DNA of 63,259 nucleotides, filler included, from Asterionella formosa (lineage: Eukaryota), in the NCBI GenBank assembly GCA_002256025.1. It is 7 parts of 7 records of this genome, joined end to end, with 100 filler letters (N's around TTAATTAATTAA, not from the genome) between each part and the next. Parts side by side here need not be neighbours in the genome. Positions count along the whole stretch, not along the records: positions 1 to 27,189 come from NKIB01001572.1; positions 27,290 to 54,450 come from NKIB01001578.1; positions 54,551 to 56,213 come from NKIB01001580.1; positions 56,314 to 57,976 come from NKIB01001581.1; positions 58,077 to 59,738 come from NKIB01001583.1; positions 59,839 to 61,499 come from NKIB01001585.1; positions 61,600 to 63,259 come from NKIB01001586.1. One strand, given 5' to 3'. Shown in pieces: positions 1 through 63,259 of the stretch (positions within the stretch are counted from its first letter, which is position 1; each line of letters starts with the position of its first letter). The notes beneath the pieces were generated by a model that was not told the DNA's origin, did no database searches, and saw only the letters and a program-made list of their open reading frames with translations. The position numbers and the translations under genes were made by a program.

Positions 1-2624
1 AACAAGACTAGATAGACTATTAACAGAAAGCTCACAATATTACAAAGTGTAAAGTGAAAATAAGTTTTCAGCTTTAGAGATCTTAAAAGTAAGATCTGTG
101 ATATTTCAACTAGACAATTTAACACCAGGACACCGCCCAGTAGTCTGCCACAATCAAAAGTGTCAATATGTGTCTCGGTATAGGCAGCATTATTTATAGA
201 ATATAGTTACTCGGCGTACATTTCGCCACCAGGAGGGTTAAAAGTCTGCAATGTCATAGTCTAACGGTAATCGTGAAAGATGACAATTTGGTCTTCCCTG
301 CAGCCAAGTACTGGTACATCGTGTTCAATTTCAGAAGGGGAAGCAGACTTCCGGCTCCTGTATTTATCGAAGTCGGATTGTGTCGTTGCTACAAGGTTTT
401 CCGTACAAGGACTATATTTTTACAGTTGTTACGGACAATGGATGATAAAGAAAGAGCTACGTACCTATTTAGCTCCTTGGAATCGTTTTCACACTTCGTT
501 CTGGATGTTTCAATTAAAATAACCCTTAAAGGACATTCAGGCGACATTTCAAACATCGACAAATCGAGCATTCGAACCACGTCACATGTAGTATTAGAAA
601 TCCACATACACCATCAATCAAAGCAAGATCAAGAAGAAGGATCAGACATTTTGCGCTTTGACACCACGACACAGCCGACCTTGTTCGCGGTAGTGAAACC
701 TTTGTAAAAGCCGGTCTTTTGTTTTATAGGGCATTCTATTGAAATGATGCTATAATCAAAGCAAAATTCAAAAAGCCTATAAAGCGTCCCCAAAACATTG
801 CAACCCAGAGACAGTACTTCAAACATTATTCAATGCGAAATAGACAAGTCACTACATAACATTCCAATTTGCAGTTACAAAATAACACAACATTGTCGAT
901 GCTCTACTTGTTACTAAGTCGTCCACATTTTGGAAGACTACCATTCTTGTACCTTCACTTTGGGTGTCTAGTATTTCCATATTGCCCCTGCATGTCATCT
1001 TGCTCGGCCAGTATGGATACATTAGCGTGACCTTGTCGCAAGTGATGTGTTCCAATCCTCTCACCCCCTACAGACTCCTCGACCTCCTAGGAATGTTGAT
1101 TTTCGCCCGCTTGTGGATTATTGATTACAACTAGTACTACTGGAGGGTGTCTGCAAGGGTCATCTGATGACACACACATTAAGAAACCTCATGGTGTCGG
1201 CCGCCTTTGGCTTGCTTCTCCAAGTCGGTGATATTGATACATTGAAGATGTGATCGCGTTTACTTCTTCCATGACTGATTTTCGAGCGTTGTGTGTGAAA
1301 GGGAAGATTGCTGTGTGGGCAATAGCTAGTGGCTGAAATTGAGACATACATCCATCATTTACATCATATTCTCCATGATTTCTGCGGTGTCCTCTATTAG
1401 GGTTGAAACTATTGCTGATAGAATCTCTTACGCAGCGTAATAATCCTGTAGATTCCCTTGCATCTAGAGTAATTTCATTTGCAAAGTAGATATCGCTGAT
1501 TGCATTTCACTTCTTACAATTCATGTTGATTCTGCTGGAGTTATTTCCAATAAAGCTTCTTGCAACTTCATCAAGGATGGTGTCTGTTGCTGCACCAGCT
1601 CTTGCTTGATTAGTGTACATGTATGATATATGTTGCTGGAGAAGATCAGGGCTATCACTACTCCCAGAATAAAAATACTGAGGGTCATATAACTAATGGA
1701 GGTTTGACAACTTAAATAAGTTGTTACTTGCTAGTTTTGGACGAAAATTGATACTTCGAGCTGAGGATAACAAGTCATTACCGATCTTGCTTCAATGGGG
1801 ATAACATCCTATTATTCAATCATCGATGGATGCCATCCTACTAATAACAAAGAAACACTTACAGCATATGATGGGATTCAAATATTTAATTAGTTAATCA
1901 TTTTTAATTGCACATTATTACTACTAGTCTGATTCTAAATTCATCTTCATTGCTCCACGGCCCATATAAGATGGGGTGGTGGAATTCAGTGGTCACTCTC
2001 TTGTCCTAGTATGAGAGTTTCAAATAAAAATTGTTGGTATCATTGATTGGATATCCTCTTATTTGAGACCTTTTTTTATGTCACCCTGTATACTTCACTG
2101 GTAACTGTGTTTGCCTTTGTAAATCTTTGTTTAACCGAAGTTCTTGACTTGATAGTTGGCTCTATAGAAGTCCACCACTGTTCCACTTGGAATGGTGATC
2201 CTATTGGTAGGATCATAGGACATTGAAGGGTAGCACTTGTTCATGTATGTCATCAGTGTTTGCATTGTTAATAGTAGCATGTTGCTTCCAATGTTGTATT
2301 GTTGATTCATGTAGCTAGTAAATAATGTGTTTGGCCAGAATCCAGTGCCCACAAGAAAGTGACAACTCTGCCATCACCAATGAAAATATAGTCCAAACAA
2401 CAGAAAGCCTGATGTCATTTGTTTTGTGGTTTGGTTTCCAATTGGCACTATGATTCCAATGGACCCATCAGTTGTGATGTTGTACTGTACCAATGCGAAC
2501 AATAACAAACCAAAAGAGTCACAAACGTAAACACATTTCATGTCTTTGTATTTGTGAACATGATGCTGACATGGTAGCAGTTACCAGGTACCATTTTGGT
2601 ACCTGGTAACTTGGAGGACCAGAG

Positions 2625-2711
2625 AAAGTTGCGTTGATTTGCTGGAACTAAAGGTTTAGCTTTCTTTATTCAATATCAAATTGTTTATTTAAGCAAAACG
2701 ACCGCAACTTG
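2625..2711. mobile_element. 87-bp mini TIR element (MITE-like), copy A, inverted relative to copy B
   Basis: Aligns over its full length to the reverse complement of 2944-3030; ends in ACCGCAACTTG. Confidence 0.65.
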
Positions 2712-2943
2712 CACGTAATGCAGTCGTTCGTAGATTTCCGGTACCTGCTGCATTGCTGCTGTGCCGGCGGGCGGAGGAGATCGAAATGATAATTTGAATC
2801 TGATAGCGCTATGTAGTCACCATACCTGGTACCAGGTACCCAGGTACCTGGTACAGTACGAACAGGTACCATCAGGGGTTCCAACACCCGGTAGGGGTAG
2901 GGTTTACCAGGTACCTACCGGTACCCGGTACCTGTAGTACCAG

Positions 2944-3030
2944 CAAGTTGCGGTCCTTTTGCATAAATCAACAATTTCATCTGGGAGAAAGAAAGCTAAA
3001 TCTTACGTTGAGCAAATCTACCGAAACTTG
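2944..3030. mobile_element. 87-bp mini TIR element (MITE-like), copy B
   Basis: Termini CAAGTTGCGGT...ACCGAAACTTG form an 11-bp TIR with 1 mismatch; a degenerate relative lies at about 60900-60981. Confidence 0.7.
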
Positions 3031-3720
3031 ACAGGTACCGGTTATACCGGTATGTACTAGTACCGATATATTTATGTATTGGTAAATTGTGCGTTTGTGC
3101 GAACGCGACGTGAAAACGGTATTACAACAAGAAATGCAGTAATTCGACTTCCATTTTGTCCACCATTCGTCATGCCTTACGTCGGATACGACAAACGAAC
3201 TTGAATTGTCCTGGTACACAATCGACTGGAACGTTCTAAAGCTAGGATGGGAGTATCGATAAGAGAGTCATAAGTCGTGTGTGGTACATTGTCGACTTTG
3301 CACAAAGCTCCAGTAGCTTGTTCATTTCCGATGTCACTGTACATATTATGGAAAACCCTCCGAAAGGGGCAATACGTATGGAAATATAGGCATTCTATTC
3401 TACCCATCGAATTTTGCAATGATTATCGTGACTCACTCCTGCATGCTTGCTGGCGTTTGTCTGAAATGACTGTTTTGCTTTCCTACATAAGTGAACTGCT
3501 GACTGCTTGATTACCTCCACACACTTGTCGTACAAGAAGACATGCTTCGTTCTTGATGAATTTGTACGGCCAAGAACTATGCATAGGACAAACCAATAAA
3601 ATAGCCACCTGGCCTAAAAAGCACACATGAATACCGGTAGGCCCCACAGTAGAGTACTGGGAAACGAATAAATCACGGATAATTCCAACGAAGCGACACG
3701 AACATAAGTCTCTCATTAGA

Positions 3721-5256
3721 ATGAACCATCTTTCATTGCTATCAGAACAGAGTGTCAACAAGAATCAGGTTGTTGGAGGAGCCAGAGCAAGCGCACTGGG
3801 ATCACCAATGCATTGTGAGCATCCGTTGGGAGCCTCTGAGAAATCAATTACTGAAATCATGTCCGATGCGTCGGTCGACACGGGGTTGCAACTTGACGAG
3901 GACCGGGAAAAAGGTGATGATGGAAACTCATCACTCAACGATGATGAGATGCTAAGCGGTAGTAGTTCGGCAAAGAAAAAACGCCGCCCCCGAAATGCAG
4001 ACGACGTGCCGATGAGTTTTCCTCAAAAGGTGCGTCGGTTAGGAAGCAGTGAGACATTTGTGTTGTGCCACTACGTTTGTCAGCCCGTAAATTCTCATAT
4101 AACTGACTGCATGCCATTGCATGACAGTATATCATTACTAACTCAAATTTGTTTTTCTCTTTTTCTTTTCTTGCGATGACGTTAATGTCATTAACAGTTA
4201 ATGGATATTCTTTCCAACGATGGGAATGCAGATATCGCCTCGTGGTTGCCAAATGGGAAGGGATTTATGATCCACCAAAAGAAGCGCTTCGCTGTTGAAA
4301 TTTTGCCGAAGTATTTTAAGGAAGCCAAGTTTACTAGTTTCACGCGCAAACTGAACCGATGGAACTTTACCCGAATCACTCGCGGGACGGAGACGGGGGC
4401 ATATTACCATGAGTACTTTCAGCGAGGCAACCTTCGCTTGTGCATGCAAATGTGTTGCCAAAACGCGAAGAGTATTGCTGTTACGAAAGAACTTCAGCCT
4501 ACTACTACCATGTCCAAGTTGAAACAGAGTCCGCAGATTGATTTATGTCCTTCAAATGATAGTCATTTGCTGGGATTTGGAATGGGAGTTGGAGGAACAA
4601 ACTTAATCTACCCAGGTCCCATAGTAAACCATGGTAGTCAGCCGTTTGCCGCCGAGCACATGTACAAACTGCGCCAACTGGAACATCAACGCCAAGAACT
4701 TATGATGCAGCAGCAACAACACGAATCAGACATGATGCACGCAAATCAATTGGCGAGTCTGTCACTTTCACGTTCTCGTCAACAGAACCTACTTTCGCCA
4801 CTTGCCAATTCGAACGAGGGACCTTCCCTTCACCAAGACGCCTTCAAAAACAGCATGATCCAGAGAAGCAACACAAGTGCTTACCTTGCCATGATTATGT
4901 CACAAGAAAAGCTTAACAATCAGGTTGGATCTTTTGGTGGTTTCAACAACATTTCGCCTCTCGACGTTCAGCGCCAACAAGCAAATCTCATACAGAGTCA
5001 GCAACAGCAAATGGATCAATACTCTCAGCAAAGGATGTACCAACATGCAAACATCCAGCAGCAGCAACATCAACTGAGTCAGCTGCAACTGCAGCTGCAA
5101 CTGCAACTCCAGCAGCAGCAATTCCAGCAGCCGTTCCACTGTTTCAACCCGTCAACTACCGGTAGTGTGCTGAACATAAATCAGGAACCCCAAGAAGTGG
5201 ACAGCCCAACAAGTGAAACAGGGAAGCCCAACAAGAGGACTTCATCAGCCGCTTAA
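3721..5256 (+). CDS. Heat shock transcription factor (HSF DNA-binding domain, Gln-rich C-terminus); exons 3721-4029 and 4198-5256
   Basis: Removing the GT-AG intron 4030-4197 gives in-frame SFPQK|LMDILS..IASWLPNGKGFMI..FAVEILPKYFKEAKFTSFTRKLNRWNF, the HSF DBD signature; polyQ region follows. Confidence 0.93.
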
Positions 5257-6007
5257 TGCTATGTTGAACATTGGGGTGACATGGAAATATGGGATTTTAA
5301 CTATAAAGAACAATCAGGCTCAAACAGGAAACGGAATGTTGTATTCAATCACGCCAAGCACTTTTTTCGCATTTTAATATCTACTCCTGATGTATTGGTT
5401 GAATGTTACCTACTAGAGGAAAAATTTAAGCTGAAATGTAAATTTTCCGGGAATCATGAGGAACAGTTCTCCAAGAAATTGAATGGATCAGCAATAGGGA
5501 TTCCAGTTCTCGTCAACGAATTCGCCAATCATACCAGTAGGCCCAAATGGATGGTATGATGCAGTTTCATCGCGCTGTTGGTAGTCGTAGAATATACTAC
5601 CGTTAATGATAAAGCTGCCTGTTGAAATGAATTTTAGCAATATCATACTCCAAGCACTTGACCTCACATTGCTCCGCAATATCCAATTAATACAAATATC
5701 TCGTTATTCGGTCGTGATCAGGACATTTCGATTTGCTTCAGTTCATATGGAAAATGTCAAATGGCAGATTAGTAAGGTTGGCTACGCCCCTAAGAAAAAT
5801 GAATTAAGGATTGGGTTGGTAAAGCGTGCATCTCTATTTCAACATGTCATAGGTTTCAGCAAAGTTACTATCACTTTCTGCACTATGAGTGGTTGGTAGA
5901 TTTTGCTTGCCCCCAAATGAGGATTATTTGCTAGATTATTCTTGTGTCAATAAATAAAGCATATTGGAAACGAACTAAATCAAATTTTCTCTCCATCTCT
6001 CCGTCCA

Positions 6008-7012
6008 CTAGTACTTCTTCTGAAAGAGCGCAGAAACCATTCGACTAGCGCAAACAGCGTGCTCTACCAATCCAACATGTCGAAGGTCCCGATTTGTCAA
6101 ATCAAACCCAAAGCGTTCCAATCGATTGAGAAACGTTTCGGAAGACAATCCCGGAAGTAATACCGCTACGGTATTGGCTCCGTCCTTTTTGTCTTGTATC
6201 AACTCGCTTCTCAATACTCGTGCATTAGCGAGGTTGGCTCTCGCCTCTTGCACGATATCCTTCACAGCACTTTGAAGGGCTTTTCGGCATTCTTGGTCTC
6301 CCATCCCCAATGAACTCATTAGGTAGCGAGGACTTTTCACGCCATACTTTAAGCACAATTCTTCCGGAACAATCAACTTGCCTGTAGTGGACATGACGGG
6401 GATGGAGAGGCGGAGAGCATTGGTCAGCCCGTGACATATTCCGACCAACCCAGCTGCCTGATGGGACACGGGGTTCGTGACATTGCCACTCTCCAGAACA
6501 AGCTGCGACAGTGATCCGCAAGAAAGTCCTGCATGATCCACCAGTGACTTCAGCGTGGGGTATTGCTTGAGATCTAAATCATTTTCACGGCCCTTGAGAA
6601 TGTCATCAAAGTGACACTTGGACAATTGATGCTTCGTCGTAATTTCTTTCAACAACTTGAATGTAGGATGTGTGCTCCACCCTTCGCCAAGCTCCTGACC
6701 AGAAAAAAGATGATTGATACCCTCTTGCCACCATTTCAAATGTTCTGATGGCGGTGCATTGGGTTTCACTTTGGCTGTGGTTCCAAAGCGGAGGCCTGTT
6801 TCGACCCAGAAGGAGCGAACCACGTAGTACGCATCTTGCATGTCTTGAGTGGGTAACAGTCGACCTGGTAAATATCCCGCTGGATCGTATGATTTTACCA
6901 TGTGAACAGCGTGTCCAAGATCTACCGACGTGGTGGATAACGCTCGCTTCGTCGTTGTGGATCGAACAACGCCCATCATTGTGCTGGGCACGAATGCTTT
7001 TGACAGGAACAT
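6008..7012 (-). CDS. NDUFAF6: Squalene/phytoene synthase-fold protein, NDUFAF6-like complex I assembly factor, probably mitochondrial
   Basis: 334-aa ORF. Arg/Ser/Thr-rich N-terminus (..TTTKRALSTT) resembles a mitochondrial presequence. Motifs VKSYDPAGYL, LKWWQEGI, HPT, GRENDL..YPTLKSLVDHA and GICHGLTNALR fit the NDUFAF6 pattern as I recall it. Confidence 0.75.
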   Translation of the reverse strand: MFLSKAFVPSTMMGVVRSTTTKRALSTTSVDLGHAVHMVKSYDPAGYLPGRLLPTQDMQDAYYVVRSFWVETGLRFGTTAKVKPNAPPSEHLKWWQEGINHLFSGQELGEGWSTHPTFKLLKEITTKHQLSKCHFDDILKGRENDLDLKQYPTLKSLVDHAGLSCGSLSQLVLESGNVTNPVSHQAAGLVGICHGLTNALRLSIPVMSTTGKLIVPEELCLKYGVKSPRYLMSSLGMGDQECRKALQSAVKDIVQEARANLANARVLRSELIQDKKDGANTVAVLLPGLSSETFLNRLERFGFDLTNRDLRHVGLVEHAVCASRMVSALFQKKY

Positions 7013-8062
7013 GGGATATGTTCACTGTTGCAAAACTTGCTTGTTTGTACTTTTTCTCGCTATCCGATTACTGTTTTCGTTTAATCGCTTCGTCCGTTTC
7101 TGTGTTGAAAGCCTCTCTTGTCTGTTAAGGAACAAGCAAACTAAGCCACAGCTTTCTGTCCTTTCGATTTCTGTCGAAAGCAGCAGGACCTTTTCTTGGA
7201 GGGAAATTTGCAAGTCGTGATCATATCCTACCACATCACTCTTTATTAGCTGACACCACCACGTATGTACTTACCAAAAGTAGTGTCTACCACCACGAAA
7301 GGAGGCAGTACACGAATTCCCAAACCGGTATTTCCAATTTATCATATACCGGTACATGCACAAATATACATACATCCGTTTTTAATATAAGTTATAGACT
7401 ACTCTGTTTTCCTCAATGAATGTACAGTAGCACGCACTAGTGAGAAGCATGCGGCGACCTTTGCATGTATGGTGGTCTTTTCATGTAGGCCGACATGGTA
7501 ACGGTACCTGATACCAGTAAGATATAACGATACACTCGTAACTCACGACTGCGACAACAAAGTACAAGGTACCTGGTACCTTGTAGACTACTGGTATTCA
7601 TTTTTCATATGTATGTACCGGTACCGGTTGTCGAAATGGACTCGTCGTCTTGATCGCTGACATTTTAAAACCCAGTCAACCAAACAAGCAAGTAACGGGT
7701 TCAACCAACGGTAGGTAATAAGACTACCTGGTACCTGGCACTCATGGAACAAAACTAGTACGACTCCAGCACATATTACTGTTATTGGCCTCTCAAAGAA
7801 TCTAATTCATATGCCCGTACCAGGTACCGGTATACACTTATTTAGCTATGCAACAACTACTACCCCCGGTACTGGGAACCCTTTCACTTTCAGAAAATGG
7901 GTGGCAAAGTACCGGTAAAATTGCAGGGAAATTCCCATGCAAAGCCGTAGCAAAATTGGATTTAACATTTTGATTCTTTTGGGAAGGGTTGTATTTTATT
8001 ATCAAGAAATATGAGCGGTCAAAAATCTTAAAATTGGCGAATGGTTACACAATGATGGCCAC

Positions 8063-9163
8063 TTAAAGCTCCTCGTCAGTGCTTGAAACATCCTCGTAAG
8101 TCATTTTGGTCAAATCTTGCTCGGATATCAAGCCTTTCAACTCTTCCACTTTGCCACCTGCCATGACTTTCCCATATCCAGGAGCTGGTCCTGAAAAGAC
8201 AATGGATTCTTGTAATCCACACCACCCATGCTGACATTCTGGTTCATCCAAGGAAGTTTCAATAACGTGCAACGTGGGAAATTCGCTTGGAATTTTTGTG
8301 TCCCAAGTGGGTGGAACGCGATAGTGCGTTTTCATAGTAATATCCGGATCCCAATCTACAGGGTACCAGTGCAAAAACAATGATGTATACCATTCTCCGT
8401 TGAATGGTCGAGGTCGGCCATGATAGCATTTTGATGATTCATATAAAAGAATATCTCCTGCCTCGAGATTCACTTCAACTGTATTTCCCTGAAAGTCTTC
8501 AATAACAAGTGGCCAGGGATCTCCCTTGTCATCATGGCCAACGTGCATGATAGCGGAAATAACGTGAGTTTCTACTTTGTCAATATGCATATTCAATGAG
8601 GACTCGTTCAAGTACACCCGCAGCCCGTATGCATTGTTACCAATTAGCTTGGTGCCACTCCAAGCTTCCATAATGGGCTTCAACATCTGAATGGATCGAT
8701 CCAATAAATTGGCGCTCACGTCAATAAAATTGGGATCCCCTTTGATGGAATCTGACGGTTCCTCCGCCCGCATGGTGCCTTGCTCCATGCCAGTATACAG
8801 AACCTCTTGTAGTTGCTGGAGTAAGGCCTCCGGAGCCGAAGTGAGGCCATAACCGAACTCAGTAAAGTTTGGACAGAAAATTCCTGAATGAATAGCACTC
8901 ATGTAACCATTGTAGCAATTTTCTTGGAGGTCGAGAGCGTCGATTTGACCCAGGCGTCGTTGGTACTGCTTCTTCCATCCTTCAGTTTGAGGAGTAAATT
9001 CATGGTCCGAAGGTGGCCAAGAATAGTTGCGTGCGTGGTATTTAGCGACGCGCTCGCTTTCGATAAGAGCCGCGTGCGTCACGAATGGAATGTATAGTAA
9101 TGGTAACAGGAGTGCACAACGATAGAAGCACGGGAGGTGCATGATTGCCGTTCCTTGGACCAT
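8063..9163 (-). CDS. Secreted/ER 2OG-Fe(II) oxygenase, prolyl-4-hydroxylase-like
   Basis: Hydrophobic signal peptide (ALLLPLLYIPFVTHA); YGLRVY..LNMHIDK (HxD), HVISAIMHV, LYESSKCYHGRP (distal His); C-terminus DEEL resembles an ER-retention signal. Confidence 0.75.
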   Translation of the reverse strand: MVQGTAIMHLPCFYRCALLLPLLYIPFVTHAALIESERVAKYHARNYSWPPSDHEFTPQTEGWKKQYQRRLGQIDALDLQENCYNGYMSAIHSGIFCPNFTEFGYGLTSAPEALLQQLQEVLYTGMEQGTMRAEEPSDSIKGDPNFIDVSANLLDRSIQMLKPIMEAWSGTKLIGNNAYGLRVYLNESSLNMHIDKVETHVISAIMHVGHDDKGDPWPLVIEDFQGNTVEVNLEAGDILLYESSKCYHGRPRPFNGEWYTSLFLHWYPVDWDPDITMKTHYRVPPTWDTKIPSEFPTLHVIETSLDEPECQHGWCGLQESIVFSGPAPGYGKVMAGGKVEELKGLISEQDLTKMTYEDVSSTDEEL

Positions 9164-10007
9164 GGTGGTTCGTTGTGAATGCGAACCTTGCTTTTTTGTG
9201 GTACACCTTATTCAAGTACCGGTAAGCTAGGTACTTCTCATTTATGTGCTCTCTTGCTTCGCCCTTCCGTTGCACTTTTTAAACTACCGGTACCGGTAGT
9301 AGACTACGGTTTTTAATTAGTCTCTGTTACATAAACATAGTAGACGTGTACATCCTGGCATTTAACAAATGTAATGTACGTATTCTTAGCCACGAACTGT
9401 ATCGCAACGACTGACTATCAGGCACCGGTACGTAACCAGGTCCTGGTACCTGGTACCAGGTCAATGTACCGCTACCTGGTACTCCACCAGGGTACCTGGT
9501 ACCTGGTTCAGTAGTGTGGTCGTATCGGCCGTCACTCGTCGAGCAAAGGTTCAACAGACAGGCTGTTTAGTACAGCTGTTGCAGTACCAGGTACCAGATC
9601 CTACTTTTCAAGCCTTGTTTACTGTTATACTATCAGCCGGCACGTAACTACCGATACCAAATGATACGAGCCCCTTTTAAGGTACATGGTACCAGGGTAC
9701 CGGTTGGATGCCATAAGCACATACCGGTACCAGGTAGTCCCGGTAAGACGTTACCAGTACCTGGTATACCAGGGTGATAGTTTGTCAATGTGACACTCCG
9801 GCTATACATACTTGTGAATCCAATCAATCTACCAGTACTACCGGTAGGTTGACACAAAGACTGCTTAATTTCAGTTTCTAAAATCAATGATCATTATCGG
9901 AACTGTTAAATCAAGGGTATAGAAACAATAAGCTTTTTCTTTTATATCATGCAGACGAGTAGTAAAGTGCAGTCTTATTACTGAAGCTTCGGGAGTTAGT
10001 AGACTAC

Positions 10008-11366
10008 TTACGCGGCCCAAGCACGGCCATTCCCAGATCCTGTTGGACGATAGTCATGCTGGTCCATAGATGATGGCACCATGAATGGATGAGTGTCCAA
10101 TATAGGCAACAACACTACGGGTTCCACGTCTATCATTCCGTTATCGAAATCCTTGGTTCCTCCCAAGGTTTGAATGTAAAACGAGTTCATTGGATCTTCC
10201 TTGGAATATTGTTGAGCAAACTGCTGTTTTTGATGGTGGTGCATCTGATGTTGATCCATATTTAGTTGTTGTTGATGCATCTGATGTTGATTCATATTCA
10301 GTTGTTGTTGATGCATTTGTAGGTATTCAGGAGTAGGCAGAGGGGTTGGCTGGGTAGGGTCGTCCATGAGAGACTCTTCATTGTCGTCGTTGGCAAATTG
10401 AACCCTCAGTAATTCCGCAGCATGAAGTTGCTGTTGCTGTTGGAATTGCAGTTGCTGAAGTTGTACTGTGAACGCAAAAGTGTGAGCAAGACATTCTTAA
10501 ACAAAGGAACCACAGGAATCCACACAGGCCATACATAAACTCACGTTGCTGAAATTGTAGATGCTGCAATTGCCGACGGATCATGTCTTGGCTCTGTTGG
10601 ACCAAATCAACAGCCGAGTGAGTCTGCGAAGAATAGTCATTCGAAACATTGATGCTTAACTGGTCGTCAAAGATCAAACTGCTTGTCGTCGGCTTCGTGG
10701 TCTGGCAACACATTTGCATACAGAGAAGAAAGTCCCCTCTTTGGAATAACTTATGATAATAAGCTCCAGTCTCTGGCCCTCTGGTAACACGGATGAAGCC
10801 CCACCTATTCAGCTTTCGAGTGAAGCTGGTATATTTGGACTGCTTAAAAAACTTTGGCAAAATGTCCGTCGCAAACTTCTTCTTTTTGTAAATGAGAAAC
10901 CCCTTTCCGTGTGGCAACCAAGAAATGATATCAGCGGCTTCATCACTTCCTAGGATTTCCATAAGCTGTTGATAGTTGAGTTGAAGTAAAAGTGCCACGA
11001 GTGAGCGCGGATAAAACTATTGTCGAACGACACGAGAATGTCGCAGGCGACTCGAAGCCAAAAATTGAACACTAGGCGCTTCCCCGAATCTTTGCAATCA
11101 CGACCGACCGCGGACCACCGTAGCGAGGAGCTTACCTTTTGAGGAAAGGACAAAGGAACCTCATCCTCCTTATCTCCCATTCGATAATCGGCCTCAATCT
11201 CCTGATGAGGGGCAAGGACTTCGTCAGAACTGAAAGGCGCCGAGTCAAGCAGAGAGCGCCACTGCTCCGTCTTCATCGATTCATCGTTGGAGATGGGAAG
11301 TCCAGTGTTAATTGATGAAAAGCAATCCATTGGAAGGAAACCGTGTTGAATTGAACTAACCAACAT
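10008..11366 (-). CDS. Second heat shock transcription factor; exons 11366-11136, 10965-10545 and 10465-10008
   Basis: GT-AG introns at 11135-10966 and 10544-10466 join three listed ORFs in frame: SFPQK|LMEILGS..ISWLPHGKGFLI..KYTSFTRKLNRWGF..FQQ(L)QLQQLQF..MDDPTQP..RAWAA*. Confidence 0.92.
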
Positions 11367-13583
11367 GACAACAACAGAAAAGTGTACACGATGCGAGCCA
11401 AAATAGCGTTGAATTCTAACACCGCTTCCCTCGGGATTGCTACGCTCCTGATGGTTTTGTCAAGCAAGGAATCGTTGTGACCTGTACACCTTGTCGTAGG
11501 AAATGTACTACCGGTAAGTAACCTGTGCTAGTGACTCAGGAGTACCAAATAACCGTTGCTGCGATATAATTAATGAATTGGTCATTTGTTGATCGTAAAA
11601 TGTGGTCAGGTTTCTTATTTCTCATGGGTATCTGTGTTACATACAGGAAACGTACCTCGATTTAATTAGGGACTCCACACAAAAAGCATGAGGTATAAAA
11701 GCTGGTAAATACATGCTCACAACTAATTTAATGTTTCCTCGTGCTATCGATTTGGTAAAAAAGAATGTATTTTCGCAAAGTGGACCTCCAATCGATCTAG
11801 CCTTCGTGGGAAATATAATTAATATTCCGACACCACCTTGAAGGAACAACAACGAACAAGCTCAAAATTCGAAGAAAATTTCTGCGTAAATATTTATCAT
11901 ATATTCTATATATACTCCACTACAAATTCAATATATATACCGGTATATATATCAAGAATTTTTTCGGAATGAATGAAGATGCAAACGCAATCAAGTTCTC
12001 AATCCTGATATATCACTTATATATATGATTCACGTAAACATTTCCGCCAGGGTGATATATTATTACAGGTTTTATGTCAATGACTATGAAGGAAGACCGG
12101 GGTAATTTTATTTTTTCATGTCAATGAATATATATTACGGAAGGAAGGAATAGGTTGTCGATATGTCGGGAAAGATGAGGAGTGTACATGGGATTGGTAC
12201 AGTACCTGGTACCGGTTAACTAAATATCATTTATGCTGGAACGAAGGGTAATATGTGAATCACCTATAGTATACAGGTCGTAACTTAATGACAGGTACAG
12301 TCTGTGCAGTTTTCAGCTCGCTCCTCCACTGGTGCATCTTCTTCATTCAAAGTACATAAGAGTACACTGCAAACGACGGGTGCATCCTAAGCAGTTTTCA
12401 GTTCGCTTTTTCGTCCTCCAATTAGGACCACAGTTACCGTAATCCTCGTAATCTCGCCACGTCGTACTTTTCGGGTAGCGGTTCCTGGTACCACAATAAA
12501 CCTGTTGTCCTGTATCCCCCCTTTTTACTGTACGCACTCCCCTACCAGGTACCGGTATGTACATCTGGCGCAACACTCCCAAATGTTTTATGTGTGCAGA
12601 AAAAATAAGAGCATATTATTGTATTCTATTTGTTCATATATGTATACATATATAAACTCTAGAGGTGTTCACTTTTTATTCGACAAAGAATGCTACCCGT
12701 AGTGGAAGCTAGATTGCTGAAATGCCCTGAGGTGGGCACAGTTAGTGATCTAGTACAGCATGAAGGCATACAGAAGGCATGATGAGGAAAAAATCTTGGG
12801 AATGGAGTCTTTGGTGTATCTTTGATCCATCATCATGTTCAGGGACTTGAGCAATTTGGGATTGCAGGAGTATGAGAAGGAGGTTGTTAGTTGAAGTTAG
12901 CTACACTTAGAAGGCAATGTGCCTGCTGTCCCATGAGGTGTCCAGCCATCATAGTATCCAACAATATTCCAATGTCACCATTCATTAGCTAGTAGGAAGA
13001 CAAACTATTCATTTTATATGTTTAAAGAAATTGAATGAACAAATATAAATGATAAAGTGTTAATCAACGCATCTACTGCTCCTTCCACCAACTTCGGCAG
13101 TTCCACCATTAATGGAGGGGGTTGTGAAAAGATAAAATATTAGAAACGGCCGGGAAGAAACAAAAAATTCCTTAAATAACCATTGGCCTTGTTCATGACA
13201 TTCCCATAGACAACATACCGGAGCAAAATTTCTATCCATCACAAGAACTGCTCCATGTGTAAGCAAACGTACTTGAGGCAAAACTTTTGCTTAAACTAAA
13301 CAGACATGCCCAGTTTATAGTCCTTCATTCATTTGTAGATGCTGCCTAGATCATTAAGGTAGGAAATTGAGTTACCAGTAAACCGGTACCAGCAAGTTTC
13401 GGTAATTTTGCTATATCTAGTTCCATGTACAACTTTGTACAGGAAATACTGACTCCAATTCCAAATTAATACATCTGTCTCTTCTTGATATCCGTTTAAT
13501 AAACTAACCCAACCGGCTTGTTGTTCCTATATTGTATATATTTAGCTTTAATCTGATTTAGCCTAAATATTGAGACCAATCTG

Positions 13584-16375
13584 CATCTGCAAATAGAAAA
13601 CATCTAATTCGTGTGATGCATCTTACAATGGCGATCATATGATCATATAAATTCGATTTATCATCTAATACGAATATTATTTATTGTCATAGAGAATATT
13701 GTATGTATATATATTGATACATGTATTTTTGTATGTATACCATCACTGGCTGCAAACATCAACAACTGCTCAATCTGAATTTGAATCATTTGTGTTGCAT
13801 GAGTAGGACAATCGTACATGGGTATATGTACATATCTGCTGTAGCATTCTCTAGTTTAGAAGACATGATAGATATGCATAGCTACTATATGGATATGCAT
13901 GTTCGAGTCTACTTGTGTGTGATACTAACTGGTACCAGGTACTACTGTCTATAGCACCATCTATTGTACTAGTACCAATATGTTCACAGATATTTTTGTA
14001 TGTAAACATATGTACACGATTGATCTGAATTTGAATCATACTCATGATAGGGATAGGGTTAGGGAGTGACTTTGGTATAGTATCTAAAGGTGATTGTGGG
14101 TACGCAATATCACGTAGTCGTACAACAATGTTTCATTGGTATCTGTTGGTGATGAAGGGGACGCAATAACACTTTCTCGTACAAACAACATGACATTGGT
14201 ATCTATTGTCACCTCGTACTCAGGCTACAACACGTTCTTGTACAGAAAAGGTGACAACATTGGTATCTATTGGTGACGGAGGGGACGCAATAGCACATTG
14301 TTCTCGTACAAACAAGGTGACATTGATATCTATTGTCACCTCGTACTTAGATCAAAAGTAAGATCAAACGAGCTAAAAGTTAATATCTGTGATCTTATTT
14401 ATTGGCAATCGTATCCAACCAGAAAGTATGATCTGTAATTTTTCTTCGTCTCATGCAACAAAGAAATCTGTAGAAACTTCAACCCGTGCTTTCAATGGAA
14501 GATTGATTGCGTGGTTCCTGATTGTAGCTAGTTCAACCAATTTTATTTTGAATGCGTTGCAATGGTCCAGTGAATAACAATCTAAAATAACGAATGATGA
14601 AGAAGGTGATCCCGCGGCATCAAAAATTTCAAAGAAGCAAAGGATCATGACAAGACCAGCGCAGCGGAAGTCGGTGAGGAAGGAAAATCAGAAATGTACA
14701 AGTATTAAGATATATTCATGTTAAAAGTAAGAGCAAAAAAGCTAAAAATTGTTATCTGTGATCTTATTTATTGGCAATCATTTCTAACCAGGAGGTATGA
14801 TCTGTACTAATTCATAAAGATTGAATATTTTATGATTTGTACCAAATGAATAATTGTTGTATGACTCCCGCTAATTGAGAGGCTTAATTAAATTACTTAC
14901 TTGTAGGTACAAGAATTGATGCGGAAAGATTCAAAAACAGTACATCAGGTCGTGGAAAACAATGATATCCTCATGCATTGTATATATTTAAATTATGTAT
15001 AAGCTTAATTGATGATAGTATAAACATTATGTGTATATATTTATTTGTATTAAAATTTTTATAAATGTATACAAAGCCTATACATTTGAAATCATGTTTC
15101 GAGGTTCCTTGTTATGCATACCGGTAACACATGATCCTGAAATAAAAGATCATCTCTTTGAAAACTGAAAGAATGACGCTTCAACACACACAATGATGAT
15201 AAACGTTGCGACTTAGAAGGATTGAAAATGGAAAAGTGATTTGAATCTAGCTATTGTATGTCAAGAGTTCATGCCAAGGTGATCAATTGTTGGGTTCACA
15301 AAGATTTAATGATTGTCTCCTTCCCTAGCAATTCAAAAGCACATTTAGCATTCAGCGGGATACCACCAATGTCAACCAAAAAAAATGTAAATGCTCTTGT
15401 TGGATCAATGAACCACTGTTAGAAAATCACTGACACATGTTTGTTTTTTAATCTTTCAGGATAATTTTAATCAAAAAGTTTTGTTCTAAGTTATAAATGA
15501 CATTGCTTGGTGGAACGGTTTATTGATGTGTACTTATGTGATCATCGACTGACACATTATTTTACGGAATCATGCGAAAAGTTCATCGATTTCTGGTAAG
15601 TGAAGCATGATAAAAATGGGACCGCAGTGTTGAGGTGTGTATAAAAAACATGGCTACCAAGCGAGTAATTTCTTCTCATTGTTATTATAATTAGGAAATC
15701 GAAATGGATAAAACAGGAACGGAATCATAGCGCATGCGAATTCAGAATCGGATCAAAAGGAAATGGGATTTGCAGCAAGTAGTCAGATTTCAGAATCAGA
15801 GTGGAAGGGAGGCGGGAGGCATGAATAAAGAGCTTTGAAGGGAGGCATGCATCCTCAAGAGCATTGAAGGGACGCGGGGGGGAGGCAGCATGCAACTTCA
15901 AGAGCATTGAAGGGAAGCGGGAAGCATGCATCAAGAGCTATGAAGGGTGGCGGGGGAAGCATGTATCCTCACAAGCATTGAAGGGCGGCGGCTGAGGGAG
16001 GCATGCATCTTCAAGAGTATTGAGACAATAGAAATGGGGAACATTGACTGTTTAACCGCACAAAATATAGAAACATAAAAAGCATTTCGTGATATAATAG
16101 TAAAATTACAATCCATTTCAACCTATTTTCAACAGCTATTTCGATCAGAGTTACCATCAGCATATCTATAGATGATAAAAGAATGTACATCATAGGATAA
16201 TGTTTTGATGATTATATGGTGTTTTGTTTATTATGAGTAAGCTTAGCCTGTTCACTTTCATAGTATGCATTTATCATACATGTAACGAAATATACATCAT
16301 GCACAGAAAAATTGTGTGCCAGTTATCGTATGATACCCCTGATCTTATAAGTACAATACTTTTTATTTGCAGACG
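13584..16375. mobile_element. Approximately 2.8-kb non-autonomous TIR element, unclassified
   Basis: Left end CATCTGCAAATAGAAAA and right end TTTTTATTTGCAGACG are inverted repeats. The 14073-16375 part is repeated at 27614-29717, and homology stops just after GCAGACG. Confidence 0.65.
15800..16025. repeat. Degenerate minisatellite, unit about 29-35 bp (GCATGCATC..CAAGAGCATTGAAGGGAGGCGGGAG)
   Basis: About 6-7 head-to-tail imperfect units; the homologous array is at about 29180-29360. Confidence 0.85.
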
Positions 16376-16682
16376 TGTTTTGCTTTTTCTTCCATTTGCT
16401 TCTCGTTCGTTTTGCTTAAAGTAGCAATTTCGCTTATTGTGATGTCATCATTTCAACGATGCTGCCATCACATTCCCCTACAACCTACATAATCATACTG
16501 TAGCTAACTATGATACTGAATACGCACCGGTAAACTTAGCTATACCGGTACCTGTTCTCAGTTAGTATGTCAGATGAAATAAACAATGTCTATTGCTTAT
16601 CTACAGACATTCCATATTATACGAATAGCTGTAGCCATTCATGCACAAGGTACCTGGTAGGATATGTACCGGTTCTGATATA

Positions 16683-17190
16683 TAATTATTTAGCAGAAAT
16701 ACTGCTATTCTTTTTTATATATAATACGCTATAGTGTAGTAGTACCGGTAGTTGTGTAGTTGCAAGCTTTTAGAGAAGCCTTCATCATCATGTCGTCGCA
16801 GCGTTGAACAGCTATGATGAAAATAGCGAATATCTCCACAAAAATGAGAACGATGCTTTCCTTTTAGATACATTTATCAAACACGACATAGATAGTACAA
16901 TTGTAAAAAAATAATCTTAATTGCACTAATATTGACAACAAATTTGAAGCCGCCGCTGGAAATTTTTTCATCTAATTTAGAGATGCGCAATCTTTAAACG
17001 ACGATGCTACGAGGAGATACAACACTTTTACAGTAACTACACAACAACAAATGAGACTACGACTACAGTATTAACATGAATAATCGAAGCAAAAGATGTG
17101 AAATAAGGCTATTATCTACTGAGAATTGATTGATTGCAAATGGGCAATTTGTATCTTTGTAGAAGCCAGCAAATGTGAAGCATTCGCTGG
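16683..17190. repeat. Old dispersed repeat, homologous to about 42244-42730
   Basis: Collinear shared blocks: AATTATTTAGC.GAAAT, GAAAATAGC..TGAGAACGA.GCTTTCC, TATCAAACAC..ATAGA, AATATTGACAAC, GAAGCAAAAGATGTGAA. Confidence 0.7.
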
Positions 17191-18033
17191 TGTATGATGT
17201 CGTCAAAACTGCGGGTAATGCCCTCCAGTCGTAGTAATGTGCAGCAGCCCATTCCTACCATGTACCGCTACATATGAAACGATACTACTTGGCAAGCCAT
17301 GCATGTGCCGACAGGATTGTCGGGGTTGCCGGTAACTCAATGTCCTTTCGTGGTAATGACGCAGACAGCTTTGTTTAATTTTTAGCAAGATTTGCTTAAA
17401 GTAGAGTCAATTTGCTTAAACTAACATAGCTAGTCCCTAAATACTTTAGCCCAAAATTACAATCCGTCAGAACCTGTTTTGTCCCAAATCATCTGAATTT
17501 ATCGAATTTTGTCCAGCCGTCTTTATAAGGCCTGCGGGGCGAGCTGTTAGAAGTTAGTACGCCCACAAGACCTCTCCACCCTAATCCAGCACGCGCCCCA
17601 CGTTCCCCCACCCCCTCTTCCCTTTCATCCCGTGTTCCCCCGCTTCTTTTGAAACAACACCGTGTGCGTATTGAACTCAAAAGCACACTCTTCGATCGAT
17701 TTAAACGCAACTAGCTAAATATATATTAGATATTAAGTTTTCTACACAAATGTATGTACGCCTTTCGGATTCAGGGGAGATCGCAAATGACTCATTGAAG
17801 ATAAACAGAAAGGACAATACTGAGCCAGGGGAGACCAAGATTGTTAGCACTTCCAAGCAAGGGGAGCCTGATACTAGGTCATACACAATCGCACTGCCAC
17901 AACCGCCAGAGACAGCGGAGCAAAATGTCTCTGAGACCAGCACCAAACCTAGCTGGCTAGTACAACCATTCCCAGTAAGAACTACAAACCAAAAAGCTAT
18001 CCAAGCCCAACCGACTAGCCGAAAAAAAATCAG

Positions 18034-19790
18034 TTGGAGCATTCAAATCATATTTATGCTGTGAACATTCAAAACGTTGCAACACAGATAACCACAGGAT
18101 ACACTGAGAAAGCACAAATTAATCATTACGAAACATTCAGGACTATGGGCAATGATCACCTTCCAGAAGAATACAAGCAAATTCCATACCAAATGATTTT
18201 CGACGTAAAATTTGACCTCAGAAAGAAAGCTCGCCTAGTAGCTGGTGAAAGCAGGACTGATACACCTAAAGTCGACATATATTCTGGAGTGGTTGGAATG
18301 GAATCAGTCAGAACCGGTTTTCTATAAGCTAGCCTTAATGGAATTGATGAATGTGCCGCTGATAGAGGGAACGCCTTCTTGTATGGTAAAACAACAGAAA
18401 AGGTATTCATCAAAACAGGCCCAGAAATCCGGAGAAATGATCGGAATATCATTAATCATTTAAGTTGCAACCACTGTGTCATCACCCTTTGGATATTTTA
18501 CATTAGTTATGCAATATAAGCGCTAAGCAGGTATTCCATGGCACCAAGAGAAGGACACTTTAAGGCCATGAAACGCTTCATGGGATGGTAAATGAAATCA
18601 CATACAAAAGGATGCATCATCATTGAACCAAACATGAGAGATTCGTCTATGCCTTATATGGACACAGCCAATAACTGGGGAGAATTCTATTTTGACGCAT
18701 CTGAAGAATTACCCCCCAATATGCCTCAGCCTAAGGGGAGAAATGCACGAATCACGGTATTTTTTGATGCAGATACTCCTGTCAAGTGGATGTCTAAAAA
18801 GCTAAAAAGCAGAAGACAGTGGAAACTTCCACATATGGCTCTGAACTGGTTGCAGCACTTATAGCCACTGAAATGGTCATCGAAATGCGTAATAATCTCA
18901 GGATGCTTGGTGTACCCCTTAATCAACCTTTACTACAATGCCATCCAGTACTGTGTTAAGGAAAAGCATAATGCGATAGCATATCACTGTGTCAGAGAAA
19001 CCATTGCAGAAAATAAAGTAGGATTCCAACATATACGCTCAGACACTAACTTGGCAGACATATTGACAAAACCTCCTGGATGATTAACATTTGGGGCTTT
19101 TATCAGAACGTCAATGTTCCGAATATCAAGAAGTATGGAAGAACTTAAAGCCATCTGATTCTTTGGACTGTCATTCAACAAATTTGTACTAGATCTACGA
19201 AGAACATGCGCAGCTGGGATTATCAATATTACCCAAATATTGAAATTTATTTTAGCAAGTATGTGCGATATTTCGCATTTGCATGGTGCGCAAGTGTAGA
19301 AAGGAGGATATGTAACAGGAAAATATTTAGACACACATATTTATGAAAACAAAAGAAAGTCAAATTACATCTTCATGAAACTTATCATGTCCGATATGGT
19401 TGAAGACAACAACAAGCATATGGAAGATGAAAATATCGCCAAGATAGTGATCACAAATGGAAAATACAAAGGAATAAGGGCTTAGTTTATTAAGCACCAT
19501 ACTGAAAAGATGATAAAACTTACAATTTATATGCCTGACAGTACCATCATTATTCGCTGTCTATCACCAGAAAGTATTCTTATTGTTGATCAACATTTTC
19601 AAAACACGGATCATTGGAAGCTTCACCTCCTATGTACAGGATCGCATTTGTGCTGAGTTTATATCAGCTGGATTACCCTTTGACAGCCAGTCCTGTCATT
19701 CCTGGATATTTCAGATGCCGTATGGTGTGTAAATAAAGCATTCACCCTTTATTTGCCAACATGACCATTGATCATGAATGAAGGGGACTA
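18034..19790 (+). mobile_element. Decayed Ty1/Copia LTR retrotransposon remnant (RT and RNase H fragments), CoDi-like
   Basis: YQMIFDVKFDLRKKARLVAG (RT); VETSTYGSELVA..EMR and KKHNAIAYHCVRETIA..HIRSDTNLADILTKP (Copia RNase H); stops and deletions; purine tract GAATGAAGGGGA near 19780 as a possible PPT. Confidence 0.88.
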
Positions 19791-21143
19791 GCAGAACTAC
19801 CGGTATACTGATACTGGTACCAAGACATGACACATATGTATACATGTTGAAGCATATGGCTCTGAACGTATGCATTTAAAAGTAAGGTAAATGGTTATAT
19901 TTTTACAGCAGTACATACATATCCATTGGAGAACATGGCTGTAGTATGACAGGTACGGATATAATAATCACACATTAGTAGAATAAAGCATTTAGTAATC
20001 ATGTTTCTCTGTGTCTGGCAACACATGACTTTGTTGTGATTGAATCAGTTGGAGTTTATTTCGTGATCCGTTTATCCTTGCTTTACTACTTAGCAACAGT
20101 ATGGCTACCGGTAATGAAATAACGGTACCTGGAACCCACTCCGACTGAATACTGCGTTTTAAATACTGGAGACGACCTGCCACGAGACAAAGGCCGTATC
20201 TTGCTCATGAACAGTTGACATGCCTTTTGTGTACCGGTATATTTCAAACATGTCACATGTATGTAGCTGTAAAAGGTGCTGCTACAGTACCAGGTAACGT
20301 TATGAAGCAACGGGTAGCTCCTTTCACTCAGTGTACGGTAGGACTGTGTTCATTCCTTGACACATACGGGGTACAGTAATACTCCGGTATTCCGTGCATG
20401 ATAAAGTTGTAATCAAAGTCACTGACTCTTCCTTGTATCGATCGTCGTCCGAACCCATCAGCGGTTGGGTCACATGCTACATAGATTTAAAACATGCATG
20501 CACCCAGCCATTGTTAAATGGGAGCACCAATTACCAGGTACCTGGTACCGGAAAGCATTGGACACAGATATACCGGTATGTGTCTAATTTTATTAATACC
20601 GGTAAGTGTTATTATTTAAAATAATAGCCATAGATTCTGCTTATAATTGTTTGAAAAATTCGGTTATTGCTTTTGTGTATATATGTATACGTATGTATGC
20701 GCAAAACAGGCAGGAAAACGATATTATTCATCGTACGTCTGGCTGTGGTGCCCCGCGATACTTTCTGACTCGAATTCTCTGGTTACGCACGTCACTGCTT
20801 CGATAAACACGAACCGCTGGTCGGCTACAACAGATAATGAATACCATAATGAAGTCCCTAATGTTCCTCCTGTTTGTCGAATACTGGTACAGGTACCCGG
20901 TCTACCCTGGTACTGGTACCAGGTACCTTCTTTTTGGACATGGTGCCTGATGATGGTGCCTCATTTCCTCTGATTTGCAGAAAGAGCACACAAGAAAATA
21001 CAAAACATCGGATAGTTGGGGTAGAAATTTGTTTTATTAAAAAGGAATATTTGGGGTACAGTATTTACATGGGCGCCATTTCAAAAGTCACCGGACCACT
21101 CGGAAAGCACCAACCAATCTACGATGGCTTCTATTCAATAATC

Positions 21144-22031
21144 ATGCAGACCTTCAATCTTGCTCATCTCAGTGCCCTGACCGCCATTTTGATCTTGCGC
21201 GCTGCATGGCTCGGCCATCTAGTGATCACACCAATGATGCCGCTAGTTGCCGTCTTTGGCATGGCGCGAGTACCCTACGTTGGATGCTGCATGTCCATTT
21301 GTCTTCACCGCTACTTTGCACACAACGCCTTCAAGACCTCCAGGGCCTTCCAGTTTGTCCTCGGTGTGTTTGGCTCCATGGCAATGCAAGGTGGAGTACT
21401 TTGGTGGGCCTCCAAGCACTTGAGACATCACAAACATTGCGATGAACCGCAGGATCCTCATTCTCCAACTCAGACTTCGTCGATGTATGCCTGGCTTGGA
21501 TGGCTCTACTTCGAAACTCATCACGACTGGGCGTACTTGCCTAAGCGATTATTGACGCCCGAGATGCTATTTATCAATCTCTTTTTCATTGTTCCCAACA
21601 TGCTCGGCACTTTAGCTCTCGTGCCTTTGGTCGGAAAAGAATGGGCTCTATTTCTTTGCTGGGTCCCTGCCTGTTTCGGTGCACTCGCCACGACACGTTT
21701 TAACGTTGACTACCACCCTCCTATCAAGAACAGAAAGGATGGCGAGTGCATTGGCATCAACAAGGAGAGCGGCGACAAGGGCATTGGTCCCCTCCGTCTG
21801 GAGTGGCTTGCATTCTATGCCCCTTGGATGTTCGAGCCTCTGGTGGGCGAAGCGTTTCACGAAGACCACCATTTGTACCCTCGTCGGGCCCACCGTCCTG
21901 GCTTTGACATTCCCTATACCTTGATCCTTCAACCACTCGCCAAGCTTGGTGTGATCTGGGATCTCCAGCAGCCACTACCAGAGGATGATTTTACCTCAAC
22001 ATACCCAATTTATCCTGAAAAGGATAATTGA
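21144..22031 (+). CDS. Membrane fatty-acid desaturase, delta-9/acyl-CoA desaturase-like
   Basis: Three His boxes HRYFAH, HLRHHKH(CDEPQDPHSP) and GEAFHEDHH, with hydrophobic segments. Likely start ATG at 21144; the upstream ORF extension runs through GGTACC-repeat DNA. Confidence 0.88.
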   Translation: MQTFNLAHLSALTAILILRAAWLGHLVITPMMPLVAVFGMARVPYVGCCMSICLHRYFAHNAFKTSRAFQFVLGVFGSMAMQGGVLWWASKHLRHHKHCDEPQDPHSPTQTSSMYAWLGWLYFETHHDWAYLPKRLLTPEMLFINLFFIVPNMLGTLALVPLVGKEWALFLCWVPACFGALATTRFNVDYHPPIKNRKDGECIGINKESGDKGIGPLRLEWLAFYAPWMFEPLVGEAFHEDHHLYPRRAHRPGFDIPYTLILQPLAKLGVIWDLQQPLPEDDFTSTYPIYPEKDN

Positions 22032-23159
22032 AGCAGGTGCGGACGGTGCAGTTTTACATAGCGCGTTAAAGCTAAAAAATGCATCGAAATCGCCATTCAT
22101 AGCTAGAGGAAAGTGTTTTTCTTTGTAGCAAAGACGAACGCGAGAGTAGAAAGAAATTTGAGTATAGTTTAGTCTGTGCCACAAATGCACAGTCGTCAGC
22201 TACCGCGAGTTTGAAAAGGGGCAAGGTTAGAGGACCAATCCCCTCATGATTGATGCACAGCATCATCTCATATCTACTCGGAGTGGGGTTGCCATGATAG
22301 ACTACCGGCAAATCATCATCAAACCCAAAACATTGTTTGAAACAATTGAAGATGATCCTTTTCATGAATGACCGACAATGTTCAGTTGCTCACTTATAGC
22401 GATCTAACTTTAAATGTGAAGACCTACGTAACGAGTAACTTTGTAGGAATTGAGCCAAACCACCCATACCGCCATGTTACATCAGCAGCTGGCTTGGAGA
22501 CTATATTCCGCAGAACTCGGTGTGACACCTGATACTGATACCAATAATATACAGATCCTTTCCACAGCCATTTAGTAGCATTCCCCGAGAGTAGAATAGA
22601 TTATAATCTGTATACGGCAAGATGTCGTCCTACCAAGCCAGTCACCAACTGTGATTTCTTTCGAATCTGGAGATCGAGAAAGCAACAATGTCAAGACTAT
22701 GGAACTTTCTAAATATTCCAGGCTTGGTCGTTGTGTGGTACCCTCGCTCCAATATCAAACCCCCTGGATCATTCTGGATCAGTACAGTGATTATTCGTAA
22801 ACAATTTATCAATTCTTTCTTTCATGAGTTCCATGTTTTTCTGATCGACCTATTTGCATCGTCCATTCTTGTTAGGCACGCTTCCTGCCGTCGCTCGGGT
22901 GCTACATGGCTCCTTTGCTTCTACAGGATCATTATCGTATCACCACTTTGGGCTTCTACTGTTGTTCGATCGCTTTCTGATCCGAGGAGGCCATTCTCTT
23001 GAGGTAACGCTATGGAAACTTGATCCACGCTTCCTATTACCGATTGCTGTTGCTCGTGAGATCTTTCCAGCCCTTGCTGTTCTTGACCTGGAACGCTCTG
23101 CACTGAAATATCTACAAGGAGTGAGTCTTCTCGTGTTTCATTTTCAATCACTACAGAAA

Positions 23160-24380
23160 CTAAAAATTCTTGTGCTCTGCCACGGGTTCTACCACTCGAA
23201 GTTCTTCTGTTACTTGCTTACCTCCAACTGCCATCATTTGTTCTACACTCGCCGATTTGACAATTTTCGTTTCCGTACTTGTACCTGGTACCGTGTTGGG
23301 AGTTCTGTGTTCGTTGATCGGATAATTGTTTTCTCGAGGGCCACAATTTGCTGTGGCGGCACAACAGATGGTACAACATTCGCAAATTATCATGTCTCCC
23401 TTTCGACAATCGGACCATAGGTTGAACAAGGCACCTGTATTAAACAAAGAACATATAGTCGTTGGAATTTGTCCAGTCAATCTATTGTCGTGGAGCAAAA
23501 GCTGCTCTGCTCGTTGGGGTTAAAAAAGTAATCAATAAGTAAGGCAATTTCATGGAACGAACAGTTACAGGAACGAAAACTAACACTCACCCATGGACTG
23601 TAATCGCCCAAATGACTCTGGAACTGTCCCTCGGAAGAGATTGCTTGAGAAACCTGCATATTTTAAGTCAATAAAGTCACCCAGTTCAGATGGTATCTCC
23701 CCAGTTAAAACATTGTTTTGAAAATCCAAGAAAACAAGTTTCGAGAGGTGAATCAGTTCTGAAGGTAGTCTTCCGCGCAAGTTATTCGCCGCCAGAAACA
23801 ATGATTTAACCTCAAAGTTACTATCGCATTCCAAGACCCCCAAGTTTGCGACTTGATTCTTTCTGTTCTTCCAGTCACATTCATGACTCCCCGACAGCCA
23901 CTCTACATCGTCATGTTGCCAGACGGATTTACGAGTTGTCGTGCTGAACCACAGTAGTGCCAAGACGTACCGCTGAACCAGATGCTGGTCGTCGTGCACG
24001 CCCAGTTGCAGCACATCTTTGTTGACGATCCATTCATAGGCTTGATTCTGAGGTGTATTACGTTGTTCGAGCAGTTCCATATGCGAGACATCGCTGAGTC
24101 GCAATAGGATTTCATGTTCTCGAAACTTGTCTTGTTCATTCTGGATAAGTGCTGGGTCAAAGACTATTTTCAGAGCTTGAGTATCAAAGACGATGTAGTA
24201 TGGAAGGTAATTCTTAATCACTTTCGATTCAATGAGCAGGAACCAAATTACTGCACCAAGAAAGACGGCGACGAAGACTTTCGTTCGACCTGAAAATGCT
24301 CTTTCCAGTGATGCCCTCCGGCGCTCACTGAAATAGGTAAACTGGTTATTGAATAACCTACTAGCCGTTGCGATTGCCAT
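23160..24380 (-). CDS. Membrane-anchored leucine-rich-repeat protein (diatom L-domain type); intron 23590-23507; 3' end possibly decayed
   Basis: TM helix VFVAVFLGAVIWFLLI; TPQNQAYEWI..LVQRYVLALLWFST..WLSGSHECDW cap; LRRs (NNLRGRLPSEL, NNVLTGEIPSEL, SNLFRGTVPESF, DNRLTGQIPTTIC); C-cap SDC..ICECCTICC. Confidence 0.8.
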
Positions 24381-24796
24381 CTTCAATTGGGGGAAAGTGT
24401 TCAATGGAGTACCGAACTACCGGTATATCTAAACCCATACAACTAGGATGCCACAACGACATACTCAAGAAGGCATGGCTGATGGCAGATACCGGTTGTT
24501 GCATTATTAGTTGCGGCTTGTCAGTACCTGCAACAAGTTGCGGTAATGATGCTCAATAAAAGAATTAGCTGTCTTTATCGTAAATTAAATTGCCTACTGG
24601 TATTGAGGAACAACAACTACAGTGGTACCAGGCACTCTGTATAACCTGTACTCGCTTACCGCCAGGTATTGTTTCGATAGCACACTCCTCGGTCGTCAGA
24701 CCAAGACCCCTCCTCAGCCGCAGGAAAGAATTTTTTCACATTCGCACATGACGATGGAACCGACCATGGAAACGACACCATCGCCTTCTACTGTGC

Positions 24797-25621
24797 ATGT
24801 CATTAATCATCATGACACTCCAATCCGCTCCACTAGATGTCGAAGATGTTGATGAATATCTATGTCAGCTACTCTTGCCACGAATTCTTGCGAGTGTCGA
24901 GTATTTCCCCCAAGTGGAACTGAAGGATAAGAAAGACTTGCTCTCGTCCATACTTCAGGCGCTCTTATTGTATGCAAGCCTTGGTCAAACTCCAGCTACA
25001 AGGGCATTGGGTCTAACGATGGAAAATAGTAACAAACGAAAGATTACAATACTTATTTTCTGTTCAGTGATTCTTCCAGCCATCTATCGGCGTATCAATG
25101 GTTGGTATCGATCGACATTACAAGGTGTTGGTTCATCCACCAATAGCATGAATCAACTTGACTACATTGGATTCCAACGACGGCAGCTATTAACGAAACG
25201 AATTGTCCAATTGGTCGAACCCTCTCTACCATTGATGAATCTTCTATTCCTATTATCGTGGTGGAGTAACAAATCAAAATCACATTCGTTGCCACTCTTC
25301 CTTTCTGGCCTTTCCTATACATCCACCACTGATCCGAAGCACTTGAATGTGGGCTACGCCTACCGGAGATGGGGCTATGAGGAAATGGTAAAATGCTTTC
25401 GTGTGCTATCGCCCATCACCGGTTGGACGGATGTGCCTCGCATTCGCAGAACGACCCATGGCGAGGACGGATCTTGTCCCATTTGCAAGACTACGTCCAT
25501 CGTCATTCCCTTCGCCTCCAACTGTTGTCAACGCACGTACTGCTATACATGTTTGTGGCAGATAAAAAGCGGCAACTGCAGAGTGTGTCGGCAACCAGTG
25601 ATGGAAATGACGAGGGTATGA
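24797..25621 (+). CDS. Peroxin PEX2/PEX10/PEX12-family RING-finger protein (most like PEX2)
   Basis: LDVEDVDEYL N-terminal motif, GQTPATRALGL, hydrophobic segments, and a C-terminal RING CPIC..CCQRTYCYTC..CRVC. Start codon uncertain. Confidence 0.72.
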   Translation: MSLIIMTLQSAPLDVEDVDEYLCQLLLPRILASVEYFPQVELKDKKDLLSSILQALLLYASLGQTPATRALGLTMENSNKRKITILIFCSVILPAIYRRINGWYRSTLQGVGSSTNSMNQLDYIGFQRRQLLTKRIVQLVEPSLPLMNLLFLLSWWSNKSKSHSLPLFLSGLSYTSTTDPKHLNVGYAYRRWGYEEMVKCFRVLSPITGWTDVPRIRRTTHGEDGSCPICKTTSIVIPFASNCCQRTYCYTCLWQIKSGNCRVCRQPVMEMTRV

Positions 25622-27189
25622 GATTGGGAAAGGATGGTATGATTTTGGATTAAATTTATTTGGGTCTCTCAAAAACTACATAAAAGTTTCAACGAAGGGA
25701 ACAGAAGAATCCATGAAAAAAATATCGCCGCTGTTGTACCTGGAGGTGTTTTGACTGGGACTGTGTGTAATCGTACTCGAGGAAGAGAAAAATATACGGT
25801 GTTGTGTTCCCGGCCCTAGTAGGAGACTAATACTATCTGGATTTCATGCTGGCACATGAGTACGATACGGCTAATTGGGAGTAAGACCGACCATGATTGA
25901 AAAGACAATGCCATCCATGCTATTCGCGGTGAATGTATTTTCATAAGAGTACCTACAGACTTCACAGTGTTGATTGTCATTGACATGATCCTCGTTATTC
26001 TTCAGAAGTAAGTCGGAAACTCTCACGAAAGACATTTTTCCTCCTTGATAGTAATGGTACGATCCCCAATCTTGTGAATGAAATGCTGATCTCCTCGTGC
26101 ATTCGTGTAACATTTTCCAAACGAATCATATTTACTGGTAAATACCAGTACCGGTTGGCAGAGTACACTCATGCTTGTTATCTACATTATGCCTACCGGT
26201 AGATACCAGACATTTATGCTTAGTTGAAGAAAAGACTTCTATAGAAAACCGGAACACTGCCTGGAGTACCGGTATACCAATGATATGTACTGGTGTGACG
26301 CTCCAGAGAACATACCGGTACAACAATACTAACTCCGAGTGAATCGTATCATCTTCCTATCATCGCTCCATCATAAAACATATAGATACGATAACTGGTA
26401 CGTAGAAATTTGCCTGCAAATCATGCATGATGACAGCATTGTTCTCTTTGAAGTACCGGTAGTCACTGCGCACGACACTTTAAAAATCCCAAAATAGCCA
26501 GTGCTTTCTTGGAGAACAGACAGTACTAACTACCGGTAGTAAAGCTGTATTCTTCGGCTTCCACGTTTTCCTTGAGGGGCCGAACTTTGAGACGTGCAGT
26601 GCTACTGTACTAAATACAGAATATTTGCCGTATGAATGCCAGTACCGGTATGTGGGCGACAATAGACGTCACAAGTGAAACACCGTACCAATACAGAAGC
26701 AAGGAGTAATCCAAAACGTAACTACCGGTACCATACCGTAATTGGTAAAATTAAACCCAAGTTGTATTTTCCCGTAGGCCTCTGGTATGTGTCTACTGGG
26801 TCATTTTGATACTGGCACGGTATTGATCTGAAAATACTAGTGGAAGCACCGTGTTACAACAGTATTTGCCAATAGAAAAATTAAACCCGGTTTAACTGGG
26901 GGTTTAATTTTTTGGTTTAATTAAACCATAACTGTACGCACGATCATCGTAGGAATATACACTGTACGAGTACATAAAATTAGCTATTACACTGTAGTAC
27001 CTGGTACCTGGTACCGGTCGTATGCACAAATTAAACCCCATCCTCATTCATGTACCGGTACCTGGTACCTGGTACCAGGTACTCGGTATTTCGGTATGCA
27101 GCAGCGGTAAGGAGAGGAAGGTGTGACTGATGGGACACCAACAGCAGGTGAAGGAGGGAAGTATGAGCTGCCAGTTTGTTTTTGGAACT

Positions 27190-27289
27190 NNNNNNNNNNN
27201 NNNNNNNNNNNNNNNNNNNNNNNNNNNNNNNNNTTAATTAATTAANNNNNNNNNNNNNNNNNNNNNNNNNNNNNNNNNNNNNNNNNNNN
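27190..27289. other. Artificial contig spacer N44-TTAATTAATTAA-N44 (also 54451-54550, 56214-56313, 57977-58076, 59739-59838, 61500-61599)
   Basis: Six identical 100-nt blocks whose core places stop codons in all six frames. Confidence 0.97.
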
Positions 27290-27613
27290 TAAATATAGTT
27301 CTAAATTTCGATCAATTTCATCCTATTTTAGACAGTGATATCAATGAGAATTACGATCATGCTAAGATAGATGTATGACAAAAGTATACACATCATATGA
27401 CCATGTTTAACTAATTATATGATGCAATGGTATTATAACTATGATAGTCTCATCATACTTCAAGCTCGGTAAAAGTTTACTGCATGATCATAATTATATG
27501 ATACATTGATCATATTTTTGATCGAAAAACTATCATATATTTGAAAATCCTGTGCCACTTAGCGTACGATACCCTTGATCATATTTTCATGATATTTTTT
27601 TATTTACAGACGA

Positions 27614-29717
27614 TGGTATGATATCTAAAGGTGATTGAGGGTACGCAATATCACGTAGTCGTACAACAATGTGGCATTGGTATGTGTTGGTGATGAAGGG
27701 GACGCAATAACACTTTCTCGTAGAAACAAGGTGACATTGGTATCTATTGTCACCTCCTACTCAGGCTACAGCACGTTCTTGTACAGATAAGGTGATGACA
27801 TTGGTATCTATTGCTGATGGAGGGGACACAATAACACGTTGTTCTTTTTACACACAAGGTGACATTGATATCTATTGTCACCTCGTACTGAGGTTAAAAG
27901 TAATATCAAACGAGCTAAAAGTTGTCATCAGTGGTCTTATTTAATGGCAAATGGCAATCATCTAACCAAAGTATGATCTGTAATTTTTTAGTAGTAGTAA
28001 GATATATTCATGTTAAAACTAAGATCAAAAAAGCTAAAGATTGTTATCTGTGATCTTATTTATTGGCAAAACCAAAGTATGATCTGTAATTTTTTAGTAG
28101 TAAGATATATTCATGTTAAAAGTAAGATAAAAAATAAAAAATTGTTGTTATCTGTGATCTTATTTATTGGCAATCATTTCTAACCAGGAGGTATGATCTG
28201 TAATTCATAAAGATTGATTCGAGCGATTCATCTACTGGTAAATATTTTATGATTTGTACCATATGAATTTTTTTGTTTGACTCCCGATTATTGAGGGGCT
28301 TACTAATTAAATTACCTACTTGTAGGTAGAAGAATTGATGCGGAAAAATTCAAAAACATAACATCAGGTCGTGGAAAACAATGATATCCTCATGCATTGT
28401 ATATATTTGTATTATGTATAACCTTAATTGATGATAGTATACACATTATGTGAATATATTTACATGTTTTCAATTTTTTATAAATGTCCTATATATACAT
28501 TTGAAATCATGTTAAGAGGTTCCTTGTTATGCATACCGGTAACACATGATCCTGAAATGAAAGATCATCTCTGCACTGTGACAAGGAAAACTGAAAGAAC
28601 GACGCTTCAACGCACAAAATGATGATAAACCTTGCGGCTTAGAAGGATTGAAAATGGAAAAGTGAACTGAATCTAGCTATGGTATGTCAAGAGTACATGC
28701 CAAGGTGATCAATTGTTGGGTTCACAAAGACTAAATAATTGCCTCCTTCCCTAGCAGTTCAAAAGCACATTTCGCATTCAGCGGGATACCACCAATGTCG
28801 ACTAAAAGCTTGTAAATGCTCTTGTTGGATCAATAAGCCACTGTTAGAACATCACTGGCAAATGTTTGGATAACTTTAATCAAAGAGTTTTGTTGTTAGT
28901 TATAAATGACATTGGTGGAACGGTTTATTGATTTGTACTTATGTGATCATTGACTGACACATTATTTTACTGAATTATGCGAAAAGTTCATCGATTTCTG
29001 GTAAGTGGAGCATGCTAAGAAAATGGGACTGCAGTGTTGAGACATAAACAAAACATGGCTAACAAGCAAGTAATTCCTTCTCATCGTTATTATAATTAGG
29101 AAAGCAAAATGGATAAAACAGAATCGGATCAAAAGGAAATGGGATTTTCAGCAAGTAGTCAGATGAGTTTCAGAATCAGAGTGGAAGGGAGGCGGGAGGT
29201 AGTATGCATCAATAGATTTGAAGGCGGGAGGCAATGCATCCTCAAGAGTATTGAAGGGAAGCGGGAGGCATGTATCAAGAGCATTGAAGGAAGGCGGGGG
29301 AGGCATGAATCCTCACAAGCATTGAAGGGAGGCTGGAGGCATGCATCAAGAGCATTGAGACAATCGAAAAGGGGAACATTGGCTGTTTAAGCACACAAAA
29401 TGTAGAAACATAAAAATGATTTTGTGATATCACAGTAAAATTGCAATCCATTTCAACCTATTTTTAACATCTATTTCGATTAGAGTTACTATCAGATAAG
29501 GCAGGATATGTATATGATAAAAGAATGTACATCATAGGATAATGTTTTGATAATTATAAGGTGGTTTGATTATTACGAGTAAGCTTAGCCTGTTCACTTT
29601 CATAGTATGCATTTATCATACATATAACGAAATATGTATCATGCACAGAAAAATTCTCTGCCAGTTATCGTATGATACCCCTGATCTTATAAGCACGATA
29701 TTTTTTGTTTGCAGACG
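27614..29717. mobile_element. Second, 5'-truncated copy of the 13584-16375 TIR element
   Basis: Collinear high-identity match to 14073-16375 with indels; ends TTTTTTGTTTGCAGACG at 29717. Confidence 0.8.
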
Positions 29718-31405
29718 TACCCAAATTGGCATATTTCAGAGCCACAAGGTCCAAAGCGGAGTTATTTATCAATGCATGAGGAGGCACAGCGCAAGGACGT
29801 CGAGTGAGCATTTGGAGTTCTACAGGTCAGGTGAAGGATTCTTGTACTTCCATGTAAACTTTGGTCAGCGGGCGCAATCAACAGTGTAATCATGCATTGC
29901 ATGCATTATTTTGCACAATATGACGATCATAGAGGTCAAGTGGGAAATTGAAAATACAAATGACAATCTTTTTGACATTATTCAAGATGGATTGTTGGTT
30001 GAAAACATGAATAATGACAATGTCCATACACTTCTTGATTTCAAGAATATTAGAATGAACTGCATGAGTGAAGGTGGTAAGCACTTGCAACTGCGTAATG
30101 AATTTGATTGAGCACTTGTGGATTCAAAATGAGGTCAAATACTGAATAATATTTTGATTCGAGATTAATATTTTGAAGTGTAAAATACAAATTCTAGATT
30201 TGTGATAATTAAATGAATAGTGTAAATCAAACTAGTTTAATGCTTTTGTGGTTCAGTCTCTAGAATCGAAACCTCAGCATCAGTAGATGATGAACGAGAA
30301 GTTGTTGAAATATCGATTTCAACAGAACTTCCTGACTCCAAAGAACCGGTTTTGGTTTTTTGCGTGAAGGTTTTGAACTATCCTCCATCTCCTCCATAGC
30401 TTCTTGAGCCTTCATCATAGCGAACCACCCCACCTTTTGGCTTGCTCTGAATTAACATTACGAGAGAAAGTCTTGAACAAAAATTCATCACATCAAATTG
30501 TGTCTTCACCTTTCTTTCCAACATCTGCACATGTTTTTGTTCAATGACAAGTTGAGCATTTGCGAGTAGCTTACTATATTTTGCTGCTTTCATCCCCATG
30601 GGATGCACATCTATTAACTCAGGACCCTTAGTTGTTATTTGCTGCTGATCTCGAACATATCCAGGGGGCATCCTCCAAAATTCGCCAACACCCTTCGAAC
30701 ACAAGCAAACTCTCTACCCAGTTTCCTTCGTTTTCCCTCTAGTTTAAATTGGTGCTCCCTGGATTCTTCATGGTAGTTGTCATCTGTCCATCCTGACTTA
30801 GCAATGGACGTAACCTGTGAATAGAGGCCGTTCCCCATCGGGCAGTGCATGCCGTTGAGCTGCAATCCTTACTATCTATGATAAGCTTAACGTAAATTTC
30901 GAATACCCTGCTCCAAAGCTTGCTTGCTTTCTGACCAATCCCAGTGATTGCATCTTCACTTGCTGCTACCCAGGCCCGAGAGAGTGCTTCGTCCTCTTCC
31001 TTCTCCCATGTGACACCAGAGCCCATCCTGATATGATTGTTGTTTTAAGATGTTGACTCAATATGTATACACACCAAGATCACATTGGTCTATTGAGTTC
31101 TACATGAAGAGACTGTAGTGAATGCACAGTAACTTTGTATACACTAATTAAAATAAAAACGTTAGGTTGCCGGCGTGAGCCACAATCTAAACCAATAGAA
31201 ATGCTCCTTTTATTTGGCTACACCAGTTGGAGTCTAACTGACCAAATAACTGATATTTGGTCGATAAGGGGGTCATCCTTGACCAAGACCAAAGCATATT
31301 TGGTCTTGTTTGATGTGGTGGCTAAAATAGATTTGCTTTTTTGATCAACACATTGCATTATGACATGTGACATGTAATGACCCGCAACTTCAATTGGTGA
31401 TGCTC
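29718..31405. mobile_element. Decayed PIF/Harbinger transposon: transposase C-terminus on + (29718-~30135), Myb/SANT-like ORF on - (31026-~30378), one TIR
   Basis: + strand reads EEAQRKDVE*AFGVLQVR*RIL..CKLW..IILHNM..HLQLRN (Harbinger consensus RKDVERAFGVLQxRW). - strand reads WEKEEDEALSRAWVAASEDAITGIGQKASKLWSRV. TTGGTGATGCTC at 31394-31405 is the reverse complement of a GAGCATCACCAA Harbinger-type TIR. Confidence 0.85.
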
Positions 31406-31830
31406 CAACATGTCATAATACTGTCAACTCAAAGAGAGAGTTGATGATGTTCTCTATTTATTCGATTTGAGTGCCTGTCCTGCGTCACCTTGTTCATTTC
31501 AGCAAAAGGACCGCAACTTTCTAACCACATAGATGCAGTTGATGATGACTGAGTCGGGACCAGGGAATCTTGATTCTGAATTGCAACTCTCATCAACATT
31601 CTCGCCACTCCAAAAAAACCCGCCAATGAAGGTGCATGATGCGCGCATCGCAAGAGAAGTCATGACCATTATATTCAATGCCCTCTATTTTTCATACCGG
31701 TGGTATTTCTCGCGTTGATGCACCACATCTCAAGACAATTCTGAAGTGTCCGACGAACTTTAAGTCGAGCCAGTGCCCCAACTGAGCACGCACTCATTAT
31801 TAGTCCATCAAGCCACAAGCCACTCTTCCC

Positions 31831-33546
31831 ATGTCATCAAGTGATAGCCAAGAGTTGAGTATCCCGTCGTTGGAAGCCTTGGACGGAGGCCAATCGCCTG
31901 TCTCCAATCATGCGACTCATTTCTCGGAAATGATTGATCAATCCAAGGATCTGTCGGCAGACGAAAAGAGCCTCGAGTTCAAGTCAAAGGGAAACGACGC
32001 CCTAGTGGCTGGGAGGTATCTTGCTGCCATTGGCTTCTATTCCCAAGCTTTGGAGCACACACCAACCAATGCGATTGTTTTGTCCAATCGAGCCCAAGCA
32101 TACATCAAAGTTGAAAATTATGGTGTTGCCATTCTCGATGCTGACGCCGCTATCGAGAGCGACCCTACATATGCCAAAGGGTTCTATCGTCGCGCCACTG
32201 CCAACTTTGCATTGCACAAGTTCAAATCTGCCAGAAAAGACTTTAGGAGCGTCTGCAAGCTAAAGCCCACTGATCGGGATGCCAGGGCGAGGTTGAATGC
32301 CTGCGAGAAGGCTATCAAGGAAGAAGCCTTTTCCAAGGCAATTATGAGTGAGCAAACGACTCCATTGAGTATGTCGTACGATCCCGCCCATATTTCGATT
32401 GATGTTGGGTACGACGGACCGCATCCCCATCCAGAGGGGCAGTTGGAGGACATGGATGCAGAATTAGCGCTCTTCTACCCTGGCAAGCTACCTTTAGAGT
32501 TTGTAATGGTGCGTTCCAGATGACCATATCGTTCGAGTTTTACCAGTTTAGTTTATTTGCTTGCAATGTTTATGATGTTAACACATTTGCCACTTATACA
32601 GGCCGCTGTTGAACGATTCCGAGCCCAAAAGACTATTCATCGGCGTTATGTCTCGCGTCTTTTGATTGCTTGTGAGAAGTACTTTGAAGCATTGCCTTCG
32701 TTGATGGAAATCGCTGTTCCTTCGGAATCCCCCAATCATGAACCGTCCGCTGCTCCTCGAGTTACTGTGTGCGGAGACACACATGGCCAATTTTATGACG
32801 TTCTTCATATTTTTGAGATGAATGGATATCCTAGTCCTACCAACCCGTATCTTTTCAACGGGGACTTTGTTGACCGTGGATCCTTTTCGGTCGAAGTCAT
32901 CTTGACATTTCTTCTATTCAAGATTTCGTGCCCTCAATCTATCTATATGACTCGGGGTAATCACGAAACAAAGAATATGAACCGAATCTATGGCTTTGAG
33001 GGGGAAGTCAAGGCCAAGTATGACGACAAAATCTTTGAACTGTTTTTGGAAGTTTTCGGGCATTTGCCTCTGGCTGCGGTGATTGAGAATAAGGTCTTTG
33101 TGACGCATGGTGGTATCCCTACGGATGATAAAGTCATGTTGGATGATATCCGCAATGTGAAACGTGGGATGGAGCCACCAGATTCGGGACTAATGAGTGA
33201 TTTGCTGTGGTCCGATCCTCAACCTTTTCCAGGCAAGAGCCCGTCGAAGCGTGGGGTCGGCTTTTCTTTTGGGCCTGATATTACCGATGCCTTTTTGAAA
33301 CGAAATAATCTGGATTTGTTGGTGCGATCTCATGAAGTCAAGGACGAGGGTTATCTGCTGGAACATGGGGGAAAGACTATTACCGTTTTTTCTGCTCCCA
33401 ACTATTGTGATACAATGGGAAATAAGGGGGCTTTTATCCATTTCGACAAGACCATGGAGCCAAAGTTTACTCAATACGAAGCTGTTACTCATCCTGCTGT
33501 CCGACCAATGGCTTACGCTGCAGGCATGGGGGGACTCTTTGCATAA
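31831..33546 (+). CDS. PP5: Serine/threonine protein phosphatase 5 (TPR plus PPP catalytic domain); exons 31831-32508 and 32602-33546
   Basis: TPR repeats (KSKGNDAL..YSQALE..LSNRAQAYIK..KGFYRRA); GDTHGQ, GDFVDRG, RGNHE and SAPNYC motifs; C-terminal VRPMAYA; GT-AG intron 32509-32601 in frame. Confidence 0.97.
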
Positions 33547-33851
33547 GTGACGCTTTTACCTACAAAGTGAGCAGCAGTGCTACGCCCTTTTGACCCTCAA
33601 ACTGCTTAGATGTGATGATATCAATAGTATAGTCTCCTACTGAGTTTCGCCGCTGTTATTCTTATTGCATCAGTGCAGGCTGTCGTGCTCGTAACGTGCT
33701 AATAGGAGTTAGCTTTATCATTTATAGACGCCCTGACCTAGTATTCTTCCCTTCTGACACCTTCGCGTAGTTTGGATTCCACTTGACTTCCTGGTTCGTC
33801 CTTGTCGTTGATAACCAGACATAATATTTTGATTGCTGTTTCGTAATTGGA

Positions 33852-36581
33852 TTATCTAGCTTTTTCTCCATTATTTAAAGCATAGTTGACAGCGGGAACC
33901 ACGGAATAATTCAAAGTCATCTCCGATATCTCGTTTCCGGTGAATATATCCACTGTTCTGTGAGTGATGTTCGGCTTCCACATCGCGATGTCACCAATAT
34001 GACCACTGCGATGGAACTCTAATGCATGAGCTCCATCTTGCAAAAATATGAGGTGCGATATTCCTGCCACAGCATGTCCCATCAAAATATGAGACCTCCG
34101 CAAGATACGCAGTTGCTCTACGAAAGGGATATCATCTAGTCTGACCAAAGCAACGGCGGTTGCATTTGTTTCTCTCAAAATGCACTCTTTGACACGTTCC
34201 AAATTATGAATGGTCCGCTCCTCCTTCCTAATATCGCTTCGTGGATGAACGACATGGGGGACATGATCAACAATGGTAACCAAGCCATGCTCCATCTTTT
34301 CGTTTTCCAAATCATATTTTTTGATGAAGAAGTCCACAAAGGCAACTGTCATGGCGGGACACGGGTTCCCTTTAAATTCTATACGACGAAGCGAAAGCAC
34401 CGATGAATAGCCAGAAGGGACAAAAATAGCGTTGTCGAAGCAGACTCCTCCTTGGGGTAGCTGTTTGACGAACTCGACCTTGCCAAAAACCTCTCTCCAA
34501 ACTGGATCAAACATTCCGTTGGCATGAGAGTCCAGAAATACAATTTCTACATCAGACAAATCGTTGGGTAACACAAAAAATGTATTCCACCAATCCGCCA
34601 GAGTGTGAAAGGAATCAACATAGTCGTATCTTGTCAAGAACAACGTGGGCTTGGAAACCGTTACTGCACAACCCTGCTCTGTTACGCCAACGCTTAAAGC
34701 CTTGATGACATCGCTTAGATAATAAAATAGCGTCTTGTCAATTTCTAAGGGAATTTCAGGAGCTTTTTCCGTGGAGAAAGCTCCTCGCCTATACTTTGGA
34801 AACTCCACGCCTTCGTCGCGTCCCATGACGGAATCCAGGTCTTCACCTCCCAGGGGAGCGTCAATCTTGGAGACGTCAATTCGCATATTTCTGAATATAC
34901 AATATGGGATTTTAGTGTTTAAGTCGGCCTGGCAACCATGCTCTGGTCGAGGCATGGGCCTATTCAAGAGACACATGTGGTAGTCCTTGGTGTCATCATA
35001 AGTTGTCACGTGCTGTGAGTCCACTATCGGATTGATATCCTGGAGGTTCGAATTAGATATCATGTCATCCAGCAAGAGACCATCATTGCTAGTCTCATTC
35101 CATGAATTTTTCTCATCAAACTGCATCTCATAGTACGCCGGGGGATATCGATTCACGCCCTCCTTCTTGTCCCAACCTGGATCAAAGATATCCTTCACTT
35201 CTGGCACAATCTCATATTTCATTAAATTGGGCTTTTCCCACACCATTTTGTGGAATAGATCTGGTCTCCAACGAGCTAAATCTGCGAAATTACTTTCGTC
35301 TCGTGTTATTTCCAAACAGGCCGCACCCGCCTGCAACAACATACAGTGAGTCATGTCGCTTCCATGATTTCCTAGCAAAATGTGAGCCTGGCGGACCAAC
35401 TTCAGTCGCGACCGAAAAGACAATTTTTTCAAATCGACCACTTGAACAGAAGTAGCATCCGTCTCATCCAGGAGCTTGGCTTGCATGTCCAGAAGAAGTG
35501 AATTGTCATATGACACACCATCTATCTTGCTACGAGGGTGGATGACATGTGGAGCTTGGTCCAAAATCAGAATTGTGCTTTTCTGCATGGTAATATTCTC
35601 AAACCCATATCCTTCGACAAAAAATTCCACAAAGGCCTTGGACATGGCTACGCACCTATTTCCGTGAAACTTTCGACCCCATGGCCAGAGAACCGATGAA
35701 TATCCAGGTGGGACAAAGAGGGCCTTTTCCAAACACGTGGCTTCATTCTCCAATTGATTAATATACATGACTTCCTCGCCAAACAGATCTTTCCAAACCG
35801 AGTCCAAGTAACCTTGAGCGTGAGAATCCAAGAAAATGACGCGATTCGCTTTTTGACCATCTGGAAGAACCATAAACGCATTCCACCAATCTTTCAGTGT
35901 GTGGTACATGTCCACATATTCGTAACGAGTAATCAGTAATGACACACCAGGTAACATGATATCACACTTTTGTGCCATCTTTCGATTAATATCTAGTGAC
36001 ATGAAAACATCGAGAAGGTAGTACCAATAATCTCGGTTCATGCCAATAGGAGAGAGCGAAATTGTTGAAGGCGTCGAGAAGGCCCCAGGAAGATACCTTA
36101 GAAATTCCAAGTCTTCGTCACGTCCCATGACGGAATCGAGAGATTCTCCTCCAGGGGCACTGCCTAATATTTTTGTACTATCAATCTTGAGATGGTTGAG
36201 TTGGCAGTAGGGTATTTTGGTATCTTTGTCAACAGTGCAACCTTGTTCCGGTCGATCTCTGGGTTGATTCAACGCACAAGCTTTGTAGTCATTTTTCTCT
36301 ATGTCATAGGTAGACTCCCATTCGAATGATTGAGCTAGGTTTGGATCTTTTGCAGTGCTTGCCGCGAGATGTCGTGCTAGGATGTTCTTAACATGAGTGG
36401 GCGGCATGATATCTAGATATTCGAGAGCGTCAGGGGGAAGTAAGTCGGATTGGAAGGATATCAAGAGCAAACAAAAGAACAAGGCGATGCCAAAGAGGAA
36501 TGTGGCGGCCTTTCGGCCGTGAATTCGTCTCATGCTCATGCTCAAGAAATCAGTAGTCGTTCGGTCCAATTCATTCGCCAT
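33852..36581 (-). CDS. Type II membrane glycosyltransferase with two tandem GT61 (EOGT/xylosyltransferase-like) domains
   Basis: TM anchor FLFGIALFFCLLLI. Two homologous halves (KIPYC..IDxxKI..GGExLDSVMGRDE..GAFST; TRYxYVDxxHTLxDWWN; FLDSHA; LxxxRxxHILxG), which I match to GT61 from memory. Confidence 0.75.
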   Translation of the reverse strand: MANELDRTTTDFLSMSMRRIHGRKAATFLFGIALFFCLLLISFQSDLLPPDALEYLDIMPPTHVKNILARHLAASTAKDPNLAQSFEWESTYDIEKNDYKACALNQPRDRPEQGCTVDKDTKIPYCQLNHLKIDSTKILGSAPGGESLDSVMGRDEDLEFLRYLPGAFSTPSTISLSPIGMNRDYWYYLLDVFMSLDINRKMAQKCDIMLPGVSLLITRYEYVDMYHTLKDWWNAFMVLPDGQKANRVIFLDSHAQGYLDSVWKDLFGEEVMYINQLENEATCLEKALFVPPGYSSVLWPWGRKFHGNRCVAMSKAFVEFFVEGYGFENITMQKSTILILDQAPHVIHPRSKIDGVSYDNSLLLDMQAKLLDETDATSVQVVDLKKLSFRSRLKLVRQAHILLGNHGSDMTHCMLLQAGAACLEITRDESNFADLARWRPDLFHKMVWEKPNLMKYEIVPEVKDIFDPGWDKKEGVNRYPPAYYEMQFDEKNSWNETSNDGLLLDDMISNSNLQDINPIVDSQHVTTYDDTKDYHMCLLNRPMPRPEHGCQADLNTKIPYCIFRNMRIDVSKIDAPLGGEDLDSVMGRDEGVEFPKYRRGAFSTEKAPEIPLEIDKTLFYYLSDVIKALSVGVTEQGCAVTVSKPTLFLTRYDYVDSFHTLADWWNTFFVLPNDLSDVEIVFLDSHANGMFDPVWREVFGKVEFVKQLPQGGVCFDNAIFVPSGYSSVLSLRRIEFKGNPCPAMTVAFVDFFIKKYDLENEKMEHGLVTIVDHVPHVVHPRSDIRKEERTIHNLERVKECILRETNATAVALVRLDDIPFVEQLRILRRSHILMGHAVAGISHLIFLQDGAHALEFHRSGHIGDIAMWKPNITHRTVDIFTGNEISEMTLNYSVVPAVNYALNNGEKAR

Positions 36582-37025
36582 TGTTGCTGAAATGGCGGGG
36601 GAGCGATCAGAAGACACAGCAGCAATCACTAACAAGCCTTTCCGGAATGGCACATTTAATATTGACTCCCGCATACACATACGAGAATCATAGCACTGGT
36701 ATCTCGATAACCATTCTTAATTGTAAAAGCACCTCTGGTATACCCTTATCCGTAACTGCCAGGGTACCAGGTACCTGATACTGGTTGAGCGATCCTGCAC
36801 ATCGACACAGATGAATATAGGGTTAGGGTTATATCATATATATCAGAACTCAATAATGAGAGAACTCGACTAACACCTATTGTATACTTTGGTGTCAACT
36901 TAGGAAACGAGTTATACACAAGGATTAATTAATAAGCTCATATATTCAACAAATACTACTACTTCTTGTTAGTAGATACTTCACATTGAATTCAAAAAGA
37001 GTCCAATTACTAGAACAAAAGAAAC

Positions 37026-40000
37026 ATGGCAATATATTCAAGGGTTCCTGTCATTCCTTTTTTCAAAGACTACAATGTATTGACTATCAAGACTAAGACA
37101 TTCAGAGTTGCTTTAACCGGTGGAAGGTTTGAATTTTCTGATCAAGATATGATTGATGGAAGCTCTGTGGAAGCATTGTTAATTGGAGTGAGTCAATTTC
37201 GTGACATGGCTAACCCTACTTTAAAAGATGTTTGACCAACATTGCCTTATCGGATTGGTTGAATGTGGATGTACATCCAGAAGATCAATGCTACGATAGT
37301 TTTGATGAAGCAATGGTTTTATGGTTAGATGATCGTTGTTTACCAAACAAGAGTTTTCAACATCAATGACAATGGATGCTATGCTACTTATCTAAACCCT
37401 TTTCTATGTTGGTAATGGATTTTGGAGCTCGCATTAAAACTTTGAACAGGCTACTTCAACTAATGCCTCATCCAGAAGATCAAAATGGATTGTTAATAGA
37501 AGATATGCGGATTATTATAATCCGTTCTATGCCCAATGAGTGGCAACAAGAGTTTGAATTGAATGATGCTAAAACTTCAGACCAGTCAATTTGCTCGGTT
37601 CTTGCTTACTTCGATAGTTAGCTAACAGTCGTTTAAGGACCAAAACAAACACCTTCCTAAGAACAATTTTCAAACAATCACGCAAAATCGTCTTCGCACA
37701 TCAAGAAAATGAGCGTGTCAGTCGTCAATTCTTCAACGATAATTTTACTCCAAGTGGTCATGGCAGAGCATGTGCTATTGTCAACGCAGCCGGTTGCACA
37801 TGGGATCGTCAAGCGACTGTTCGTCATCGAGCTCTACAAGCCAGTCATACGTACTATGATTATCATGGCCCTTGCCCGGTACATCCTGAAGGTACACATA
37901 CTTGGTGGGGCAATTGTTTTCAGAATCCTCGTACTCAAGGTGGTCAAGCAGGTCGCATGGCTGGTCATCATAATGGATGGCTGTGGCCGTTCCAGTTTCG
38001 GTGGACAAGGACATTTTGGTGGTTGTGGAGATGGCTCACACAGCAATCCTACGGAAAGCCACCATACTGACACTGCTAACTCTGTGCCTGTTCCACTTAC
38101 TTGTATGTTAAATGCATGAGGTCATAATACTCATCCATTCGGTTGGGGTTACTGTGCCACGTGCCAATCCTACCAAAAATACATCTGCCCAGAAAATTTC
38201 AGTGGTCACGAAACCTCCTGCCAGTCACCTAGTGACTTTTGTCCCTATTACACAACAGCAGATTGCTGATCGCCATCTCAGAGGGATGTGCGATAATAGC
38301 GATGCAATTCATAATGACTCATTGATTATATCTCACGTTAGTCATCACCTGAATAATATTGTTTATTTACAGGTTGAATACACTATGAATACTGCTGTTG
38401 CTGTAACGTGGGAAATGTATACTAAATGCATCGATGGACATGACATCCCACACATACCAGGGCCCAATTCCGGTTTCCTGTCGTTTTACTTCTAAGGATA
38501 TATTAATGTTAATTGATTTGATTCCGATATCTCTTTTAGCACCACCCCGATGCATAAAATGCTACAAGCATTATTTGAGAGTGGAGGATCCTTATCCTTA
38601 ACACATGAACGGGTTATGCCTCAAGGTATTTTTATGTCTAACGAGACTTTCCAATTAATACATACCATAGCTGGTACTTATTCATCTCATGCCAGTGTTA
38701 TTTTATATGACCTGATACTACCTGAATTTAATCGATCTGCTCGTGTTTTACAGCAAAAATGTCAAGTTTTGAATGATGTATGCACATTTGATGCTATTTT
38801 AGGACGTGATTTCCTTTGTCAGGTTGGTTTAACCATTGATTTCGTAAATAACACCATGTCCTGTATGGACATGATTGTTCCTATGCATTCTCTCACATTC
38901 GTTGATGATGGAGAACGTTTACGTGATGTGGTATTATTGTATTTTGATGCACCTATGATCATTTGACAACAATGCAACAATAATTTTTACGAACTATATT
39001 GGTTAAATATCATACATTATTCGATGGAAAATTAAAAGTTTATCCTCATAAACAGGTACATTTGGAATTATTATCAAATGCCGTCCCTCGTCATCAACGA
39101 GCATATCCAGTCGCTCATATTCATTTAGAAGTTTTCAAAACCGAATTACAACGGTTGTGTGATATTGGAGTCCTACAAAAATGTGGTGCTTCTAAATGGG
39201 CATCTCCCACTTTTATTATTCCTAAAAAGGATGGAAGTGTTCGATGGGTGTCAGACTTTCGTGAACTCAATAAATTCATCAATCGCAATATATAACCTTT
39301 ACCTCAAATACAAACTATTCTCACTAAACGTGCTGGATATGTATTCTTCACCAAATTGGATGTGTCTAGCTATGCAATATTATACCTTCGCCTTAGATGT
39401 GGAGAGTCAAAATTTGTGTTTTATTTCCACTCCATTTGGTTTATTTAAATATTTATGTCTCCCTATGGGGTTGAAAAAATCATCCGACATTGCACAAGAA
39501 ACTTCGGAACAAGTTCTTAGTGATTTAGATGATGTGGAAGTTTATTTTGATGATGTGGGTTGTTTTGCAATGAATTTTACGGATCACCTTCATTTATTGG
39601 ACACTATTTTACATCGTTTACACGCAAATGGTTTTACAATTAATTCATCTAAGACGAGTGAATGGGCAGTCCAAGAGACAGATTGGTTAGGCTATTGGTT
39701 AACTCCTAATGGACTGAAACCTTGGTCTAAAAAGGTCCAAGCATTGATTAATATGTCTTCACCTACCAATCTTAAGCAAGTCAGATCGTTTCTCAGTGCT
39801 GTTACTTAACTATCGAGACACGTTTCCTTGACGATCTCATGTTCTTGGACCACTTACGGATTTAATTGGAACTGTTCCATTTGTCTGGTTACCTATATAT
39901 CAACAAGCCTTTGAAGAAATGAAAGCATTGTTAGTTTCAGATACACTCACGCGTTATCCTGATCATAATCTTCCTTTTCATATCTTTACTGATGCCTCGT

Positions 40001-41425
40001 CTGATTATCAATTAGGGTCGGTCATTATGCAAAATGATCTGCCTCCCAGTTGCTTATTATTCTCGAAAATTATCTGCTGCTCAAAAGAATTACTTTCTGT
40101 GGTAGAATCTTTCAAAGAATTGCGCTCTATGTTATTGAGCGCAGTTCTACATGTTCACACTGATCATCGAAATATTATTTATAATACATTACATACACAA
40201 CGTGTTCTACGATGGAGACTTTACATTGAAGAATACCATCCTACTTTTCATCATGTGAAAGGGACTGACAATGCTATTGCAGATTCCATCTCTCGCCTCC
40301 CGAGGCTTGAGTCTTTGGTGGAGGATGATATTGATATTGGACCGAAATCTCCAACATCAACTTCCACTTCTACTTTTTCAATTGAATTAGATGATGAACC
40401 TTTGCTTACATGTTTCCTTAATCATCCCATCTTGACAGACAATATTCAATATCCTCTGGATTATAATTTAATACATGATAGACAATTGCTGGATATACAA
40501 TTGATTCTCAATCAACAAACACATCCATTAAAATTTCCTTCTATCAATTTTCATGATATATATTTAATATGTTTTGTGAAGAATCCAGGAGATACTTGGC
40601 GTATTGCTATTCCTAAGTCATTATTGGATCCTATTATTAATTGGTATCATCAGATGTTAGCTCATGTGGGTATGACAAGATTAAATGCTACAATTGCTAC
40701 ACATTTTTATCATCCTACATTAAAAGCAAGAGTGGAACATATTGTAAGAGTATGTGAAGCATGTCAACGTAAAAATTTACCTGGTACTGGTTTTGGTGAA
40801 CTTCCGCACAGGAATGCATTATTATTACCATGGTCAGAAGTCGCAGTAGATCTAATTGGTCCATGGAAGATAAAAGTGGCTGCTCAAACAATTGAATTTC
40901 GTGCTCTAACTTGTATTGACACAGTCACCAATTTAGCAGAAATTTCACGTATCACCAATAAAACATCAGAATATATTGCAATGAAATTTGAAAATGATTG
41001 GTTAGCCAGATATCCCCGTCCAGAACATTGTATGCATGACAATGGAGGTGAATTTCGCTCTATGATATTGGGTGCAGTTCTTCATATTCACACTGATCAT
41101 CGAAATCTTATTTATAATACTTTACACACACAACTTGTTCTACGGTTGAGGCTTTATATTGAAGAATATCATCCTACTTTTCACTGAGTGAAAGGGACTG
41201 ACAATGATATTGCAGATTCCATCTCTCGCCTCCTGAGGCTTGAGTATTTGGTGGGGGATGATATTGGACCTAAATCTCCAGAATCAACAGCCACTCTATT
41301 TTTTCAATTGAATTAGATGATGAACCTTTGCTTACCTGTTTTATCAATAATCCAATCTTGGCAGAAAATATTCAATATCCTCTGGATTATAATTTAATAC
41401 ATGATAGACAATTGCTGGAAATACA
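37026..41425 (+). mobile_element. Decayed Ty3/Gypsy retrotransposon (gag, protease, RT, RNase H, truncated integrase)
   Basis: Protease ALFESGGS..ILGRDFL; RT WASPTFIIPKKDGSVRWVSDFRELNK and YFDDV; RNase H FTDAS..HTDHRN..NAIADSISRL; integrase HQMLAH..CEACQ, VAVDLIGPW, HDNGGEF. Order PR-RT-RH-INT; many frameshifts; no LTRs identified. Confidence 0.93.
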
Positions 41426-43164
41426 GGGACTCCAGAGGATCCCCAACTTGGCTGCCATCTCGACAGGAAGTAGGTTCCGCCCCCAGTGGGGGCCCAACCA
41501 GCAGCCACAAACCTCACCTCCCAAATCACCGGCATCGGCCCGCCCTGCATCTCGTGACGCAACAACTCCCATACCCGCTCCGCATCATGCTGCACATGGG
41601 CCAGCACATCCTCCAACTCAACCAACAAATCATCATCCCCATCACCATGCGGCATGCCCATGGGCTCATCACACTTGAGGACGTCACCAACAACCAGCAC
41701 TTACATTGATCGTTCCATTCATCGTATTTTAATTGTTTATGATACACAGAAATATATACTCATGTATCATATTGTGAGCGCAGTGCACTGCCACAATACC
41801 TGCGCGATTCCAACCGCACGCCTTACCGACTCAACAGTCGCATCAGCAATACAATTGCACGCCCCTTGATTGGCATATGCAACCCATGACACACCTATGG
41901 TCATTACCAAGGTTCCGAGGCTCCCCTGACATCTACAATGCCGATTATTGGTACAGCCACAAAAAATTAGGTTCAGAATGAGTGTCTTGATAGAGTATTG
42001 GTATATATTACGTAATAAAATGTTGGCAAGGACATTTTTGCTCATTTCCTAATACAATGTACAAGACTCCTGTAAAATGAACATACACAAATACTGGTGC
42101 GATCTTCAGTGTTATACGAGACTAACATGAGGACCTCTAATTCTACCACCCTTCAACTGCCAGTACTAGATACATAAGGACAAAAAGTATGGCTGGATTC
42201 ATGCTCAGGGTAACCCAGGTAGCCCTTGTAAGCGCTAGTAAAGAATTATTTAGCTGAAATCATGCGAATCTTTTGTACATACAAAATCCTAGTACAGTGT
42301 AGTTGTTGTGATTGGCTGCAGCATCCTGTATCATGTCATCTCAGCCATGACCATGACGAAAATAGCAGAAATCTCTATGAAAATTGAGAACGACGCTTTC
42401 CAATTTGATACATATATCAAACACAAAATAGACAATAAAATTGTAAAAGAATAATTGTAATCCCACAAATATTGACAACGAAAATTGAACTCGCTGATAG
42501 CACCTATTTAAATGTAAATTAGAAATGCACAATTGAAGATGACAGTGTTTCTAAGCGATTTGACACTTTCATGGTAGCTGAACTATGCATAACACTAATA
42601 AGATTATAACAATAGCATGATTAGTTGAAGCAAAAGATGTGAATCAAATGAGAATCGATTGATTGATGGTTCCAGAGATTTGTGTAGTCATGGATGCAGG
42701 TATCAGTGCTGACAAATGTGTTACTGGCATTCTTTGGGAGTTGATACCAAACAAAGTGTGAAAGCAGAAAAACTAATTGAATCGATAAAACCAGCATAAT
42801 ATGGCCACGAAGAAGCAGCATAATTTCGCCATTATACTGTAGCAACGGCTAGTTGGTAAGAAAACTTTGTTGAAAACTCACATAACTTTTTGTTTGATCA
42901 CGCAATTATTTGATAAGTGAAGAAAATTTTGTTTAAGAACACATAAATTTTGGTTTGACCTACATCAATTCCCAAAAAATAGCATAAGTTTTAAGAAAAG
43001 TAGCATAAATATGTCACTTTAGACATGAATTTGAAAAAGTGCCATAAACGGTGGTGTCTTAGATGGAGCTACGTCATCCTGTACTATGTCAGGGACCATA
43101 CACACTGTATACAGCACTATGCCCCGGGCATCGACTCCCCCTATACATGACTCCCACCCCCAGT

Positions 43165-43412
43165 TGTCCCAATTTCGGAAACTTCAGGAAATTTTATGCA
43201 TTTCCTGAAATGTCTGGACATTTCCTTACATTACATACGATTCCTGAAATTCATAGCCATATGCTGTGTGTTCTCTTGTTTTTGCCACTAGAAGAACTAC
43301 GCTATTGATTTCTCTGATATCATGCTATAAATAGAAGACGTTCTTAATATAACATGATATAAATTGCTGTCCGGGGACATATTGTCCGTTTCAGGAAAAT
43401 GACCGCAACTTG
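43165..43412. mobile_element. MITE-like repeat of about 250 bp, inverted homolog of about 60998-61215
   Basis: Reverse complement shares GTCATTTTCCTGAAACGGACAA, AAGAAC.TCTTCTATT.ATAGCA and CAGCATATG.CTATGA..TTCAGGAA with 60998-61215; ends ACCGCAACTTG like the 87-bp element. Confidence 0.7.
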
Positions 43413-43617
43413 CGGTCTGTACCTTCCAGTGCTAATGGCTGATGTGTAGTAGGTATGCCATAATTTGACCAGCTCGACCACTTCTAATGGTCGAACAAGT
43501 CGACTAATCTTTACCTCTTACTTGTTGCTCCTCCTTTTCATTTTGTTTGTCAACCTTATGTAAATCTCGTCAACTTTTGCTTATCGTCTGAGCCTTGAAT
43601 ACATTATACGAATCATC

Positions 43618-44253
43618 ATGGCTCCTTCTCAATCCGTTCAAGTGTTTGGAAAGTGAGTTGTTTCAGCTCGTCTTCGGCCGTTCGGAAGTAGGGATATGAA
43701 GTGGCGGATTTAATATGTTGAATGTGATAGTTGTCGGAAGTGGAATTGGCCCTGTTGCAGTCAACTGTGTGTTCGATGTTTTGTAGTTATCGAACATCCT
43801 ATGACCATTCCTGAAAACAATTCTAATTCCTCGTCTCTCATTTAACACTCCAACAGGAAAAAGACCGCCACTGCCGTTGCTTTTGCCAAACAGGGCCGCG
43901 GTTTGATCAAGATCAATGGGCAACCCCTAGAACTTGTTCAGCCTGAACAGCTCCGTCTCAAGGTCTATGAACCCGTCTTGATTTTGGGACAGGAAAAATT
44001 TAACATTCTTGATATTCGCATCAGAGTGAAAGGCGGTGGAGTCACCGCTCAGATTTACGCAATTCGTGCTGCCATCGCAAAGGCGATCGTTGCTTACCAT
44101 GCAAAGTATGTCGACGAATCTTCCAAGAATGAGCTTCGTAAAACCTTGATCGCTTACGACCGCAACCTTTTGGTCAGCGATCCACGTAGATGCGAGCCAA
44201 AGAAGTACGGAGGACGAAGCGCCCGTTCCCGATTCCAAAAGTCGTACCGTTAA
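43618..44253 (+). CDS. RPS16: 40S ribosomal protein S16 (uS9); exons 43618-43652 and 43857-44253
   Basis: Spliced product [73 protein letters not shown] intron 43653-43856. Confidence 0.98.
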
Positions 44254-44661
44254 ACAATAGTGGTACAGTTGAAAACAAGGCTTTACCTTCTCTCTTGCGA
44301 TATATTTTTATGTAAACAGTGATTAAAAAAGTCAGCTAGATGCCACTCTGGAATACATTAGCATCGTCTTCGTTGTCTTCACGCGTTCAGTTGTTTGTTA
44401 AGTTTCTCCTCCATGTAGAACATCGAAATTTCAATTTGGACTACGGCGATAAGTTTTCTAGAGCTTCAAATCCAACGGCAAAGGATGCGAGTACCCCACG
44501 TATTTTAATAAAAAGCCTAGAAGTATAGTTATATTACTGTAGCGCTGCAATATGCTTCTGCGTATAGTAGCCTGTTGACAAATAGATTGTGACCCGAAAG
44601 AGCAAGGCTTAGGCGTTGTTTCCAAATGAGTAACAAACGGAAGAGCAAACGACATGGTTGC

Positions 44662-46015
44662 TTAAAAGTCAGCATCAAAGTCCAGAGACTTATTCCCTTG
44701 TTCTTTCAGTGATTCCATGACGCCACTTTTTTGATATTCTGCGACTCGCTTCTCAAAGAAATTTGTCTTTCCTTCCAAGCTAATCATATCCATCCCTGGG
44801 TAAAGTGTAAATGAGACGAAGATGATTAGTGCACGAAAGGGTGTATATTTCAGCATTCAATCAACAGAGAAGAAAAAGTTCAAAAAATGACTTACAATCA
44901 AATGGATTTTTGGACCCAAACAATGGATGATATCCCAAATCACGTAACAGTCGGTCTGCAACAAATTCAATGTACTGCGCCATTAGTGAAGCATTCATGC
45001 CAATCAAACTGACCGGTAACGCATCACAAATGAAACCCTTTTCAACTTGAACAGCTTCGCCGATGATTCTATGAATATCCCTTTCTGACAACTTTCGTTC
45101 TAATTTTGAATACAACTGACAAGCAAAGGAACAATGCAGGCCCTCGTCTCTACTTATGAGTTCATTGGAAAATGTGAGTCCAGGCATGAGGCCACGTTTC
45201 TTGAGCCAAAAGATAGCGCAGAAGGCACCTGAAAAGAAAATCCCTTCCACGGCGGCAAATGCCACCAGGCGTTCGGCAAAAGACGCAGTGGACCCAATGT
45301 ACCGTTGAGCCCATGTCGCTTTGCACTTAACACTAGGCACAGTATGATGCGCAGAAAACAAGAAGTCTCGCTCCTTGACATCACTTATGTAAGTGTCAAT
45401 CAATAAACAATAAGTCTCTTGATGGATGCTCTCCATTGCCATTTGAAAGCCATAAAAGCAACGTGCTTCCGGTACCGTTACTTCCCGACAAAAGCGCTCG
45501 GCTAAATTTTCTACCACAATCCCGTCAGCACCAGCAAAAAAGGCCAGCACCATTGAGATGAAGTGTCGTTCATTGTCATTTAAGCGTTCGTGCCAGTCCG
45601 TGAGATCTGCTGATAAGTCAATCTCATCAGCCGTCCAAAACGACGCCACGTGTTGTTTGTACATGTTCCAAATGTCTGGATGTTCGATCGGGAAGAGAGA
45701 AAAACGAGAACCATTTTCGTCCGCTTTACATATGGGTTCGATGAACGAGTCATCCTTGTTCGGTGCCGTCGTCACCTGTTGCGTTTGGTTTTCTGGTTTG
45801 GATACCGATGTACTTCCACCTCGTGGCAGTAAACCAAAATTGTGTGTTGATCCCAATGGAAGATCGGGCAATGCACCTCCTCTAATTCTGCTCAGCGCCG
45901 GACGTCCAAACAGTCGCTGATGACTCCCAGGTATTGGTTTCGCGATGATGGAGTGAAAGATCATGAACGCCATTAAGGCTACCAGTGCTCGGCGCGTTGT
46001 GCAGAACCACGACAT
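44662..46015 (-). CDS. RNR2: Ribonucleotide reductase class Ia small subunit (R2) with N-terminal presequence; exons 46015-44896 and 44795-44662
   Basis: [69 protein letters not shown] and C-terminal FDADF; GT-AG intron 44895-44796. Confidence 0.96.
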
Positions 46016-48945
46016 AGTTGAAGAGCGAAAATATTTGGAATCGAAAGCAGCAAGACTGGTGGTGGCAATCAATCCAGTCCTATATTCTGCAGTTGTCTCT
46101 GGACCTTAACGTTGGTTCAAGATCGATTTGAAAGAATGGCTGCGGTGGCAGCTTGTCAGGGTGTCAGTTCTTCGAGGTATGATAAGGGAAGGAAACTGTT
46201 AACATCCAGACATCGGCTTCATATTATATGCGGAAGAGGATTAGCTAGACTTTACCACTATTCCTTCGCTACCACTTTTATTGGTTTCCCTTGGCGATTT
46301 TAATAAACTGGGCAGAACCTAAGCATCCTCACCATTCACAGGCACCACTCATCCTGATGTGGCTTGCTGCTTGGATGGCTGGAGGACGTTGAGAGAAGCC
46401 ACGTGTCGTGAAGGTGATGAGCGCAAGCATTGAGGAAGAACCGCCACAGACAAGAATACAGAACTGCCAGTATGATCGTCACAACTTCTTATTCATGTAA
46501 CCGTGAATTTTAGGTCAACCCGACAACTAAAGACTGGTTTGTGCGCGCAAAATGAACACACGAGAATGACTTCAGCGGGTGGACCATACCCATCCATACA
46601 TAATATAAAAAGAACTGATACTACGTTGCAGGGGGACAAAATGTATTGTCACCGTGCATGATGCACACAATCAATTACGACTCACCATCACTTCATTTCA
46701 ACCTCAACCAAATGATAGAATGTTGATGAAACGATTCATGAATGCTAAGTAGCTAGCTATTAGCAGTGTCAGTACAACTTCTTCTGTTGAAAAATTGTTG
46801 ACGACATTCAACAATGGCATGATTCTTTGGTTGGCTGCTTGAACCACCAAATTAATTCCCTTGTTCATTTCAATAACTCCTAGTAGCAATTCATTAGCAT
46901 CATAATTTCAAAATCAGAGTTTCGATGTTAACATTGAAGTCTTTGTTAGTAGATTTATCCATACTGCTGCCTGCTAGTTTGAACAATCTTGCACATTGTG
47001 AGTTTAGCTTCATGCACTCCTTGCATCGCTGATGAAGCCTCACTGATAGGCTTATGGAGCGAGTTCAATCATTTCTTAAATCTGTCAAAGAATCATGTTA
47101 ATTGTGTGATTTTTTAACTACCCAACCTGCTTTATCAGCTTGCAACAAATGGTGGACCCTCAGTGACAAATTTGCATGACATGTTGATAGAGAATCCAGA
47201 AAGCTTGATTCAATTCAACAATCAAAAATGCGCCTGAGTTTTAAACCATGAAGTCGATAATTATTTGATGAACAAATTCGAAGGGTTTTTCTAGCAATAA
47301 GAACAAGGTGGTTAATTGATGATAGCTGGCAATCAATTGGGCTTGAATTGGCGATGAAAACGAAGAAGTATGACTCTATACTAGCTAGGCATGACTGCTG
47401 GTAAACAGAATAATCCAGACGACTGCATAATCAAACACACATTTTCAAAAATATCTAGTCTTTAACATTCTATTTCAAAAAAACATCCACACATGCAACG
47501 AGCTGTTTGAATAGTCGTGGTTGCATTTCCAACATGCAACTATCACAACATACTACAACCCAAAGTTCACTTACAATTTTGCTGCATACTAGCTAGTATT
47601 TCAGAGATTGACGAGACAGCATGGAATTCGGTTGTTGATTGCTGTGATAAGCGATCGTCGCTTCATACAAATGAACACAACCGTAGCTAGCAATGACAAA
47701 GGTGAGCTGTGGCAAACTGTAGACCGCTCATATGGTTTCGCAATATTTAATGACAAGGACAACGAAAAGTTCATGCTGACAAGATTCTACAACACACCGG
47801 TATGTACTGACATATATGTATGCGCATCCATCAGGTAACACCTAAAAACTGAGAGTCAACGTTTCATAACTCCTTCTTTCGACTAAAATTATCGAATTTT
47901 CTTACATGATAAAATTCGAACCAAGTACAAACTTTATTGTAGTCGATAGAACGGGGATAGCTATCATTTAATCAGTTCTAAAGTAAAACATACATTTATG
48001 GAGATTTAAGACATTTATTCTTACCCATTATGACTCATAACATTGCATATTTTTAATCTATACATGAAGATTTTTTACCCCCAAACCGTTTTTTTAAACT
48101 CGATTGTTTACCACAAAAACTATTTTCTATTACTTTTGTTGATCCTATAATTAGCTGTACTAGCTACTGGCGCCAGGTACCAGGGTTTTAAGTGCCGATC
48201 ATAACATTCATACCAGGTACTGGTAATATAGTCGTCAAGTATTCATTCGGACCTTACATAGTGATCACTTCAAGTTCTCAGGTGTGTGGCGGTCCTCCTC
48301 TTCTTTCAATTCATTTCACGGGCGGGTGATTTTTGTGATTTCATGACAAATCCTCGTATGTAGTGTTTCAGTTACCTGGTAGTCACGCCGAGAGGTTGCA
48401 GCTGATGTTCTCCATTAGGTAGAGGAGAATGCAAAATGACAAGGTTATATATTTTACCGTAGCAAAAAATTCTATTCGGACACTAAATGAATCTACCGAC
48501 AGATATACATATATATAAAAGGTGATGGCAGCTGAATGGAGTAAAAATTAATTTAGCTTTTTTATTCCATTTCTCGTCGACAGCAACCTTTGGGACCAAA
48601 TACAGAAAAAACGCTAGTAGCTAGTCTAATTGACGAGTTTAAAGCAAGATCATTATTGGTTAGTATATAAATCGCTACGGGTGGGAATTGCTAGAATATG
48701 AGTCCTAATGCTACCTGGTACCTTTTTAAGTAGAATAAAGCCCCCCATCTCAACTATTTTGGGAGATACCCACAATATTTAAACTTTCAACAACTCCCGC
48801 CATGAATTTAGTATTTCTCGTGAGGACGAGACTTACTCAATTGAACATGAAAACATGTTACATAACCTTTCCGAAAAAGATTTTGATCCATGTTCCACAA
48901 GTCTTTGTAGATTTGCGTATATACACACCCACACAACTGCCATGG

Positions 48946-50091
48946 TCATGATAACTGAATATCTTTGTCAGTATTCTCCAAATCAACTTTGCCAATCGAT
49001 TTTGTGTCTTCCTTTGAGTCTTCTCCTGTACTTTCCTGAGTGTACTGATCATCGTTTTTATCGTCTCCTTTCGCTTCCTCCAATGGTTCTTCCCCAAATT
49101 TGACCTTTTTTGTGACAATTGAGTCGATATCCTCATCATCGTTGATTGCCGTTCGCTTCCTCGTCAATATCGATTTGTATGGACTCTTGGGAGTATCGAC
49201 GCTCTCGGCAATTGGTTCTCGTTTCGTCTTAATTGCCTTTTGGTTCCAATCTGCATCTGCAATATCTGGAACTTGCACTCCCATCTTTTCGGCTACAGCC
49301 GACCGAAGATCCAAAAGTTCTTGCGTGTTGGGGCCACGACCTTGTCGTTCATGAAATCGTCGAAGAACTTGACGCATAATAAGATTCATCATGGCAGTTC
49401 TATTTTCTTCGTCCTCTTCTTCGTCGCCGCCATCCCATTCTTTGTCTCCTTCTTCACCAGAGTCTTCCGACTCCTCAGAACCCGAATCTTCGTCTGGATG
49501 CTCCTCCTCCTCGTCCTCATCTTCGTCCAGTCCCTCTTCGTGTTCCTCTCCTGCGTTGTCTTGCGGATCCGGAGCTACAACATCAGTTCGTTCAGCAAAG
49601 GCAATATAGTCTGCTTTTGTGTAATCCAAAAAAAATTCATCAGGTTTTGGTGGACTGCCAACCGTTTCCTCCTCTTCATTTTCATCGTCATCAAAATGTT
49701 CTTCTTTTGTTGTCACCTTCATAACTAGAATATCACCCCTCACATCTGCGTCATCGAATGGAGGTTGGAGCACATGTGGATTGACAGGAAGTGAACATTC
49801 CTCCACATCTCCCATACTACGAATCATCAAGACAATCCCTTCGTCTTCGTATTGTCCCAAAAAGGTGAATTTCCCTCCAAGGATTTGATGTACCATATTC
49901 ATTTTAGGCGTCGTGTCAATATCGATTTCGTCTACCAAGTGAGCAAGAACAGTACGTTTGTTATCCGTCGGCTTGGAAGGAGACTTGGGCAAATTATCAA
50001 CACTATCGGCCTTAAGCAAGACGCACTTGACAATGGGACCTTCGGACTGTAGCATGTTTCCAATGTCAATGCCTGCGAGAAGATCGGCCAT
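48946..50091 (-). CDS. Acidic protein of unknown function (possibly DUF5880-like N-terminal domain, D/E-rich tract, basic NLS-like motifs)
   Basis: 381-aa ORF. Globular N-terminal half (FTFLGQYEDEGIVLM..NPHVLQPPFDDADVRGDILVMK..FFLDYTKADY), long acidic tract, RKR and KKVKF motifs. The family label is from memory only. Confidence 0.7.
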   Translation of the reverse strand: MADLLAGIDIGNMLQSEGPIVKCVLLKADSVDNLPKSPSKPTDNKRTVLAHLVDEIDIDTTPKMNMVHQILGGKFTFLGQYEDEGIVLMIRSMGDVEECSLPVNPHVLQPPFDDADVRGDILVMKVTTKEEHFDDDENEEEETVGSPPKPDEFFLDYTKADYIAFAERTDVVAPDPQDNAGEEHEEGLDEDEDEEEEHPDEDSGSEESEDSGEEGDKEWDGGDEEEDEENRTAMMNLIMRQVLRRFHERQGRGPNTQELLDLRSAVAEKMGVQVPDIADADWNQKAIKTKREPIAESVDTPKSPYKSILTRKRTAINDDEDIDSIVTKKVKFGEEPLEEAKGDDKNDDQYTQESTGEDSKEDTKSIGKVDLENTDKDIQLS

Positions 50092-52604
50092 GATTTACCT
50101 CAAGTTGCTATGAATGAACGAAAAATTAAATCGGCAAATAGGAGCTTGCGTATCGGGATGGCAGCAGCAAAGTGAAGTTGCACTGTTGGTCAATCAGTCT
50201 CTTTTGAATCAGTATCACAAACACACTGGGGATTGTCCTTGCTTTGATCATCAACAACAGTACAGTACATAATTAATGTGCTTCAGCCAACATAATCCGA
50301 TGTGATCTGATCGCTGCTGTCATACAATAAATATGTACCGGTAGACGACCCGGTAGATACCTGTTCCTGCTCGTTTAGGTAAACGAGAGATTTAGATTTG
50401 TTTCCCCTGGAGTGAGAACCGTCTTTTACCGCAACTCCGACAGGTCTACACATACCAGATAAAGTCTACCACTGGAGAACCAGGTACTTCAGAGGATAGA
50501 AGAGTACAGCAAGAATCATGCTTTCTCCAACTCCACCAATGCTGAATGAAAATGGCGCGCTTGAACAAATCCGAGTTATCCGACTGCTGCTGAACATGAC
50601 AATCATGGAACTTACCACCTCAAAACTGAGAGTCAACGTTTGAAAGATTTTGAACTAAGAGTCAACGTTAAATCGAGTAAATTCACATTTTGGGCTAAAT
50701 ATGCTAGATACGAACATAATTATTCGAGCAATGTAGCAATCGTCTTGCTTTTCGATGAGAACTTTGGGTGTCTAAGTAATTTTTGGTTTCTCTAAGTAAT
50801 TTTTTTATTTAGGGGCACATTGGATTTTTCGGCAGTCCAATTTTAGGTTTGAGCCCCCAACGTAATGATTAGAATGCATGGACCACCGAATATACCGGTA
50901 CCGGTATATGCATGAAAAAACAGTCACACAAGAATGATTGTACCAAGCATCGAAAATTCGACACGATGTTGTTAAGCAACCAAAGTATGAAACGAAAATC
51001 AACAGGTAAGAAGTGAAAATGACAAGCAGGGAGTAGAATAAAAAGTGAAAAAGAAAATGGGTCAGCGGAAAAATGGTGTGAAAAATTATCAACGCATTTT
51101 CATTAACAGAAAATGTCAACTCACACAAAAATTGTCATAGCAACGAAATTTCAGAAATGTTTAGATTGGGCCTGGAGCAGCAGAAACCGATGCATGAATA
51201 GATTTGGAGGGAGAGGTTTCTGGATTGATTTCGAGTTGTGGTGGTGGAGGTGGCGGAGGAGCAACAGCTTGTTGATAGTGGAGGTTTGGTGCTGGGGGTG
51301 CAGGCTGCTGGTACCAGGTAGTATCAGGCAGAAGGAGGAGCAGGATGCATCGAAAAATTTACTGGCTGATGTGGGCGTTTGTGGCTTTGTAACTTAAGGA
51401 GGACAAGTTTTGGTAGGATGACAGGGAGCAATGGAGAGATATTTTGTTGGTGCTGGCAAGATATGTTGCCGACATCATTGGCATCCTGAAGACTTTACAA
51501 TCTTCGTGCAAGTTTCGAATTAAGTGGCTTTGCTAGCATTGGGAAGCAAGAAACGGAAACAAATAATGTCAGTGCGTGTATATTATACCTTGTGAAAAAC
51601 AATAACAATCAACTGGCAATATACTTCACCTCATTGGACAAGGGTTCGACTGGATGGTGATTTGTTGGCATTGTCAGGAAGTGGAGGAGTAACATGACAG
51701 GTGCCTTCATCAACGCTCTGAAGAGAAAGAGATACTATGTATTATAATAAGCATGCTCAACCATGGCGGGAAGTCAAAACATGACAGCAACAATCAACAA
51801 GCACATAACTGTCCTCTCTTCCTTGTTGAATACGAGTTCATGCAGAACACTGGTTCTATCATGTTCCGGCTGCTTTGCTGAGTTCGCCATAGCTCATTGA
51901 GATTGACGACTTTTCGTTGACATTGTAGATGATTATAAAGAAGTAACAAAAGTAATATTGTGATTAGAAAGCAATAAAACAATACAATTGTAGAGCAGCG
52001 GAAAAAAGCCAACACATGAGTACTAAAACTTGCTGCCGAGATCTGATTTGAGACAGTGTAGGACACGTAGAAAACATACTACAAAATTATAGTTAAAATT
52101 TAACGGCTGATCATATCTGACGAAAATACCGGTTCAATGACGAGATGGAAGCCTAACTTTCATCTACCATAACGTATTGAGTTTTGATTCTCAACGACTG
52201 ATTGAGGTCGCTTTTGAACAATCATTAATTTATATTTCTATCACTACATATCAAATCTAGCAAAGGAGTTGACCGGAAAGGCTATCGGAAATCAACAGAA
52301 AGGGGAACCGAAATTTTGACGTCACAAGAGAGCACGATGCGACCACATGAATCCCATAAGAAGTCGAATTATCCAACAACCACCAGCCAGATCCATTTGA
52401 TAAAGAGTCGATGTTTGAGACATCAATGAACAGAGTTGTTATACCTTGGAGCATGCTGGAAGATAGCAGGGAATGTTCCTTGATTTTGCGGACACATCTG
52501 TAATTGTCTAGTCAATTATTTATTGATTTGGCCTCTAGGTCTGATCGCCTTCTAAAGTCCATTTAAAAATTTAGAGAGAACTTCTCCTGAAAGTTCCTCT
52601 CTAA

Positions 52605-54450
52605 GGGTAGTTCTTATCATTCCGAATTTGCTGTATCATTTCCGGGTTGCGGGCAAAAAGTGACGGTTGGTATCAAAACACGGTATCAGCAATGGTAACT
52701 TGATGGTATCAATTTTGTATCATTGATACAAAATTGATACCTTTTTTGCCCCCTCCAAAACGGTATCAGTGATACTGACGTTTTCACGCGGGTATCATTT
52801 CCGTTGTCACAAATAAAATAACCGAAAATAAGCCTGCAAGGCAAGGCACCAGTGATAATATTAATGGCATATACTATTCCTTCAATTTTATGCTGGCTGC
52901 ATACATCGTCCAAGCAACACCATTGATACAATTATACAGCACCAGACAGAAACTTACTTGGCGATCTTATAACTCCCAAGTGTTTTTGAGAATTTGTTAC
53001 TACAGATCAGTCATTGGAATCTCCCTGAAGATACTACAAGCAAGGCAAATGGAACCGCATATGGAACCAGTCACACAAACGCAAACAACAACTGTTGATG
53101 TGGAGACCACTGTATATCAAGATCGACCCACCACCTTCAACAATACAATGCAGTCTCGTGCTACAGATACTGAAGTCGATCGATTTGTTGACTCCCTCAT
53201 ACTTCCTGATGACTTTGTGCTTGATAGTGAAAGGACAAAGGTGATTTTCATCAAAGGTGATTTTCATCAAAGGTGTTGCAATTAAGCAGATCTTGGTCAA
53301 GGTTCTCCGAAAAATTTGCGTCAGATACAAAGTTTCTGGATACAAAAATGCGAAGAAGGCTTTCACTGTTGCTTTGATTGCTCGACTTTTGAAGAGAGAC
53401 AGCTTGTCACAGAGGATATACCCTAGATCTTTCAATGTCAATGAATCAGACATTGAATTGGATAGTGATAATGATAATCACGAACATTCATCAATTAATG
53501 ATGAGGAATTCAAAGTCGATGAAGATTGCGAAGATGATAATGGTGAAAGGAACGACAAAGTTTAAGAGGCAACAGCAGTGCAGCCACATGAGTCTTTGGT
53601 CGATCCTCAGTTTGAACAAGAGGAAGTGAACCCTCCTGTAAAAAAGGCGAAAAATAATAAGGCACAGGCAAAGTCAACCCCTCCAGATGCTGTGACCTGC
53701 ATCAACACATACTTCCGTGTCATTAATGTCTACATGTGCGACAAGCATCGCAGTGATGTTTTGCGTCTAGGTCAGCCACAAGCTCTGCCTGGCTCAACTT
53801 GATGCAAGAATATTTCGACAAGAGTTCATTTTCGATCGACTTGTTGTCACATATAATGATGATGAGGATGACGACTGCATCATTCTAGCATTTCCCGAAG
53901 ATGAATACTGGGACCAAGTTGGAATTGATGCTGATTACGCAAAAAATATGATGTCCTCACTTCCAAAGACTTTTCATTGGTAATGGGATACATTAATCAT
54001 CATTGTCAAGTTGCCTATCGAAAAAACAAACAATCAGGCAATCATAATGATTTTGTCAAATTTGTTGGGCCACGTCATTTCCTATATTACTACCATCTTT
54101 GGTTGTGTCAAGTTCCACATCTATTGAATTTTGCTGTACCACTGTTACCAAAATATGCCTTCCGTGAGAGTATAGACATTGACGATACTGCCACCACATT
54201 GTCATCAAAATCAAATCTTCAAGCAATTTCAGTGTTAGAAAGAAGGGAAGACATGCAATCTTGACGCAAAAACCTACATCATCTTCTCAAAATCTTGCAA
54301 GTGCATTGGAATCATTTGAGAAGTCAAATGTTGCAAAACTCAGACTGCTAGAGTCTACAACTGCACCACGCAGAGAAAATGATCTACTGGATGTCTTGGA
54401 TAAGTATAAGGTCCGACTAAGAGTTGCGCGGGAGGAACTGGAAGAACTCG
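52605..54450 (+). mobile_element. End of a probable PIF/Harbinger-type DNA transposon with a pseudogenised accessory ORF (about 53049-54450)
   Basis: Terminus GGGTAGTTCTTATC preceded by TAA; the first ~220 bp match 60341-60563 in inverse orientation. The ORF is broken by a 16-bp tandem duplication at about 53240-53272, stops and frameshifts. Confidence 0.6.
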
Positions 54451-55929
54451 NNNNNNNNNNNNNNNNNNNNNNNNNNNNNNNNNNNNNNNNNNNNTTAATT
54501 AATTAANNNNNNNNNNNNNNNNNNNNNNNNNNNNNNNNNNNNNNNNNNNNGAGACTTTTTCAAGATAATTTACAGATTAACTCACTGGGGGAACTACTTT
54601 TGAATATATTATGATAGCATCAATAGCAATTTTTTTCTTGTTACCTATATGACAACCACCAATTTCAGGTCACCAGAAGGTATTATGATATAAGATAGTA
54701 TCAATATCTTCGAAAGGACAACATTTCTATTACCTGATTACATTATGTCTTGTATGATTAACCATGCTAAGCATAGCCCTATCTTGATAATTTATAATCA
54801 TCAAGTAAACCTAGGAGGGCCCAATTTTCGCGTACGGGCGCATTGCTCGCATTGTTCTTGATCAGTATACTGTACGTAATATTTACCAGTATCAGTATAC
54901 CAGTATACTGTTGGATTGGAATAAAGTAACTGTAATAATAACTGGTGGGACTCCCCAATACCATACTGCCTCACGTTAGTAGAAGTATAACTGGTATACT
55001 GCTGGAAGCCAAAAAATGGCTCGCAGTTAACTGCAGTATAAAATCACCGACCTATGGTTCCAAGTACATCGTTGTTAGCACTCACGCATGTACCTAATCT
55101 GGTGGCTGCGCCGGTATGGTTCGTACGGCGCATGTATGGAGCATCATATGCAGATATTAACAATTCGTTCTTGAAACTTCGATAGAATTCGTCTAGCGAA
55201 GGATGATGCAAGCAGCATGATAACTGTACCTGGTACTCCTACCTGGTACACTATCTTACCGGTCCGTATCGTAGTTTCATTTATGCTGTGTGGTGAACTG
55301 AGTATTTTCCTTGTACCCTGTGGTATTGAGAACCGGTATGTGCAGTAGCCATTATACAAGCAAATTCTAATTAGCGTTGGGGAAGAGTGTTTCCTTGAGC
55401 CGAACACGTCACCTAACAACAAGATGTGACACTGATTCATTCCTACATGCCATACTGTACCTCTGTATCTTGTATACCGCCAGGATTTAAAAATAAAGAA
55501 ACGGAATGTATTCCTGACAATCATTACAATTTACAGGTATAAATAAGCATTGGACAAAAAGAATTTTGATGTGAAACACATAATTGACTTGACTTTGATG
55601 ATCACGTCCGTTTCTGCCATGATCCTTCCTTCCTGTGTAAGACATGCAGTCTAGTCAAGGTACAAATATGATCATTTTGATCGAAGTAATGAACTGATTG
55701 CAGACGGATAAACAACACTTCCCCTTTTCAAGTTGACAAGCGAAAAAATGACGAACAAGTTGTGTATAAGTTTCATTCTAGCGTGTATGCCGCGGTCCCT
55801 TTCTTTTCTACCTGCACCTACATAATCTGATGTGTAGCGTTTAAAGAAAAGTATTGACTATACTAAAAAGCCTACTTTCAGTATTGGCACTTATGCCATG
55901 GCTGACCTAACTCAAGTCATGAAGGCTAC

Positions 55930-56213
55930 TTAGCCATACAACCCTGGCGAAGCAGCTGGTGAAGAAGCGTCAGCAGGGACAGGAGCCGGGACTGGAGCAG
56001 GGACAGGAGCCGGGACTGGTACCATGGTGGGTACAACGATAGGGCTAGGAGCAGGGACTGGGTCTGTTGGTACCACAACCATAGTGGGAAATGGAGCAGG
56101 TGTTGGAACCGGCCAGGGAGTTGGGGCAGGCGTTGGAGTAGCTGTTGGCCAAGGAGTTGGGACCGGCCAAGGTGTTGGAGCAGGGGTTGGAGTAGCTGTT
56201 GGCCAAGGAGTTG
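55930..56213 (-). CDS. C-terminal fragment of a Pro/Thr-rich repeat protein (mucin/cell-surface-like)
   Basis: Open frame from the contig edge: TPWPTATPTPAPTPWPVPTPWPTATPTPAPTPWPVPTPAPFPTMVVVPTDPVPAPSP..ASPGLYG*, with synonymous variation between repeat units. Confidence 0.7.
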
Positions 56214-56313
56214 NNNNNNNNNNNNNNNNNNNNNNNNNNNNNNNNNNNNNNNNNNNNTTAATTAATTAANNNNNNNNNNNNNNNNNNNNNNNNNNNNNNN
56301 NNNNNNNNNNNNN

Positions 56314-57976
56314 CATCCATACCACAAAATGGACACTTCCTCAAATACCTATGAGGCATTCGCTTCCACCCCACCAAGGTGGGGACAGTTACAAATGCCC
56401 CAATCCGACACCGAACTATCAAAGCCAGTCCTGCTTGGTCGTTGGGACTGCCCCCCACACGTGACCGTGTGAGTGGATGCTTGTCAAATCCGGCTCCCTC
56501 ATACCACACTGTGCGGGCCCCCGACGGACGAGTCAAGTTCCGTCGGATCCCACACTCTCTCTCCAAGATGCATGCTTTCACTACCTCAGCCAGTACCTTT
56601 GGTTCCAGGCTCTGCCATCCAGCACCCAAGTACCTCTCCACAATAGACACCGGTGCATGGGGGAGCGCATAGCGTTTCAGCCAGCGCGGACCCCCTGAGC
56701 ACCATGTCCATTTCTGACTTCGGAATGGTCTTAGGACCAATTCCTGAAGCCAGGTTTTGAGACCCGAGGCCTTGGCATAAGCTCTGGCCCGTCGGGCACC
56801 CGCCAAGGCACACATTGGCAACATCCGTGCCTCCTTCCAAAGGCCTACTGATGGCACACCCCCTGCCCTCCTGGCTCCAATGCTAGCCCTAAGGCATCGG
56901 TTCAGAAGAACCTGCATTTTGTCCGTAAGGTGACGGTTCATACCATACAGCTCAGCCCCAAAAAGGAGGCGGGGGGCAACTACTCCTGCAACAGTCAGCA
57001 AACGCATGGCCATTGGTACCACCGGGCACCGTAGAAACGGTACCAAGGTGGCAACTGTGGCCCGCCCTTGCTTGACTCTATGGTCCACCATAGACGAGAT
57101 AGACAGACCTGGTGTCATGAGGACACCCAGATACATATATCTGTCCACAACAGGGAGTGGAAGTCCCTCCAGTTCCAGTCCAGCCACATCTTGTCCAGGG
57201 ACAAGCGGTTCGGTGGCCGAACCTGGGTCTGGCGGTAGGAATTCCATCAGCCCGCACTTCCCTATGCCCACACTCATCTCGTTAGCTGTAACCCAGTTGG
57301 TAACGTGCGTACAGAACCGTTTGGCCGCCTCCAGGGAGGGGCAGATTCCGGCCGCATCATCAGCAAAGAGGGTACATCCCACTGTCAGTGTGGGTGTGGA
57401 GTTCCGCCATGTGCGACTGTCCCCAGTTGGTACCAGGGCACCGCTCTCCTCCGTCCCCACTGCCAAGTCATCAATGAAGATGTTGAACAGTATAGGCGAA
57501 AGAGGGCAACCCTGCCGCACACCTCGCAACAGTCTGCAGGGGTCCGAGTAAAGGGCAGTCAAGCCACCCCCCACTCGTACCCTGATTGTACTGCTGCGAT
57601 AAAGGGCACGTAGAAAAGCAAGGCAACGTCCCCTAATCCCAAACCTGGATAGTTTCGCAAAGAGCGCCTCGTGGGGCACCGTATCATATGCCTTCTTGAG
57701 GTCTACGAATACCACGTAGGTCGGCTCTCCCACTATCCTCCGGCGTTGTATGATTTCCATGACACAGGCTACCTGGGTTACACATTCCTCTCTCTGGCGA
57801 AAGCCAGCCTGGGCTCGGCTAAACAGCCCTCGAGATTCCGCTTCCACATTTATCCTGGTACCAAGGATCACACACACCACCTTGAGGACAGTGGCCATGA
57901 GCGAAATCCCCCGATAGTTGTTCATATCAGCCAAGTCCCCTTTCTTAGGTATTGAGACGACCAGTGACTCAGCCCA
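56314..57976 (-). mobile_element. Non-LTR (LINE) retrotransposon reverse transcriptase, partial, uninterrupted frame
   Basis: NYRGISL, QAGFR, FVDLKKAYDTV, GVRQGCPLSPILFNIFIDDL, LFADD, YMYLGV and a C-terminal CPFC; the listed 558-aa ORF covers nearly the whole contig. Confidence 0.95.
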
Positions 57977-59110
57977 NNNNNNNNNNNNNNNNNNNNNNNN
58001 NNNNNNNNNNNNNNNNNNNNTTAATTAATTAANNNNNNNNNNNNNNNNNNNNNNNNNNNNNNNNNNNNNNNNNNNNGCATCTTTGATACCATCAAGAGAG
58101 CGAAAGCAAGTGGCTCTTTTCATTGTTGTTTGCTCGTAGGAAGAATTTGATATCTGTATCGTCATTTGCTTGTTGGAATTGTCCGTTGCCTCAAACCTGC
58201 TTGGCGTGTGCGTACACACAGCCACTGTCGACTTGTTTTCATTGGAATGTGGTTCTTGTATTCACTGTTAAACTTGTCCGTATCTTTGTTACCATCAATA
58301 GAGCGACGCAGATGAAGTGGGTCTCTTCATTGTTGTTTGCTCCTGAAAAAGTCGGTGTCCATGTCCGTGTCATCCTCATCAATAGAGAGACAAGTTCTTT
58401 CGTTGGAAAAATTGGTACTCGTGGTATCATCATTCGCTCGTTGGAACCACTGTCCGTTGCCTCAAACCTGATTAGCGTCTGAGTACCGGTATGTGCACTG
58501 TCGACTTTAGTACATTACAGGCGGAGTGACTTTGCTACTAAATTGCGTGATATAATAATATACCCTGTAGCACAATGCAGAATACAGTTGCTTCCCAATC
58601 ATCTCATCATGATTGATAAGATGATACTGTGATATCATGATAAGGTTACATCGATGCATACATCACCAAAGTATGATACGTAATATTGAATAAAGTACAT
58701 CACATAGCTATGATACATTGATCCTAAAACTATGATGATTTTATAGAATGTTTATGATATAATTTTGATCAAAATATGATCATGCAAAAATAATACAATG
58801 ACAATAAAATACGATAAAATATGTACGCAAGTGTTACCAAGACATCATAGAATATAAATCAAGCAATCATAAAGTATGTTAATTAATATATGTGTTTGTC
58901 ATTTAATGTATACAGTTAAAGTCAACAGTTAGCTAATATGATAGTATTATACAGTGGATAGGATCTAAGTATATGGATGCATTGATAGGTACATCACTAT
59001 AATATGATTTGTGACATGATGGATTGATGCATATCACATACCGGTATCCTCAACAACCAGCCATCACGTTCATTGTTGTGTCGTCTTTCCTTTTTTTAGC
59101 TATATATATG

Positions 59111-59314
59111 CTCAGATCCGTTCCATTGCAAATCTTCTTTCAATAGGTCAAACTCGTCATCCTTGAGCATTTGCCTTCCAGTGGCATCGTAGGACTGAAG
59201 CGCGTCCAGAAAGATACGCTCCTTTTAGGCTACTGTGAGACGAATGAGTTCCCCACTTTCCGGATCAACGACACAGTATCCCTTGTCAGGACTAGTTTCG
59301 TTTTTGCTTGATTT
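59111..59314 (-). pseudogene. Fragment of a PGRL1-like (PGR5-like protein 1) gene with an in-frame stop
   Basis: Translates KGYCVVDPESGELIRLTVA*KERIFLDALQSYDATGRQMLKDDEFDLLKEDLQWNGSE, matching the PGRL1 motif (FLxALQxxY..EFDxLKExLxWxGS); TAA at 59227-59225. Confidence 0.7.
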
Positions 59315-60340
59315 CTATGGGGAAAGATGGAAGTAAGAATTTTTTTTACTCATAAATAGTTACTAATAAAATGGTTATTTGTTTTTAATCAAGTACAGCC
59401 ATTTGCAAATAACCGCACGCTGGTGTCGTTTCTTTTGCTCCATCGACCGAGTCGGACAGAAGTGTCATGTTTATGACAAGTCTCTTCGTTCCAACCACTC
59501 CTCATATTCGAAACCCGTTTGATTCGTCGTTGTGGCAAGTTTTGTTGTGTTGCGCAGGAAGTCACAAATAGGCGGGAGACATCCATCGACCAAGTCGGAC
59601 AGAAGTGTCAGGTCAGTTCTTGTCACATCTCTTCATTCCAACTCCTCTTATTAGAAACTGTTTGATACGGCGGGATACAACCTTCCTCGCTGTTTCCCAA
59701 GTCCAATGGTACCACCAGAATGCAGCAAAGTTTTCTTCNNNNNNNNNNNNNNNNNNNNNNNNNNNNNNNNNNNNNNNNNNNNTTAATTAATTAANNNNNN
59801 NNNNNNNNNNNNNNNNNNNNNNNNNNNNNNNNNNNNNNCGGCTACTCGATTTAAACCGAAAAAATCCATTCTCCACAAAAATAAAAATAAAATTGTATCA
59901 TCAAAAAGTATCACGACAATTCAACGGTTACGGGCTGGCTACAAACATATGCTTTTCCTTCCAGACTACCTGTATATAATGGTACCAAACCAGTCCTCAA
60001 ACCATGCAAGAAATCTACGCGAATTATGTATATGGACTACTATAGTCAATGGTATTTGCACAGGTATTTGTTGTAGTCAGGTGATCATTTTCGTATTCTA
60101 TTGCCTAGTACGTGCTGGACGAGTGATAGTAGAATGTACCGGTAGTGACAGCCAAAGCCAAAGTATTTAATCTGTTCAATTCTCGACTCAGTGGTTGTTG
60201 TTCTTTGGTGTTGTGGCTGAACATTGCCACACACGGCCGCTATAATGATTGTATGGTTCTTCTTTGATACACACCATAATAATTTTTGTATATTTTATGT
60301 AGATGTAAGGAAAAGTACTGCCCTGCAGGAGGCGTATTAT

Positions 60341-60563
60341 CGGTTATTTTATTAGTGACAACGGAAATGATACCCGCATGAAAACGTCAGTATCACTGAT
60401 ACCGTTTTTGGAGGGGGCAAAAAAAGGTATCAATTTTGTATCAATGATACAAAATTTGATACCATCAAGTTACCGTTGCTGATACCGTGTTTTGATACCA
60501 ACCGTCACTTTTTGCCCGCAACCCGGAAATGATACAGCAAATTCGGAATGATAAGAACGACCC
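60341..60563 (-). mobile_element. Transposon end matching 52605-52824 in inverse orientation
   Basis: Near-identical reverse complement over about 220 bp, ending ATAAGAACGACCC; rich in GATAC/GTATC. Confidence 0.8.
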
Positions 60564-63132
60564 AAAGATACCGGTACGATAGTTGACAATTGCCCATTCA
60601 CACATGATACTTACGTACTTTGCATCGAAGTGCATAAACACAGATTCCATCAAGACAACTACTACTACATATGTAAAATGCCACGAGAAAACAGCTACAA
60701 GAAAAAAACGGCCGTTTGTCCGGTATTTCTCTCAAATGATCAAACTTCACTCCAAGTTCAACATAGTAGTACTAGAAAAACCGTGTTAAATTATGAAATG
60801 GGAATGAACGGAAGTTCAGACTTCGGCTGAAAAACTGGCCTACTGTTTTCTACGAAAATCAGCGTAAGTGTCCGGTAGATGTCTGATGATGAATACCAGC
60901 AAAGGGCGGTAATTTTGCTGAACTAAGGATTTTTTTAATCCCATATCGAATTGTTTTTTTTTTAATGACCGCATCTCTTTGTTGTACCTTCAACCAGCAG
61001 TCATTTTCCTGAAACGGACAACATGTTACCGGACATCGACATATTTTATAACGTATAAAGAACATCTTCTATTCATAGCACGATTCAGCGAAATAAATTT
61101 TTCTAATTGAAAAAACGAGAACAGCATATGACTATGACATTCAGGAAGCATTATGACTTTCAGGAAACATTATGACTTTCAGGAAATTCCTATAAATTTC
61201 AGGAAATGACAGGAATTTGTGAGGCATCATCATTGAATCTTGTTGTCTTCGATTAAGCTACCAGGTACTAGGTACATAATTATGCCATCACTACATAAAG
61301 CAATGTAGAGATAGTAATAACGTTTAAATATCATTTTTGTTTGTTTAAAATGGAACTCTATCAATCTGGCGCCGATTCCTATTTAATTCAAATATTCAAA
61401 TGGACACTCGAATCATGGGAATTCATAGTAGTAGGAAACTCCCTGTTCCACGCCGTTTTTACAACCCTAGCGATATTTTCTCCACACTAGGGTTAAGCCN
61501 NNNNNNNNNNNNNNNNNNNNNNNNNNNNNNNNNNNNNNNNNNNTTAATTAATTAANNNNNNNNNNNNNNNNNNNNNNNNNNNNNNNNNNNNNNNNNNNNT
61601 CGTCGTGTTTGAGGACATGATCAGGCGGAGGCGGACTACGGACAAACAATCCAGCAAATAATGCTCCACCGAATCCAGAAATCGTCCCAGTATTATACCT
61701 CCTCCATGGACTCAGTGCATCTTCTCGTTCCGTTCGCAGGGGAGGAGGAGCTACATCGGTATCTTCTGAATCAGATGCACCGGAGTCATGAAAAATATGT
61801 GGTTCGGATTCAGATGAATCATGCCTGAATTTTGAAAAAATGATGAGTAAGTTGTATGCTTGTAATTATTGGCGCATCATGGGTCCTATTCGTTGGTTCC
61901 AAGTTGCGAGACATTCATCATCCATATACCTTCTACATATGATAGATTATGCTGGGGTGCTGCATCTGCTGAATCCTTTAACGCATCCATGCATTTAATG
62001 TCACTCACATAATACTTTGCCCGGATTCTCCGCTCATGATCCTTTTTGGCCAATCTGACGAGAAATCACCAAAAGGGGTCCAGTTCCAGGGTGATTCGCC
62101 TTCCCGATTATTCGCCATGTTGGTGATCCCTGATAGGGCACTCACTGTACGAGTTTCAACGAAAGAAACTCGAATGAAATCGCCCAAATTGCTAAGAAAT
62201 TTTCTGCCCACTCCAGCGAGTTGCTATTCAATGTATGAACGATCGATGGATGCTCGTATTGTTGTGCAAATCGTTTTCTAGGGCCAGGCATCGGCCATTG
62301 AGAGTGATCAATTCAGGTGTACCTCTGCCTATACCTCTTGCTTCTATATTATCTTCATTTAATATACGATACCTCGGTAGATAAATGAAGAATTAAAAAG
62401 CAAAGCATAGATTACAAATTATATACCGGTATCATATTGAAAACTGTTTGACGAGTTGTCCCTGCAAGTTTGCATGGACATAACGATCAGATGTCCCCTT
62501 ATTATTATAGCTATCAGAGTTTATAAGATTAATCACAATACGTATTATTTGAAATTTAAATTCTTCAATAATGGATATCTTGTAATGTAGTTGATGTGGC
62601 TACGAGCGTTGAATTCGAATGGCATCCTATCATAGCATTATGTAAAGCTAAATTTATATACCCGCGTATTTCATGATTAAATTCTGTGGGAATTATTTTT
62701 GTTGTGCGTGACCAGTCCCCGTTAGTTCGCCTTGTATGTAGTACAGGACACACATTTTTCTTCCTACGATCTACACAGATACCAGTATTGGTCTAATCTT
62801 TCTGCATTTCAAAGATGCCAGTGAACCAAAATTGTCGATTCGCTCGACAAGAAAAATAATCCAACCAACGACGACACGGAACATGTAACAACACCTCAGT
62901 ACACCTGTAGTTGTAATAGAGAAGATCAATTCATGGAAAGGGGTTCTCGTTATAAATTCTCCGTTTCCTATATACTAGTCAGTATATCACTTGATGATGT
63001 AGTGATATATATAAGAGATTGAGTCTTAAATGGAAGGTAATGAAAACTAGAAATTTCCAGAATTTTACAGATTGTAGAAGGATCCAAGGTTGTGTAGAAC
63101 TCAAGTGACAAACTGTGTGAAAGGTCAAGAAG

Positions 63133-63259
63133 GGTGGATCTTGTAGGGATCCAAGGTGGTGGATCTTGTAGGGATCCAAGGTGGTGGATCTTGTAGGGAT
63201 CCAAGGTGGTGGATCTTGTAGGGATCCAAGGTGGTGGATCTTGTAGGGATCCAAGGTGG
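63133..63259. repeat. Perfect 25-bp tandem repeat (GGTGGATCTTGTAGGGATCCAAGGT), about 5 copies, running off the window end
   Basis: CCAAG recurs at 63151, 63176, 63201, 63226 and 63251. Confidence 0.95.

Follow-up and report, generated by a model that had tools for sequence, protein, structure and literature searches.

A TA-bounded palindromic word dispersed through non-coding DNA of a diatom as single units and short runs

Several described systems resemble parts of the pattern reported here. The cyanobacterial highly iterated palindrome HIP1 (GCGATCGC) is an exact 8-bp palindrome with unrelated flanks that occurs far above Markov expectation, both within and between genes, and does not form in-register runs. 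REPs are imperfect hairpins of approximately 20–40 bp, probably mobilised in prokaryotes by a transposase of their own, and some repressors have operator arrays with a heptad period. Mariner-like elements have reportedly been found in a diatom (Nguyen et al. 2014). According to PMC6943129, Tc1/mariner footprints retain the first or last 2–4 bases of the element, the Sleeping Beauty footprint being TAC(A/T)GTA, and PMC4561436 describes mariner and Stowaway footprints as retaining target-site duplications together with element ends.

The DNA analysed here (the window, 63 kb of a freshwater diatom) consists of contigs joined end to end; its six artificial joins carry linkers of the form N44-TTAATTAATTAA-N44, and the window therefore represents seven separate contigs. 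In its non-coding DNA, a short palindromic word occurs approximately 100 times above chance, solitary or in head-to-tail runs. No earlier description of this motif, TACC(W)GGTA, was found in the literature searched. We counted 80 units (42 TACCGGTA and 38 TACCWGGTA), an overall density of ~1.3 per kb, 62 of which lie in the first contig (1–27189). The first-pass annotation had drawn a single span, 2579–61275; the motif is present there, but the span crosses the six joins and is not a continuous stretch. A motif scan of the window recovered all of the clusters that had been listed, three of them (20532–20927, 26150–26320 and 48176–48219) within wider blocks of Table 1, as well as the quoted 7-bp run GGTACCTGGTACCTGGTACCAGGTAC at 27057–27082.

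The enrichment is evident against both backgrounds. In 100 dinucleotide-preserving shuffles, TACCGGTA had a mean count of 0.42 and TACCWGGTA of 0.32, the largest count being 3 for each, and the observed counts were matched by none of the shuffles. Under an order-1 Markov model of the window, 0.39 copies of TACCGGTA were expected, 0.16 each of TACCTGGTA (22 observed) and TACCAGGTA (16 observed), 7.5 of GGTACC (65 observed) and 7.7 of ACCGGT (65 observed). The units follow a strict grammar, TA-CC-(W)-GG-TA. Start offsets from TACC to GGTA are exclusively 4 (n = 42) and 5 (n = 39), and the central base at offset 5 is T in 22 cases, A in 16 and C in one. The GGTA-to-TACC offset of 2 occurs 65 times. 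The 7-bp periodicity described on first pass is borne out by the TACC-to-TACC offsets (7, n = 25) and is accompanied by a 6-bp period (n = 12), neighbouring offsets occurring 1–6 times each. The motif thus resembles HIP1 in being an exact 8-bp palindrome, dispersed with unrelated flanks and far above Markov expectation, but differs in its two spacing forms, 6/7-bp runs, whole-unit indels and location in a eukaryotic nucleus. It also avoids coding DNA, so that the HIP-like system suggested earlier holds only as a loose analogy. Bacterial REP/BIME sequences are likewise short hairpin-forming palindromes between genes; the motif is shorter than REPs, and bacteria-like metagenome contigs recovered with the search pattern do not show it dispersed: among loci outside GC 0.40–0.47, just 3 of 19 held one further unit.

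Single units with unrelated flanks make up 60 of the 69 arrays in the window. The remaining nine are runs of 2–4 units in which adjoining units have a common TA, which gives the periods of 6 and 7 bp and the GGTACC at each junction. Central W in neighbouring units was AA in 54, AT in 47, TT in 48 and TA in 31 pairs; the same W thus occurred in 102 of 180 pairs, against 90.1 expected under independence (chi-square 3.15). Among 11 pairs of adjacent units in the window, 5 are mixed (6 bp next to 7 bp). Unit type and central W are therefore nearly independent between neighbours, which argues against simple slippage. It also conflicts with the duplicated palindromic target of 7–8 bp proposed on first pass, which predicts the same W in neighbours; the grammar is better matched by a TA target that gains CC(W)GG and ends up with a TA on each side. 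No flank conservation was found around the arrays, and the motif is the sole sequence common to the clusters when these are compared with one another (Table 1). Palindromic flanks with at least 3 matching bases occurred beyond 4 arrays in the window (2.0 under a re-pairing null) and 24 at other loci (20.0 under the null), a null-level result and hence no indication that larger inverted duplications took place. At ~21% of array ends there is an additional GG or CC, compared with 7.7% before any TA. Loose ends at arrays agree at just ~0.4 in four runs.

Table 1. Clusters and single units of the motif in the window (ORF strands in brackets).
Position	Units	Context
2582–2608	9-mers TACCAGGTACC and GGTACCTGGTA face to face across ATTTT	within 33-bp inverted repeat
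2823–2932	dense cluster: five segments of 9-mers/8-mers, decayed units in between	within 404-bp degenerate inverted repeat (2626–3029), upstream of HSF ORFs 3631–5253 (+)
3034–3052	GGTACCGGTTATACCGGTA: one decayed unit and one intact 8-mer	
7324–7917	7347, 7570, 7616, 7725, 7818–7832, 7910; contains 23-bp palindrome TACAAGGTACCTGGTACCTTGTA	spacer, SQS_PSY ORF (6011–7021, -) to ORF 8066–9211 (-)
9217–9846	11 units, including TACCGGTACCGGTA (9285–9298) and GGTACCTGGTACCAGGT (9445–9461)	spacer, ORF 8066–9211 (-) to HSF ORFs 10011–11459 (-)
11509–12557	single units 11509, 11938; mixed pairs TACCTGGTACCGGT (12203), TACCAGGTACCGGTA (12543)	11938 mid-way in (TA)n run: ATATATATA-CCGG-TATATATAT
13382–16750	13382, 13933, 15119, 16543, 16651, 16743	high-copy repeat (by depth)
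19798–20927	includes TACCAGGTACCTGGTACCGG (20532–20551) and GGTACTGGTACCAGGTACC (20909–20927)	upstream of fatty-acid desaturase ORF (first ATG ~20940, +)
26150–26732	seven single TACCGGTA: 26194, 26267, 26313, 26454, 26531, 26643, 26723	spacing 46–141 bp, flanks all different
26998–27081	two arrays; left: T, T, then truncated 8-mer; right: -, T, T, A	34-bp spacer between arrays
36763–36775	GGTACCAGGTACC	~50 bp outside 5' end of GT61 ORF (33855–36716, -)
48176–48722	48211, 48373, 48712	3' of DUF5880 ORF (48949–50094, -)
50336–51320	50336, 50893–50906 (20-bp palindrome ATATACCGGTACCGGTATAT), 51312	5' of DUF5880 ORF
55227–55263	TACCTGGTACTCCTACCTGGTACACTATCTTACCGGT	separate 1663-bp contig
58484–62431	single units 58484, 59039, 60137, 60569, 61259, 62424	three more contigs, ~1.66 kb each

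For comparison we used contigs of four sequencing runs from four studies (X1, X5, X6 and X8) and metagenome contigs. Across motif-rich spacers, contigs of other runs differ from the window in length by 6, 7, 13 or 14 bases: those of X5 and X8 over 2683–3024 and 2683–3436 are 7 and 14 bases shorter, that of X6 over 6671–7878 is 7 bases longer, those of X6 and X8 over the 9217–9846 spacer are 6 bases longer, and that of X6 over 20099–20744 is 6 bases shorter. Gap letters in eight contig pieces over such spacers number 6, 7, 7, 8, 8, 13, 13 and 14, compared with 1 each in four pieces over mostly coding DNA. One metagenome contig, L079, reproduces 26734–27189 apart from 4 substitutions and a sole indel in ~450 aligned bases. 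It does not have 20 bp of the window (~27053–27072) corresponding to CCGGTA+CCTGGTA+CCTGGTA, the first three units (6+7+7 bp) of the right array in 26998–27081. Units are seemingly gained and lost whole by some process. The active process claimed on first pass is upheld to this extent, as the L079 allele and the unrelated flanks indicate that whole units are made and removed, but not in the palindromic 7–8 bp target or the methylation-linked bias then proposed. Allele alignment, as then advised, gave a whole-unit difference but no empty-site allele (bare TA); in the single pair of alleles, the shorter one still has one unit where three are missing, and deletion between repeats therefore explains the pair equally well. 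Related diatoms were also to be compared; a second diatom carries the same motif, also dispersed, with the CpG form mostly decayed.

Our best reading, held tentatively, is whole-unit insertion at TA, similar to the TA-C(A/T)G-TA excision footprints of Tc1/mariner transposons. The motif would be a mutational scar, complete units being inserted at TA dinucleotides and turning TA into TA-CCGG-TA (a gain of 6 bp) or TA-CC(A/T)GG-TA (a gain of 7 bp). A fresh event at either TA of a present unit would extend it in register; the resulting (GGTACC[W])n runs would have a period of 6 or 7, and GGTACC would be created in them. Most concretely, a TA-targeting cut-and-paste transposon of the IS630-Tc1-mariner kind, with ends that begin CC... 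and end ...GG, may leave the duplicated TA and a few terminal bases behind on excision; the two near-palindromic overhangs would pair with a central A:A or T:T mismatch, and repair either way would yield W. Events would occur mostly in promoter-side spacers, units would decay by point mutation, fastest at CpG, and runs would shorten through deletion between repeats. No transposon, enzyme or binding protein was identified, so that TA insertion, a transposon behind it and the chemistry of the overhangs are inferred, whereas the grammar, the dispersal with unrelated flanks, the mixing of unit types, the whole-unit polymorphism, the pattern of decay and the occurrence in two diatoms are observed directly.

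In favour of TA insertion we count the strict grammar, the dominance of single units, the independence of neighbours, the whole-unit length changes, the reported mariner-like elements of a diatom and the unit at 11938 within a (TA)n run, where four substitutions would be required if no insertion took place; the extra GG or CC at array ends would be the expected look of truncated footprints. Birth and decay of units also speak for it, as one-off variants in the window are more numerous than expected: for the 8-mer, 18 CpG transitions (1.5 expected) and 40 others (10.9 expected), and for the 9-mer, 23 variants (9.3 expected). Footprints of the IS630-Tc1-mariner group, as described in PMC6943129 and PMC4561436, resemble the motif in having TA on both sides, few fixed bases between, an ambiguous central A/T in a palindrome, and the form of small insertions in non-coding DNA. 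Counted against footprints is that CCWGG requires five retained bases, or trimming, compared with the 2–4 given for Tc1/mariner in PMC6943129. The inner CCGG/CCWGG comprises 4–5 bases rather than the three of Sleeping Beauty-type footprints, and real footprints are often heterogeneous, whereas two or three exact forms dominate here. The untrimmed 10-mer TACCATGGTA occurs 0 times in the window and 3 times in 206 kb of the second diatom. Also unlike Tc1/mariner footprints are the density of the units and their runs, and such a density has, to our knowledge, not been reported for a single kind of footprint in any genome. Neither the window nor the loci of GC 0.38–0.47 yielded an element bounded by TA|CC...GG|TA whose inverted repeat extends past the motif. 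All 171 matches of a TACC-anchored search were motif-type in both arms (170 motif-to-motif, one degenerate pair), and a general TA-flanked search returned low-complexity matches and a subterminal TA inside the Harbinger repeat of locus L063, nothing else. Where TACCWGG is not followed by TA, no common continuation was found. In none of 66 ORFs of the window or 67 of related loci was a Tc1/mariner transposase found; the sole DNA transposase among them is the PIF/Harbinger in L063, the ends of which do not match.

Where the units lie, in promoter-side spacers and away from coding DNA and a dead Ty3 element, is also consistent with a binding site under selection. It is possible, though we consider it doubtful, that the units are bound by an abundant protein with sequence specificity (for example a promoter or insulator factor, or some other site-specific enzyme), with selection keeping homotypic clusters in promoter-side spacers and the protein reading the CC:GG pairs while tolerating an extra central base. 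AgeI cuts A^CCGGT, SexAI cuts A^CCWGGT, and in CCGG-family nucleases the central base is flipped out, so that either spacing may be readable by a single fold. The motif is palindromic, very sharply defined and kept in two diatoms. Conserved ORFs are ~15-fold poorer in units than the rest of the window: in agreement with the scarcity in coding sequences seen on first pass, Pfam/Atlas-supported ORFs, 17.8 kb in total, contain only 2 of the 80 units, at 5157 and 40778 (~0.11 per kb), and the other 44.9 kb contain 78 (~1.7 per kb). ORFs of at least 150 aa hold 5 units in 21 kb, and the dead Ty3 element (~5 kb) just one; the unit at 23282–23292, placed on first pass in the tail of an LRR gene, lies near the LRR ORF 23583–24416. 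Units are more frequent in spacers that include the 5' end of a gene: tandem, divergent and convergent spacers of the window have 2.75, 1.80 and 0.25 units per kb, and in the second diatom units were present in 10 of 11 divergent spacers, in 16 of 39 tandem ones and in 3 of 13 convergent ones (ascertained and other regions summed). However, gene positions are crude ORF calls, some backed by Pfam or the Atlas, and the promoter-side bias of the second diatom is weak once ascertained regions are removed (0.77, 1.47 and 0.74 per kb). Point mutation cannot build runs with an exact register of 6 or 7 bp, and slippage would copy W, which is nearly independent while unit number shifts fast between strains. 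Many copies are decayed, and the 8-mer of the second diatom is mostly lost to CpG transitions (105, with 17 intact), which indicates weak constraint; units are also present in the high-copy repeat. Homotypic binding-site arrays and unstable promoter repeats are similarly promoter-side and palindromic, with strain-variable copy number and a heptad period, but the motif differs from such arrays in having all 8–9 positions fixed, an exact register, mixed unit types and many decayed copies, and no binding protein is known for it.

A self-complementary short tandem repeat without a dedicated enzyme seems to us an unlikely source. Units would be copied and lost via replication slippage, hairpin or cruciform processing, or template switching, from strand to strand or from array to array; W would be randomised when mismatches in hairpins are repaired, and single units would be remnants of contracted arrays. 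The length polymorphism in whole units agrees with this, as do the hairpin-like array pairs at 2582–2608 and 26998–27081. Decayed units of the second diatom still keep the 7-bp register, with peaks in the GTAC-to-GTAC offset at 7, 14 and 21 (295, 128 and 78), and many other TA-bounded short words, such as TAGTAGTA (179), TACTAGTA and CTAGCTAG, fill the same spacers. Hairpin turnover nevertheless leaves the seeding of one 8-/9-bp word at dozens of unrelated places per 63 kb unexplained, and it is at odds with the predominance of single units, the mixing of 6- and 7-bp units in runs and the null level of flank palindromy; at its default score, Tandem Repeats Finder picked up none of these arrays.

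We regard as very improbable a HIP1-like substitution bias, in which CCGG/CCWGG methylation and biased mismatch repair slowly turn near-matches into the motif. The cores are classic cytosine-methylation sites, and PMC9861306 reports for Phaeodactylum tricornutum a bacterial-like DNA methyltransferase and, across diatoms, levels of CG methylation between about 1% and 59%, which we count in its favour. Also in its favour, decay of the 8-mer is dominated by CpG transitions. Yet these transitions destroy the motif rather than make it, and substitutions predict neither in-register runs nor the avoidance of coding DNA. The methylation-linked bias offered on first pass likewise leaves the gains and losses of 6 or 7 bp unexplained. 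We give next to no credence to an error of assembly or to a single conventional family of dispersed repeats, since, although the window consists of joined contigs with artificial linkers and short palindromic runs can confuse assemblers, the arrays recur in contigs of four independent runs from four studies and in one separate metagenome contig that reproduces 26734–27189, two X1 contigs (2788–3441 and 8825–10038) have 0 differences from the window, and clusters have nothing but the motif in common.

Units were also found, as first claimed, within decayed repeats, at 13933, 15119, 16543, 16651 and 16743 in the high-copy repeat. The unit at 15119 is common to the paralogous copy at 28534 and is therefore older than that duplication.

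The window contains 42 copies of the 8-mer TACCGGTA, 22 of TACCTGGTA and 16 of TACCAGGTA, against order-1 Markov expectations of 0.39, 0.16 and 0.16, together with 65 copies each of GGTACC (7.5 expected) and ACCGGT (7.7 expected). In 100 dinucleotide-preserving shuffles the 8-mer reached a mean of 0.42 copies and the 9-mer TACCWGGTA a mean of 0.32 (maximum 3 for each), and none of the shuffles approached the observed unit counts. The palindrome described in the first-pass annotation therefore stands well above a Markov background, and all of the clusters named there were found at the positions given. The start offset from TACC to GGTA was 4 in 42 cases, 5 in 39 and rarely anything else, the extra central base at offset 5 being T in 22 cases, A in 16 and C in one. 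TACC followed GGTA at an offset of 2, which yields GGTACC, 65 times, and the spacing from TACC to TACC was 7 bp (25 times) or 6 bp (12 times). ACCGGT was preceded by T in 53 of its 65 copies and followed by A in 49, with both in 42, and in 53 of the 65 GGTACC copies one or both sides continued as CC(W) or (W)GG; the remaining 12 are near the chance expectation. We conclude that the unit is TA-CC-(W)-GG-TA, that adjoining units have a TA in common, and that the joining of units produces GGTACC as a side effect. Sixty of the 69 arrays consist of a single unit, eight of two units and one, the longest, of four, and with the default score Tandem Repeats Finder listed no array. Palindromes in general were only 1.1-1.5-fold over expectation in the window, so the effect is specific to the TACC(W)GGTA word. 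Segregation of 8-mers and 9-mers was mild (33 like neighbours versus 25.8 expected, P ~0.03). The flanking bases are unconserved except for a G just outside the unit (44% in the window, 62% in the second diatom described below), and the complementarity of array flanks to each other is no higher than that of randomly re-paired flanks.

Scanning metagenome contigs for TACCWGGTACCWGGTACC gave at least 128 stretches, and 60 loci of at least 2 kb were examined. Among the matches listed, some of which overlap, additional units outside the ascertained array occurred in 35 of 41 loci at a G+C content of 0.40-0.47 and in 3 of 19 loci outside this range, with one unit each; many of the latter have an ORF cover of at least 0.9 and are bacterial in look. 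The motif-rich loci have 44-46% G+C; their ORFs are long, and their spacers measure 1-2 kb and contain up to 26 units. Their domain matches are eukaryotic, and for one helicase every one of the best named homologues is from a diatom, at 55-60% identity. The dispersed motif is thus common to at least two diatoms. L033 and L043, two of the metagenome loci, were set aside as a different organism with a local duplication, and L026 and L063 were rejected as alleles, being paralogous genes that are 80% alike.

The right end of the first contig of the window (26734-27189) is matched by a metagenome contig, L079, with 4 substitutions in ~450 bases and a single indel of 20 bp, and judged by their sequence the two are alleles. 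The window reads TA-CCGG-TA-CCTGG-TA-CCTGG-TA-CCAGG-TA and L079 reads TA-CCAGG-TA, a difference of three whole units of two kinds with one unit kept in L079. Leftward of 26734 the homology stops at GGTACC, and positions 1-36 of L079 (reverse strand) are unrelated to window 26700-26733; this junction in a short locus may reflect a break in the assembly or a difference in structure, located at a motif unit. Over motif-rich spacers, contig pieces of the sequencing runs X5, X6 and X8 carried 7, 14, 7, 6, 8, 8, 13 and 13 gap letters, and four contig pieces over mostly coding DNA carried one each. Three of 21 repeat pairs in the window were aligned as paralogues, two of them covering one copy pair (14.1-16.4 and 27.6-29.7 kb), in which a unit is common to both copies (15119 and 28534). 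In the 52605/60330 pair, a TACCGGTA unit at 60569 lies 6 bp beyond the end of one copy. In the comparison of haplotypes proposed earlier, the alleles differ by 6+7+7 bp; neither of the paralogue pairs bears on the question of insertion. The motif is confirmed, well above chance and polymorphic by whole units.

Tentatively, we read the units as whole-unit insertions at TA of the transposon-footprint kind, which is possible though less than probable. An element with CC...GG ends would insert at TA and leave TA-CC(W)GG-TA on excision, and renewed use of the scar's TA would give the 6- and 7-bp periods. Such an origin would account for both TAs and the central W, and truncated footprints would account for GG or CC at array ends. 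TA is found on both sides in 80 of 80 units, as expected of a Tc1/mariner-type excision footprint, extra GG or CC is present at 21% of array ends versus a baseline of 7.7%, and the unit at 11938 sits within a (TA)n run. The window has 11 adjoining units, which is comparable to the number that, by a rough estimate, random TA re-use in non-coding DNA would give (3-7). In the available text of PMC6943129, the Sleeping Beauty footprint is TACAGTA or TACTGTA, with the terminal three bp between TAs, and that of PMC4561436 has mariner and Stowaway footprints retaining the target duplication and element ends. The diatom unit resembles Tc1/mariner footprints in being a TA, a near-palindrome with an ambiguous centre and a second TA, but between its TAs it holds more than the 2-4 bases that are usual in this superfamily according to PMC6943129.

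The window and the loci of GC 0.38-0.47 (<0.5 Mb) yielded no element with TA/CC...GG/TA ends and inverted repeats. TACC-anchored and general TA-flanked inverted-repeat searches returned only motif or low-complexity matches, with the exception of a subterminal TA within the 59-bp inverted repeat of a Harbinger element in L063 (see table). No common sequence was found after TACCWGG, the untrimmed 10-mer of the footprint model is absent from the window and occurs 3 times in 206 kb of the second diatom, and no Tc1/mariner (DDE/DDD) transposase occurs among 133 ORFs (66 in the window, 67 in related loci). A bare-TA (empty-site) allele was found neither in the one allele pair nor in the aligned paralogues or by BLAST, which gave only self-matches and low-complexity matches. 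By our own estimate with an assumed mutation rate, ~10^8 generations could suffice for an element of low copy number to produce scars in these numbers; absence from <0.5 Mb is therefore weak evidence, and a low-copy element is compatible with the failed search in a sample of this size.

The arrays could instead be putative arrays of protein-binding sites, which we consider doubtful. Supported ORFs (17.8 kb) hold 2 of the 80 units and the remaining 44.9 kb hold 78, which upholds the reported scarcity in coding DNA, and the ORFs of the second diatom (110.8 kb of 206 kb, 25 loci) hold 3 units, or 0.03 per kb. With gene models taken from ORF calls, the window has 2.75, 1.80 and 0.25 units per kb in tandem, divergent and convergent spacers, and the second diatom, minus ascertained regions and likewise by ORF calls, has 0.77, 1.47 and 0.74. 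The dead Ty3 element of the window contains one unit. These locations fit a selected site equally well. AgeI cuts A^CCGGT and SexAI cuts A^CCWGGT, and together with the base-flipping nucleases of the CCGG family they illustrate that a single protein fold can read both the CCGG and the CCWGG spacings, which leaves room for recognition by a protein. A search for relatives of the protein encoded at 8066-9163, for orthologous loci, found none among the metagenome contigs.

Turnover by hairpins or slippage is unlikely. Length polymorphism in unit multiples (20 bp = 6+7+7, one allele pair) is as expected of slippage repeats, but head-to-tail runs of like units are not the rule. Neighbouring 7-bp units have the same W in 102 of 180 cases versus 90.1 expected if independent (chi-square 3.15), and 6- and 7-bp units occur mixed within runs; simple slippage would copy W, so its near-independence between neighbours argues against it. 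The four-unit window allele cannot be derived by copying from the one-unit L079 allele, nor can runs in exact register be built by point mutation. Units therefore seem to be added singly, adjoining existing ones or distant from them. The spacers of the second diatom (L012, L021, L024, L029, L034, L037, L057 and other loci of 44-46% G+C) are also dense in other TA-bounded short words. TAGTAGTA (179 copies) and TACTACTA (171) are ~70-fold above order-1 Markov expectation there, and against order-2 expectation TACTAGTA (114) and CTAGCTAG (51) are ~16-fold, TACTCGAGTA (13) ~33-fold and CTACTAGTAG (43) ~95-fold over. Little of these words is seen in the window. They may represent several scar types or a more general hairpin-driven process. 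Stowaway-type ends (TA+CTCCCTCC), considered as a control for TACTCGAGTA, were dropped, as they gave single matches within ORFs at chance level.

One-off variants exceed expectation in both diatoms, which indicates that perfect units are made and decay afterwards. Offsets between GTAC words in the second diatom have their peaks at 7, 14 and 21, so that the register outlasts the decay of units. According to the available part of a review (PMC9861306), CG methylation among diatoms ranges from ~1% to 59%, which would explain the differing CpG decay in the window and the second diatom. As the source of the units themselves, a methylation-linked substitution bias is very improbable.

Intact units and one-off variants, with expected numbers in brackets. 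Second-diatom counts are from a 191-kb subset (23 of 25 loci); CpG-transition forms are TACTGGTA and TACCAGTA.
Sequence	Unit	Intact	CpG transitions	Other one-off variants
Window	8-mer	42	18 (1.5)	40 (10.9)
Window	9-mer	38	n/a	23 (9.3)
Second diatom	8-mer	17	105 (4.9)	47 (36.6)
Second diatom	9-mer	243	n/a	119 (28.9)

An assembly artefact or ordinary repeat is hardly worth entertaining, since contigs of run X1 cross arrays with zero differences (identical to the window over 2788-3441 and 8825-10038) and L079 also matches an array region. Among the 24 runs listed, part of window 2500-12400 is present in 20, and these 20 come from 16 studies and are mostly freshwater metagenomes. Judged from contigs of other runs, the motif is a real genomic feature. 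Where contigs of four runs were aligned to the window, depth at arrays was very high and the agreement of loose ends only ~0.4; identical motif runs thus occur at many sites with differing neighbours. A single repeat family was rejected, as a low-stringency comparison of ten cluster regions showed only motif runs in common.

Cyanobacteria are known for highly iterated palindromes, the origin of which is an old question. The diatom motif resembles HIP1 in being an exact palindrome, dispersed, with unrelated flanks and far above Markov expectation, but HIP1-type over-representation includes coding DNA, which the diatom motif avoids. The earlier proposal of a HIP-like system in a eukaryote holds for the dispersal and the excess and fails for coding DNA. 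A literature search, with subscription papers and genome-paper supplements outside its scope, found no description of the motif. We have here a word comparable to HIP1 in a eukaryote. Its grammar suggests TA insertion, two or more diatoms carry it, and it is polymorphic in natural strains, so that the appearance and disappearance of units can be traced directly in mutation-accumulation lines as well as in cultures and populations. Should the units be transposon scars, they would document very many past excisions and show that footprints can reshape promoter DNA genome-wide; should they be binding sites, they would be an important promoter element of diatoms that has gone undescribed. On either reading they are a sizeable part of gene-adjoining spacer DNA and its main source of small indels. 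It is also conceivable, though improbable, that a diatom lineage has an active enzyme system that adds whole CC(W)GGTA units to open promoter DNA at TA sites, with existing units as preferred targets, the word seeding and extending itself genome-wide. Candidates for the enzyme are a TA-targeting transposase, low in copy number or domesticated, and a nuclease reading ACC(W)GGT. Such a system would parallel HIP1 in a eukaryote, with a mechanism legible from its scars, and would provide a steady supply of promoter variation.

Features of the window and of metagenome locus L063 of the second diatom.
Feature	Sequence	Coordinates	Details
Artificial linkers N44-TTAATTAATTAA-N44	window	27190-27289, 54451-54550, 56214-56313	six-frame stop linker
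Artificial linkers N44-TTAATTAATTAA-N44	window	57977-58076, 59739-59838, 61500-61599	six-frame stop linker
Degenerate inverted repeat, 404 bp	window	2626-3029	outer arms 2626-2712 and 2943-3029, 82% complementary; one motif cluster inside, further units flanking
ORF	window	8066-9163	closest Atlas clusters from Bacillariophyta
High-copy repeat	window	12460-17770, 27614-29718	no recognisable protein domain; depth in run X1 25-450x single-copy level; 33-bp tandem repeats at 15804-15967 and 29222-29358; second window copy 84-89% identical
Decayed Ty3-like LTR retrotransposon	window	37618-41700	reverse transcriptase, RNase H and integrase in broken frames; internal duplication 40117-40499 versus 41050-41425
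234-bp repeat	window	52605-52835, 60330-60563	96% identical, inverted orientation; GGTATCA-rich, internal palindrome
Piece of 1663 bases	window	56314-57976	one long ORF, non-LTR-type reverse transcriptase, recognised by eye; 56% G+C versus ~41% elsewhere in the window; zero motif units
25-bp tandem repeat	window	63133-63259	perfect repeat of GGTGGATCTTGTAGGGATCCAAGGT, 5.1 copies, continues past window end
PIF/Harbinger-type element	L063	1847-4904	59-bp terminal inverted repeats 1847-1905 and 4846-4904; ORFs DDE_Tnp_4 3409-4734 (-) and DUF6818 2136-3350 (+); apparent 3-bp duplication ACT; insertion at motif-rich spacer edge

The window has a G+C content of 41% over 63,259 bases, and its seven pieces of 27189, 27161, 1663, 1663, 1662, 1661 and 1660 bases, the last cut off by the window end, hold 62, 10, 2, 0, 2, 3 and 1 units, in that order. 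As these are artificially joined contigs, neighbourhood across the joins is not real. TTAATTAA was rejected as a second iterated palindrome, since 12 of its 16 copies in the window are artificial linkers. ORFs in the window matched HSF (twice), SQS_PSY, fatty-acid desaturase, LRR, Pex2/12, PP5, GT61, a Ty3-like reverse transcriptase and integrase, ribosomal protein S9/S16, the ribonucleotide reductase small subunit and DUF5880. With its closest Atlas clusters in Bacillariophyta, the ORF at 8066-9163 identifies the organism as a diatom. The piece with the non-LTR-type reverse transcriptase may be DNA of another organism or a recent arrival, and the 52605/60330 repeat may be a small mobile element.
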